Shown: positions 1-64,000, numbered from the stretch's first letter. The stretch is DNA of 64,000 bases from an uncultured Nitrososphaeraceae archaeon (GCA_963729045.1 CAVSMN010000017.1:1-64000); one strand, 5' to 3'. The notes: generated by a model not told the origin, from the letters alone. Numbers and translations: made by a program.

Positions 1-860
1 TGTATCCATCGGTGACTGGTTTGTAACTTCAACAATAGCTTTGAAAGTTCCTTTTGAATTAGATGGCGGCTGATTGTTTCCATTAGAACATATTTCAAAT
101 CCATCATTGTATCCGCTCATGAATTCTGGTGTGTGAAAGGTGGGACCCTTGCCTGCTTGATTTATGTATCTCTCAGAAGGATCATCTATTTTTGCATCAG
201 AACAACCATGGGTATATCCCGAATTGTAAGCAAGAGTATTCGATCCACCGTTCTCCACCATCATCTACTTTGCAGTCTGCAAGGTTAGGAATTGTCTTGC
301 ACACATCTTTCTTTATATCCGCATGTTTTCATGTCAGGTCTAAAAATCATCCCAGATGGACAGCCCTCGGAATCTGAGGGAATACAGCGTCCTGTTTCAT
401 CATCATCCACACTATGATATCCACCAGGACAACCATCATGTTGTGGAAAACACTGACCATCCTCATTCATATTAAAGCCTTCAGGACAATTACCATTTTC
501 ATCAGGAGCACATTTGGGTAATGATGGGTCAAACAAACAATCCCCATCAGGTTGTGAATAAGAAGATCGACTCAGTGTATTTGAACCGCCGGCTATGTTT
601 TGTTCATCATTTATAATATTCGGAACTATTTTCTTCAGAACCAGTTTCTGATATAGATTGCTCATTTGAACTTTCAGTGATCTCTTCTTGAGAAGTCTGT
701 GGAATAGATTGAATTTCGTTTTCTGTTGACGAATCACTTTCATTTAATTGTCCATACGCATTCCAGCTTGAAGTGGCAGAGCCCCAAGAACAAAAGTAGA
801 TATAATTGTGAAAATTGCAAGAATAGTGAAAGCATCTTGTATTTTTTTTCTATTTACACT
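1..860 (-). pseudogene. Frameshifted secreted Cys-rich protein; runs off the window start
   Basis: Signal-like segment AFTILAIFTIISTFVLGALP near 770-840; ORF 285..743 has CLFDPSLPKC/CPEGF/CPGGYHSVDDDETGRC; another frame continues SGYTHGCSDA..RYINQ..KGPTFHTPEFMSGY. Confidence 0.6.
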
Positions 861-1259
861 GCTGAATTTAATATAATGGTATCGGTTGATGCTTTTTATC
901 AATATATAATATATATAATTGCAATTCTAAAAGGTTTTCTTATAGTAAATTTCAAGAAAAGGGGTTTATAGTTGAATCGTTGTTAGCAAATATATTTAAT
1001 TGAAATTGATACAAAGATAGGGGTTATGAGATCTTAGGGAAAGTAACATTTGTATTGAATGCTAGTAATCCATCTTTACCAAGTTAGATACTATTCGGAT
1101 AGGGGTAATTTTTCTTACAGCTAACCTAATCGGTTTGCAGGATAACTGGAAAAAACATTCAGATACAACCTCATACAAATAGTATCCAGTCAAATTGGGG
1201 ACGCACTGTTACTAAGGAAAGTCACCTTTTCAGATTCACATTTGTTCGTTTACCTAATT

Positions 1260-1571
1260 TCACAAGTTTTTCTCTAGATCATTTAGGTGAGTCTGTATGT
1301 CATCTAATTGTTCTTTCATTTCTTGCTTTAACTTGAATAACTTCAACTCTAAATAGATGTCTTCTTTCTTATCCTGCAATAATACCTTGTCGCTTTCAGT
1401 TAAAGGTAGGATTGATGATTTTTCATATAATGACAATCTCTCAAAATACGTCTGATAAATGTCGTCAGCACTTTTATCTTTTTCACAAATCCTGGCTTTC
1501 AGTTCATTATCTAGATCCAAAAGTTTATCGACAAATGCATGACTAGATTCTAAGAATGCTGACTCAGACAT
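1260..1571 (-). CDS. Hypothetical coiled-coil protein (103 aa)
   Basis: Clean ORF with TTATAAA about 25 nt upstream of the ATG. Confidence 0.6.
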   Translation of the reverse strand: MSESAFLESSHAFVDKLLDLDNELKARICEKDKSADDIYQTYFERLSLYEKSSILPLTESDKVLLQDKKEDIYLELKLFKLKQEMKEQLDDIQTHLNDLEKNL

Positions 1572-1718
1572 TCACAAGTTAAATCTACTATAACATTTAT
1601 AATCTTTTTTTGATCATAAGGTCGTCTACGCAATAAATCTTAGGAGGGGTAAGATAACTTTTTACAAATCATTCTGGACATGATGCTAGTGGCTGGTCCA
1701 ATAGAACGCCCGGGACGC

Positions 1719-1964
1719 TCAACAACCCACAAGCATGCTGCCACAATATGGACAATAGAGGATGTTTTCTAAAATAGGATAACCAAATCCATCAACAATG
1801 CAGTAGAATTTATCATCGGTAAATGACGACGTCTGCTCGGTGATTTTACTATTGCATCTGGACGTAAAAAACTCTCTACAACAAAAGTAGTCCTTATCAT
1901 TATCACTTTGTTGCCCTTCCTCAGCAGCAGTAACACCTTCAATAACCATAATAATCCTCACCAT
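1719..1964 (-). CDS. Small Cys-rich putative Zn-binding protein
   Basis: FCC..F...YCPYCG; similar to the C-terminus of 33634..33996. Confidence 0.55.
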   Translation of the reverse strand: MVRIIMVIEGVTAAEEGQQSDNDKDYFCCREFFTSRCNSKITEQTSSFTDDKFYCIVDGFGYPILENILYCPYCGSMLVGC

Positions 1965-2767
1965 AACTATACATGCCGCTAATGATTTCGTCTAGAATTA
2001 CAGTTAATCCAAAACACTTGCCATTATCAGAGCTAGTCCCCATTTCCTATGTAATAGAATTGTTTTCTGTAACTATGCTATATAGTTTTATCAGAGAATA
2101 GGCTATTAGAAAATTGTTAAAAGAGTACATGTAGACTGATGCCTGCGAATCCCAATGCTTTTTTCGTTTCTCAAGTTTATATCCATTCTAGTTTGTAAAA
2201 CCTATGGTGATTAGAAATGACGCAAATGACGCAAATATCGAGTCCTTGTCTCAAGCATTTGAGAATAAAATGGCTGTCATGGATTGGTCTAATACGAAGA
2301 CGAGAGAAATATACAATCCTGAAACAAATTGTCAAAAAGGACGGATAAGAAACTTGGATCATCATCAAAATCTACGATTTATCAAGGGATTAAAAAATAT
2401 CGTCATTCCTGTCATTCCCGTCATCGTCAATTAATAGGATAGATTCATTCTAGATAACTTTTATCTTCTGAGATCAAATTTAGATGAACCGGGTTGGTAA
2501 CAGTGTATAACAATGACAGAGTCAGAATAACATTTAGGAATTAGGTAGTCAATATACTTAGGGCTGAGGCTAAAAGGTTAAGCGGACAGACTCGGAATGA
2601 ATTCCCCATGTTCGACAATTTTTATTTAGTTCGAGTATAGGCCTAGCAAACAACACGGCGGCCGAAGGAATAACACATATAATCCTAACTAAAAGCTCAA
2701 AAGTATCCAATTCTATCCAAGGTGAAGAATTTATATTGTATATCATCAATGTGATTTTAAATGCAAT

Positions 2768-3889
2768 TTACAATATTCTAGAAGAATCGGTGGGTGAGTA
2801 ATGTCTGACAAAGACAGAACTAGATATCCATCCTTGCAACAGGTCTATGATCTCGGATTCAACCCCTTCATTTCTGAGATAGGTCGCAAAGACTTTTCTG
2901 CTGAAATACATATTCATATCCAATCCTTTTCTTTTCAACATGAGTTTTAAGGCATTGTAACTAGTATTCACAGGACAGTTTTTTGCTAATTCAATTAGTG
3001 ATTTGTCTGCTACTGAGATGAAAACCTTCTTAGTTCTTCGAATGAACTCACTAGGAAACTTATAATGTTCAAGTATTCCTTTATCTATATTCCAATAGTT
3101 TTCTATATTAGTATGTAGGAGCCCAATGCAGGCGAATACTTCAATAGGTCTCAATCCTGTAAGTGTATTAAATATAAACAGATTGGCTTGGGGTTCTGCT
3201 ATTTCTGAAATTACACCTTTTATCCACTTTAACATTTCTGAATAACTTGTTTCATTGACAATTTTGTTAAATATAGATAAGGAATTATCTCCAGTGGACC
3301 ATAATAGATTGTATTTCTTGATAGTTTGTTTCCATAGGTCATGCCGCCCACTGAACTTTGACAATGATGACAAAGCCTTCATTATGTGCAACCTTTTGTT
3401 AGGGAAATTGTTAGCAGTTCATTAATAGTATTATCATCAAACAGATACTTACAATATTTGAAGGAGTAGTTAAATCAATCCTTAGCAGTGGTTCTTGTTC
3501 CTATTCTTCGTAATATGTTCTATATCTATTCCAAAAGTTTTCGTCTGATACATCTATGTTACCAATATTCTTACCGTTACCAAGGAGCTTTCACATGGCG
3601 GGGGTCGTTGGTTTCAAATCTGACCCGGTCCATATAGATTTTGTTGGTTTTTACTATCATTAGTGAAATTATTTGAAATAATTAATTCGTTATTTGTATT
3701 ATCGGTATCAGCCGGAGTATTTAGAGATGGGTATAAGGTAGTGAAATCAGTATACTGTTTTTGAAAGTTGATAGAATAATAAATATCACAAGCGATACGA
3801 TATAGACCTACTTTCTTGAAAGATTCTTTGGCACCCACTCTGATATAATTAGAGTTTAAGCCTTTGTGACAGATAGAACACTTTGTCAA
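2768..3889 (-). pseudogene. Tyrosine recombinase/integrase (thaumarchaeal, att-in-gene type), degenerate
   Basis: C-terminal ORF has GLRP, FSRKVFATYLR, LLQG and VFVRHY motifs and KRLHIMKALSSLSKF; stops and frameshifts in 3392-3613; N-terminal CxxC ORF 3614..3889; tRNA fragment inside. Confidence 0.85.
3590..3632 (+). mobile_element. att site: 3' half of tRNA-Val (anticodon loop to discriminator), not a full tRNA
   Basis: TT-CAC-AT GGCGG GGGTC GTTGG TTTCAAAT CTGAC CCGGTCC A = anticodon loop, variable loop, T arm (one extra T) and acceptor 3' strand; no 5' half upstream. Confidence 0.85.
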
Positions 3890-4292
3890 TTAATTTAGAA
3901 TTATCATTAGAAGATAAGAAGGATTTTTGATCTATTCCATCTCTGTTTCGATTGATGAAGGGTTGGGAGGAGCGACACTATCCGAACGCTGTCAAGGTTA
4001 ACATTTTTCTCCCAACAATGTTCCAGTCGGGTCTTGCTTCTCTAGTTTTCCACGCTTCTTATGCAAGACTTGATATTCTACCAAATCTCATCTAACAATT
4101 CAGGATTTCTCGAATATTTGATGAGTATCCATTTTGCGAACATGAAACCCATATGTGTTTTGATCAGATGCCCGGATTACCAATTGTCAAAATATCTCTA
4201 ATCTTGTTTGCAGAACCTGATATGACCGGTATGAATCCCCAGCATCATTTAGGTCAAAGAAATAATATTAGTCATCAAATTGATACATAGTC

Positions 4293-4544
4293 ATGAATAT
4301 AATTGAAAGTGAATCGCAGTATTTGGTAGAGACAAGAACTTGTGGATGTAAGGAAAGAGGAAAAAGTGTTTCATACCATTTTATTGAATCTGCACACAGT
4401 CTTTGTTTAGGGAAAGGCGAATTAATGTTGGCTCAGATTCAAGCTTGTGAAAGATTGCTGAAATATACAAAGGATGACCAAGAGATTGTCATAAAAGATG
4501 AGATTGTCAAATTGAAGTTAGTATTAGACTTGATACGATACTAA
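4293..4544 (+). CDS. Conserved small protein, paralog family A (TCGC...SHSLCL...QIQACERLLKY)
   Basis: Close paralogs at 25469..25726 and 36483..36776. Confidence 0.8.
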   Translation: MNIIESESQYLVETRTCGCKERGKSVSYHFIESAHSLCLGKGELMLAQIQACERLLKYTKDDQEIVIKDEIVKLKLVLDLIRY

Positions 4545-4706
4545 ATAACAAACAAAATATAATTAATTAATCGTTGGACACTACTTTAAACAATTATTGA
4601 TTCGCCTTCTTATACACAATTTTCAATTCACTAACCTAAAGGTAAATTCTAAATTTAGTAATCTAATTTGTCTTTATCAATTCTATAAAACACTTAATTA
4701 TATAAA

Positions 4707-5229
4707 TTGGGTTCTCCTGTGAAAATTGAATCTAAATTGACAATTCTATCAGTTTTGTTGGTAATAGTTGCATTCGGACCAATGAATTTTTCAAAGGTTG
4801 AAACTGTCTTAACTCAAAATGGTAATTCTTTGGGCCAAGAAGGAGAGGGTAATGCTGCCTCTCAAAGTGATTCAAGTTCACAATCCACTAATCAAAATAG
4901 TCTCTGTGTTTTCTGGAGAAAGCACATCCTTAAGTTGTAACAACTTAGCATCTGAAAGTATTGGTGCATCAATCCCTGGAGAGCAAGGCCCAGCAGGACC
5001 GCAGGGACCTAAAGGAGACACCGGGCTTCAAGGTCTAAAGGGGGACAAAGGGACAAAGGGGACAAAGGGGACAAAGGAGATACTCGGAGCCGCTGGGCCA
5101 ATGGGTAATCCTGGTCCTCAAGGGCCTCAAGGAGCCGTCGGGCCAGTAGGGCCTCAAGGTTCTCAAGGTGAAACCGGGCCTCAAGGATTACCAGGGCTTC
5201 AATCTATCAAAGGCGATACAAGTGATTAG
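4707..5229 (+). pseudogene. Secreted collagen-like (Gly-X-Y) protein, frameshifted
   Basis: Signal peptide and SQ-rich linker in 4707..4940; GPQ/GDK triplets in 4819..5229; indels near 4910 and 5050-5086. Confidence 0.75.
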
Positions 5230-5592
5230 ATAAGAGAAGATATATTATTTCCCTCTAAGCATATCCTTTTAAAATCTCTATATCAAAGTAATAAACCAGG
5301 TCAACAGACAACCATAAAAAAATTAATAAATTTATCTCCTTTTTGTTCATATATCAGAAATCTTGTTACTGACTTAGTTACCTTTTTCCTTTCTTATATT
5401 ATTCTTTAGGGATTACAAATGTATGATACCAAAAGATATAGCTATTTTTTCTAATTCTTGAGAAAGATGAATCGTTAGCAGGTTATTGGACCCCAAAACG
5501 GAACCATGGATGATTAGACGATTCTACGAAGTTATATACAGGGACAAAGCCATAAACAACATACTTATTAGTAACGGTGGCCACTATTCTTC

Positions 5593-6512
5593 ATGAAATC
5601 AAATATAGCGCAGTATTCTTTGGTAGCCGCCGCTGCTATCCTTTTTTGTACTCTTTTCTCGAACCTTGCATACTCGCAGGTTGCAGACTATGAGTTGCAA
5701 GAAATTAAGCCCGGCGTATATGTGATATCTGCAAGCGGATACAACTCTATGTTCTTGGTGACCCAGGAGGGAGTCGTTGTGGTTGACGCACCGCCAGCGA
5801 TAGGTGACAAAATATTTGCAGCAGTGTCGAATGTCACAGATAAGCCTATCACTCACCTGATATACAGTCACGGTCACAAAGACCACATAGGTGCTGCCAA
5901 CATATTTGAAAACGTCACAATAATCGCTCATAACGAAACTGCTAAAATTCTGAATGAAAGAAAGGACACGAATAGACCGGTGCCGGATATGAATTTCACT
6001 AAGGAGATGAACTTACCAATAGGCGGCCAAGTTCTCCAACTCCTGTATCCTGGCCCATACCACCAACAGGGTAACATATTTGTTTATCTCCCTGAACAAA
6101 AAGTTCTGATGGCAGTAGACCACGTTGTGCCTGGCGGTGTCCCGTGGAAACACCTTAGTGTTACTCCCGACGTACCAGCCTTTGTCAAATCGATTGACCA
6201 AGCACTGGCTTTGGACTTTGACGTTTTCGTGGGGGGACATGGCCAGCCTGGGGCAAAGCAAGATATCTTATTACAACAAGAGTAATAAACGACCTGCGCG
6301 AAAACGCGATCGCAGCATTAAGTGAAGTTAATTACACACAGGTTACTCAAGACATAAATGGTAGTAACGCTATGACTGAGGCGTATTTTAACACCCTTAC
6401 AAAATCATGCTCCGATAAAATAGATGCAGAATGGCAGGATAAACTGGAGGGGGTAGGTGTATGGACAGATGAGCACTGCGAAAGGATGATAATTAGTGAA
6501 AGAGTTGATTAA
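5593..6512 (+). CDS. Secreted MBL-fold metallo-hydrolase, one frameshift near 6284
   Basis: SHGHKDH motif and GGHG; the shifted frame continues INDLRENAIAALSEVNY... to TAA at 6510-6512. Confidence 0.8.
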
Positions 6513-6955
6513 CTTCCTCTTCTTCTCAACCATTCTATTCGTCACATTTGGTAAAGTGCCAAACGTGAGTCCTACTAGACGTCAAATTGTATCAAGTTCC
6601 TTTCCTGAAATCACCTGAGGACTCCTATTTGGTCCTAGGTTGAGCAAGGTACAGATTGATTTTGATTTAGATATTAAAAGTTTGAGGTTTGTTGTTGGGC
6701 TTATCCCATAATAACCCCTGAAGATAAAATGATAACCGATAAAAATAAAATCAATCCTAAGATTGTAAAGGATCCAAATACCTATGAAGATTTCATGATT
6801 TTAAATTAGCAAGAATTGATAGATTACTTCAAAAACCGATTCATTTTTCTGAATTGAGAGATATAATGAATGGTACCTGGAAAATTTGATACGCGTGGTA
6901 ATATAACCATACTTAAACCTATGATCATAAAATGAATAGTTTGACAGAATCTTGT

Positions 6956-7521
6956 CTAAAAGTGTTTCATATTTTTATAACTACAGGATGATGATTCAAT
7001 AATCTTTGTTTTTGCTCTTCTGATAATCTATTAAAATCTTTTTTATGGAACAAGCATAGCCTCTTTAAATCCATATTGTATTTGGATGGTAGTGACAACT
7101 CGTAATTTACAAGTTCTTCTACACGATGTTTATAAGGAAAGGCACCCTTATTCCTATGAATGATACACCAGATTTTCCAATCGTCTTAGCATAGTCTACT
7201 AACTTTTTATTAGAATAGTAATCAGATTCTAAAAATCGCTACCGAAATATTTTTTTAACGAATCGACAATTATTAATGATTTTTTGTCCTTTTCCCATTT
7301 TTCTACATCTATAGAAAAATGCCCTTCCGAAAGGGATTTTTTCACAGAATCTTCAGTTTCATAGAACGGTGCCAGTTGAATAACTTCGTTTCTTCCTCAA
7401 TCCTTTTTTTTACATAATAAGAATAAAACTCTCTAAGTTTCTCCAAGTCCTCATAAACAACCAATGTATGAGTTCCATAATCTAATTCTGAAATAGTATT
7501 AGCAGCATTTTCTATATCCAT
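6956..7521 (-). pseudogene. MEDS-like sensory domain protein, frameshifted
   Basis: Manual translation MDIENAANTISELDYGTHTLVVYEDLEKLREFYSYYVKK...IQLAPFYETEDSV; resembles thaumarchaeal MEDS proteins; 3' end approximate. Confidence 0.55.
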
Positions 7522-8163
7522 TGATAGAATTTTATCTTTAACAGGAATATAGAAACACCATAATATTATTTATATAGTATACTTTAATAGCATGTTAATA
7601 TTCTAAGTCATTCCTTTGTGTTAATACATGAGTATTTCGATTCTAAATAATTGTTCGTAATTATTTAGGATAAGGATTATTCTTCAGCAAATCAGTCATA
7701 AAGGTCAAGTTTAGAGCAACTATCGTTGCCGTTGATGTATAACTATCTTCGAAATACATCGAAATATCTTCTTTATTCTTATCCCTTTTCTTTGCTAGTC
7801 CTGACCATAATACAGTCAAGATTTCCAAAGGGCGAAAAGAAATACGCCAAATTACCTATAGCGTGTCCTACTCTATCTGAGTCACCCGTTACTACTGCTC
7901 TCTTGCCTGTTATTTTGATTTTCCAGTATCCATGATTTCATCGTGTAATTCATCCAGCCGCTCTCTTCCCCCTTTATGTAAGCGATGATTGAATTCCGGA
8001 TCAAATAGGTGTCGCAACAATAATTATATCTGCAGCCAAAACTACAAAATTAACTTCTTAGTCACCTTCCATCATGTTTATCAGAAATAAAGCCCTACAA
8101 ATTTAGATATAGTTTAAGCAAGAAACCATAAGCCTATATTGTGGATTATACCCACATTTGAGG

Positions 8164-8186
8164 AACACCCGATCCGACCCATATAG
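8164..8186 (+). repeat. Degenerate tRNA-Val-3' att-like site
   Basis: ccgatccgaccca-tatag versus ccgacccggccca; flanks resemble those at 38173 and 3633. Confidence 0.4.
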
Positions 8187-8821
8187 AAATTACATTATCT
8201 TACTAGATTTGTTCAAATAACTACATAAAAATAAATTAAGAGTATTGACATTTAAGATACAGATCATGTGATTGCAAAAATCTATACTTTAATCCCATAT
8301 TTCTCTCCTTTTTATTAATAAGGATTTGTTGGTTTTAAAACAAGGGTAGGATTTGCTTTTAGGGTACCGGAAAGAGCCTGCGTAATTGCTGTGATTCCTG
8401 TTATTATCTTAGTACATTGATAGATTTAGAATATCAAATGCCGCCGCTTAATAGGCGGCTACAATGATATTGTTGTTTTCGATTAAATCTAGTTAATTTT
8501 TTTAGATATTATCTCTCTTCATATTATTTTATGAGAATTCTCATACTACTTTTTGTCAAATCTCGGTAACTGTTTATGCTTATCGACTAAAATAAAATTA
8601 TAATTCCATGTGAATATTAATGAACTTTATCAACTAAGCCAATACAATCCACAAAAAATTCGTTTTTAATGTGAAAGTAAATAGCACTTGAGCTCCTACT
8701 GCCATAAGAAAATTCTCTCAACGGCTGAAATGTTATAATAACAACATGCAAATTCTGTTTTTGTTTTGGTAGCTTTAATATCTACAAATACTTCATTTCC
8801 AAAAAGTCCTTTTTATTGTTG

Positions 8822-9796
8822 TTATTTCATACCCATATCCATATCCATATTTTTTGTAATACTATTATTACCAAAATTAGGAGCAGGAGTTGTCATTCTA
8901 TTATCTGACAGATGATTTTTAGACATTAGGTTACTACTATTAAAATCATTAATCGATATAATTCCTAATGTGGTCGTCAATCCTATTACAATGAAAATGA
9001 TTCCCGCTATCTTTGAAACATAGATTCCTTTGGACCATACTTTTTCTGCAAATATTATTCCAGCAAACAGCCCCATCCATAGAATATTCATCCACCCGAT
9101 TGCAACCATCAATAGAAAGTATGGCCAGCAGCATCCAAGACAATATAGTCCATGATATATACCCATTTTAATAGCACCATCCGTCCCACTTTTCCACCGC
9201 CTCATAAAAAAGCTTAAAGGAGATTCACAATATCTGATACATGTTCTCTTCAAAGGAGTAAATTGATAAGCGCCGGAAATAAGCAATAAAATTCCATAAA
9301 CAATATCTGTTTGCTTTTTTTCAATTCCCATAACAGTCCATACGTGCATGGGTATTGAACAAACCAATAGAAGCAGTACTCCGATTGCTGTCCATACTAT
9401 AATATAACATCCTGTAAATATTGATATTTTGATGACGTATGGCATGATGAAAAAGGTCTTTCTATTCCATATCGCGTTCATCTTATTGTAACATTTTGAA
9501 GCAAATGATGTTTGAACGTCATTTTCCTTTTTGATTGTGTTTCTGCTGCCATTAACATTACCATTATCGAGTTCGTTTTTTTTAATTAACCTACCATAGA
9601 ATAGAATCATAGGAGAGATGGATGGAAACATCATGGCAGCCATCCCAGCTGTCCAACTGGCTGTAAACAACGCAATTGCGGTTGGATCATATGTCATCAT
9701 TGCATACATCATGTCCGGCTGATCTTTTGATATAATCCATGACAATGAAGCGATAAAAATTAATGAAAAGAGAAGAAGTGCTTGCAGCCTATTCAT
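8822..9796 (-). CDS. DUF2182 predicted metal-binding integral membrane protein
   Basis: AAMMFPS, YQFTPLK..C...C and YCLGCCWP motifs; adjacent to DUF1326. Confidence 0.9.
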   Translation of the reverse strand: MNRLQALLLFSLIFIASLSWIISKDQPDMMYAMMTYDPTAIALFTASWTAGMAAMMFPSISPMILFYGRLIKKNELDNGNVNGSRNTIKKENDVQTSFASKCYNKMNAIWNRKTFFIMPYVIKISIFTGCYIIVWTAIGVLLLLVCSIPMHVWTVMGIEKKQTDIVYGILLLISGAYQFTPLKRTCIRYCESPLSFFMRRWKSGTDGAIKMGIYHGLYCLGCCWPYFLLMVAIGWMNILWMGLFAGIIFAEKVWSKGIYVSKIAGIIFIVIGLTTTLGIISINDFNSSNLMSKNHLSDNRMTTPAPNFGNNSITKNMDMDMGMK

Positions 9797-9861
9797 GATA
9801 TGTCAACGGATATAATTACCAAAATGACATTATGTTATTAAATTGAGCCAATCAGATGCAT

Positions 9862-10482
9862 TTAAGAGGAATATTTGAATTTGCAATAAAAACCATTTTT
9901 GCCTGAATTATCCCATTTCATTCCGTGATCATTGAATGAATATTTGCTTGAGGTTGCTACCACGAGGTTTGAACCAGGTGCAGCAGAGAAGGATGGATTG
10001 ACCACTAATGCTTCTTGGTTTGGGTCAGCACCTTCTGTTCCTTGTATTTGAAGATCTAATAAATTCTGGATATGAAGCCACCGTCGTCTTCCTTCCATAC
10101 CAAATTCAATGGGGACGGACTTTACACCCAACATCTTTTCAATTAAGTTGGCCGCCGCAGCAAAAAAACCTCCGGCTTGGCCTGAATATATTGTCACTAA
10201 TGAATCTGTTTGTTCTTTTGTTGCTTTCTCATCGATATATAACGCAGCAGTCCATTTTGGGCCCGTAATCATATTTCCGGGCGTATGAAATAATGCTACA
10301 ACATTGATACCATCAAGACTAACCTTGTCGTCATAAATTCCATTTTGAATATGCCACGCCACAGTTACATTGCAATGGCCTTCGTCCGGATCTCCTTTAA
10401 ATATGCAAGGACATATTGAGTCACAATTACAGCCTTCAAAGTAGTCGCCTTCCAGCTTCCACTTTATATTTGTTGCTGTCAT
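9862..10482 (-). CDS. DUF1326 domain protein
   Basis: W.LEGDYFEGCNCDSICPC N-terminus; canonical pair with DUF2182. Confidence 0.9.
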   Translation of the reverse strand: MTATNIKWKLEGDYFEGCNCDSICPCIFKGDPDEGHCNVTVAWHIQNGIYDDKVSLDGINVVALFHTPGNMITGPKWTAALYIDEKATKEQTDSLVTIYSGQAGGFFAAAANLIEKMLGVKSVPIEFGMEGRRRWLHIQNLLDLQIQGTEGADPNQEALVVNPSFSAAPGSNLVVATSSKYSFNDHGMKWDNSGKNGFYCKFKYSS

Positions 10483-10569
10483 ATATGATAAAGACTAGGA
10501 GTTGTATAAATAAACTTTGATAACAGATTCGGTTGCCTACAATAATTTATCACATTGAAGACAGTATTG

Positions 10570-10607
10570 AGAACCTCATTACCATGAGGAACCTAATCCC
10601 CAAGGAT
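10570..10607 (+). repeat. Dispersed repeat family 2, copy 1
   Basis: agaacctcattaccatgaggaacctaatccccaaggat, similar to 19127 and 22886. Confidence 0.65.
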
Positions 10608-10784
10608 TTATTCAATAAGAGATAAGATTTGGATTTCAACCAAAGAACATTGTCTCACTACAATTAATTATCCATCGTGTATCAAATATTGGAGCATAGA
10701 ACGAAACGGTTGATTCATAATTTGAATAAGTGGCCAAACCCAGTAGGTCAAGCATGTCATCATAGGTTTAACTAAACTTAGTAG

Positions 10785-11819
10785 CTAGTTTTGCAATAAT
10801 TTATAGAGTTCAAGATTTTCTTTCTTTAGATTTTCAAAACTAATGGGCGGGTAACCTTTGTCATATTTTAGCTGTTCTTTAATTCTTTGTGGATATTTCC
10901 ATCTGACTTTGTTTAACTGATTACACCTATCCAACCAATCAGTTATTATAGAAATCATTTCATGTTCCGACAAGCCTTTGACATTTACGAGATAAGGTAT
11001 CAATATATGCCATAAACAAAAGTGTCTATGATCAGCAATTGGAGTTTCAAGTAGTTTTTCAATCCAAGCTATTTTCTTGTTATTTCCTCTGGGGTCAATA
11101 ATCAAATCTCTTTTTCTTAATTCCTCTGATTCAATCTTGAGTTGTATTAGATGATCTATAAAGAACAATACTAGTGGGTTAGCAATCGCTTCAGTACCGT
11201 CCCATTTTTGAATTATCTTGACACTTTGGTTATACTTTGAATTAATAGTTTCCGGAACTCTAATCAAGCATGAGTTTATCGACGGATTATGTTTTGGATC
11301 TTCTTTACCGTTAGTAAGATATTTAGCTGCAAAACGTATGAACTCAGTTGTTAAATCATTTCTAACATATGGAATGAATTCTTGAATTTCTTTGATGCCT
11401 TCTAATGGTTGTTTTTCATGATCTTTGGTAATTATTTTTATTGGTTGATAAATGTGGTATCCACCGCCAGTCCAAAGAACTGTAGGATAACCGTTAATCT
11501 CTTCTTTTATTTTTCTTAATGTTTGCTTTAAAATATAGTCTAATTTTCTAATTGGATACTTACAAGTATGACATAAAGACAAATCCAAATCTATGAAAAT
11601 GAAACTAGGATGAAGGTTATTTCTATCTAATTCATGATGTATTGGATATGCATTGATCCTACAGTCAATAAAATCAGATATTGTAAAGTAGTTATTCAAC
11701 TCTTCGATACTTTCTACAAATACTTGACCATTAGTCTTTGACGTCATGACAGAACGTGGAAAAAGAAACTCTTGACCCCTAAAATGAGACAAAATAAAGT
11801 GTGTATTGTCTGCCGGCAT
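10785..11819 (-). CDS. Archaeo-eukaryotic primase-polymerase of an integrated element, with PriX-like C-terminal domain
   Basis: AEP motifs IFIDLD, TGGGYHIY and IRVPETINSK; C-terminal DHRHFCLWHILIPYLVNVKG..W. Confidence 0.85.
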   Translation of the reverse strand: MPADNTHFILSHFRGQEFLFPRSVMTSKTNGQVFVESIEELNNYFTISDFIDCRINAYPIHHELDRNNLHPSFIFIDLDLSLCHTCKYPIRKLDYILKQTLRKIKEEINGYPTVLWTGGGYHIYQPIKIITKDHEKQPLEGIKEIQEFIPYVRNDLTTEFIRFAAKYLTNGKEDPKHNPSINSCLIRVPETINSKYNQSVKIIQKWDGTEAIANPLVLFFIDHLIQLKIESEELRKRDLIIDPRGNNKKIAWIEKLLETPIADHRHFCLWHILIPYLVNVKGLSEHEMISIITDWLDRCNQLNKVRWKYPQRIKEQLKYDKGYPPISFENLKKENLELYKLLQN

Positions 11820-11899
11820 ATCTTAAACCTATTATATGTTAAATCTATCTACCAAGTTAACATTACCGTCCTCCGAGCATTTCATATTCTAGAACCTTC

Positions 11900-12560
11900 A
11901 TCATCTTCACTACCTTCATTTGACTTCTTAATTATGCAATGAATTGATAGTTTATCTTCAATTGAATAGCTATTAAAAATGCTTTAGCTTATCTATGTTC
12001 TTAAAGATACATTTGTTTCCTACTCTGGTATGTTTAGACTCTCGCCAAATTTCTTCAATCTATTAATTAATTGGTTTCGAAATAACTTAAGATTATAATT
12101 AGGCAGGTAGAGTTCATTCTCATTATCACCTACTTCCACATTCTCGATTGTATTCTTAATATTCTTAATACTATTTCACAAATCAGCTATGAAGACTCCT
12201 CCTTCTGTTTTGCAATTTCCGATATGTTGAAGTATTAAAAATAGAAAATAAGCTTCAAAGAATTCTTGTTTTTTCTTATATTTTGCATCTAATAATCCTT
12301 GAAATGTCTGTTCAACTTCATTCTGAACATCAGACCATGGAATAATTGCAAACCTTCACATAACTCTTTATTTCTATTTTTGAGCTCACAATCAATATCG
12401 AGTTTATCTTCGTATGCATGAACCAAGTGGTATAAGAACAATCTATTTCCAACTTCTTCAATTTCTGATTGTAAATCCTTGATAAATTGATTGCCTCGAT
12501 TTCCTTTAGATATTAGTACCTCTTTAAGGTTCAATTTTGGTTTTCCTAGTAGACAAGTTA
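11900..12560 (-). pseudogene. Degenerate coiled-coil gene upstream of the primase (likely element gene)
   Basis: Fragmented Glu/Lys-rich frames including ORF 12289..12534; ends approximate. Confidence 0.35.
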
Positions 12561-12781
12561 TAGGAAATGTCCTATCTATTATTCCCTTAGCCTTTGATTT
12601 ATCAGGTAGTCTCTCACCTAGAAATACTTACTAATCATTTTCATAGGGCTGCCGCCTTTGATATATTCGAAAACAGCGAAATTTCTTTTAACAATTGCAC
12701 CTTGGTAGGAGAATTAATACAAAGATTCACTATCAAAAGTTTTCTAGTAATGTTTATCAATTACCATGACAATAGTATTGA

Positions 12782-13030
12782 GTGAAAAAAATTATTTTTG
12801 TAGTTCCTTTGTTTGCAATCGCGATGATATCCCTATCTATCACACAACTAGGTAGCGCTCAACAAGGAAGCTTAACTGGTAATAGTATTGCATGTCCTCA
12901 AGGCCATAGCTGTCAGTGCAATACAAGCACAGGACTAGGTACGGATCTTACTACAGGAAACCTTATTAATAATAAATGCAACGACATTGCTAGCCAAGTA
13001 AACTCTGGATGGTCGATAATAAAGCCCTAA
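12782..13030 (+). CDS. Small secreted Cys-rich protein
   Basis: Signal peptide followed by CPQGHSCQC...C. Confidence 0.65.
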   Translation: MKKIIFVVPLFAIAMISLSITQLGSAQQGSLTGNSIACPQGHSCQCNTSTGLGTDLTTGNLINNKCNDIASQVNSGWSIIKP

Positions 13031-13134
13031 TTGATACTTTGTGATCTTAGAAAAGAATTTGGCGTTATCATTGTGCTTCTTTAAACTAGTTTACCTATTT
13101 TCAGTATAGTGATCATTATACACAAAGTATGAAA

Positions 13135-14409
13135 CTATGGTCTCTCAGTTAGAGTTACATTTGCAGTATGTATATCTCCGTTTCTAAGTACTTTTAGAAT
13201 GATAGTGTCACCTATCGATTTATTATTAATATGATTTAAAATGTCTGCTGTTTTATTTACGGGTTTGCCATCTATTCCTATAATAATATCAGAATCAGCA
13301 TTTACATATACATTACTACCTATATCGACACTATTTTCCGAAGTACCATTTATTATCCCTGCCAAAGCAGCCGGACTTCCTTCAGATACTAAAACCACAA
13401 TTACACCAGTAGTATCAGTATCATTCATCCCAATGGCAGATTTAATATCGTGTGTTAAATCAAAACTAGAAATCCCAAGCCACGGATGTTTATATGTTCC
13501 AGTTGAAATAATCTGAGGAACTTCTTTCGTTATAGTATTTGATGAAATAGCAATGCTAATTCCAGCGTATTCTCCAGATGTGGAGGCAACCGCACTGTTC
13601 ATTCCTATTACCTGACCTTTCATATTAAAGAGTGGCCCTCCAGCACTTCCAGGATTTGTTACTACTGTAGACACAATAGTATCAACAAAAGCATATGACG
13701 ATCCATCTGGATCATCAAGTGATTGCTCTATAGATGATATTTGATGTATGCCACTAATTATCCCATTCGACAGTAGACCTTTAGAATCAAAATGGTTTCC
13801 AATAGTTGCAGTCTGCTCGCCTACCAAGACATCAGAAGAATTGGTTATGAATTCTACTGGTTTAAGCTTATCTATTGAGACATTCTCTACAAGTAGAACT
13901 GCAATGTCAGAATGAGGATCAGAGCCTATTATTTTTGCATCATATATAGTACCATCACTAAATTCTACTTGTTGCACATGGGTATCAGTAACGACACCAA
14001 GGCTAGTTACTATGTGACCTTTTGTATCATATACAAATCCAGTTCCTGTAGCACCTGAATTATTAGTAAAAATATCAGTAGAATTTCCTATACTAGTGGC
14101 GTTTGCATTGGAATTATTATTATCAGGTAATGCATCTGTAATTGAGACCACGGATTCTTTTAATTTAGTATATAAGGATGTAAGATCAAAATTAGGGACT
14201 GATGAGTTAGATGCAGTTATTCGATTCCCTGATAGTGTTGTCATGTTATCGGACTGAATAGTATTATTGAATGAATTTGGAGAAGAAATCAAGTCTTGTT
14301 GTTGTGCCATAACGGTGTTTGTTAATGATACTAATAACAATGAAAATACAATTATCATCGCATTAAAAACGAATATATTTATTCTTTTCCCAGTAAGCAT
14401 GTTCAACAA
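13135..14409 (-). CDS. HtrA/DegP-like trypsin + PDZ protein with substituted catalytic His and Ser
   Basis: GTGFVYD, SDIAVL, NPGSAGGPLFN..GQVIG, HPWLGI and a PDZ C-terminus. Confidence 0.9.
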   Translation of the reverse strand: MLNMLTGKRINIFVFNAMIIVFSLLLVSLTNTVMAQQQDLISSPNSFNNTIQSDNMTTLSGNRITASNSSVPNFDLTSLYTKLKESVVSITDALPDNNNSNANATSIGNSTDIFTNNSGATGTGFVYDTKGHIVTSLGVVTDTHVQQVEFSDGTIYDAKIIGSDPHSDIAVLLVENVSIDKLKPVEFITNSSDVLVGEQTATIGNHFDSKGLLSNGIISGIHQISSIEQSLDDPDGSSYAFVDTIVSTVVTNPGSAGGPLFNMKGQVIGMNSAVASTSGEYAGISIAISSNTITKEVPQIISTGTYKHPWLGISSFDLTHDIKSAIGMNDTDTTGVIVVLVSEGSPAALAGIINGTSENSVDIGSNVYVNADSDIIIGIDGKPVNKTADILNHINNKSIGDTIILKVLRNGDIHTANVTLTERP

Positions 14410-15472
14410 TTAAGTTGCAATTATTTAAGAGTTCTGAACAGAAACAGTATCTCAAGATAATACTTCAAAAATGCTTTTGACCAGTACAAGTATTACTTGT
14501 CAAACTATGACAATATCATGCTAGACAGTCGTAAGAATATATCTTTAACGTGTTCTCTCCAAATACTCTTTTTTTTAATAGATTTAAGGTCAACTTCCAA
14601 GGCTAGAATTAAGTTTTAGCAAATGACAATTGTCCAGAAATCGAATCAAACTTTTATGTCGAATTTTTTCCCAAACGGCTGGCACCACAACAAACGTATC
14701 TGAAAGCAGCAAAATTTTCAATGTTAACTTAGGTATAAACCGTGAATACAAGAATCGGGTTCATATTTCAACCTATTATCGATCAAGTTTTGTTTGACAA
14801 GACCCACTATTGTACGGTATGGGTTTTAATTTCACATTCAGTTGTTCTTCATAACCTTACATTGAATTCAACCTTGAAACGTATTCTCTCGGGTGTATTC
14901 AACCACAGAAGTAATTTTCAAAATTTTCTGAACTGAAAAGAAAATCATTAAAACATGATATCTTTGACACCAATTAACGATCATATTTCAGGTTTTGGTC
15001 GTAATCTGTAAATGATTTTGTGAGTTTATTGTATATGTCGGAATTACATTGTAATACTGATTTGGAAGGTTATGAAATCAACCCTTATCAATCCAAAATA
15101 TCCAATTTCGCTGATTTATCCAATTAGATTTGTAATTTCCAACCTTGTTAATTTCGAACTTTTGTGACTTATTAGATATATATCCCAGATAGAGAATTTC
15201 AATTGATTATCTATATATTAACTATTTATAGTTGCCAAATCGAAAATGAATCAAAACTTGTTTTGCTTCTATCAGTGAAAAGTACATTTAGTTAGTTACC
15301 AGTTATGAATATGGCAATTCATTTTATAGCATTAGATAACAATCCTTGGTCCCAGACTAAAATCGAACTCTTTTAAGTCATTTGTTATAAAGGTAATCAA
15401 AATTTACTATTGACTAAAGGATCAAGCTAACTGTCCAAAAACTGAAATAAAAAAAAGATTATTTGTAGTTAT

Positions 15473-16249
15473 TTAATTTCCATTACCTCCTTCACTACCA
15501 GAGTCTCCGCCGTCTTCACTACCAGAGTCTCCGCCGTCTTCACTACCAGAGTCTCCGCCGTCTTCACTACCAGAGTCTCCGCCGTCTTCACTACCAGAGT
15601 CTCCGCCGTCTTCACTACCAGAGTCTCCGCCGTTGTTTACACCAGTGTCTTCGCTTCCAGCCACTCCTTCGTTAGGAACAAATGTAGTTTCATCGTCAGT
15701 AACAGCTTGGTTAGCATTGCCATACGGCATTTCCCCAACAAAGTTACCTGGAGGGTTATAACGACAGACTAGAAAGTTCATTTGATCAGTACTAGTGAAC
15801 CCGCAACCAATCTCTTTGGTGTTCTGCCAGACCATTGCTGTGTAATGGCCAGCTGGATTATTACCTGACGGTATTGGCTGACCGTTGTAATCTGATTTTT
15901 CATCAGCCCAGCCCTGGACATGGGTGGCTATCGATGTACCTGGACTTCCCCCAGCCAAGTTCTCGTTGCTTGCTCCATGAGGTGTCTGATCGCATTGCTG
16001 GGCATTACAGACGAGCCCCATCGTGGACAGCTGGTTAGCATAATCTTGGGATTGAGTTGCGAGATTGTTACTCCAAGTAAGAGGCGGACTATTCACTTCT
16101 TTTCTTTCATCGTTGTGCATGCTCAAGATGGTGTTTTGGTCGCTTTGGCTGATCTGGGCTTGAGAGATCTGCAACATCGTAGACGGCACTGTCAAAATTA
16201 CTGTCATGATTAGAATTATAGTAATTTTTACTGATATTTTCTTATTCAT
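15473..16249 (-). CDS. Secreted CAP (SCP/PR-1) domain protein with acidic repeat tail
   Basis: HNDER, ENLA, GHYTAMVW and IGCG..FLVCRYNPPGN. Confidence 0.9.
   Translation of the reverse strand: MNKKISVKITIILIMTVILTVPSTMLQISQAQISQSDQNTILSMHNDERKEVNSPPLTWSNNLATQSQDYANQLSTMGLVCNAQQCDQTPHGASNENLAGGSPGTSIATHVQGWADEKSDYNGQPIPSGNNPAGHYTAMVWQNTKEIGCGFTSTDQMNFLVCRYNPPGNFVGEMPYGNANQAVTDDETTFVPNEGVAGSEDTGVNNGGDSGSEDGGDSGSEDGGDSGSEDGGDSGSEDGGDSGSEDGGDSGSEGGNGN
15490..15633. repeat. 24-bp perfect tandem repeat x6 (GGDSGSED)
   Basis: cttcactaccagagtctccgccgt repeated six times. Confidence 0.95.
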
Positions 16250-17246
16250 AATTCGTAAGTAGTTTTTTACTAGATTAGCTTATTAACTAATCGATTAGTA
16301 TAAATAGCAGTATTAAATAATGAATGCTTTTTTGGCCATCCCTTTTTAGAAACCAATTCCTTCCATAATTCCCACATTATCTCCTTTTTTATGACTATCG
16401 GAAACAGAACACGTTCAGAATCCATGCTCTTAAGAACAAAATCGTATTTTTCAGATCTATTTGGTATTATGACCAATTAAATATTGTCCTGATTTGTGAA
16501 CGAATTGACTAAGCGATACGAATAGAAATAACGATGTTACTATAGTTGTCTTTTATTCATGTAGTAAGTCTAAATGAAATTGTTTTACAACAATGTGTAG
16601 ACCTAATAAGAAACTAAAATGGGTTTAGATTTTTCATCTGTGTTCAAGCTAAGTCGAATCAATAAGATTCCTTCAAGGATGTACAATAGGAACAGTAAGA
16701 TTGTACAATCTTTTATGTTTAGATGCTTAGAAATGACATTGTAACTAAGGATGCAAAAAAGATTCAATTTGAATATTACTTGCTAGTTAAAGACAAAATC
16801 ACTAGTAATTTGATAAGGGATTATTGACGCAAGATGCGATATCTGGATATTGATATGAAAAAAAATAACGTTTTCATATCGCATATCTAGACCAAAGATA
16901 ACTGTTTTTACATCAATACTGATTGCTTATAACCTGGCTCTATAGTCCTCATTGCTCCATTAATTTACCTAGATATAGTGTTTAAACTTCTATGTGCGCT
17001 TTTACATTTATTTGATTTGTTTGTTTGATGAGGAATCGTTTTTTAGGACAATTTACGTTCTGTTGTCTTTGAGGTATTATAGGAATAAAACAATGAATTT
17101 ACAAGCTAATTAATGGGCCATATCCTTAGCAAAGGTAAAACAGAAACCCAAAAAATTTTGATTCTAAGGAATAAGTGTTATCTCATAATAGTATGTTAGA
17201 ATAGGGATTGAAGGTATATTTTACATAATGGTTTACGATTAAATTT

Positions 17247-17291
17247 AAAACAAATAGGAAATCTTATAAAATAGGTTTAGATGAATAATGT
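17247..17291 (+). promoter_or_regulatory. Archaeal promoter (BRE/TATA) shared with the paralog at 53961..54242
   Basis: aaatcttataaaataggtttagatgaataatgt is nearly identical to the reverse complement of 54243-54287. Confidence 0.65.
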
Positions 17292-17615
17292 ATGTCTAAT
17301 ACAAGACTTAATCATTTATTATATTTGATGCCTTTATTTATGACTGCTGTTCTTCTAGTCATCCCATTTCAGGCTCAAGCACAACCTACTTCACCTGAGG
17401 ATACATGCTTTCCTGTTGAACCCGGTGCAGGGACATTAATGTGTACAGAGGGCCCTGCAAGTGGTGATCCGGAGGCAAACTCAACATCTACTAAAAAGGG
17501 GGCCACTTCTAACACATCCGAAGATACATGCTTTCCTGTTGAACCCGGTGCAGGGACATTAATGTGTACAGAGGGCCCTGCAAGTGGTGATCCGGAGGCA
17601 AACTCAACATCCTAA
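17292..17615 (+). CDS. Small secreted protein with a duplicated two-Cys module
   Basis: Signal peptide; exact 89-bp repeat at 17400-17488 and 17523-17611; N-terminus paralogous to 53961..54242. Confidence 0.8.
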   Translation: MSNTRLNHLLYLMPLFMTAVLLVIPFQAQAQPTSPEDTCFPVEPGAGTLMCTEGPASGDPEANSTSTKKGATSNTSEDTCFPVEPGAGTLMCTEGPASGDPEANSTS

Positions 17616-18481
17616 AATTTTGGTCCAATCAGAATATTAGGATATTTTTATAGGCATTTCAGATTTTATTTTGATTGTGACGTTTAAGCTTTCTGACATA
17701 CCAATAAATAAATTATGATAATCTAACTAGACCAATGATATAACACCATATAGACCCACCACTATTCAAAGGAAGGTCTATGATACCTCTGACAAGGAGT
17801 ACAGGATATAAACAAATTCCCTTCCTTGATCCTTTAATCTAGAGAAATTACGAGGGAAGGCTAAGTCCTGAATAAAATAGGAATAATGAAATCCTTGAAA
17901 TAACTATACAATCTGAAAGAATAGGTTAGAAGATAATGTATGACGATTTGAAATCTATATTTAACATTTGATCAATACTGTAAGAGAATTGTTAAATGAG
18001 AAGAAGCAGCCTTAGTCATTGTTCATTTTCAACATTCAATTAAATCCCTCCTGACGATAATTGTTACAAATTTCATTTCAACAGCTCTTTTGGCGTCTAA
18101 ATTATTACATTATCATTTAACTTATTACAATCAAATCATTCGAACTAAATGAATACTAAAATACTTTTTTATTAATCTCAGCTGGAATACATTCTTTCTT
18201 ACTAACTCTACAAAAAATATTTACACCTTTTTACGACTTATTATTTTTGAAATTTTATTAAGGTAGAACCCGAATGTTTTCTAAAGATAACGAAATTATC
18301 CATAGCATCTACGAACCATTCCAGGATTGGGTTAAAGGTAGAATCATATCATGCTTTCTGTTGCCTGATTATATACTTCAGGATTTATCCCATTCCTTAT
18401 GATTCAGATTCAGATTCCGAAAAATTTTGAATCGGTTTATCCAAGTTTCGGGGTGCCTCTACCAGATCTGCGGGTTGAACA

Positions 18482-18757
18482 TCATTTGATTTTGGAGGTA
18501 CTTCTCTTGCAATTGTATTTTTGTTCTGTTTGAAAGTCTACATTACATTCCATGCATTTTAAAGCGTTATTTGAACTATCACAACATATCTCTTTATTTT
18601 TATCATTGTCATATGTGCAATCAAAAAGAGCTTTTCCACCCGGTAATGCAGCAAAAATCTCCATTTGAACTGAGGAACTTGACAAAAGTATGACCAAAAA
18701 AACTATTACACCCGATGTCACAAAAATTTTTGAATTTAAATCATTAAATTTATTCAT
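18482..18757 (-). CDS. Small secreted Cys-rich protein (6 Cys)
   Basis: Signal peptide; C..CC..CxxC..C pattern like 55228..55653. Confidence 0.7.
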   Translation of the reverse strand: MNKFNDLNSKIFVTSGVIVFLVILLSSSSVQMEIFAALPGGKALFDCTYDNDKNKEICCDSSNNALKCMECNVDFQTEQKYNCKRSTSKIK

Positions 18758-19126
18758 ACAATGACTTCTAAATCAAAAATATAAACATTTGTCAATTACC
18801 ATGTCTAATGAATAGGATAAAAACAGGTCGCAAGATATTTATCGCCCTCTAGGGACAAAGGTCAAGATTATTTAGTATTGATATTTGCAAAACAACTCGA
18901 TTTATACCAAAAAAGTAAATTTGGTAGAATTATCAAAATTGTTACTAACTTCATAGTCACATTTGATTTTAGTTATGTATACTTAATATTGAGATGAATT
19001 AGATTATTAGGGTAAGCATTCGAATTAGATTCCAGATTTCATAAATATATTTTCAGTTTGACCTTAACTATTTGTAAAGTAAATCCATACAACTTTTTAG
19101 ATTGTTTTGACTATTCGTTGCACATC

Positions 19127-19178
19127 AGAACCCCGTTACCACTAGGACCTTAATCCCACGGATCAGACCTGTTACTAA
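19127..19178 (+). repeat. Dispersed repeat family 2, copy 2
   Basis: agaaccccgttaccactaggaccttaatcccacggatcagacctgttac. Confidence 0.75.
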
Positions 19179-19367
19179 CGATTGAAAAGTATGATTTTTG
19201 TAGATTAAGCACAGGATTTTCACTAACAAAAAGAAAACAGATCTTCATATTTTAATGTATTTTCAGAATGATATATGATATTGAAAATATGAAATAAGTC
19301 ATATTAATATTTACAAAAAATAGTGCAGTATTGTAAGCAATCCTGTCAAACAAACGATCCTAATATT

Positions 19368-19923
19368 CTAGTAAGGTGTTTGTCCCGGAAGGTTGCCCGG
19401 CGGGTTATAGCGACATACTAGAAAGTCCATTTGACCACTACTAGCGAACCCGCAGCCAATCTCTTGGGTGTTCTGCCATACCATGGCAGTGTAATGGCCG
19501 ATACCTGGACCGGATCGTTGCCCTGCATTATATTTCACCTTTTCGTCAGCCCACAATTGGGCAAGTTCCTCTGGTGAATAGAGATCCGCGACCCCAGACG
19601 CAATGTTCTCGTTTTTAGCACCGTGGGGAGTAGTATCGCATATGGGCTTGGGTGGTACTAGCTCGGCTCGCGCGGGATCGCATAGGAGCCCGAGCGTCGT
19701 CAAATGATTAGCCCAACTCTGGGAGTCGGATGCAAGACTGCTGCTCCACGTTAGCGGCGGAACTCCAACGGCAGCACGCTCATCCTTATGTATTATTCAG
19801 CATGGCGTTTTTGAGATCCGTATTTGACTATGCGTACGAAAGCTGCACCACCGACGATAACACTGTCAAGAGCGTCGTCATAACAAAAATCAATGTAATT
19901 TCTTTAGATACTTTTTGATACAT
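19368..19923 (-). pseudogene. Second CAP-domain gene, with an in-frame TAG and one frameshift
   Basis: MYQKVSKEITLIFVMTTLLTV...SYA* then HKDERAAVGVPPLTWS; GHYTAMVW..FLVCRYNPPGN. Confidence 0.8.
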
Positions 19924-20059
19924 AATTCGTAATTGATTCATGATAATTTCTTATTTATTTTTCGATCAGCAAGTATTAAGAAGAAATTTGTATAGGATCT
20001 GTATGACAAGATTTGTCCAATCCTGAAACCAAAGAAGACTTGGAAGTAACAAAATAGAT

Positions 20060-20370
20060 AAATGTTTGATTCAAGATGTAATTTAACTTCCGAACTGGAT
20101 ATCTACAGATGGAACATAAAGATAGATTTAAATAAATAAAAATGAAGCTTTGGTTTTGAGGTTCCTCTCTGACTCATTATGAGCATGGTAACCATTAATT
20201 CTACAATCAACAAAATTAGATTCTTTATAGTGACTTTATCATTACCTCCTTAGAATCAACAAGAATCTGGCCTGACCGTTGGCCTTGGCAGCCATGATGG
20301 ATCCAGGAAAAATAATTTCCTGACCACAGAAATGAGATAGAATAAAATTGATATTTCCAGTGTGTGTCGT
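20060..20370 (-). pseudogene. Truncated paralog of the AEP primase (N-terminal third)
   Basis: Manual translation NFILSHFCGQEIIFPGSIMAAKANGQ..SNFVDCRINGY..LCSICRYPVRKLNYILNQT matches the N-terminus of 10785..11819. Confidence 0.85.
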
Positions 20371-20709
20371 AACATCATCAGAAGACAATAATATGGGTAA
20401 CTATATCTTAAAAAATAGGTATTTAGTTACAGGTATGGAGAGGCTCATTTTCTTTTCCTAGTTTCTTTAGAATGTTCGCTACTTAACATCCGATATCTAC
20501 ATCTATATCAGTTCGGTAGGTTTTTTGTGGTTTAGATGACTAATCTTATTGAATAAATATTAAACTTGGATGTCAGATAGGTGATTGTCAGGGCAACACC
20601 ATGATATAGTCAACTAATTAGTAGAAAGTCTAAAATTGGGTTATACTTGTCTTAATTATGGTGTATTAGGATAGTAATAACTTGGTATGGAGCCTATGTT
20701 AAAAATTGG

Positions 20710-21408
20710 ATGTCCATACCCATATTAACCATAGCAACTATTTTCATTATACTCTCCACAATACAATCCATACATGCTTTAACCGTTAACAATATTGATC
20801 CTACGAAACTCCAATTATCTAATGCACAGAAATCAATATCGCTAAATGAGATGAATATAAGTAAAATTATTCTGTATAGTATAGTAATTATAATTTTGGT
20901 TGTTACCAGACTCAAATGGGCCAAACATGGAAGAAAAGTAACGAAGCCGAAAATTATAATTGAGTCTATTTTCTTTTTAGCAATAGGTTCTATTGTTATC
21001 TTTGATTCATTTTATAACGTTGGTATTCCAATTTTATACATTATTCCTTATCTGGTTGTGTTTTTTGGTTTACAGCATTATTCATATTTTCATTCAAATA
21101 AGTTCATTTCGTTCTGGACAGACTCAAAGACTAGTGCTATTTATGTAAAGGGCGGAACACACATACATCTTGCGTATGTGATAGGAACAGCATCTCGTAT
21201 TATTATATCTGTTTTGTTTATTGGCAGTTTGTTTACGCCAAGCCGACGAGGGATAATTTACATTGATAGTTCGACGACAGTACTTGCTACTATAGTATTT
21301 GATTTGCTATTAATGATTTCTCTTGGCTTGCTAATAGGAATAAATAGGAGAATACTTATTCGATATAATTTAATTAACACAGGGAAAGAAAAAATTTCTG
21401 AAAAGTAG
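20710..21408 (+). CDS. Multi-pass membrane protein (possibly DUF1453/CcdC-like)
   Basis: Several hydrophobic segments; YVKGG...RI motif. Confidence 0.65.
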   Translation: MSIPILTIATIFIILSTIQSIHALTVNNIDPTKLQLSNAQKSISLNEMNISKIILYSIVIIILVVTRLKWAKHGRKVTKPKIIIESIFFLAIGSIVIFDSFYNVGIPILYIIPYLVVFFGLQHYSYFHSNKFISFWTDSKTSAIYVKGGTHIHLAYVIGTASRIIISVLFIGSLFTPSRRGIIYIDSSTTVLATIVFDLLLMISLGLLIGINRRILIRYNLINTGKEKISEK

Positions 21409-21524
21409 AGATATGATTGTACAAAAACTTAGCAATTTAGGATTTTCAACCCATGGATTAAACATTTCAAAAACACCGATAACTTCCTCCTTTCTTCTTT
21501 CCTGTATATCGGTGGCAATACCAT

Positions 21525-21830
21525 ATGCTTTCAGAATGTAAATATTGTCTTGGTATCAATTACAAAGGACCAATAAAGAAGTTTGAGTGTAATGAACAAG
21601 TTCTGATATTTTACGATCCTGATGGTATGGAGATAGAACTAGTTGCCCATAAGGATGCAGAGTTAAGAAAGGATCATATCTGGGAAAAGGGGCCAATCCC
21701 TAAAGAATATACCCCTAGGGGATTTTTTTCGGCTACTCTTTCTTTAGAAGGATATGAACGAACTGTGGACTTTTAACTACAATCAATGGTTTCTCAAAAG
21801 GGAAACACAAAGGAAATAGATTCTGATTTG
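21525..21830 (+). pseudogene. Glyoxalase/ring-cleaving dioxygenase (VOC) internal fragment
   Basis: FYDPDGMEIELV...W..GPIPKEY..RGF.SATLSLEGYERT. Confidence 0.7.
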
Positions 21831-21899
21831 AAATCGAAAATAAAGAAAAAAACTAGATGGCCCTTACACTACCAAACAAAAAAAGAAAATTGGATCCTT

Positions 21900-21975
21900 T
21901 AGATTCTTTGTCCACTGTTGATTTTCCTGCTCCAGGCATACCAGTCAAACTAATTATAAATCGGCTCGTTATGCC
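21900..21975 (-). pseudogene. Isolated P-loop fragment of an archaeal nucleotide-kinase-like gene
   Basis: FIISLTGMPGAGKSTV with no continuation. Confidence 0.55.
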
Positions 21976-22246
21976 AAATATACCTATTTTTAAAGGTTAT
22001 TTTGATATTATGTATTGACAAGTTTGATTTGGAATATTACAAGAAATTTTTGAAATGAAACTAAACCTTAACCTTAACCTTTAACACCTTTTGCATCACA
22101 AAGGTTTTGGCCTTGTTACTACTCGTTATGTGGATGGATGGTGGATTGTATTCGATCTTGAATCGTGTCCCCACGGGTTCGAACCAGAGTATATAAAAAA
22201 ATTAGAAATAGTATTGAGTTGTTGATTACAGGCAAATATGTCCGAC

Positions 22247-22276
22247 ATCCGACCCGGCCCATTGAAAATATTGTCT
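22247..22276 (+). repeat. tRNA-Val-3' att-like site
   Basis: atccgacccggcccattgaaaa identical to 24731-24752. Confidence 0.85.
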
Positions 22277-22334
22277 AATTCTATTATGGTAATGTGAGGG
22301 AAAATCCTTGACATGAAGTTAACACTAATAAAAT

Positions 22335-22625
22335 TTACTCAATAATCCTATTCTCTCGTATTCTTTTTTCCTCTTCGGCCATTCCCTCATCCGTAATGCT
22401 AAATTCGTTACCATTTGATATTTCTACCAACTTGGAGTCATTCCATAATTTAATCAAGTCTACTTTCAAATATGCTTGATCTAATGAAGATACTCTATCC
22501 TCTAATTCTTGTATAGGGACTTTTTCTTGTCGCTCTCTTTTTTTTAGATATAGATGTGCTAATATAATACTCCTAACCTTTCGCTCTGCCTCTTCATCGG
22601 ATTCAAAACTCGATATATTATTCAT
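22335..22625 (-). CDS. 96-aa protein, possibly winged helix; cassette gene copy 1
   Basis: Near-identical to 54798..55088; ends ...FSITDEG, wHTH wing-like. Confidence 0.85.
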   Translation of the reverse strand: MNNISSFESDEEAERKVRSIILAHLYLKKRERQEKVPIQELEDRVSSLDQAYLKVDLIKLWNDSKLVEISNGNEFSITDEGMAEEEKRIRENRIIE

Positions 22626-22760
22626 ACTATTGAAATGCTAAAGTTGTTTAAATCCTTACATGATTGACTAGAATACATGATCGGGTTTGTTAATTTCAAT
22701 TTCCAGTGCTTCTTGCATACTAGATGTGTATATTTATCTGCGAGTAATACTTAATCATTC

Positions 22761-22808
22761 AGTCAACCAAAAACTATCCCGTTAATAATATGAATCCGAC
22801 TCGGCCAA
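22761..22808 (+). repeat. Dyad + tRNA-Val-3' att-like site
   Basis: agtcaaccaaaaactatcccgttaataatatgaatccgactcggccaa. Confidence 0.8.
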
Positions 22809-22885
22809 TAAGAACGATTTTCTAGTCGAAATTTGCCTTAAAATCTGAACAATTATTTTTAATTGATCAATTGTTTATATTCATA

Positions 22886-22939
22886 AGAACCCCTATTACC
22901 ATTAGGAACTTAATCCCTACGGATGAGAACTGTTATCAA
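22886..22939 (+). repeat. Dispersed repeat family 2, copy 3
   Basis: agaacccctattaccattaggaacttaatccctacggatgagaactgtta. Confidence 0.75.
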
Positions 22940-23067
22940 TATCGGGTTATAGTTAAAGTCAAACTCGCTTAGTTTTGGAATGGACATTCGTTAAGTCCTT
23001 ATTTGCAATGATTGAATCATGGGTGAATTAAGTTAATGCTTTTCCAAAGAGATCCAAGACCTTAGAT

Positions 23068-23308
23068 TCATATTATCAAAACTTCTGCTTGTTCTCTATC
23101 GCTTTTAGCCTTTTCAAATTTAAGTTTTAATTTACCGTTTCTAGGTTTGTATCTTAATCTGGTACCACAACAAGGGCAAAATACAGATATATTCCAAGTA
23201 ATATAAATATCGCAACGTTGACATCGTTTTTGTCCTTTTATATATCTGCCTTCGTTTATACTCTTTCCAGAAGCTTTGAATCTAGATACAAATCCCTCTA
23301 CAAACCAT
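23068..23308 (-). pseudogene. Small thaumarchaeal Zn-ribbon protein, +1 frameshift near the start
   Basis: MVCRGIC..FKA..GRYIKGQKRCQRC..W...FCPCCGTRLRYKPR. Confidence 0.7.
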
Positions 23309-23399
23309 TCAGGTACTGACTAGAAGATAAAGTGATTATTTAAAGCATGATTTTATTAAATTTATTGTATTATTATAGCAAATTAAATCAGAAGATCTA

Positions 23400-24084
23400 T
23401 TAAATAGATCTTATTTTTTTGAGCGCAAAAAAGAGGAAGGTTAATTCAACTCCATTATGTTCCCATCGAACAACCTTATCTTTACATGTAAAATCTATGG
23501 GTTCAATGAGTTCAAAGCCATTTTTTTCGCACTATTAATAATGTTATTTATTTCGTCCCTACTAAAAATAATATCAGGCATTCCGAATAAACAAGAATTC
23601 TTCGTACTGATTTTATTTTGCCAGTAGTCTGTAGATGTAAGAAGCATTCCTCCTTTCTTTAATATTCGATTCATTTCTTTAAAATATTTTTCAATATTAA
23701 TACTATGTTCTATGACGGATAAGCGATGTGATGTAATCAAACATATTATTTCTATAATTTGTGTTTTCTAGGTTTTGAATCGATAAGTTAAATTGCTTGA
23801 ATTCATTGTATCTCCGATTGTGATTTAGAAGATGACGAGAGGTAAAGGTCACATCCGTATAATTCTTTAAATCCAATCTTACTAAGCATTGACAAGATGG
23901 GACAAGTATTACATCCTACATCTAGAATAAATGATTCTTTATCTGCTTTATTTAAAATGTGGATAATTTTACTAATATCCCATGATTTTGATCTATCTGG
24001 ATGGGGAAATAGATGTAATGAATCTAGATAATTTATTGCTTCGTCTACCTCAAGCATATTTTTCAAGACCGAGTTGTATTTCAT
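23400..24084 (-). pseudogene. Class I SAM-dependent methyltransferase, fragmented
   Basis: ILDVGC, LYGCDL, LSVIEH and RILKKGG spread over several frames. Confidence 0.8.
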
Positions 24085-24696
24085 GGTTAAAATAGTTCTA
24101 ACCTGTAATTTATTAATTGCAAAGCCTAATCTATTGTTCTTATGATTATTTATCTTTAGAATTAATCATAAAGTATTTCTTAGTTGTTTCTTTTACTGTT
24201 GTTTTCCACCATTAAGATGAAATAACTTACAATAAATTGATTTTGTGGTATAATTCTATAATCCTATAAAAATCATTTTAGCTTCCAAATTTGGAGCAGT
24301 TTTCTTTTTCTACCATCTATCAATCGAACAAGTATCCAATCAAGGTCTGCTCTCTCTGGGCTATAAGATTAGTCGAAGATGAATTATAGTCAGTGGGTTA
24401 AATACTATGTTAACTATCCGTACTTGCAAACTACTGTAATTCCATCAGTAAACTTGCACCATAAATGTTGACTTACGGACAAGCCAGATCTCATAAGAAA
24501 TGAGACGTAGATGCTTACCATTACATTCTACTCCCTTTTCCTTTTATTATTTATTTTATTTATTATTATTTCTCATTGCTTCTTTGATATTTTCTTTAAT
24601 CTGTTATAGAGAAATGTATACGGATTTTAAAATAACATGTATTAATGATCGTGGTACATTTATCAAATTTGAGATTCAGTCACTCAGCAGCCAATT

Positions 24697-24752
24697 AGTC
24701 AACCCAAAAATTGTACCGTTAACAATATAAATCCGACCCGGCCCATTGAAAA
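24697..24752 (+). repeat. Dyad + tRNA-Val-3' att-like site (best-preserved copy)
   Basis: agtcaacccaaaaattgtaccgttaacaatataaatccgacccggcccattgaaaa. Confidence 0.9.
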
Positions 24753-24949
24753 TTTGTCTTTATTCTTGAATTCGTCGGATAGTCCACCGGATGAAATTAA
24801 GTTTGGAAAAGATTCTAGTGAAATGGTCAGACATGGATTTTAAAGTAGACTTTGAGTAAAATAGCAAAGAATTGTATCAGTGTGAAAGTGAATCTCGATG
24901 TCCATTGTCTTTGAACTATTAATTCTAAATAGATAAGAATTAATCCATT

Positions 24950-25333
24950 TTTTGAGATAAATCACTTGATGATCTACTAGTTAGTACAGATTTCTCAAAT
25001 GCCAAGGATCTTATAAAACAGACTGTAACTACCCTTTTAGATGACAAGAGGGATATATTAATTGCTGCAATTGTTACTCTAATCCAAGACATACAAGTTG
25101 ATCCATACAAAGGATTCTTAATTAGTAACCTTGACAATAACTTGGTTGGTAATGATGATCATAGTTTTATCACCTCAAATACTTTAGGTTATGATTTAGA
25201 GATCAAAAAGGTAGAAAATTATCTTATTACCTATGATTCACCGATCCTTGATTTGGCAAATATACTATATGATAAAATCTTAAAAATAGTTCAATATCAA
25301 ATCTTTTTTAAATCTAGATCATTCACAGATTAA
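24950..25333 (+). pseudogene. Remnant of a probable element-associated coiled-coil gene
   Basis: DLIKQTVTTLLDDKRDILIAAIVTLIQDIQVDPYK...; no intact start. Confidence 0.35.
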
Positions 25334-25468
25334 GATGACGCTAATTACTGCCTAGGATTCTTATTACAAGCCGCCCGATATTAACAACAAACTAAAGTCT
25401 GATTCAATGGGAATGCGTCTACTGGATCTAAATAATCATACCTTATTAGTGCTGGTGTGATACTATAG

Positions 25469-25726
25469 TTGATGAATATTATTGAAAATGAAATACCATA
25501 TCTAGTAGAGGCAAGAACATGCGGTTGTATTGAAAAGGGAAAAAGTGTTTCATATCATTTCATCGAGTCTTCTCATAGCCTTTGTCTAAATAAAGGTGAA
25601 TTGATGCTAGGTCAGATTCAAGCCTGTGAAAGATTATTGAAATATTCTAAAGATGATACTGAAGCCCTAGTGTTAAAGGATGAGATGACCAAATTGAGAT
25701 TGGCGTTGGATTTGATGAGATATTAG
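25469..25726 (+). CDS. Paralog family A small protein
   Basis: High similarity to 4293..4544. Confidence 0.8.
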   Translation: MMNIIENEIPYLVEARTCGCIEKGKSVSYHFIESSHSLCLNKGELMLGQIQACERLLKYSKDDTEALVLKDEMTKLRLALDLMRY

Positions 25727-26112
25727 GTTGCAAACACTTATTTTGAATTTGATGGGTATAGCTGTTCTCGACAGATTTAGTAATTATTCTTAAACTTGAT
25801 TACCAAAACTAAAATCATACTTCGGTAACACGGCAATCAAAAAGTACATATTTTCAAATCGATAATATGATCTCCTCTCATAATATATGGCTAAATTGAG
25901 TCAAATTCTATAAAATATTCACATACTAATCATCTATGTAAAATGACACATGATGTAATAATCATATATACATAATTTGGATTAATCTGAATTAAAATAT
26001 CATGATATTGTTAATCCACTGTATTTCTTAAATTTAGTTGTGAATTTCCGTACACGATACAGGATTCGGCAAAAACTTTCGTATCAATTTGGGTTGGACG
26101 AGGCTTTTTTTC

Positions 26113-26394
26113 TCAATTATTGTGACTTGAATTAGAGTCATCTGATCTGTATGATTTAAACTCGGTCCATTCCATATCAAGGACTAGATTATTGTTAACT
26201 TCCATGACTTTTGATATCGGAACATCAAATTTTTGATCATAATCCCCAAATATCGTTATCTCGGTATCTGTTATCCCCATCATAAAGCCCACGAAGTCTT
26301 CATTCAATAAACTTACTTTTTTGTTAAACAGAGAGTTAGGAAACCTATCTATAGCAGATTCGCTTGTTTCATTGTTGAAATAGTTCCTCTGCAT
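26113..26394 (-). CDS. Hypothetical protein (PRC/DUF2171-like beta barrel)
   Basis: KKV...FVG....KFDVPISKV pattern. Confidence 0.5.
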   Translation of the reverse strand: MQRNYFNNETSESAIDRFPNSLFNKKVSLLNEDFVGFMMGITDTEITIFGDYDQKFDVPISKVMEVNNNLVLDMEWTEFKSYRSDDSNSSHNN

Positions 26395-27105
26395 TACTTA
26401 AATTTCTAGATACCAAAATATCATTTCTATCTAACAAGTACCTTTTTAATTCGTCATTGCCGGTTATTTGCATTATTTAGTTATCAATTACCTTATCGAA
26501 TTTTTGAAATAAGACATCTGAGATTTTATTGTTTAATAGAATATCCACTTGTTTATTTTTCATTTTTCTTGGCTGCAATAGCCTTATGGAGAGAATGTAA
26601 AGACATCATTATACGATTAGAATTTTTCTCGTTTGTCATATCATATATATACATTTCGTATCTATTAAGTATGTCATGATGCATATCGTTGACAAATTGC
26701 TCTAATCGTTACTATAAATCGAAATATAGTAGATTTCAACTCGTTCTAAATGATAATGATACAAATATTATTCAGGCTATCAAAAATGGAAATCATATCA
26801 TTTTTGGACAATATTTGTAAATTAAAGGAATTAAGATTTATTAAAACTTCAAGAACATCTTACTTGGCCGGTTCCCTTGAATGTGATTAATATTTGTATT
26901 AAATCCCTCTAAAAAGTTGAGCTTGTAATATATTCTTTCAATTATTTTTCAGATATCAAAATTTTCGTATGCATCATTAATCATGACGAGTTTTGTTAAA
27001 TTAGTTCTTCCGAATATATTTATTATTCGCAAATTCTCTTGCTTTTTCTATGATACTATGATAAGTTACTATTTGTTGAACTGCCATGCATATTATAAAA
27101 GATAC

Positions 27106-27208
27106 TGTAAATATTATAGCCATAGAAAAGATAGATATCCCAGAAAATTCATTATCGTTGTAAATATTATAGCCATGAGAAAAGATAGATATCCCAGAAA
27201 ATTCATTA
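27106..27208. repeat. Tandem duplication of about 50 bp
   Basis: tgtaaatattatagccat(g)agaaaagatagatatcccagaaaattcatta at 27106-27154 and 27159-27208. Confidence 0.9.
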
Positions 27209-27649
27209 GAGTTGCCTATACCCTTTTATTTTTATCCAGACTATTTTGCTTTTCTTTATCATGTTCGGAGCCTATATTTTTGTCAGTAACTTTTACTTTG
27301 TTAAAAACTGCTTTAGTTCCGGCTTTCACCTTATTTCCTGTTTCATCTAAAGTGCTCTCATATATATCACGATGTCTTTCATATTCATCGGTACTTGTTG
27401 ATAATATCGACAATATATTCGCCGTGGTACTCCATATCTTTATCATATTGATTCCCAGACATTGCAGATCAGATTGTATAACATCGTATAAATATTCAAT
27501 ACTACTGTTACCAATTATTTTTGCGAGAATAAATTATTATAAAAGTAATATTGAACTAATATCTAAGGTTGTAATTGATTGTTAATGTTTTATAGTGTCG
27601 TTTGGAGCGGTTTTCTTACTACCTTTATTATTTGAGGAGTAATACTTAT

Positions 27650-27940
27650 TTACATTATCTTTTTCTTTTTACGATTATCTGCTTTGCTAGCAATATTATT
27701 TTTAGATCTTTTTCTTCTTATACGAACAATATATTTTGAAATAAGCTGAATCTCTTCTTTGAATCCAGTATATTTCCAACAGCATTTGTTAACAAGAGTT
27801 GATATAACAAACCAAATAATACTATTTACTATTACAGTAACTAAAAATCTATAATAATAAGCCATAAATGACCCAATCATTATACCTCCTATGAGATAAG
27901 GCATTTGACGTTTTAATACGGATTTTAATAGACTATCCAA
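27650..27940 (-). CDS. Small membrane protein with basic tail
   Basis: Two hydrophobic segments and a K/R-rich C-terminus. Confidence 0.5.
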   Translation of the reverse strand: MDSLLKSVLKRQMPYLIGGIMIGSFMAYYYRFLVTVIVNSIIWFVISTLVNKCCWKYTGFKEEIQLISKYIVRIRRKRSKNNIASKADNRKKKKIM

Positions 27941-28752
27941 AACGACTTCTACTCATTCCTGATTGTATAACATAGTTTATAGACAAGTGTAAGGTGATTG
28001 ATATGTTATTAGATTTAATACAATTATTCGAGGATAACAAGTTTAATCAATTCTTAGTTATAATAGATGACTTCCCCAATACTGTATTATAATTATAATT
28101 AATATACAATCATTCTACATTCAATATCTAAATTAAAGGGCCGATAATCTCTTGAAGACCACCAGGTAAACAAAATGAATATCCATTCTATATTATTAAT
28201 ATTAGTATCTCTATGTGGGTGAGAATGATTTGATTGATTAGCATCCTAAACTTTTTGTAACAAGACCTTAAAAGAGGTTTCAAAAATTTAATAGAATTAA
28301 AAAATTAGGGTGAATGGTCTTTTATAATTTCTTTATCAAGTTCTTTAGATATGCATCCGAGCCAGGAGAAAATTCTTGTGGAGCTTCAGGCATACTGGGT
28401 ATTTCAACATCTTGAGGAAACCCTTCAATTACTTCAAGAGTACCACCTTCATCAAATAGCGAATCACCTTTGAATATCTTATCTATCAACGCCTCTTCAC
28501 CCTCAGTTACAATAACTATTATTCCCCAGAACTACTGAAAACAAAACCATGAAAGGTTTCATTCACAATAAACTAGATGGTACCATTTACCACACTACAG
28601 AGACCCATTTTGAAACCATATTCCTTTTAAAAAATGTGTTTATCTTAATATGAAATAAGAAAGAATTAAATTGAAATCAAAAAGATTAGAAGGCAAAAAT
28701 AGAGATAAAAATATTGAATTGTATTCCTTAATTTACTCGGCGTGTCTTGGAC

Positions 28753-28956
28753 CTACATAGGTGCTGTTGAATTGCCAGTACCTGATGTCATATTTCTGCC
28801 CGTCATATTTGTGGAACCTGTATCCATCGTTGTCGAACCCATTTCACTCTCTGCAGTCGTTGGACCTCGAGCTATTGTTGCGGATGTAAAAGTGCCCGCC
28901 ATTAAAGAAGCTGTTGCAAGAATACTTGCGATTGCAAATAAGTAGATCTTATTCAT
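28753..28956 (-). CDS. Small secreted Thr/Ser/Met-rich protein
   Basis: First 24 aa identical to 48765..48968. Confidence 0.75.
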   Translation of the reverse strand: MNKIYLFAIASILATASLMAGTFTSATIARGPTTAESEMGSTTMDTGSTNMTGRNMTSGTGNSTAPM

Positions 28957-29998
28957 ACGATTTTACTGTATAATTTATACCATTTATTTTTTGTCTAAAA
29001 TGATGCTATATTTTTAATATACTTATATTATATAGTATATTGGATCGAAAGATCTCATTTATTCAATTAATAACATGATATTGCATTATTATGCCGCACC
29101 CGTACAACTATTGCATTGGGTCATCAGATGAAATATTATGAATAATTTAGAATCCTATCATGTGATCACAATGCATTCCTTCTTCCTTTGCAAATTTTAT
29201 CATGGAGGATCATCCTGTGATAATGTAAGTGTGAATCAATCATATGGTCATCGATCAACATGACACGACTAATTGCTAAATTTTTTCACAGAATTATGGG
29301 CTAAATAACCCGGATTGAAGAACTTGTCAAATGTGAATATCTCGACACTGTTTAATTTCATAATTATGATACTCTTAAAGGTATTTAATTAAACCTTGAT
29401 TTTGCTGAGCTTTATAAACAAATTTGCCATAATGCTATTATGGATTGATATGAACAAGATTAAACGTAAAAATAAGAAAAAGAATCCATATAGGAGTAGC
29501 GTAAATAGAACTTATGAAATGGTTTCCCTAGGTCTTCAGAGTGAGTTATTATGGCTGATGACTTATCAACCCTTTAACAAATTTGCAATTAACAATTGCA
29601 AATCAAGAATAAGGGGTTTAAAGAGTATGAAAAAAGCTTATAATCTATATACAGATTTTGGAGAAGTATTCTCTAATTATCCATAATGGTCAATTCCTAA
29701 CCCAAATGTCTCAGTAAGGAGTTTAACTAATTTTCTCGTGAATCTTTGAGCTACGATTTGATTTTGTACCCCGGTTTACTATGGTTCGACAATCTCTAAA
29801 CCCTTTTTTAATTGCTTTACTGTAATTGTACATCTGGGCCAATAATAATCAGTATTGTTGGTCGGAGGGAAACTATCTTGTTTTGTTAATAGTCGGAGTT
29901 ATGGATGAATCAGAAGTAACAAATTATCTAAAAGTTTTCAATAATCATATTATAGTATCGATATGCATATCCAATATCTATGATTTTTTAAAAAATAT

Positions 29999-30196
29999 TT
30001 GCAAATGTATCTTGAAAATGATATATCTGAAGTTGTATGTCCAAAATGCAATAAAAACAATGATAATTTAGAGGTATTGCGAATGCATGTTTTTACACAA
30101 AGTAACTTTGGTAAACATCCGTATTATGATATCATATGTAGTAGTTGTCATAAAGTATTCACCTCACAAGTATATCTTTCCATCGACGAGATATAA
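29999..30196 (+). CDS. Small Zn-ribbon protein
   Basis: CPKC...CSSC. Confidence 0.5.
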   Translation: MQMYLENDISEVVCPKCNKNNDNLEVLRMHVFTQSNFGKHPYYDIICSSCHKVFTSQVYLSIDEI

Positions 30197-30455
30197 ATTA
30201 GGTCGGTTTCGAAATACATCTCGTTTACTGATTTGGATTTTAGAAAGATTAATGATCTTGATTTAGAATAGAAACTGACCTTCGCCAAAACTTGAGAAAT
30301 TTGGATTTAGAACGTGATCCTCATTTTATAAACAGATATTAGTTAATCTGAACAAACGCTTAATTGATTTGACTTTCTTTCGACCCATGAGATAAAGATC
30401 TCCTTACAAGAAAGTCATAATAATTGATAAATAGAGTAAAGAATTCGTATAATTA

Positions 30456-30866
30456 TCAGATCTTACTATTACCACCTACGGCTTTGTTTTTGGAACATAG
30501 TCGAAGTATGCGAGGCCCCAATTTCTCCAAGTTTACTGGCTTTTGAATTACATCAGAGATTTTGGTCTCCTTAAAGTCGATACTATGCGATATATCCCCT
30601 TTGCAATATCCTGTAATCAAAAGAATTTTTACTTGGGAATTGTATTTTCTTATCTCCTTGGATAATTCCATCCCATTCAATTCATCCATAGACAAATCTA
30701 AAAGTATCAAGCAGTATCTCTTTGAATATTTTTTGAAGTGATCTAGAGCTAACAACGGCTGAGTAAAAGAGATCGTATCAAAACCAGATCTTGCAAGATA
30801 CAAACTAAGAAGGCGTGCTATATCCCATTCGTCCTCCACTATCATTACAGATAAGGGCACGGACAT
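30456..30866 (-). CDS. Stand-alone response regulator receiver protein
   Basis: VMIVEDE, LILLDLSM..NGMEL, LLITG and QKP. Confidence 0.9.
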   Translation of the reverse strand: MSVPLSVMIVEDEWDIARLLSLYLARSGFDTISFTQPLLALDHFKKYSKRYCLILLDLSMDELNGMELSKEIRKYNSQVKILLITGYCKGDISHSIDFKETKISDVIQKPVNLEKLGPRILRLCSKNKAVGGNSKI

Positions 30867-31598
30867 ATTCTAGTTTGTAAAAAAAGTATTTAATCACTAT
30901 ATAGTCATTTAGCCAATTATCTATAAAATTCTGTTTATTATCATGATTTTCAGCGTCATTATAGGAACAAAATATGAGACCATTACAAAAACAAGTTTAT
31001 TCAAGCAATTATAAACAGAAAGGTACTCTTAGTCATATTACGGTCATCAGTGATTCTTTATTAGTAGCATCGATAACTTAACCAAGAAAAGAATAGCAAT
31101 ATGAGTATATTATTGACAAATTAGATTATAATATCCAGACAATTAATACACATTAAGAACATTCAATGGTGTATAATGGCATTTATAATCATCTATAGGT
31201 TTTTTAAATTACTAATGTAAACCCAAAAGAAATAGAACATATCCACCAAATATAGAATTGGTCACTATCTGTACTCTCTTAGTTTGTCGACTAGAAACGT
31301 TGTCAAAGCAATTTCATTTTTATAAAAGGTCAAAAGAAGCCACGTTATGATTTGGAATTGGATTCAAAAGTACAGCCCCTCAAAGGACTACATGTGTGTA
31401 AAAATAAGGGTAACCGCTACAATAGCAGCCAGTATGATGAAATTGATATATCAGAAATATGAATGAGTAGTTTATCACTATTTCTAAAGGATGAACATAT
31501 TCTATGATATTTGAACCATCGTAGGTGTCGAAGGTATCCAGGTCTAAACTATCTAAATTAACCAATTCCTTATGAAGGAGAGAAAGGCGAGAATACAC

Positions 31599-31829
31599 CT
31601 ATTTTATAATTTCAAAATTTATCATGGCATGTGGATGTTTTTGAGCATGATCATAGCATAAATATTCAGAACAAATGGTACATCTGCAGATAGAATTTGA
31701 AAGACAAGCAACGGAATCACAGTATTTGTTACCATTCTTCTTGTCTACATCTTTTAGTATCGATATAGTCTTAGTCCTTGATATGTGTCGCGATGATGCA
31801 TAATTATTTAATTTTAACATATCAATCAC
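31599..31829 (-). CDS. Small Cys/His Zn-finger protein
   Basis: C....C....CTIC...LC..H...H. Confidence 0.55.
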   Translation of the reverse strand: MIDMLKLNNYASSRHISRTKTISILKDVDKKNGNKYCDSVACLSNSICRCTICSEYLCYDHAQKHPHAMINFEIIK

Positions 31830-32387
31830 GAAAATATCATAAAAGTTCTATAAAAGTATTGGTATGAGGCTCATTTGAATATTGTAATTATGCTAAAGGT
31901 TGTTAAATCTATTTGAATTTTAGATTAAATAGACATACAGAAGAGTAGATTTATCCTAAAGGCTAGGTAGGCATTCACAGGATTTATATTACCAATAAAT
32001 GGTAATTCATTTAAGGCTACTCATCGTGAAATCTTAGTCATCGATAACGAGAAATGATATTTTTTACAATGTAAATAATAGATTACCTGTACTTAGGGAC
32101 TAAAGTCATAAATTGTTTTGCCAGAAATCTACATCGAGTAATAAATTTTTGAATTAAATCCTTTATAGCATGATTTTCTTGGATGTTTTTCTCTCCGTCT
32201 GTTACAGTTACCCCTAGTTTGTCAACAACTAATAGCAAATTCAAATACCAATAGTTAATTATGATAACATTGTATCAATAGAATACTATCTTTTGGAGAT
32301 GCTATATTTTCATCGCTTAGAGCATAGGACACATTTGCATTGCAACTAGATTATTATCTTAAAATTTGTGTGTGAAATCACACATTA

Positions 32388-32657
32388 TTAGTCTGATTTA
32401 CTAGTCATATCGTCTAGTTGGTCTAATAAGTTACTCACTATATCTAACTCAGATCCTGCCTCAATGAGTTTTCCATCATTTAGTGCATCCCTAGCATCAT
32501 TTACATGTTGTTGTACTTCATCTAGGCAAATGGGAGGACAATATGATACGCTAGCTGAGGTACTCGAAAAAGCATTTGTTACAACGCCAACACTTGATAA
32601 TAAGGCAGTGGTTATTACAGCTAAAAAGACAAATGAATATTTATTCATTGAAATCAT
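32388..32657 (-). CDS. Small secreted helical protein
   Basis: Signal peptide; CPPIC..QHVNDARDAL..G; related remnant at about 58146-58460. Confidence 0.65.
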   Translation of the reverse strand: MISMNKYSFVFLAVITTALLSSVGVVTNAFSSTSASVSYCPPICLDEVQQHVNDARDALNDGKLIEAGSELDIVSNLLDQLDDMTSKSD

Positions 32658-33332
32658 ATTACTCTAGCAAATTTATGCCTTGATCACAATTCTATAATTA
32701 TAAAGCTAGCGTCAATTGTTGAGTGAAATTTACCGAAAAGATTGACCTATATTTTGTGATTTCAGATAAGAAAGTTATGTTATAGACATGACTTGTATGA
32801 TTTGTCTAATTCTGCATACGCATGTTTACATTGCGCAAAGCTTAAGCCAATACATTTTCTCTAATAATATGAGTCGCAGTATTCCTTCGTTTATCCAGCT
32901 CATAGATATTGAGCGATTAAACTGGTCCGAATTTAAGAAAGAACTATCGACCAATCCAAGAATGACAAACAAATGTTAACATCATATTTGAAAACGCCAA
33001 ATTATATACACAATATCTATCTAACACCAACAGACAAGTACATTTCTTTTTAAAATGTCATTTTGTTTTTCAGTTACTCCAAACTTCAGCCGGCCATACA
33101 TATGATCCCTCTCACGCTATAAACACCGTCTAGTTTTTCCAACTTCTATGGGCTCTTGCTACTTCAAACACTGGATTGTACTCAATATTCACCATAGTAA
33201 TCAACATCATAATGTTTGTAGAATTTTAACTATATCAGCAATTTATCAAACTCCTGCTGCTGTTTCTGAAATTTTAACTCTCTCTGTATACTCCTCTCTT
33301 AGTCACATATGGTGTATACCGACGGTCTATAT

Positions 33333-33415
33333 TACTCCATATATTCAAATTTCTCAATAATGTCGGTACACCTCCAATTTCCATTGGAACATAAAGTCAT
33401 CGATATTCATTGTTT
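33333..33415 (+). repeat. Direct repeat shared with 34704-34787
   Basis: 26 bp identical (tactccatatattcaaatttctcaat) followed by weaker similarity. Confidence 0.8.
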
Positions 33416-33633
33416 AGTATTATCGGAATAATTTGAATCGGATTATAAGTATCGTTGCAAAGACCTTTCGAATATGGGGCCAGTCAACGCATTCAGCATT
33501 TAGATAAAAAAGTGTCCAATTTGGATGAAACGAATAAAAAATATGTCTAGATTCAATTGTGTTGATTATGATAATTTGGCTGGATTTTAGTGAAGCCTAT
33601 TAATCATGAAGTCATTAATGTAGTTGGGAATAC

Positions 33634-33996
33634 ATGAATGATTATGAGTTTTATTCTGACAGGTTTGTCACTTGTGACAAGTGTGGTAATAACATGGCCT
33701 ATTTGTGGCTTGAAAAAAAAGAGCAAGTGTATTTGATTAGTTGTGATAATTGTGGTGTAAATGAGAGAAAGATGGCAGCGGCGGAGCAGGTTGCTGAGAA
33801 CAAACAGATATTTTGCTGTGAAGGTTTTAAAGATTTCTTAAATCAAGAATTACATATTGATGAGAATCCAAGAGTGTTTGAGGTTATGGGAAAACTTTTC
33901 TACTATTTTGAAAACAGTTCTAACCCAATTGTTGAACAGATAAGGTTTTGTCCCTTCTGTGGAGTTAAATCGGATATTGTTGAGATTGCCGGATAA
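33634..33996 (+). CDS. Two-domain Zn-binding protein
   Basis: CDKC..CDNC plus FCC..FCPFCG. Confidence 0.65.
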   Translation: MNDYEFYSDRFVTCDKCGNNMAYLWLEKKEQVYLISCDNCGVNERKMAAAEQVAENKQIFCCEGFKDFLNQELHIDENPRVFEVMGKLFYYFENSSNPIVEQIRFCPFCGVKSDIVEIAG

Positions 33997-34341
33997 CTGA
34001 ATGATAAAGTTTTGTATTGTTTCAAACAGTATCAAGAATTGTATGGATTTTTGGGTATCGAGATGATAGCCCACGTGTCTTGATATTTGAATTTGCATTT
34101 TTTCCATGGCCTTCACCACTTTTTTTTGTTGTATTTAGATCGTTTAGGTTAAACTTGTCGTATCTCGAATCTTGATGTGTTTCCAAAATCATATTATCTT
34201 CTTTATTAGTTTATACTAACGCAAATTGACTAACTATCCATATATGCTAGAATGTACTGTCCTTGCCTTTATAGAAAATAGAGACGAGGTAATAATTTTG
34301 TGAAAGTGATCTCATATATCCCATAAGTTATGTAAATAGGA

Positions 34342-34662
34342 ATGAATGACCGAAAAGGCAAACACGTGTATCTTTATAATATCAATCAAGACCAGGATGA
34401 CGAAGACACTAAAGCGGGTATAACTGGAACATGGTCTTTTACCAAGGATGATAAATTGTCTCAAGAATTAGCAGAGATTACATTTAGGATGTCAGAGGGT
34501 AAAGATACAGATAAGGACGGCAAAAGACTGAACGAGATAATCAAAATAGTTGAACAAGATATATCAGATGTCGTAGGCTATCGAGCTACAATAAGTGATA
34601 ATGGCCTATTTTATTTAGATAATGACACAGAACTAGGTAAGTGGTTTAAGGTAATGACTTGA
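34342..34662 (+). CDS. Hypothetical acidic protein
   Basis: Clean 106-aa ORF. Confidence 0.55.
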   Translation: MNDRKGKHVYLYNINQDQDDEDTKAGITGTWSFTKDDKLSQELAEITFRMSEGKDTDKDGKRLNEIIKIVEQDISDVVGYRATISDNGLFYLDNDTELGKWFKVMT

Positions 34663-34703
34663 AATAATACATAGATCCCGACGCAATAACGCTAGAGCCT
34701 ATA

Positions 34704-34787
34704 TACTCCATATATTCAAATTTCTCAATTAGTTAGATAAACCTCCAAATGCTTTGTGACATGAAGTGGTCCAAGTATACTAGTTTT
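34704..34787 (+). repeat. Direct repeat, second copy
   Basis: Matches 33333-33415. Confidence 0.8.
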
Positions 34788-35269
34788 TAATTAATTTATT
34801 TTGATACTTTTGATGATGGTCCTTAATGATAGAGAACGAAGTCCTTATTCGGTCTGGCTTAATTGTTCTCTTCCATTGCTATATTGAAGTAATTTTGGTA
34901 GGATATATCCCCTCGGCATTATATAGATTCAAACATAGTTTAATTATGATATTCAAATGCCTTTGTTACGAAAATGAACCCTTGCTTCCTCTGAAGCTTA
35001 AATCTGCGTAATACTAGGATTTTGAACCCAGTAATGTAAAATTTACTCTACAAAATTAAGGCACTGCGCTACTGTCCAGTTTCAAAGACTGTCCCTGAAA
35101 GATATTTCCATGAGAGTAAGATTTTCCTGTTTAGGTTATTTCGAGCCAATGATGCCTTCTAACAGTGTAAGTGTTTCACCGATCACAGACACATCGTTTG
35201 AAAGTTGTTGTTTGAAACGTACATGTTACCATTGTCATGGTTTTAATCCCATTTTTGGAGAGTAGAAGG

Positions 35270-36454
35270 CTAATTGGTAATCAAGTCCGAAATAATCAAC
35301 GACGTTGAAGAATTAGATAGGATGGGTTTTACATTGAACTTATATGGAGTTTGAGAAAACAGGAGTGCAGGATATATTGTTAAGCGTATTACATTTTTGG
35401 GAAGATTTCTTATCCACCAGTTTTCTAAAGCAATGCATTGTTCAAAATATTTATTCTTAAACAAGGTTCCTGCACAATCACATACAAATCTTATCTTTCC
35501 AGTTTCAGAGAGCATCGACTCTCTTCTTAAATATCTAATGAAATTTTCAAGTGGGACGATGTTATAAGACAGTGAATCAATATAGTATTTTGAAAAATCC
35601 ATCAACTGAAAATTGTGCTTTTTAACATTTTTCTCATAGTCAATAATTTTACTCAGAAATTCGGGTGATATGCTATCATTTCCAATTCTTGCCGTAGCGT
35701 AAATGCAGCGATCACCTTGCATCAAACCTTCATTTATAAAATCAGATAATGCCTCCATCGTGGTATCATTTAGGAAAAGTTCTTTATCATCTACGGTCAT
35801 TAAATCCTTGGATAATTCCTTGGTTATCTTATCACCGTTAGCCAAGCAGATGTAGTGATTACGAAATGGGTTATGGAAAAGTTTATTGTTACCACTACTG
35901 CTACTGCTTAATCCATTGGTCCAAACCAATCCGTGGTTTAAGCTCAGTAATGCATGCTGTTGAGGATTCATTCTGTCAATATCATTTCTTTTATATGCAT
36001 AGAGAGTGGAGATAGGAAAAGACAAGTAGCTTTGAAGTAGTTCATCGAATTTGATTAAAGCGTTTTCGAACTTCTCTATGAGATATGCATCAGCCTCGAT
36101 AAAAACTCTCAACCCTTCCTTTTTCATCTTCTTTGCATTTGAAACAATTTTTTCCCATTCTGCAAGGAACCTTTCAGCGTTAAAATCGCTGTAGTGGTAG
36201 TGGTACCAATTTGATATTGGAGTGATTACAACACTGTTGCTATTATCCATTCCTTTAGCATTATCTTTTCCAAATTCACTGTAGATCTTGTGGTAGAGTT
36301 TATGTATTGATGGTTCTTCTAGCATTATTAAAACAAATTCGTTGTTTTCCAAACCTTCCTTTAGAAATGAAAAGCAATCATCTATCTCCGTGTCTTTGTT
36401 TGGGTATACTACAAAAATATGGCTATCATTACCCAACAAATTAGTCAGATTCAC
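35270..36454 (-). CDS. Tandem MEDS-domain sensory protein
   Basis: HIFVVYP..FLKEGLENNE..GLRVF; second repeat FINEGL..GDRCIY..C..LE. Confidence 0.75.
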   Translation of the reverse strand: MNLTNLLGNDSHIFVVYPNKDTEIDDCFSFLKEGLENNEFVLIMLEEPSIHKLYHKIYSEFGKDNAKGMDNSNSVVITPISNWYHYHYSDFNAERFLAEWEKIVSNAKKMKKEGLRVFIEADAYLIEKFENALIKFDELLQSYLSFPISTLYAYKRNDIDRMNPQQHALLSLNHGLVWTNGLSSSSSGNNKLFHNPFRNHYICLANGDKITKELSKDLMTVDDKELFLNDTTMEALSDFINEGLMQGDRCIYATARIGNDSISPEFLSKIIDYEKNVKKHNFQLMDFSKYYIDSLSYNIVPLENFIRYLRRESMLSETGKIRFVCDCAGTLFKNKYFEQCIALENWWIRNLPKNVIRLTIYPALLFSQTPYKFNVKPILSNSSTSLIISDLITN

Positions 36455-36482
36455 ATTAGTTCATCTTTTGTATAAATAGACA

Positions 36483-36776
36483 TCAGTAATGTATCATATC
36501 TAATGTTGACTTTAATTCTGTCAATTCTTTATTTATAGCACCTCTATCAGACTCATCTGTTGCATACTTCAGTAACCTATTGCATGCCTGGATTTGTGCC
36601 AGCATTATTTCCCTGTTATCAAGACATAGGCTATGAGATGATTCTATAAAATGATAGGTAATGCTCTTTTTCTTATTAAAACCGCAGGTCTTTGCTTCTA
36701 TCAAGAATGGTGTCTCAGATTCTAAGATGTTCAATTTTGTCACCTTTTGAATTGAGAGCTTAAGGCCAAAATACAT
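36483..36776 (-). CDS. Paralog family A small protein
   Basis: TCG...SHSLCL...QIQACNRLLKY. Confidence 0.75.
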   Translation of the reverse strand: MYFGLKLSIQKVTKLNILESETPFLIEAKTCGFNKKKSITYHFIESSHSLCLDNREIMLAQIQACNRLLKYATDESDRGAINKELTELKSTLDMIHY

Positions 36777-36937
36777 CGAGTCTTTGATCCTTTCATATAC
36801 TTAATACGGTTTGAATTCATTGGTATTGGAGCTTATATCCTATAAATATATAAAAACTAGGATTCATTTGCAATAAAACGATCTAAAATCAAGACAATAA
36901 TTACAAAATTATTATTCTAGTGCAACTATCGGTCACT

Positions 36938-37510
36938 ATGACCAGGGTAATTAAGAACAACTAGCGTCAAAAGTCCGGGTCAGGTAGCGAAAGCATTACT
37001 TTGCGATTTGACAAAACCACATTAGACGAACTACGCAATGAGGCCGAACACAAATTGGAAAGCGTTAACACGCTCATAAATCAAATAGTCAAGGCCTATA
37101 CACTATGGCATAAGCCGGCTGCGAGCACAGGACTGATTTACATAAACAAATACCTTTACAGAGATATTTTGGCAAATCTATCAGATGAACAGGTAAAAGA
37201 AGTTGCTGACAAATTCGTCAGTCATTACTTTATTGATATGATTGAAATGTTTGATAACACCGTTTCGGCCGCTGTATACATTGGCATCCTGCTAAAATGG
37301 ATTGAAATCTCGGAATTCAAATACCGCATTTATGAAGACAGGCAATTAGATTATACAACATACAAATTTCAGTTTGACTTAGGATTAAAGTTTAGCCAAT
37401 TTATGGCTAGCATAATAAGAAACACGATGGAATCGTTAGGTCAGACAGAAATAAAGGTCGAGGTTACAGAACACTTAGTTATACTTAGGCTCCCAAAATC
37501 TATCCTTTGA
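36938..37510 (+). CDS. Thaumarchaeal RHH-like regulator; TAG in frame with the upstream ATG
   Basis: SITLRFD...L...A....SVNTLINQI ribbon-helix-helix pattern; ATG at 36938 in frame, TAG at 36962. Confidence 0.65.
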
Positions 37511-38176
37511 AAAGATATCAATTTTGGAAATTGCATTTGTTTGCAAGTGATTACACTATCCTTATATCTTTCTTATCTTATCTATTGATACGCTGACATA
37601 AGCCGATCTAAATCTATACACATGCAAAACGGGCAACATTGAATAATAGATAACTTCAGAAACGTTGGATTGATAGGGAGTGAAATACCGCACTTACTCA
37701 AATGGTTAACGGTCTACAACATGATACTATTTATCCCTTAAAAGGTAGACGTTACCAAATATAAATGGTATTAATGACCGATATCCTCCTAACTAAAGAT
37801 TCTTACATAAGGATCGACGATTTAGAATAAGGATTTCTAAGAATGGGTAAAACTTTAATGAGCTATTCAGATTCCATCAGATTGTGCTAATAGATATGGA
37901 TAATAGTTAGACAACTAAATTAGAGTATCGCATTCTGAAAAAGGAGTCATGACTTGAAAAAGATGTTCGGTCAACAAGAGGGTATAAACTGGGTGAATAT
38001 CTTTCATCTAAACAATGAAAAAATATCCAATCAATTTGATACCTCTTTTAAATGGTGTAATCATATGCTTTTTTACCGGTTATAATTTTAATATCATTAC
38101 AATGAGGTTATAAAATTCAATTAGGATAGGTATTAATCATCATATTTAATAAGGTTATACACACATTTCAGGGACA

Positions 38177-38193
38177 CCTAACCCGGCCCATAT
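38177..38193 (+). repeat. Short tRNA-Val-3' att-like site
   Basis: cctaacccggcccatat. Confidence 0.5.
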
Positions 38194-38579
38194 CGTTAAA
38201 GTAAAACCGAATGTTGTCAAATGCTTGTATTCAAACGACATATTTGAAAATATCTTTGCATTCTTAATTAGGTAACAAATATATACCAGTTTCCATATAC
38301 CAGATATATTAGAAGCCCACTGATTGGACGACTAGCCATATTGCTGTCTAAATTTGAATCGAATCTTGACTATAAAATATATTTAATACTCACAAAAATA
38401 ACAATAAACCTTTTTTCAAATGAATTTATCTTGTTCTTTCAGTCGTAAAACATATTCGAACTATTGTTATTTACAATGTGGGATTTAGATAATTTTGCCA
38501 AATCCGATCCAAATAAGTCGAAATAAAAAGAGAAGATTTTGAACAGATTCATACGCACGATGAGGACTGGATATAGAAA

Positions 38580-40223
38580 CTATTTGATAGGAGATTTTCC
38601 TATATAATGCGATATTATTGGTGGGGGACAATCCTTGATAAGTGTACGGATTCTATTTTCCATAACTTGAACGTTCTTGGTAACATATTCATGCTGACGC
38701 ATATGATCAGTCCAAGTATCAGCTATTCTGATTTCGATGTAGTGACCGGGATCTGCAGGGTCTTGGAATAATTCCCAATAAGCCATTCCTTCACTTTTAA
38801 GAAGACGTCCTAATTCATGTACATTTTGCTCAAACTCATCAGATAAATTAAGATTAATCTTGTTATATTCAATTGTTATTAGTGCTTGATTTTCATATTG
38901 GGAAGGGTCAATTGAAGATTGAGGGGGAAGCGACCAATGATCACTTACTGGTGTAAAATCAAGGTCGTTCAACAAAGTGCTGCTATAACGTTTCTTGGCA
39001 ATAATGGTTGCTGCTAAGGCTAAGGAAGCTACTGAAAGTGTGATCTGAATACCAAAAACATTAGCCACTGTGCCCCATATTACACTTCCTATTGCCAAGC
39101 CACCGTTTAGTACAAGAAGATAGATTGCTAATACCCTTGCTCCAATCCATTTCGGTGCAGATTTTATTCCAATTGTATAAAATGTTGATAATATTGTGAT
39201 GTAACCAGCTCCGCCAAGAACCATGACGATACAAAGAATTATGAAATCTTGTATATATCCTATCGCAAATGTTACAATAGAAAGTAATGCTACAGAACCT
39301 GCAATCAGAGACTCTACCGAAGCCTTAGGACGTAACCATGGCAAAATTACAATTCCACCAACTATAGCACCCATACCAAATGATCCTAACAGTAGTCCAA
39401 ATCCGGTGGAATCAAGTCCTAATTCATGTCTAGCTAAGAATGGTAAGAGAGATAATAATGCACTACTGCACAATGTAAACAAACCAGCACGTACAATTAA
39501 TACATGTGCAGCTTGAGAATGGCGTATATACCGTATCTGAACTCGAATAGCTCTTATTATGTTCTCTGGTGGCAGAGAGTTTTGATCTTGTGAGACATCA
39601 GACTTTCGTGGTAACCTCTTTACGATAATGATCATGCAAATAAAGGAAACTGAATTAATAAAAAATACAGCCCAGGGCGCAATCGCAGCCACTATAATAC
39701 CACCAATCGTTGGGCCAACTACACGGCCTATGTTACCACCTAGGGCACTAAGAGTGAGGGCTGCAGGCAGTTCAGATCTAGGAACCAGTCCGCTCAATGT
39801 GGGGATAATAGGAGTTCTAATCATAGTCAGACCTGCTCCTAGTGCAAAAGTAAGTATCAAAAGTATTGTTGGGGTAGTAAGACCAATAAGAGTTAGGATT
39901 CCTAGTATAGTGGATATTGTAAACATATATGCACATGTAAGAAGGAGTATACTGCGCCGATCAAAAATGTCAGATAATATTCCTGATGGTAATGCAAATA
40001 AAAAAATTGGTAAAGCAGTAGCAGTTGTAATGAGAGAAACAAATAATGGATTTGGTGAAAGAGAAGTCATTAGCCATGACGCCCCTACATCGTACATTGC
40101 TGCACCAACATATGAAAAGAGAGCCGCAATCCATAGTGTCCTATACATAGCAGATTTGAAAGGGCTCAGTCCTGATTTTGAAATATTTTCTTGTTTGTCC
40201 CCCTCCCTTTCCTTTTCAACCAT
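38580..40223 (-). CDS. MFS transporter (MFS_3/DUF894 type) with soluble C-terminal domain
   Basis: About 12 TM helices; GILSDIFDRR motif A; C-terminal WELFQD..W.DHMRQH. Confidence 0.9.
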   Translation of the reverse strand: MVEKEREGDKQENISKSGLSPFKSAMYRTLWIAALFSYVGAAMYDVGASWLMTSLSPNPLFVSLITTATALPIFLFALPSGILSDIFDRRSILLLTCAYMFTISTILGILTLIGLTTPTILLILTFALGAGLTMIRTPIIPTLSGLVPRSELPAALTLSALGGNIGRVVGPTIGGIIVAAIAPWAVFFINSVSFICMIIIVKRLPRKSDVSQDQNSLPPENIIRAIRVQIRYIRHSQAAHVLIVRAGLFTLCSSALLSLLPFLARHELGLDSTGFGLLLGSFGMGAIVGGIVILPWLRPKASVESLIAGSVALLSIVTFAIGYIQDFIILCIVMVLGGAGYITILSTFYTIGIKSAPKWIGARVLAIYLLVLNGGLAIGSVIWGTVANVFGIQITLSVASLALAATIIAKKRYSSTLLNDLDFTPVSDHWSLPPQSSIDPSQYENQALITIEYNKINLNLSDEFEQNVHELGRLLKSEGMAYWELFQDPADPGHYIEIRIADTWTDHMRQHEYVTKNVQVMENRIRTLIKDCPPPIISHYIGKSPIK

Positions 40224-41101
40224 TGAAAATAAGTAAGCAAGAGTTAGTCATACGTTTTTCTATAAGTCAAGTTATCCATATGAAAGTATAAATCTCAAAT
40301 GAGGTTCAACCTATGCAGCTTTGAGATCTATCGGCTCTGCTAAGGTTAATTTTAAACTCCTGATTTTCCATTTCATTCTGTTTTGGTAATATTTTGACCA
40401 AAGAAATTTGTGAGATGGCCCATAAGGAACTCGGGTTGTACTTCTTGAATAAAATGTTCTATATTTGGAATCTTGATGCTATGAACATTTTGGGTCAGCA
40501 TGTTCATCCCATATACTGGCCTATTCATAGTTTTTGTATTTCTAATGCTATACCATTTAACCCTTCAAGTGTCTTAATGGAATTTGGATTTAGCATCAGA
40601 ATTTTGTTTTGAGGATCATATTGTAAATAGTCGAAATCAGTGTTACTATATTATTTTGTAATCAAATCAGTAGTTGATTGAGTATGAGGAGTATTAGGAG
40701 TATAAAAAGGTAAGGCGGCCACACGGGTCCCTTCTAGGAGATAGGTATAACTTGTTGTCAGCTTCATATAAAAGGGTAGCATCCATATCTGACTTAAACT
40801 CTTGAAAATGATTAACTTATTTATAGATGCACTGAATAACAAAACCCATAAATGCTATAAGGAAGGAAGAATTTGATGAATTTTTCATACCAATTCTATA
40901 AGTTAGTACCATTTGAGAAATGGAATGTTTTTGTCAACTCGAAAACATGCAATAAACATATTTCAAAAATCAATAACTAAACAAATAATTTTTTGTAATT
41001 TATCCTGTTACTCCATCTTTATAGAATCAGGTTAAAAAATCCTAGAAGAGTATAAAAGGAAGAATTTTGCTATTTATCATGTTTATATAAAAAAAAGAAG
41101 A

Positions 41102-41702
41102 TTATTGTTCTTCGGTATCCTCCTGTAATTCTTGACTGATTATTTGCCCTCGTATCTCTCCATCAGAATTCTGTTGGGTGTGTATATTAGCATAGGCATT
41201 TCCCTCGTTAAAGGCATCTACCAAATCAGAGATTTGCATTCCTTCTAAAGGACCTGAAAGATCATCTGCACTAATCGTTCCACTTTCTGAGACTTCATTC
41301 TGTGGGGAATCAAAGTCAAACAAAGTCACTATCACTGGACCATTCTGACCTTCAATTCCAAAATGAATGTGTCCTGCTGTGGCTCCTTCAATATCAGTAG
41401 CAGTGATTGTGTAATCAATGCTGTCCCCGTCGTTAGAGGGACTAAAATCCGCAATTCCTGTTGCTTGTGTATTTACTGGTGGAACCTCTTGATCTCCTGA
41501 AAGAACCGTACTGTATTCAACATTGCTATTATCATTATTATTGTTATTGTCGTTTGGTATTGGTATTGGTATTGGTATTGGTGTCATTAGCTTGCGCAAA
41601 GGATTGAGATATTATAGTGGATGACCCCAGTCCAAAGATCCCCATTGCCAAGATTGCAATTAACCATGATACAAAAAATGGTTTCGTATTTCCTATTTTC
41701 AT
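41102..41702 (-). CDS. Secreted CHRD-domain protein, frameshift in the TN-repeat linker
   Basis: LSGDQEVPPV, GHIH and YANIHT...GEIRGQI; signal peptide from the ATG at 41702 in another frame. Confidence 0.85.
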
Positions 41703-42090
41703 TAGTATGAATTGGATTTAATGATATTTAACTATAGGTATATGCCGAGATTATGTTAAAACTCATTGCAAACGACATGATATGATTGAATTCAACTTGA
41801 ATTTAGATCAAATATCAAAAGCCATAAAAATAGAAGGATTAGATCTATACGGTATGTATTCTTTGATTTTATATCTCATCTTTCTGAGAGATGCTACTAG
41901 AGTAAAGTGAATGTTCCGATTAAGAATGCCAGTAGTATGCTCAAGAATATAAACAGGGGTATACTATTTCTCCGCTTTTATCAATGAATATCCTAAAGAA
42001 ACTGCAGATATAACCAAAAAAGAGATAAATGCACTAACAACAACTAAATCTTCCATTTATTTAATCACCTCTCCCTTCCAATCATTTTCT

Positions 42091-42630
42091 TCAATCAGGA
42101 TTAGACACCCTTGAGAGATTGTAGACTTCGGGATACTGATTTACTAACTCTCTGTTTACTTCTAATACATTCACGTAATCTGGAGCAAAGAAAAGTGCAT
42201 TTGTTATTTTATTCTGTTCAATGTTTAGGTTCAATAAGGTTCTCAGAGTATTTTGATGTATGCCCGTAGCTTCACTTACGTTTTTGATTTGAGCATATGC
42301 ATCTTCAGGCGTTATATGTGGATCTACTGTTGAAGCAGAATCACTTGGTGGCCTCGGGTGAAAGAACTTGGCTGAATCAAATTCCTGAGCTATCAATTTT
42401 GAACCTATTTTCTCCCCGTTAAATTCCACGATGCTGCCACCAGATTGGAAAGGTAAAGTCAGTTGTCCAACTTCGGCTAGAATGACCGGATAGGCAATTC
42501 CAAGAACTATCACCATGACAACCAAAACTCTAATTGCAGTTTTCAGGTTATATAATACAAGACTTGTTGTTAGCTTTTCTTTACTAGACTCGTTTTCTTT
42601 ATCATAGTTTTTATTTTCCATGTTTTTCAC
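42091..42630 (-). CDS. kdpC: K+-transporting ATPase subunit C
   Basis: YP, GSKLIAQ.F...FFHPRP, DPHI and VNVLEVN; operon position. Confidence 0.9.
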   Translation of the reverse strand: MKNMENKNYDKENESSKEKLTTSLVLYNLKTAIRVLVVMVIVLGIAYPVILAEVGQLTLPFQSGGSIVEFNGEKIGSKLIAQEFDSAKFFHPRPPSDSASTVDPHITPEDAYAQIKNVSEATGIHQNTLRTLLNLNIEQNKITNALFFAPDYVNVLEVNRELVNQYPEVYNLSRVSNPD

Positions 42631-42634
42631 CTCT

Positions 42635-44899
42635 TTACCTCATGAATGTTGAAAGGAACATGTCTATTGCCTTGATTGCTATAAATGGTAATGCTGCGCC
42701 CCCTAATCCATAAATAAGAATATTTCGCACAAATAACTGCTCTGTTTGCTCAGCTTTGAACTTTATTCCTCTTAATGAAAGAGGGATAAGTGCAGGAATT
42801 ATAAGAGCATTAAAAATTAATGTAGAGAGAATCGCTGTTTCAATGACTAGAAAGTTGCATAATATTTAGTGCGCCTAGTTTAGGATTATCTTCTGCAAAC
42901 ATTGAAGGAAGAATTGCGAAATATTTTGCAGCGTCATTAGCGATACTAAAAGTAGTAATTGCACCTCTAGTCATCAACAATTGTTTTCCCAGTTTCACTA
43001 CTTTGAGTATTTTAGAAGGGTCTGAATCCAAGTCGACCATGTTAGCTGCTTCTTTCGCTGCCGCTGTTCCACTATTCATGGCTAATCCGATATCAGCCTT
43101 TGCCAATGCAGGTGCATCATTTGTCCCATCGCCAACCATTCCTATAATATGGCCTTTTTGTTGTTCTTCTAATACTCTCTGAAGCTTGTCAGTTGGTTTG
43201 GCCTCAGCCATTACCTGATTAACATTTGCTTCTTGAGCTATGACTTGAGCTGTTACCTGATTGTCACCTGTTATCATAATAGTAGTGATTCCTGCAGCGT
43301 GGACTTCATCAAGTTTTTGGCGGATATTTTCCTTGAGGTTATCCTTTAAGACTACTAAGCCTATTATTTCGTCGTTAATTGCTATTGCTAGAGGGGTTTC
43401 ACCCTTCTTAGATACTTCTTGAGCTTTCCATTTCAATTCGGCAGTATTCAAGCTAGTGTTTGACCTTGCTAATTCAACAATTACGTCCACCGAACCTTTT
43501 AGAATTTTTATTGGATTTGCAAATGAGTTTTTCTCCATATCTAGTAACATATCATGAATTTTACCATGACTTGACCTGTCAATAACATCCTCCAGATTCT
43601 CAAGTGTTGATGAATCTGCCTCTAGTTGACTTGTAACTGTTTTCGCAAGATTTCGTAGCTCTTCTTCATCGTCTCTATCCAGTTTAACAACTTTATTTGG
43701 GATGAATTCTATACCACTTACCCTACTCTCTGCGGTAAATTCGATGGATCTGGCAGCGATTATTTTTTCTAACATGGGTGGAATATATTTTCTCTCCTCA
43801 GATAGATCTACAATTGATTTTCCTTCATGAGTAATATCTTGAATTGAAGCTGCATATGCTACTTGGCCCACATCTTCTTCTGTATATGTTGCCATTGGAA
43901 TAAATTCAATAGCACTTCTACTTCCCTCTGTTATTGTCCCTGTTTTATCTAAGATAAGAATATCGCAATCTCCGGCTGCTTCAATTCCTTTACCTGATTT
44001 GGCTATTATATTATATTTACCCAATCTAGTAATACCTGCCACACCAATCGCTGGAAGTAAACCTCCAATAGTAGTAGGCATTAGTGCAACTAATAGGGCT
44101 ACCAGAGTGGCTATGTCAGTATTGTAACCCAAATAGTAGGCAGAAAACAACAAAGTTCCAATTACGGTAATAAAAATAAGAGATAAACCAGCCAATAGAA
44201 TGGTCAATGCTATTTCATTTTGTGTTTTGGGTCTTGTTGCATTTTGAATCAAGCCAACCATTTCATCTAAATAACTTTTTCCAGCTTCTGCAGTTATCTC
44301 TACTATGATATTATCTGTGGTTACTATGGTTCCACCTATTACGTGGTCGTCTTTTTCCTTAAATACAGGATTTGATTCACCTGTCATCATGGATTCATCA
44401 ATGAATGTTATCCCACTTATTACCAATCCATCCCTCGGAATCAATTCGCCAGCATACACTTTTACTTCATCACCCGGTTTAAGATGAGATGATTTGATGA
44501 CTACTTCTTTTCCGTGTTCTAATTTTCTTGCAGTCACCTCCTTTTCCAACTTCTTTAACGAATCTACGCGAGCTCTGGCTTGAGCTTCTGAAAGGGATTC
44601 TGAAAATGTGGCAAACCAAACAGTGAGGATTAGTATGATTGCTGCCTCTGTATAGAATATTTGATTTTGAGTTACAAATGTTTCAGATACGTTTGGGAAC
44701 ACTGCTGCAAAAAGAACTACCAAGAATCCCAGTTCTACAGTGAACATGACGGGGTTGTTTTTTGCAAGATACCTTGGATCCAGCTTTGTGATTGAATCTA
44801 GTATTATTTGGAATTAATAGCTGATACTATACTGTTTCTTTTACCGTTATTGCTTTTACCGTTATTGCTTTTACCGTTATTGCTTTTTGATTTTGACAT
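42635..44899 (-). CDS. kdpB: K+-transporting ATPase subunit B, frameshifted near both ends
   Basis: NPVMF, TGES, PTTIGGLL, DKTGT, GDGTND and TRGAITTFSIAND. Confidence 0.92.
44838..44882. repeat. 15-bp tandem repeat x3 in the kdpB 5' end (KSNNG)
   Basis: cttttaccgttattg repeated three times. Confidence 0.9.
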
Positions 44900-44928
44900 A
44901 TTAATTTTCTTGTTACCTCCTTACTCTC

Positions 44929-46565
44929 CTAAATGGAAAATGGCCCCAAAATTATGAACGGAAAGAAAGTTAAAGCGGTCAGTAAGAAGGTAAGTGTAAT
45001 TAATACTGTTATAAACAATGGACCTTGAGTTTTAATTGGTTCTATTACTTCTTTTCTATCCTTTATTGTAAATGATCCTGCTATGGCCAACATTAATGCG
45101 AGTGGCAAGTACCTGCCAAGAAACATCACAATCGCAGTAGAGTAGTTCCAAAATGGAGTATCCGCTGACGCGCCAAAGTAATCAGAGCCATTATTAGCAG
45201 CTGCTGATGTATATTCATACAATGTTTGTGTATATCCCATGGGAGTAACTTCGTCTACCTACTATTGCTTGTGCATTTCCAGTCCCTAAAGCTATGACAG
45301 TGGGTATCAAAATTATTGCAGGATGTAACAGAAAGATATAGACAGCTAACTTTATGTCTTTGGGTTTTATTTTCATGCTCATAAACTCTGGCGTCTTGCC
45401 TACCATGAGTCCTACAATAAACAGGGTCAATAGCACGAAGATAATCATACTCATCATCCCTGTACCTACTGCTCCTGGAATAGCTTGTACAAACATAGCT
45501 AGGAAAAATGAAATCGTGGCTTCAGGCGACATCCCTGCCAAAGCAGAATTTGCAGCTCCGGTGTTTGTACCTAGAGAAACAGTATCAAATAAAATACTTC
45601 CAAAGCTTCCAAATCGGGTTTCAAGTAGTAATGGTCCGCTTTCTACGCTAGTTGCTATAATAATTAGAGTTCCAAAACCAATAAGCATAGCTACAAGAAT
45701 AGCTATACCCCTTCCTTTACCCATTAGTCGAGCATAAGTGATGGGAAAGGAGAGTGGAATAATAAGCATTAAAAACATCTCATACATATTGGATAATCCA
45801 GTTGGGTTTTCAAATGGATGTGCAGAGTTAGATCCAAAGAATCCTCCACCATTACTACCCAAGAGTTTTATCGATTCTAGAGATGCAACTGGCCCCATGT
45901 TGATTGTTTGAGTATTTGAGGAATTATTATTAATCGATATTCTCCAAAGTATTAGTTTCCACTGAAGGTTGAAAAGTTTGAGGAACACCAATAACCATCA
46001 AAACCAGTGCAGACACAACAGCAACTGGAAGTAATAAAGTTATAATAATTCTTGTCAAATCTACATAAAAATTTCCCAGTCCATAATTTTTTCGTATAAA
46101 GGAGCGAATAAATGCAAATGCAGCCGCAATTCCTGATGCAGGGGCTATAAACATTGTAAAAGTTATTGCAACCATCTGAGAAGTTATGGAAAGTTGTTGG
46201 TCTCCAACATAATGTTGTAAATTTGTATCGGTGATAAAAGATATTGCGGTATTAAAAGCAAGATCAAATGAAAAGCCCTCCTTACCTTCTGATAATGGGA
46301 GATAGTTTTGAAATGTTAAAACAAGGATAATAAATACAACTACTGCCATATTTGTAATAAATAAAGCAAGAAAATACTCTTTCCAACTCATTTGCTTAGT
46401 TGCGTTTATTCCAATTACTCTATAAAACCCGCTTTCTACTCTTGCAAGAGTTTTTTCCAATGGTCTCATTTCGAAGGTTATCATTCTAGCAAGGTAAGTA
46501 CCAAAAATGGTTGCTAGACCTATAGTTCCTACTATGAGAACACAAAACTGTATTGTCGTGTCCAA
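44929..46565 (-). CDS. kdpA: K+-transporting ATPase subunit A, split by two frameshifts
   Basis: FNTAISF.T.TNLQHY, LGSNGGGFF..NSAHPFENP, GLMVGKTPE and SAAANNGS. Confidence 0.92.
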
Positions 46566-47060
46566 CTATTTCATCTGGTTTTTAATTTTAGTAACCTAAT
46601 TCCTGATAGTAGAACAGTAATATATAAGGATTATTTTATTGAATAATTTAGATTACTAATTTATACTAGATAAAATATATAACAAAATTAGAAAACATTG
46701 TAAATATTAGTCAAATTATGAACAAATATATGTATTTCATAATCTTGTTTTCATATACAAAATCAAGAGCAGGATGAATTTTAGTCTTATATAGATTCTC
46801 TTTCCAAATTGCATTTCATACTCTAATTTGTTCAAACAAAGTTTAACAATTTCTGATTTTCTGATTTGACATTTAAAATTAAATTAGGAACAAAGTGTAA
46901 ATTTTGAATAAATTTGAAAAGGAAAACAGTTTTTTGCATAAAATAAATTACTGACTGAAAGAAATAGTATGAATTCTTTAATTCTGTGCTAATGTGTTAA
47001 AAAGTACAAGGGCTCAAAAGTATAAATCAATTTTGTTTTGCCTCATACCTCTTTTAATAT

Positions 47061-47435
47061 TTACGAGTCATGTTCCAAGTCTTTTTTTATCTGTTCAAAT
47101 TGCTCCTTAGTTATCTCTCCTTTTGCATATCTTTCTTTTAATATATTTTGTGCATTATCATTTCCACTATATTGTGAATAGTAACGTGACGAATCTCCAC
47201 ATCTATTGGAGCAAAAAACCCATCGTGTGATAAAGAATATTATGAATATCAAGAATATTATTCCTATGAATCCAAAATGAAATGGAAAGTATATGAATTG
47301 GGGATGAACTCCTGAAAATACAGGGGCAGTAAATAAGAAGGGTATGGTAATTGAAATCCCTATCAGAACTATTAATCCAATTATGCCCAAGGTGATAAAT
47401 CCTCTCATTCTACTTTCTGACTCCTTGTTATTCAA
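47061..47435 (-). CDS. Membrane protein with SHOCT domain
   Basis: Two TM helices; ILKERYAKGEITKEQF. Confidence 0.85.
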   Translation of the reverse strand: MNNKESESRMRGFITLGIIGLIVLIGISITIPFLFTAPVFSGVHPQFIYFPFHFGFIGIIFLIFIIFFITRWVFCSNRCGDSSRYYSQYSGNDNAQNILKERYAKGEITKEQFEQIKKDLEHDS

Positions 47436-47584
47436 ATCAAATACCCCAATTATCTATTCCAGTTTGAATGATAGATTTAGATAACTTTTGCATTGGACTA
47501 TCTTGTCCATTCCAGTCGATCTTCACTAGAATAACAAATAAAATCGTCAATTACAATTATTACCTCTTTTTTTGTTATTGGTGA

Positions 47585-48202
47585 TTAATGCCATGGCCAG
47601 ATCCCATTACTACTGCTTTGACCATTGTATCCCCATGGGCCTTTCCAGTGTCCAAAGCCAAATAGATCATTTCCCTGTCTTTGTCTATATCCATGTTCAT
47701 CTGAAAATCCAAGCATTCCATGTCCTCTACCTTGATCTCCTGGTTTCTCAAAGAAATTCATCGTCTGTATACCCTCTGATTTGTACAGCACAGAACCATT
47801 ACCTGCATCAACAATTGTCTTATATCCTGTGTGGTTGACTGGATTTATTGCAAAAAATTTGTATACCAAATATCCTTGGTCCACTCCTAAGTGACCTCCC
47901 AATAAAATAGTGTCATTATTGAATTGTCTTGCGACAATATCAGCTGCTTGAATGAAAGATGTCTTTAAATCATTTTCAATAGCGGATTGTGCTTTTTCCA
48001 ACACATTTATCGAACCGTTGATCCTTGGTGATTGTTCCCCCAATATTTCACTTTCATTGGTGGTCATGTTTGATGACTGAAGGGCAGTAACAAAAGTTAT
48101 TACTGGGCTTGTCAAGAAAACTCCCATGATAATAACAGTAGTTATAATAACCACATATAGTATCATTTTATTTTTTGCTCTATTTGAGTTTATTTTTGTC
48201 AT
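47585..48202 (-). CDS. Secreted PepSY-like protein
   Basis: GYLVY...IVDAGNGSVL; His/Gly-rich tail. Confidence 0.7.
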   Translation of the reverse strand: MTKINSNRAKNKMILYVVIITTVIIMGVFLTSPVITFVTALQSSNMTTNESEILGEQSPRINGSINVLEKAQSAIENDLKTSFIQAADIVARQFNNDTILLGGHLGVDQGYLVYKFFAINPVNHTGYKTIVDAGNGSVLYKSEGIQTMNFFEKPGDQGRGHGMLGFSDEHGYRQRQGNDLFGFGHWKGPWGYNGQSSSNGIWPWH

Positions 48203-48764
48203 TGTGACATATTACGAAATTGTTGTAATAACCATTGTTTACCTTTGATACGTAACTTAGTTACTCGACTTCTCCAAAGGATCTTAAATGTATTAGCATC
48301 CATTACAAATGTTGAATAAATGAATTAGTTCGAAGGAAATGTCTGTTCAATAGAATATGAGATAACTATTACCCTATCTAGGTAGCTCGCCATATAACAA
48401 ACATTTGATAAATGGTAAATAGATTATTCTCTTTATCATGATATAGATTGACTCACAAATCCGCTAGTTATATTGGAATAAATCTGAACCCCAATTTTTT
48501 AAATTAAAAAATACATTATTTCAAAGCACTTAATATATTCCAAATGGTCATCAATATAGCATCTAATAGTTTGAATGTTGGATTAAAAGAATGAAGTTCT
48601 TAAACGTACTTTTAACTGCATATTTTCTTGGGATTATCAAGGTTTTCGGGATGATAAACTGTCACTCCTTGCTCTTAAATTGAGGAAATTAAGTTGAATA
48701 TCGATAGTATAAAAAAAATAAGGAAATAAAATATTATATTTGATGCTTCTATAGTAGCTTACAT

Positions 48765-48968
48765 CTAATAAGGTGTAGTTGAGTTGTCAGTACCTGTGGT
48801 ATTTCCACTCGTACCTGTTGTATTTGAGGCTGCAGCATCTGTTGTTGAGCTTGCGTCACCACTTGGTGTCGTTGGGGCTTGAGCCATTGCTGAAAATGTA
48901 AAGGTACCTGCCATCAAGGAAGCTGTTGCAAGAATACTTGCTATTGCAAATAAGTAGATTTTATTCAT
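48765..48968 (-). CDS. Small secreted Thr/Ser-rich protein
   Basis: Paralog of 28753..28956; upstream region also similar. Confidence 0.75.
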   Translation of the reverse strand: MNKIYLFAIASILATASLMAGTFTFSAMAQAPTTPSGDASSTTDAAASNTTGTSGNTTGTDNSTTPY

Positions 48969-49243
48969 GGTTTTTTAGATTATAAATTATCACTTATATT
49001 TATTATCTAAAACATTGCTATACTTTTGTTACATTCAGGTTATATAGTATGTTGTAAAATGAAGCTCTTTTTAATACAATAAATAACATAAAATCCTACC
49101 TGTTCCGCATAATTCATGATAAAAATTTAACATACTATGATCACACTCTGATCTCCGTGACCATTTGTGTGAAGTATAGAAAAGAGGAAAAGCCATTCAC
49201 GATTTCAGCGAGCTTCTACTTCCTTGTCAAACTAATTCATCCC

Positions 49244-49519
49244 TTAAGATGATATCAACCTTTTAAGATCTAAAAAAACTTCCTTGGTAATTTCGCCCTT
49301 TGCTAATCGTATCTTGAGTATCTGTTCCGGGTTGTTTTCCGTATTGGAAGTACCCTTAATCCTTGACTTTGTCAATCCTGCAGCAAGGGTCGATGTGAAG
49401 GAACTAGTAATTCCAATACCAAGAAACATAGTGATGGTTCCCACTATTATCCCTACATCGGTGGTTGGATTGGGTCCGAATGTAGCTGTTGATGTAGTTT
49501 GGATCGTCCACCACACCAA
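49244..49519 (-). pseudogene. Ion-channel pore-like fragment fused to SHOCT
   Basis: WWTIQT.ST..FG...P.T..G then a TM helix and RLAKGEITKE; the N-terminal TM appears missing. Confidence 0.6.
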
Positions 49520-49560
49520 AGCAAATATAAAAAAAAGGAATGTATTAATTCTCTAAAAAA

Positions 49561-49797
49561 CTAATTTTCTGTTTTTACGAATGGATCAATTTTTTGCTCG
49601 CTTGAATATATATCATCTGTATTGTTAGGATCTCCCTGTCTATGAGCATGTTTGATGTGATCATCTAGTTCAATCTTATTGCGCGCAACAAGTCCACATA
49701 TACTGCATCTTTCTCCGCCAGGTTTTTTATGGTCTGAATTTTCTTTTTGTGAAAACTCTTGCACCGGTGGTAATTCTGATCCTGGATCTGAACCCAT
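49561..49797 (-). CDS. Small C2H2 Zn-finger protein
   Basis: CSIC........L..HIKHAH. Confidence 0.65.
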   Translation of the reverse strand: MGSDPGSELPPVQEFSQKENSDHKKPGGERCSICGLVARNKIELDDHIKHAHRQGDPNNTDDIYSSEQKIDPFVKTEN

Positions 49798-50426
49798 ATT
49801 TAAAATATTGTGGTTTGAATATTAAACTCTTTCAATAAAATCAAAAACTTTTCAGTTTATCACCAGGTGTTTTACTCATCTTGGTTTCCCGTTAGTGAAG
49901 TAAAATGTAATTTGAAAACGGTATGAGGAATTAGTCCCTCGAGATTGCTAATAGATACTTATAAGTTGTTGTGCTTTTTCTATGTTTTCACAAATTATTT
50001 ATCCAGCATAATTCTAATCGCAACAAAAGGGCCAAATGTGTTAGGAGGATCAATTCTGAGACAGGCAAGACAGGAGCATCTCTTCTTTTAGACAAATTTT
50101 ATAATTAGAAACGATGACCTGGTTGGAATCTAATAGAAAACTGGGGAGAATGAAGGATAAAAAAGTTTTTAATGCAATATTTGAGAACACAAAATTCTGC
50201 AAAAGGACCCGGAATATCAATATTAACTATGTTGTAAATATGATATCTTATTTTGAAGGAATCGAATGTATTTTCGTCATCTTCCTCATTAATGTTAGAC
50301 TTGATACCTTCTTCATTTAGACCTATATGTTATCGTTAATAATCAGATACCAAAACATATAAACGACATTACAAACATCAAAAACTATTTAAGTTTAGAT
50401 CCATATGGGTAGTTATTTGAAATCGC

Positions 50427-51191
50427 ATGACCCAGATAACTCCTAATGTCCACTCAATAGAAGGTATAACTCATCCTGATCCGCGTGGAAAGGTATTTCC
50501 TTATTTGTTTGTGGAAGATCAAGATGATTTGACATTAATCGATCCTTCTTTTCTATCACAGTTACCAATAATTGAAAACTATCTGCTTGATATAGGTTAT
50601 GATATCAAGCATGTAAAACGTATAATCCTAACCCATGTCCATGTGGATCATGCACAAGCTGCCAATGAAGTAAAGAGGAAATCAGGTGCCAAGATTTATT
50701 CCCACTGGATTGAGGCAAGATATCTGAACCAGAACCCTCCATACTTGGGTCCTCCTTCTACACAAGAAACGGTTGAAAAATTAGAGAAGCTTGGAGTCTC
50801 AATGGGCGATTTAATAAAAGAATATGGAAGTTTCGATGTCGAACCTATTAATGTTGATCAGCAGGTGTCCGATGGGGATATGATTGGGAGTCTCAAGGTC
50901 ATCCACACTCCTGGGCATACACCCGGACATATATCACTATATCATGAAAAGGATAAACTTCTTCTGGGAGCAGATAGTATATACAAACACGTATTTGGTG
51001 CAGAGGGTATGTATATATCTGCACCCCAAGTATCGATAGACCCAGTTACAGCAATAGTGTCTGCACAAAGGCTCTCTAAAGTTAATTTTGATAAGTTATT
51101 GATGGCCCATCAGGATTCGCCATTGTTGGAAGGAGCTAGAGAGGCTGTCGAAACACTAGTGGCTGAAAGCATAAAAAAACTAAAGGGATAG
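50427..51191 (+). CDS. MBL-fold metallo-hydrolase
   Basis: THVHVDH, TPGHTPGH, GAD and AH. Confidence 0.9.
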   Translation: MTQITPNVHSIEGITHPDPRGKVFPYLFVEDQDDLTLIDPSFLSQLPIIENYLLDIGYDIKHVKRIILTHVHVDHAQAANEVKRKSGAKIYSHWIEARYLNQNPPYLGPPSTQETVEKLEKLGVSMGDLIKEYGSFDVEPINVDQQVSDGDMIGSLKVIHTPGHTPGHISLYHEKDKLLLGADSIYKHVFGAEGMYISAPQVSIDPVTAIVSAQRLSKVNFDKLLMAHQDSPLLEGAREAVETLVAESIKKLKG

Positions 51192-51865
51192 AAGTGTGAA
51201 CCCATCTCTGTTACATTTCTGATTAACCCTGTGATTACTACCTACGCTTTTTAGTTATACAGCAAAAATCAGTCATAGTAGTCGGTGGGTCGGACCATTG
51301 AACATCTTTCAGTGCATTACTCTCGACATCCTGCTACCTGGCAAAGCCTTGAACTAGATTATATGACCTGTTACTCCAATATCATATTAATCGTTATAAA
51401 GCTCCGAAGATACTTTTTTTGTCTTATTTGTTTCAAAGAATTTCATTAAATCGAATTTATTGTAAACCTACTAAGTCAACTTGAAAATATAAAACCTAAT
51501 GAATTCAAAGTAATATTATGTCTAAATCCTGCTCATCTTGTTGATTATCCTTAGAAAATAGGATTTAAGAAAACTTTCTCCCCAGTTATCTGCTTTTAAG
51601 ATCATTTCCACGCTTAGAACTATGCCTATATGCAAGAACAAAAAAGAGCTTTGTTCACATAAAGATAATTTGTAGCTTGATGATTTTATTCTGAAAGGAT
51701 TACCAGATATAAGAATTATTTAAGGTAGATCCATTAGATTTGAATTCGGAAATGATATTTTATGTAAAATTGGGATCTAGTTATTTCATACAGGATAGAT
51801 TAATTTGTGCAGCCACTATGAAAATGATTAAAACAAAAAATAGAAAATGATAAAAGATTTGTGTA

Positions 51866-52342
51866 TTATTGTTGGGCTAATGCGTTATTTCCAGAATTTT
51901 CTTGGTTTTGGAAGTTGAAATTGTTGCCAGAATCCTTGGTATCACCTCCAGAAACTACTTGGCTGTTCTGTCTTGATGATTGAGATTGAACAATTGCCTG
52001 GGATGCACTATTACCACCATCATCATCATCATCATCGTTACTCTGGGCTAATGCGTTGTTTCCTGAATTTTCTTGGTTTTGGAAGTTGAAATTGTTGCCA
52101 GAATCCTCGGTATCACCTCCAGAAACTACTTGGCTGTTCTGGATAGAACGTTGAACTTGTGCTATTATTTGTGATGCACTATTACCATCATCATCATCAT
52201 CATTGTCATGGTCTTTTCCACCTGCAAATGCGATATTATTGGAAAAAATCATTCCAACTGGAGATACAGTCATTACAACTGCCATTGCTGTTACTACAGC
52301 CAAAATGGAGATTTGTTTCTTGTTGATATTGATATTAGTCAA
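51866..52342 (-). CDS. Secreted Asn/Gln/Ser-rich protein with a 57-aa internal duplication
   Basis: Repeat with 171-bp period (51873/52044); poly-Asp linkers. Confidence 0.8.
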   Translation of the reverse strand: MTNININKKQISILAVVTAMAVVMTVSPVGMIFSNNIAFAGGKDHDNDDDDDGNSASQIIAQVQRSIQNSQVVSGGDTEDSGNNFNFQNQENSGNNALAQSNDDDDDDGGNSASQAIVQSQSSRQNSQVVSGGDTKDSGNNFNFQNQENSGNNALAQQ

Positions 52343-52927
52343 TTTGATAAATACAACATAATAATATACGATATAACTTGTATCAAAAACCGTTATCGTA
52401 AAATTATTGATAAGAATCTAATATAACAGTTTACTAGATTCTTGAAAAAGATAAATTAAAAAATTGAAGACCATAAAATCCAACATTCATGACTATTACA
52501 GTATAGATTGATGAAGATCATGGTCACGGCATTTGGTCCCAGATTACTAGATTTAGTAGCATAATTCGAAAGAAGAAATTTTTGATATAGCATCGTAGAA
52601 ATTCGCTTTTTCAAACTTCATGTATATGGTCCAATTCAACCATAATATGTCATCTAATGTTTACATACAACATATTTAAAGAAGTGCGTCGCTCAAAATA
52701 AGTCATCGTGCAAAATGCCCATGGAGTGACTTTCATCATAAAAGAGATGGTAAAGCACCTCGTTATCTTGCTATTTATCAATGGTATTTTCCTATTCCTT
52801 ATCCACAAAAGAACAAAATCAGCAACAGAATACAACATCAAGTTAATTGGACAGCCGACTAACTACTTTGAATTTAGCGCCGCCGTCATAGGAATATCGT
52901 CTGCAGTTATTGCAATTTTGATTGTAA

Positions 52928-53439
52928 TTGTTATTCGATCAAAACATAATGATAATCATTGCTGCTGTATTCATTTCTCTTGGGGCGGGGCGACAGATTT
53001 TTGCCTCGGCACTGGATGTCATAACAACGAACCTGAACGCCTTTTTGTCATCTTGGACATCAATTCTTCATTTGTTTGCAAAGAATAGACAGATGGGGAC
53101 GACACGAGGACGACAGATTGGAATACCATAGAAAGTAATCTCGAACTGATACTCATTAGCACGGGTAGGTATGATTTGCCTGTTAAACTTGATGGGGTAA
53201 AACCAGAATCTCAGCAAATATTATTAGATTATCTGGATGAGCATAAATTGGAATTAGAATATCAACAGGCTATTACAGATGATGATGCTAGCTGTCTTGC
53301 ATTTACCCAATACGCAATTAAACAGATGAGAGAGAAGTTGCTGTTATATAATGAACTGGAAGAACTACAGGAAAGAAGCGGAGGCGTTAATGCAATAATC
53401 TTGATAGCATTGGGAACGTTGATTTGGTTAATTTCATAG
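52928..53439 (+). pseudogene. Fragmented membrane protein
   Basis: ORFs 52928..53131 and 53176..53439 probably one broken gene. Confidence 0.35.
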
Positions 53440-53960
53440 TTTTGTGTTACTACTATTATTGTGTATGCAGTAATTGAACAATAAAATCCCTGATAAGATT
53501 TTGTAAACACAGAGATTTCACCTCAACAAACCAATATATGGCGTTTCCCTAGCCAGACTGTGTATTGATGGTACCGTATGTCAGAACCCAAAGAATTATC
53601 ATAGTATTGTTATGCTCACTGGTACTAAATAGCAATTTTTCTACAACTGAATATGTTTGATATTCCTGTTCCTTGCTACAAAGAACCCCAAGAATAATTA
53701 ATACTGCAAAGAAATGTTATAGTAAGACAGGGGACAGTTGTCATTTATCCTAGATTCATCAAACTAATCAATGCCCTTCGTGCTGCCGTGGAGAATGAGG
53801 AGGTTGCTAGATAAAGAATCAATTGGATAAATCAAGAAACACACACACGGCGAGGACAAAGTAGACTTTTAAAGTTCTGCATTGTTAGAAGCTTTTTTCC
53901 GCTAGGTATTGTATAGATACATACAACAACCATGAGGACAAATCAGTCTTCAATCAAGGC

Positions 53961-54242
53961 TTAGTTTTCTCCTGAAGGAACAAATGGAGTCTGAGGCTCA
54001 TTACAAATTGTTGGCCCATCATCCCGGGCATCAAAACAATTAACATCAGTTATGTTAGAAGTAGACTTTTTTTTACAGGAAGGATCCTCGTCTGTTGTTG
54101 AACTAAAAGGTGAATTTGGAAATGCGCATTCATCTTCTGGCAGCGGTTGTCCTTGAATTTGAATTGGTAAGGCAATTAAAGTAACAGTTGTCATAAACAA
54201 GGGTATCAAATATATAAAATGAAATAATCTTTTATTTGGCAC
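53961..54242 (-). CDS. Small secreted Cys-containing protein, paralog of 17292..17615
   Basis: Shared N-terminus, linker KK.TSN and promoter. Confidence 0.75.
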   Translation of the reverse strand: MPNKRLFHFIYLIPLFMTTVTLIALPIQIQGQPLPEDECAFPNSPFSSTTDEDPSCKKKSTSNITDVNCFDARDDGPTICNEPQTPFVPSGEN

Positions 54243-54680
54243 ACATTATTGATCCAAACCTATTTTATAAGATTTGCTATTAGTTTTGAATATTTCCTCA
54301 TCCTATAACATACATTAAATTAGTGGTTAAAATCAATATAGGTCTCGTTAGACATTCAATAATAATAAATTCATTGTCTTTGGTAACCAATATTGATAAC
54401 TATTCATTATGATATAACCAATTCTTAGGACATAATTTGAATAATCAGTGATTGAAAGTAGAATAGACCTTTTCAATTGAAAAGATTGATGAGTATTATC
54501 TATTCGTTTCTCATTATCGTAAAACTAAAAAAAATCAAGCGATTTGGACTCGTAATAAATTTATTACTAAACCCACAGGAAACCGATCCTTTGATTGATC
54601 TTGACTGAGACCCAAAGAAAAATCCGGTTAGATGATTGTCGAAGGATATGCGTTTGAAAAAGGTTACACAGTGAATAACC

Positions 54681-54731
54681 TAACCCACAAATTGTACCGT
54701 TAACAATATAAATCCTACCCGGCTATGAAAA
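54681..54731 (+). repeat. Dyad + tRNA-Val-3' att-like site
   Basis: aacccacaaattgtaccgttaacaatataaatcctacccggctatgaaaa. Confidence 0.85.
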
Positions 54732-54797
54732 TACTTTCTGATCATATAAGGTGAATGTGAAGGAAAATCCTTGACACGAAGTTAACAGGTATAAAAT

Positions 54798-55088
54798 TTA
54801 CTCAATAATCCTATTCTCTCGTATTCTTTTTTCCTCTTCGGCCATTCCCTCATCCGTAATGCTAAATTCGTTACCATTTGATATTTCTACCAACTTTGAG
54901 TTGTTCCATAATTTGATCAAGTCTACCTTCAAATACGCTTGATCTAATGAAGATACTCGGTCCTCTAATTCTTGGATGGGGACTTTTTCTTGGCGTTCTC
55001 TTTTTTTTAGATAAAGATGTGCTAATATAATACTCTGAATCTTTCGTTCTGCCTCTTCATCGGATTCAAAACTCGATATGTTATTCAT
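54798..55088 (-). CDS. 96-aa protein; cassette gene copy 2
   Basis: 93 of 96 aa identical to 22335..22625. Confidence 0.85.
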   Translation of the reverse strand: MNNISSFESDEEAERKIQSIILAHLYLKKRERQEKVPIQELEDRVSSLDQAYLKVDLIKLWNNSKLVEISNGNEFSITDEGMAEEEKRIRENRIIE

Positions 55089-55227
55089 ACTATTGAGATG
55101 TTAAAGTTGTTTAAATTCTTAACATGATTGAGTAGAATTTCTCTGATTCATATCTAAAGATATTAGAATATCAGAATATTGCAACTAGTTACCCTATCTT
55201 AAATACTTGATCTCCCAATGGTTATAG

Positions 55228-55653
55228 ATGACAAAATTAAACAAATTCAAATCTACTCATATATTTGGAGTAAGCGTTTTTATGGTCGCTCTAGTAGCGG
55301 GAACAATATTTAACTCACTCTCCATAGACGGTGTTTTTGGTAAACCTGTAGACGGTGGAAAGAAGAATTGTAAATCAGATTTTTTCTCCCGAACCTGCTG
55401 TTGGGCTGAAAGCAACGGTTACTTTATTTTTGAACGGTGTGAAACCTGCATTGATAATGGAGATGGTACATATGGACAATGTAAAACTGATGATCATCCA
55501 TTTAAAACAGATGAATCAGGCTCCAATATTGAGCATGATGACAACAGAGTACAAAATGATGATGGAGTCTTAGCAGATTCACAGGATTCTGATGTAGAAA
55601 CGAATAATCAAGTCCCGCTTGGTGGTGGTGGAGTATTTAGTAAACAACAATAA
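55228..55653 (+). CDS. Secreted Cys-rich protein with acidic tail
   Basis: Signal peptide; C..CCW..CETC..C. Confidence 0.75.
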   Translation: MTKLNKFKSTHIFGVSVFMVALVAGTIFNSLSIDGVFGKPVDGGKKNCKSDFFSRTCCWAESNGYFIFERCETCIDNGDGTYGQCKTDDHPFKTDESGSNIEHDDNRVQNDDGVLADSQDSDVETNNQVPLGGGGVFSKQQ

Positions 55654-56133
55654 TGCAGATTAAAAGGATCTCAAAGTATTTTCTATCCTATTTTTGAAAT
55701 TACTTGCAAGGATTAAAAACTATAAGCATCAGATAACAGACTGGTTTAACTTGCTTTCTCAATTGAAGAACACAAAGTGTTGATTCAACAAGTGATTTTC
55801 TAGAAGCACTGGCACGAGGCAAAAGGCGGGATCTTTGAACAACAACTACACCTAATGATCTTTAACACATTAATCTTTGCACGGGATCAAGAATTATTCG
55901 CGTTAATTGAAGCGCTCAAATCTACTAAAGTTCATTTTTCGCACCTAACCATTGATAAATTTTTGCATAGATAGAAAGAGCCAAAGTAAGCCTAAAACAA
56001 TATTCAAAATCACAAAGTAGCGAGATTAATTCTAAATGATAATCCTCCAATCACCAATTCTCTAATTATAAGAATTTATAGTTTTGGAAATTATTGACAA
56101 TGGTTAAATATTAGTATACAACAGGATAAGATC

Positions 56134-56608
56134 ATGATTCATAAACCATGTCTTTGGAAAAAGTCGGTATTTGTTATGACATTAGCGTTTATTTCAACAA
56201 TAATTTTCATAAGTGCACCAATTGTAAACAGTGTAAATGCGGCAGACAAAGAAGGCCCAGATTACGTTTGTAGACATGTTTCAGGTAGTGGCACTATAGG
56301 CCAAGTAAAATGTTGCTCTACTATATCGACCAATCCAAATTGATATTTGTGATAATACCACTCCACCAAGCAATTGTCAACCTGCTACAGTCGGAAAATT
56401 CAATCCAGGTAACGTTCTTCATTCAAATAATGGTGGAGTATTAAGTCAAAATGATGATTCATCTGACTCAACAGGCATTGATTCTAGCATAAATCAACAA
56501 GGAGGTACATTTAACGCTGATCAGGGCTCCAACAGTCCAAGTGATTCAGAAAATAAAGTTGATTCAAACAAAATCATTGAAGGAGGGAGTTTTAATCAAT
56601 AAACATAC
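56134..56608 (+). pseudogene. Secreted Cys-rich protein, frameshifted near 56341
   Basis: C...KCC, then the shifted frame ICDNTTPPSNC...GGVL..GGTF; 3' end approximate. Confidence 0.6.
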
Positions 56609-56764
56609 TGAAGAACATAAGTCCTTTTTTGTTGTGAAAATGCAGCGAAAACCACGGCCCTATCCTGAGATTGACCTTGGGTTATTAGACAAGAAACAAG
56701 GGATTTATGCTAGTATCCACGAATAAATACGAACTAGTGGTGTAATCATGAATGGTTTTGTTCG

Positions 56765-56811
56765 AACCACAAAATTGTACCGTTAACAATATAAATTCGA
56801 CCCGGCCATAT
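56765..56811 (+). repeat. Dyad + tRNA-Val-3' att-like site
   Basis: aaccacaaaattgtaccgttaacaatataaattcgacccggccatat. Confidence 0.85.
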
Positions 56812-57048
56812 GGGATTTCTAAGTATTTGTTAGGTTCTTTATTATCATTTGAAAATTTCAGGCCCATAGATGCATCATCTTGATTTTCTAATGATAGATT
56901 CGTATTGTAATTCGTTATGGTAACAATATAGCCAGAAGTCCTACTTACCTATTGATTTTTCTTCTACTCATAAACTGAAAATAACTGTATTAACAGATGT
57001 AAAATAATTCTTAGATATTATTAAATAATTCGTTTTGATAATATACTT

Positions 57049-57618
57049 ATGTTTCCAGATCCGACAGTGTTTCCAGATCCGACAGAGTTTATTTCTGAAT
57101 TTATTCTACCATCCTTTAGAAAAATTCTAGTAACCCATGATGGAAAAGATAAATCAAATAAGGCGATTAATTACGCTATTTATTTATCAAAATTGTCTGG
57201 TGCCGAGATAACAATTCTACAAATAATTACTGATACAAAACAATTAAGAGACACTTCAGGAAATATCTCTAACAATCGACCATATTCACCATCGTCATCA
57301 CAATCTTCTCCAAAAATATCAAACCCCCAGTCAACTGCTGCAAGAAAACAAGATTACATGAAGTACATTGAGGGAGACTTGATAGATTCGATGGAAGAGA
57401 AAATAAAGAAAATTGAACATGCTGGTTGTAAGAATAAAGTTTCATATAAATTTAGGACGGGTAACATAATAGATGAAATAGTAGGTGAAATTAATGAAAT
57501 GAATTATGACTTAGTTATATTAACATCTTCTCATTTAAGTTCCTGGATGGAATCACTGTTTAGTAACACAAGGAAGATAATAAGTAATATACACACCAGT
57601 GTTTTGATACCTCAATAA
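57049..57618 (+). CDS. Universal stress protein (UspA family)
   Basis: KILVTHDG...S.KA..YA, G...DEIV and DLVIL; 18-bp duplication at the 5' end. Confidence 0.85.
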   Translation: MFPDPTVFPDPTEFISEFILPSFRKILVTHDGKDKSNKAINYAIYLSKLSGAEITILQIITDTKQLRDTSGNISNNRPYSPSSSQSSPKISNPQSTAARKQDYMKYIEGDLIDSMEEKIKKIEHAGCKNKVSYKFRTGNIIDEIVGEINEMNYDLVILTSSHLSSWMESLFSNTRKIISNIHTSVLIPQ

Positions 57619-58145
57619 ATATCATTATTACCGAATCCTTATGATTTCGAATTGAGCAGTGTAATTAATTTCTCTGGATAGCTTTCTAAATATGCAGTTA
57701 GACAGACAATATAGCTGCACTACAATTTAGTAGAATCAGTTCGTCTTTTAATTTAACATTTATTTTTATCTAATCAAATCATATATAACATACGATGCAT
57801 CATCCTTTTCGATACCTTAAATAATGATTATCAAAATAACAGAATCTCAACGCATATGATCATAACCCAGCCAAACCATGGATTTTGGTCATACTTCATT
57901 TTGAATCTGTTACTCAATTCTAGAAAATCAGGAATAACTCTTTATATCCAATGATCAACCGATCATTTTCTGCCATATTGAAACTCAGTTGGACTAGCTA
58001 AATAATTTGCTGAAGGCTAATTGTACATATTAAAAAAATAAGGGCCATAGATTATTTATCGAAAATATCATTGTTGTGAAATCCAGTAAAACGATATTGA
58101 TTTGCATGGAAATCTTTTATATTTGGACAGACCATGAATATTCAA

Positions 58146-58460
58146 TGAATTTTAAGCCTAAAACATTTTTGTACTTTCGTACTAATTACTTTTGGTCTTT
58201 TTAGTATCGTTGAAATCAACTTATATCAAATATCGTATGCAACAATCTGTTTCGATTGTCCTGATGCGAACTTTCATTTAGATGAAGCAAAGAAATCAAT
58301 AGATAACGGCGACTATAACGGTGCAAAAAATCACATCGACCAGGCAAAGCAGTTGATTGGCCAACATGATTCCCCTAATCAGACTGATAGTCTGAAGACA
58401 ACCAATAATACTAATGCTGCAGTTGAATAAAATAACCCTGCCTCAATAACTGAATTATTA
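58146..58460 (+). pseudogene. Frameshifted secreted helical protein similar to 32388..32657
   Basis: Signal peptide, then DANFHLDEAKKSIDNGDYNGAKNHIDQA in another frame. Confidence 0.5.
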
Positions 58461-58738
58461 ATATTATCCATTATTTCTATAGATTTTACTAATTAAGAAT
58501 CATGTAATTATTAATTATGATTCGAGTTGTGTCTGTTGTAATTATTAATTAGTGCTCATATAGCGAATGAGAAAAAACCATTGTTAGATTTATCAACTCT
58601 TTCTTAAGATCAACAATACTCCATTATCAGAAGGAACTTATTCCTCCACTATTCCGGCCTAACCATCGTTTGAAAATTAGAATTATGTCTATGCGATATA
58701 GATTCAAACATGAACTATAGATTTAAGTGAATATGACC

Positions 58739-58764
58739 TAAATTTCACCCGGTGTATATAGATT
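58739..58764 (+). repeat. Degenerate att-like site
   Basis: aatttcacccggtgtatatagatt versus aatctgacccggtccatatagatt at 3617 (20/24 identical). Confidence 0.55.
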
Positions 58765-59011
58765 ATTTAAGATTAGAAAAAGAGTGGATTTTGTTTTCAC
58801 ATAAATAACTAATCCCGCGTCTTATCGTAATTATTAGACAAAAACCCAGCTCGTTGAAATTTATAGATATATCTTAATCATAGTCATAATTTGGTTGACT
58901 AATAAAGTTATTAAATCAAGATATTTTATGCGAGGTACAGTGGTTTCCGATTTTGCAGGTATTATTTTTGGAGTAGTTCATACATTGATGGATCAAATAA
59001 TTAAACGCCGA

Positions 59012-60217
59012 TTATTGACCTGGATTCTTATTCTTTCTTTCTTTTATATATTCAAAGAATAAGGTTGATAACCCACCGGCAAATCCTGCCATTATTAATG
59101 TTATCATCGAACCATAGGCTGACCAAAAGTTTTTTAGTTCTTCTTGAAAAGTTAATGGCTCGATTACATTAACTGTGAAATTCCCATTTTTGATTTCGTA
59201 CCCTTTAGTATCAATAAATATTGGATATTTATTCTGGAAATCGATAAAATTCGAAGGAAAATTGGATCCAAATGAAATATTGGCCGTAATCGGAATAGCA
59301 TGTATCCCTATTTTAGCATCTTCTGGAGCACTAATTCCGATTTGGACAGGTTCGGTAGTTGAACCGCCGATTGTGGAATTAGTAAGATTATCGTTTTGAT
59401 TTATTAATTCAATATCAAGAGATGTATAATTTTCTAAGCCAGATAAATCGGTAATGGCAGATATTTTGCCACTACTTGATAAGATTTGCAGTCCTATTGT
59501 TTTTGTTTCACCCTTTCTTAAAGTGATATCTTCAGGTGAGGTAGATATTGTGAATGCATCATCAGGAATATTTATCCAATTAGTTAAATCGATTCCTATC
59601 GTCCCATCATTATATGATACTAAGTTATAAAACATCATTCTGTATGATGGGCTGACAGAAATCTTTCCCATGTCGATAGAAAATACTACATAATTGTTAT
59701 TCCCCTCAAAACTATTGTAACCACTATAGTTTTGTTGCAGATCTATTATTTTATATTGACCCAGAGAAGAATATTCCAGTAACAGTTTGTTCCAATTCTG
59801 CAAATTTACTGAACCAGTGTTGTTAATCCATTGGAGTTCTAACTGGTAGTCAACACCTTCTTTACCCGTTGAAGAATCCCTGTCACCATCAATTAATATC
59901 CCATATGCTACGGAAGAGATATTCTTGATATCGTCCGATCTCAAGAGATTATCACCAATCCACATTGTAGAATTTAATTGGTTCATTTTTTCAAAAAATG
60001 CAACTCTTTGTACATCTAGTGCCGACGTTGAGAGGGCATTAAATGACTTGTTTTGAACTATCTCTCCGGATTCTAAACTTATTATTTTAACATCCTTCAA
60101 TTCGTCCATTATTTCTTTTCTTGGAATATCAGAATAAACGGAGACAACAAATATTGGAATAGAATATAATAACAGGCAAGGAATTAGACAAGCTACAACA
60201 AGGATTAGTGACTGCAT
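59012..60217 (-). CDS. Secreted, C-terminally anchored protein
   Basis: Signal peptide, beta-rich core and C-terminal TM. Confidence 0.8.
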   Translation of the reverse strand: MQSLILVVACLIPCLLLYSIPIFVVSVYSDIPRKEIMDELKDVKIISLESGEIVQNKSFNALSTSALDVQRVAFFEKMNQLNSTMWIGDNLLRSDDIKNISSVAYGILIDGDRDSSTGKEGVDYQLELQWINNTGSVNLQNWNKLLLEYSSLGQYKIIDLQQNYSGYNSFEGNNNYVVFSIDMGKISVSPSYRMMFYNLVSYNDGTIGIDLTNWINIPDDAFTISTSPEDITLRKGETKTIGLQILSSSGKISAITDLSGLENYTSLDIELINQNDNLTNSTIGGSTTEPVQIGISAPEDAKIGIHAIPITANISFGSNFPSNFIDFQNKYPIFIDTKGYEIKNGNFTVNVIEPLTFQEELKNFWSAYGSMITLIMAGFAGGLSTLFFEYIKERKNKNPGQ

Positions 60218-60655
60218 ATTCTTAACAAAGCATAAGGTTGACGAAAAAGTTATTTGTTTGTTGCTTGTAACTTACCATCTAAATACAACCCTGTAGTAAT
60301 AAACCACAGAAAAGATGTACACTATTTCAAGATTAATTAATCAGATTCGGTTAGTCCGGGATTAATTCTTCCACCCTTTGACTAAAGATGGAAGACAATT
60401 TGAGTTCTAAATCATTCTCGTAAATACTCGAACATAATAGTAAATAATCCATGTTGAGGGATATCAAGTGGATCAAATAAATATTAAAATTGATGGGTTG
60501 TCTTAACATAACTATAATGCTTCTTCATTCCTTTGCTTTGTTGTCTTTGTTTGTATTGATCTCATTTTTTACATCAAACATAATTCCTAAGTAATAATTC
60601 AATCCTAGGAATTTCATTCCAGAAGGATTGTTGTCAACCCCTGCTTCTATCCCCT

Positions 60656-60949
60656 ATGGCCTCTTCAGGAAATAACCTCTATATTGTATGGCCAGATAAT
60701 AAGACTGGAAATTGGGAATTATTTTTTACTAGAAGTATAGACGGAGGACATATTTTTGAGGTGCCAATCAACATAAGTAATAATACGTCTTTTTCAGCCA
60801 ATGCTACCATAATAGCTCATGAAAATCATGTATCCATCACATGGTGGGATAACAAGACCGGCGAAATACAACCGTTCGTAAGGTCAAGTCATGACAACGG
60901 CGAGAGTTTTGAGAATGCTTTGATGTTAAACACTTCTTTCATTGGTTAG
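60656..60949 (+). CDS. BNR/Asp-box (sialidase-like) repeat protein or fragment
   Basis: RSIDGG..F and RSSHDNGESF. Confidence 0.65.
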   Translation: MASSGNNLYIVWPDNKTGNWELFFTRSIDGGHIFEVPINISNNTSFSANATIIAHENHVSITWWDNKTGEIQPFVRSSHDNGESFENALMLNTSFIG

Positions 60950-61457
60950 AAGTTTCAGTGTATAGTCAGAATAACATCCAGAGATTAGTGATAGTAAATA
61001 GGAATTGAATTCATTTTTCAATCAATCAGAGTATTTTCCATCATTTTTTTACAATTTTCTAGGTTTGTTTTTTTTATGTCAGTGATATATCTTACTCTTT
61101 TACCTTGTTTTCTTAAATTAATTATACTGTCTTGGATCACAGATGATTCAAAAATTAATGGTAACCCATCTGTAGTTCCATAGCCGCCTAATTGATTGAC
61201 TGAATTAATGTACTTTAATGAAACTATTTGTTATGTCTGCGGGGTTTTCAAGAATCTTAAAAGACAAACCTATCCCCCCGAGACTAGATGAATTAGGTGC
61301 AAAATAAACAGATGGGGATGCGTGCTTTATTATCAAAAAATGATAAATTTCATATTATTTAATACTAAACATAAAATTTCTAAACTCTAAGGTCGCTTAT
61401 AACTTATCAATAGTTTTTAAATTAACAGGGTGTATGCTTTTTAAATTCTCGATCCAT

Positions 61458-61640
61458 TAGTTAACTGGCTGCAACTTACTTTTTATTTGGTCTAACAAAG
61501 GCGTATTAAAATCTTCTAGATTCATCTTATGGTCATTTTTTCCATGTTCGATAACTTTTTTTATAATTTCTATTTCATCATCCCCCTTTACTACATAATC
61601 GTAATCAAACCTACAATTGAAACTGATAAGGTCTTTAATA
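61458..61640 (-). pseudogene. DUF1059-like small metal-binding protein remnant
   Basis: FD.DYVVKGDDE.EI...IEHGK..H; Cys positions degenerate. Confidence 0.45.
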
Positions 61641-63121
61641 ATCCAACTCCTGATTTATTTGGAGGTAAAAAACCCCAAACTAGGAGATATATGATCAGGC
61701 ATTAAATACTAGTTTAAACGTTATCTATTGAAAAGAATACATCTTCAGTTCGGTACGGATAATTTGAATAGAAGGCATTCACAATTGGTCTAACTTGCTC
61801 CTACTTTAGTCAAGTCTAGATAAAATAATTTTTGTTATAATTAAATACTATCCTAAACATATCTCACTACCGTATACACCATCTCGAGTCTACGAGATGA
61901 ATCCTAAAATTGGATAAGGATGCCATAGCATACCAGAACACCCTTTTTCCCAGCCTCATTACTAGTGCTACTGTATCTTTTTAATACTTCAGGATTGACC
62001 TATACCGATAGGAACTAAATAGATAACAAAGTAGAAAGCATTCTATATTACTATATTACTATATTACTTATTCCATCGTTCCAAGACAAAGACTACGTTC
62101 AACTGCTATCCTATATCACCAGTCAAGTCTAGTGCTGATTCGGTTGCGATGATATCTTATATTGCTAAACTGGCTTGTCTTGTCCATAGTCTCTACCGCC
62201 GATGACCTTCCATATTCTATATACAAACCTATTCTTCATCAGCGGAAACCTGAATTAAAAAAAATCAATTACGACCAAGGATGAATGAGGAGACTATGAA
62301 GAAATTTGTAACCTAGAATTCTGACTCATTACTCTGTCAAAACACCATTGTATTCATATACTGTGGGAAAATGTTATTTAAGTAAATTACAACCATCAAG
62401 TTAGAATATCTAACTGTAGTAACTATTTACTCAATAGCCTCAACCAGTGCTAGCTAGCTTTTTATTAACGGGTATTCGTTACTCATATAGCGTAACAGTA
62501 ACTATACTATTGAATTGTAGAATAGTCAATACATATGATCAATTATTAATATAAAAGACTAATGGGTACAATAGAATCATATGTAAACTAAACTAAACAA
62601 GTAGAGATGTAATGAGTGGTTCAGGGAAGATTCAATTTTTGATGTAAATAGAAATATTATGGTGAAAATTAACCTCTGGGTTTGATATGGAGGTCAACAA
62701 TAATGGCATTGGTTATAATATTTCAGATTGTATAAATAGATAGGATCACAATGGTTTTTGATTCTTTCATTGTTATCCGTAGGACAACCTTCTAAAGATG
62801 TTGTAATATATCGATTTGGAGACTTGAGAACCCTTGTTAAATATGAATCAAAAATGTGCAGGTTCATATTCTTCATATATTATCATTATAAAACAGACAA
62901 AGACACAGTCTATTGTAATCAATCGGTTTTATAATCACTTGACATTTAGAACCATATTTTTGACATATTTGATCAGATATAATAAGACCATTATTGCTAG
63001 TACCTATTTAGATTTAGTTTTAATCAAAATGTTCAATTTTTAACGGCCAGAATGAGTTTGATATTAAATAGGATTATCATTAAGAGATACATCCAGGTTA
63101 GAAGTAATAAGCCTAACCTAA

Positions 63122-64000
63122 TTACTGAGATTTGAGAGATGTCATGTCAATGCAGAAGCGATACTTTACATCTGCGCGGGACAATCTCTCATAAGCCTCG
63201 TTGACCTTCTGAATTGGAATAATTTCTACGTCAGAGGTGATGTTATGCTTGCTACAAAATTCAAGCATTTCCTGAGTTTCGGCGATACCTCCAATAAGCG
63301 AGCCCGAGAGGCTGCGACGATTAAACAAAAGGCTTAAGGCAGAGACAGCATGGGGCTTGTCCGGCGCGCCGACGAGTGTTAGGTTGCCATCGGGGCGGAG
63401 TAATTGAAGATATGCATTAATGTCGTGCTCTGCAGAGACTGTGTCAATAATAAAGTCGAAACTGCTTACGTGCTTGCTCATCTCGTCGGTATTTCGCGAA
63501 ACAACCACTTCGTCTGCGCCTAGGCGCACCGCATCTTCTTTCTTATTAAGGGAAGTAGTAAAAACTACGACATGTGCTCCAAGTGCATGAGCAAACTTTA
63601 CGGCCATATGACCTAGGCCTCCTAAACCTACCACCCCAACCTTTTTTCCTGTTGTGACGCCCCAATGACGCATGGGGGAGTATGTAGTTATACCAGCGCA
63701 TAAGAGAGGAGCAGTCCCGGCGAGATTCAAGTTAGAAGGAACGTGTAGAACAAAGTGCTCCTTGACCACAATACTGTCAGAGTAGCCCCCATATGTGACA
63801 CCTCCAAGGTGAGAGTCTGGAGAGTTATAGGTCAAGGTCATGTGTGGACAGAACTGCTCCAGACCAGACTGACAGTTGGGACAGTTACCATCGGAGTCGA
63901 CCAAACAGCCGACTGCAGCGAGGTCACCGGGCTTGAACTTGGAGACTGCGGAACCAACCTTGGTGACACGGCCGACGATCTCATGTCCAGGAACGCATGG
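63122..64000 (-). CDS. Zn-dependent NAD(P) alcohol dehydrogenase (cinnamyl-ADH/YahK-like), 5' part outside the window
   Basis: PGHEIVG, APLLCAGITTYSP, GLGGLG and YRFCID. Confidence 0.92.
   Translation of the reverse strand, partial: PCVPGHEIVGRVTKVGSAVSKFKPGDLAAVGCLVDSDGNCPNCQSGLEQFCPHMTLTYNSPDSHLGGVTYGGYSDSIVVKEHFVLHVPSNLNLAGTAPLLCAGITTYSPMRHWGVTTGKKVGVVGLGGLGHMAVKFAHALGAHVVVFTTSLNKKEDAVRLGADEVVVSRNTDEMSKHVSSFDFIIDTVSAEHDINAYLQLLRPDGNLTLVGAPDKPHAVSALSLLFNRRSLSGSLIGGIAETQEMLEFCSKHNITSDVEIIPIQKVNEAYERLSRADVKYRFCIDMTSLKSQ

Follow-up and report, generated by a model that had tools for sequence, protein, structure and literature searches.

The window, that is, the whole 64,000-nt stretch of DNA analysed here, carries nine co-oriented sites with a common core of 13–17 nt that is the 3′ end of tRNA-Val(GAC). 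Between 3.6 and 58.8 kb they divide the contig into eight units, which measure 0.5 to 16.5 kb, rather than into the three small segments that an initial annotation of the sequence had described. The most probable explanation, to which we give a probability of roughly 70%, is that the region is an island built by serial integration at tRNA-Val(GAC), most units of which are now without an integrase. According to this explanation, circular elements would have integrated site-specifically, one after another, into the 3′ end of the tRNA gene, and the repeats would be their leftover attachment sites. Every integration would duplicate a short core (13–17 nt, or 42 nt for an SSV-type element) and regenerate the tRNA, and each new insertion would push the older ones downstream, to give a head-to-tail array in which all sites have the polarity of the tRNA.

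Attached to the core is an arm of 25–35 nt, of which there are three conserved types that define classes 1 (corresponding to the 45-bp site), 2 and 3 (Table 1). The initial annotation had placed a site of about 45 bp at four positions on the plus strand, all of which are confirmed, with coordinates that were off by 0–4 nt. It had also listed copies of the right half alone, and these do exist at 22247, 8167, 38176 and ~58743, but they are not bare halves: because the core there is joined to a class-2 or class-3 arm, they are full sites of other classes. The core matches at 15/15 bases in the class-2 site (22247–22261) and at 12/15 in each of the two class-3 sites (8167–8181 and 38176–38190), and in the heavily decayed class-2 site it lies at ~58743–58757. 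Chance expectation is 0.00 for a 22-mer, 0.00 for the 45-mer and 0.01 for the 15-nt core, so that the observed sites are far beyond chance. A profile search of the whole 2.85 Mb assembly (nhmmer, E < 1e-6) returned eight matches, seven on the window contig and one at C15:4703–4749, at the start of that contig, with none elsewhere; all eight are on the plus strand, as had been claimed for the copies first noticed. Over 22 genomic instances, conservation of the class-1 site is restricted to ~46 nt that end in the tRNA 3′ end, with per-column values mostly of 80–99% and outer flanks at random level, values which are partly so by construction since the instances were gathered with patterns derived from the window. 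In the class alignments a short inverted repeat can be seen by eye in each arm class.

Table 1. Attachment-type sites, selected units and integrase remnant in the window (positions counted from its first nucleotide)
Feature	Position	Strand	Basis and remarks
SSV-type (Phage_integr_3) integrase gene, broken	2750–3889	−	C-terminal part 2750–3403; middle piece in other frames; N-terminal part 3614–3889
42-nt 3′ half of tRNA-Val(GAC), anticodon loop to discriminator base	3590–3632	+	Inside integrase gene; att of SSV-type element
Class-3 composite site	8141–8182	+	Arm TTATACCCACATTTGAGGAACAC plus decayed core; nhmmer E 2e-13; alignment of 9 class-3 sites
Class-2 composite site	22214–22262	+	Arm of ATTACAGGCAAATATG type; nhmmer E 1.6e-14; alignment of 15 class-2 sites
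0.5-kb unit with one gene, P0001 (22335–22625, −, 96 aa)	22263–22764		ORF call; recurrence in L062/L063
Class-1 composite site, decayed	22765–22808	+	nhmmer E 6.5e-7; 67% identity to reference copy
1.9-kb unit with class-I SAM methyltransferase module (23346–24150, −)	22809–24700		tblastn with intact 227-aa L042 protein
Class-1 composite site, perfect (arm plus 17-nt core)	24701–24746	+	Exact 45-mer, identical to consensus of initial annotation; nhmmer E 2.6e-15
Class-3 composite site	38152–38191	+	nhmmer E 7.3e-11
Class-1 composite site, core one base short	54682–54725	+	nhmmer E 3e-12
2.0-kb unit	54726–56764		Paralogous to the P0001 unit over the first 0.45 kb (90% identity; repeat family D2); remainder unrelated
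P0001 paralogue gene	54798–55088	−	In 2.0-kb unit
Class-1 composite site	56765–56809	+	nhmmer E 2.4e-13
1.9-kb unit with universal stress protein gene (57049–57618, +)	56810–58714		Pfam Usp
Class-2 site, heavily decayed	58715–58757	+	By eye and alignment to class-2 site of L064; not significant in profile scan

The right half of the site is identical to the 3′ end of tRNA-Val(GAC) in 8/8 same-genus loci examined (L005–L012), and the identity ends exactly at the discriminator base of the tRNA. This agrees with the proposal that the repeats are of att type and derive from the tRNA-Val 3′ end, and the proposed link to a tRNA-Val fragment inside an integrase gene also proved correct, the fragment at 3590–3632 being a tRNA 3′ half by comparison with tRNA-Val(GAC) of the same eight loci; its match to the core has 2 mismatches. 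The tRNA-Val(GAC) gene is absent from the assembly, which is 87% complete, and we therefore infer the anchoring of the window array from relatives. Composite sites are also present in sibling species, often directly downstream of intact tRNA-Val(GAC), and six contigs of relatives include the tRNA gene as well as sites (G020, G007, G018, G046, G002:C233 and G042:C51); on these, the sites are found on the downstream side of the gene and share its polarity. Arrays need not stay at the tRNA, because in the one-contig genome G041 three class-1 sites are found >1.2 Mb away from tRNA-Val(GAC), and neither the 7 kb upstream nor the 11 kb downstream of that gene contain a class 1–3 site.

The orientation bias extends to the relatives, where 66 profile matches fall into 25 loci, 18 of them with at least two sites, and strands are never mixed within a locus; many of these relatives are fragmented metagenome bins, the short contigs of which are possibly mis-binned. 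A further 12 metagenome contigs contain a class-1 site, with at least nine distinct left flanks. The arms are ~91–100% conserved between genomes that are only ~80% identical in rpoB. The part of the site that does not derive from the tRNA, on its left, would be the element-side arm of the attachment site in all three classes, and we propose that the arms are conserved because the recombinase needs them.

Intergenic, strongly conserved and co-oriented sequences that contain an inverted repeat in each arm class could in principle be regulatory or RNA-processing signals, for example terminators or tRNA-like 3′ tags, which resemble a tRNA end without being recombination sites. This is very improbable, given the exact end of identity at the discriminator base, the integrase genes or fragments that adjoin the sites in relatives, and the enrichment of synteny breaks at the sites; moreover, the sites have no consistent relation to transcripts because the flanking genes are on both strands. 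The idea that repeats of 45 bp have led to a chimeric contig with an unreal array order is scarcely credible either. The draft assembly comprises 22 contigs and shows signs of single-base indel errors, and contigs from public runs tend to end near sites, but the site at 22765–22808 is bridged by independent contigs from two runs, the same junctions are present in other genomes (the P0001 unit together with its decayed site, and the Usp unit with a site on either side), and like arrays occur in single- or few-contig genomes (G041, G046 and G020).

Two integrase families are associated with tRNA-Val(GAC) in the genus: an SSV-type enzyme and a divergent, putative tyrosine recombinase of ~400–450 aa. 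We propose that at least these two families act on the target, the first with an internal site and the second encoded immediately downstream of the tRNA. The only representative in the window is the broken SSV-type gene (Pfam PF16795 match to the ORF at 2768–3391, E 4.4e-6), to which the intact relatives from L048 and L049 align in tblastn with 63–83% identity across three frames, and a TGA stop in it arose by a substitution in a T-loop codon. It resembles the ‘suicidal’ SSV-type integrases in its match to Phage_integr_3 and in the tRNA half inside its reading frame (PMC7253208). The att at 3590–3632 is located between the N- and C-terminal parts, and in L048 and L049 the frames of the intact genes read through the internal 42-nt site. 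Integration should split such a gene between the ends of the element, whereas in the window the two parts are adjacent at 2750–3889 and the gene is broken, an arrangement that represents either the junction of two tandem elements or an unintegrated state. An SSV-type integrase also leaves the class 1–3 arms unexplained.

The gene of the second family follows tRNA-Val directly in L055–L058; in L019 and L095 it directly follows a class-1 site, although all three arm classes precede the same integrase-side flank in different loci. The initial annotation had taken the SSV-type integrase to be the mover of the units; judged from sequence, the second family is more likely the partner of the class-1 site, because it adjoins the tRNA and class-1 sites in this way, whereas the att of the SSV-type gene is a 42-nt tRNA half inside its own reading frame. 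There is no second-family integrase on the window contig, no intact tRNA-Val-specific integrase in this assembly, and no match to PF00589 in the genome at E ≤ 0.001. The stretch C15:126–4749 is an element of the second-family type from which the integrase is deleted, with a class-1 site at its far end. The second-family protein scores 22.1 bits against PF00589 (below the cut-off of 27.1) and 33.5 bits against NCBIfam XerA (far below the cut-off of 220), and it has no sequence match in the PDB. Tyrosine recombinases have a catalytic R...HxxR...Y signature; in the L057 protein the motifs RIGAF, HGLRKF, LMGHS and SYYRP can be picked out by eye.

The units contain accessory cargo that includes transporters, a Kdp ATPase, hydrolases, a methyltransferase and a stress protein, among others. 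The 0.5, 1.9 and 2.0 kb segments yielded no recombinase, in line with the initial annotation, and there is one broken integrase gene for the eight units of the window. In this genome the integrases of the units would have been lost or never present, and the contig thus appears to be an accretion island of eight att-bounded units with accessory genes. Several units can be followed into other genomes. The P0001 unit recurs, site-bounded and with 94–96% identity, in L062 and L063, where it is closed by the same decayed class-1 variant that is found at 22765–22808; it is preceded by a class-1 arm in L062 and by a class-2 arm in the window. Similarly, the Usp unit has a homologue in L064 (82% identity) with cores at both ends and a class-2 arm before it, where the window has class 1. 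The methyltransferase module, which in the window is spread over three reading frames, is found with 91–95% identity and identical ends in seven other genomes, and in three genomes it starts 12–44 nt past a core. Very small or empty units also occur, of ~320 bp in L094 and as back-to-back class-3 and class-2 sites in L069.

Breaks in synteny are over-represented at the sites: of 158 between-species alignment endpoints, 43 are ≤60 nt from a site, whereas shuffling gave a mean of 12.0 (sd 4.9, maximum 32). The other 115 endpoints lie away from recognised sites, and there is no site at the well-resolved breakpoint at window position 52495/52610. Of 86 shared modules, 76 have a constant orientation with respect to the sites. 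Even between genomes with 96% rpoB identity the units stand in a different order, and units recur in other species beside other neighbours. The enrichment and the permutation together indicate that recombination at the sites has continued, and it would have permuted and deleted units and exchanged them between lineages, with either an integrase in trans or homologous recombination between repeats as the agent. The module identities of 91–95% are not above the rpoB identity in the same genomes (92–96%) and so give no sign of recent transfer, and a search of assembled public-run contigs revealed neither excision nor a circular junction joining two sites.

Such behaviour raises the possibility, albeit a doubtful one, that the genus has a tRNA-anchored cassette system, in which composite sites of ~45 nt (an arm plus the last 13–17 nt of the tRNA) would be substrates of trans-acting tyrosine recombinases, and units down to single genes would be captured at tRNA-Val(GAC) and tRNA-Gly(CCC), stacked with one polarity, permuted and passed between species. 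As a rival to simple accretion, a dedicated system of small non-autonomous units would have the ~45-nt site as an evolved signal, with integrases in trans that routinely excise circles and re-insert them at the tRNA or other sites, and in function it would be comparable to an integron or to cis-mobilisable elements. We consider this unlikely. It would account well for single-gene units bounded exactly by cores but with differing neighbours (P0001, Usp and the methyltransferase), for permuted unit order at such high rpoB identity, for arms that are conserved well beyond rpoB, for tiny or empty units, and for the same integrase-less architecture with perfect repeats at tRNA-Gly(CCC). However, decay has affected several cores, the majority of breakpoints lie away from sites, module identity does not exceed that of rpoB, and the assembly is without an intact cognate integrase. 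Neither a circle nor an excision junction was seen among the public-run contigs, a viral contig collection yielded no class-1 or class-2 site, and homologous recombination between repeats could also permute the units.

Accretion at a tRNA gene has precedents. A published survey describes thaumarchaeal att sites as short (median 17 bp) and arrays that arise through re-use of one att site as already known, and it does not name ‘Nitrosocosmicus’ among its genomes (0 occurrences in that text; PMC6563490); integrase loss following integration has likewise been reported (PMC8371274). Archaeal tandem tRNA arrays share with the window direct repeats of the tRNA 3′ end, co-orientation, short att sites and integrase loss, as well as integrase genes beside the site, which in the present genus are seen in relatives. 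However, the described arrays consist of two or a few complete elements, whereas the window has nine sites in 55 kb with one broken integrase, units as short as 0.5 kb with one gene, a single core combined with three conserved classes of arm, and a pattern that is genus-wide and found also at tRNA-Gly(CCC). The tycheposons of Prochlorococcus are tyrosine-recombinase elements that enter tRNA genes, newcomers pushing older ones into an island with partial tRNAs, fragmented integrases and cargo genes; they are bacterial, their att is ~40 nt and their integrases form a clade of their own (bioRxiv 10.1101/2020.12.28.424599). The likeness lies in integration at tRNA genes, downstream stacking, integrase fragments and cargo. 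Tycheposon mobility was demonstrated by PCR and experiments, whereas the present array is described from sequence comparison.

A further parallel is provided by the cis-mobilisable elements (CIMEs) and the accretion-mobilisation of streptococcal integrative elements. CIMEs are att-flanked units that lack an integrase, stand in tandem beside related elements at a target of tRNA type, and are probably mobilised by the integrase of a neighbour. Their origin is in conjugative elements, and their mobilisation in trans has reportedly been demonstrated by experiment. The window units are likewise att-flanked, without an integrase and in tandem at a tRNA-type target. The array was initially likened to an integron, with which it has in common a one-polarity array of small gene units, a recombination site at the end of each unit and insertion at one anchor, but this comparison fails in its defining features and the array is not an integron. 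The window has no IntI, its only integrase remnant being the broken SSV-type gene, and its sites are conserved in sequence and derived from a tRNA, whereas attC sites are structured, of variable sequence with a conserved imperfect palindrome. Integron cassettes are mostly promoterless and in one orientation, whereas genes in the window are on both strands (P0001 and the methyltransferase on the minus, Usp on the plus strand) with their own upstream regions, units can carry many genes, and the anchor is a tRNA gene. If the doubtful cassette system were real, archaea would have in it a functional equivalent of integrons and tycheposon islands, one in which the individual unit can do without an integrase.

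The contig illustrates how a large island of accessory genes can grow through repeated insertion at a single tRNA gene. If the accretion reading holds, a few tRNA genes are the places where much of the accessory gene content of the genus, including genes for transporters, stress proteins and hydrolases, is acquired and reshuffled, and a type of island formation for which detailed documentation has so far come from marine cyanobacteria would extend to archaea. The composite sites are a simple sequence handle for delimiting islands in draft genomes and metagenomes, for finding the responsible integrases and for testing whether integrase-less units, which might be mobile today, still move; they offer defined short recombination sites and candidate enzymes for experiment.

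The P0001 protein matches no entry in Pfam, PHROG or NCBIfam. It may be a small winged-helix protein, to judge from an Atlas lead with scores of only 0.86–0.87.

The sites of the window share with those across the genus a common core, CCGACCCGGCCCA, with one of three conserved arms in front of it. The 45-bp site reported in the initial annotation (class 1) is present once with its exact consensus and in three related copies, and what had been taken there for copies of the right half alone are full sites of the two other arm classes (see the table). The 15-nt right end occurs with at most two mismatches at 3618, 22247, 22794 and 24731, always on the + strand, against a chance expectation of 0.01. 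In the source assembly (a 2.85 Mb draft of 22 contigs, 34% G+C and 87% complete), profiles built from the site alignments gave eight matches with E<1e-6 over the whole genome, seven in contig C17, of which the window is positions 1-64000, and one at C15:4703-4749; all eight are on the + strand, so the single orientation noted earlier holds. Between 3.6 and 58.8 kb, nine sites, counting a 42-nt tRNA half and a decayed copy, delimit eight units of 0.5, 1.9, 1.9, 2.0, 4.5, 13.4, 14 and 16.5 kb. Two weaker candidates were taken as chance: an arm-1-like stretch with four mismatches at 20778-20799, which the profile missed, and a profile match at C17:66354-66389 with a genome-wide E of 0.13. Near-empty units were seen in two other loci: in L069 (4193-4277) only about 12 nt, and no cargo, separate a class-3 site from the class-2 site behind it, and in L094 (423-826) class-1 and class-3 sites are only about 320 bp apart.

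Sites of the window, a second-family element, and integrase genes or fragments beside tRNA genes in the source assembly (G000)
Feature	Arm sequence	Position
Class 1 sites	AACC(C/T)CAAAATTGTACCGTTAACAATATAAAT (consensus)	22765-22808; 24701-24745 (exact 45-bp consensus); 54682-54725; 56765-56809
Class 2 sites	about TTGACCTGTAGATTACAGGCAAATATGACCTGCAT (consensus)	22214-22262; 58715-58757 (decayed copy)
Class 3 sites	GGATTATACCCACATTTGAGGAACAC (consensus)	8141-8182; 38152-38191
42-nt 3' half of tRNA-Val(GAC), within the SSV-type integrase gene		3590-3632
Second-family element		C15:126-4749
Integrase genes or fragments beside tRNA genes		C12:401058-402394; C14:114694-116010; C7:141370-141945; C15:72828-73803; C11:165591-166945

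The right end of the sites corresponds to the T-stem, acceptor stem and discriminator base of tRNA-Val(GAC) in eight of eight loci from relatives (pattern search), which bears out the T-arm and acceptor origin first proposed. ARAGORN found no tRNA gene in the window, and none of the tRNAs of this 87% complete assembly has the 3' end of the core. The only match in the assembly to the upstream flank of tRNA-Val, C3:15962-18417, corresponds to sequence that in the related genome G046 lies 6.7 kb upstream of the tRNA; a contig order of C3, C17, C15 would be our guess. Across 25 fetched loci with 66 profile matches, 18 of them with at least two sites, strands are never mixed within a locus, and on the six contigs that carry both the tRNA-Val(GAC) gene and sites, the sites lie downstream of the tRNA with the same polarity. 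In G020, for example, the tRNA is followed after 4.1 kb by a class 1 site, after a further 0.5 kb by class 3, and then by two class 2 sites at intervals of 3.7 and 1.3 kb. There are two exceptions. In locus L048 an intact SSV-type integrase gene with its internal site is inverted and lies 7.5 kb upstream of the tRNA. In G041 (loci L079, L080 and L043), a genome in one contig, the tRNA at 3.17 Mb has no site nearby, and three class-1 sites lie at 0.63 and 1.03 Mb, more than 1.2 Mb away on the opposite strand; this array may have been relocated by inversion between att sites.

We consider that the window is an accretion island at tRNA-Val(GAC) and that this explains the array, with a probability of about 0.72. 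Elements would have integrated serially and site-specifically at the tRNA gene, each event duplicating the core; the arm would be the element-side part of the site, and the observed anatomy, with one polarity and with integrase genes or their remains beside some of the sites, is that of such a history. The process is already known from archaea, and thaumarchaeal att sites are typically short (PMC6563490; PMC8371274). The closest detailed parallel is the island building by tycheposons in Prochlorococcus (bioRxiv 10.1101/2020.12.28.424599). The array goes beyond described cases in its dense sites with almost no integrases, its single-gene units, its three conserved arm classes on one core and a pattern that extends through the genus. 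The initial annotation had instead read it as an integron-like array of non-autonomous cassettes moved in trans by the tRNA-Val integrase. The stacking in one polarity of units that each end in a recombination site is indeed shared with integrons, but every defining integron feature fails in the window array. As for the proposed mover, the integrase gene does hold the tRNA half, but the copy in the window is broken, and the class-1 arm points, suggestively, to another integrase family. A dedicated system of trans-mobilised cassettes seems to us possible but much less likely.

Two integrase families appear to use the tRNA-Val(GAC) target in the genus, their catalytic role being presumed. The SSV-type genes (Pfam Phage_integr_3) contain the 42-nt tRNA half and lie on the strand opposite to the tRNA. 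They are intact in loci L048 and L049; that of the window is spread over three frames, and the assembly has no intact tRNA-Val integrase. Genes of the second family (about 400-450 aa) adjoin the tRNA on its downstream side, in the same orientation; they follow tRNA-Val in L055-L058 and a class-1 site in L019 and L095. Two sub-threshold profile matches and motifs read by eye suggest that these proteins are tyrosine recombinases; they have no sequence match in the PDB. The left end of the second-family element of the source genome is marked by a core plus tRNA remnant, and its right end by a class-1 site. The element carries cargo genes and has kept no more than the final ~38 codons of its integrase, a gene that the near-identical relative L012 retains. 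This element is suggestive of the class-1 arm belonging with the second family rather than with the SSV-type gene. Paralogues of the second family adjoin tRNA-Arg and tRNA-Lys in the source genome. For the second-family elements at tRNA-Lys and tRNA-Arg of G041, no distal repeat of at least 12 nt was found within ~19 kb. Other tRNA genes of the source genome (Arg, Lys, Ser, Thr and Ala) have an integrase gene or fragment of either family directly beside them.

The sites are widespread in the genus. A 33-nt class-1 pattern with up to three mismatches occurs at 28 places in 17 of its 34 genomes and the exact 13-nt core at 60 places in 26 of them, and the reversed control pattern gave no match in either search. 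In an alignment of 22 class-1 instances only ~46 nt are conserved, mostly at 80-99% per column, with an outer left flank at 30-50% and right flanks of several types; this conservation is partly by construction, since the instances were gathered by pattern, and the 5' part of the arm, which lies outside the pattern, is conserved too. The possibility that the arms are coding sequence from the C-terminal parts of SSV-type integrases was rejected, because the 22 left flanks have nothing in common past the arm. The class-1 site is present in 12 more metagenome contigs, with at least nine different left flanks. Class-1 sites with only 0-3 changes are found in genomes whose rpoB region is only ~80% identical to that of the source genome, which argues for constraint or spread, with the caveat that short contigs of metagenome bins may be mis-binned. 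A viral contig collection held no exact match to the class-1 or class-2 arm with core.

The expectation that synteny breaks at the sites was borne out in part. In alignments between different genomes, 43 of 158 endpoints have a site of either partner within 60 nt, compared with a mean of 12.0 in 500 shuffles (sd 4.9, maximum 32), for alignments that are not mutually independent and loci chosen for having sites; the other 115 are not at recognised sites, and the breakpoint at 52495/52610 has no site. Orientation relative to the sites is kept in 76 of 86 shared modules, and unit order differs between the source genome and G004, whose rpoB is 96% identical. Module identities of 91-95% are no proof of recent transfer, because rpoB is 92-96% identical in the same genomes. 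It is likewise unsafe to call cargo decay from the frameshifted methyltransferase, KdpA and integrase genes, because rpoB is also split into two frames (L075, G000:C7:79847-80969) and single-base differences from the window are common to four public runs. Specifically, contigs of these runs agree against the window on single-base indels at 12042, 20232, 20354 and 21550. The draft assembly therefore probably has indel errors, and a frameshift in it is, without reads, no ground for calling a gene a pseudogene. Among these gene breaks, the TGA of the integrase is the only one that arose by substitution. KdpA, in three overlapping ORFs beside KdpB and KdpC (44929-46565), may reflect decay or assembly indels.

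The comparison with the public runs, made with assembled contigs from four runs of four studies over 8001-28000, gave no joint between sites and no circular junction, which is uninformative on excision since assembly drops rare forms. Contigs of two runs bridge the site at 22765-22808. In run X1, the class-1 site stands in other contexts, as the loose ends at 24707 (before) and 24746 (behind) show; these may derive from other species.

Arrays of this kind are not restricted to tRNA-Val. At C13:91703-106035 (L076, 1704-16036), six perfect copies of the last 24 nt of tRNA-Gly(CCC) lie behind the gene in its orientation, spaced 1.3-3.6 kb apart. The units have as cargo alpha/beta hydrolases, an aquaporin, a luciferase-like oxidoreductase and a PKD protein; they contain no integrase. 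Further copies lie at C10:135602-170538 and C16:120023, and inverted T-arm copies (GGGATTTGAAC) are present in the flanks. Repeats of tRNA-Gly(CCC) are present in 32 of the 34 genomes, where as many as seven perfect copies share one orientation within 17-25 kb, and a Phage_integr_3 gene is found ~0.8 kb downstream from a copy in other genomes. The tRNA-Val array therefore exemplifies a feature that is general in the genus.

Several units recur in other genomes, again with cores at their ends. The 0.5-kb unit at 22263-22764, whose one gene encodes the 96-aa protein P0001, is found in L062 and L063 at 94-96% identity, with the same decayed class-1 site at its end and a class-1 arm before it, as against the class-2 arm in the window; the unit after 54725 begins with a 90% identical copy of the first 0.45 kb of this unit. 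P0001 has no match in Pfam, PHROG or NCBIfam, and its Atlas neighbours from winged-helix families reach scores of only 0.86-0.87, a lead and nothing firmer. The Usp unit (56810-58714) matches, core to core, a unit of L064 that has a class-2 arm before it. Seven other genomes share the ends of the methyltransferase module (23346-24150), which in three of these starts 12-44 nt past a core, in one case directly after the tRNA itself. Two short stretches of ~40-60 nt, 22883-22941 and 55153-55191, recur at 82-97% identity in many unrelated places of the source and other genomes of the genus; they could represent miniature repeat elements or promoter regions held in common. Within the 14-kb unit at 8183-22213, a protein of 344 aa (10785-11819) that has a PriX (primase) domain at its C-terminus may be a replication gene of a former plasmid-like element. 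A CAP-domain protein gene (15473-16249) contains seven tandem 24-nt copies (15466-15681) and is related to a CAP fragment at 19368-19703. Finally, G004 lacks at the corresponding position the 3.5-kb piece at 61036-64585, which carries a zinc alcohol dehydrogenase gene; the homologue in G002 lies immediately upstream of tRNA-Val, with the relative orientation reversed.
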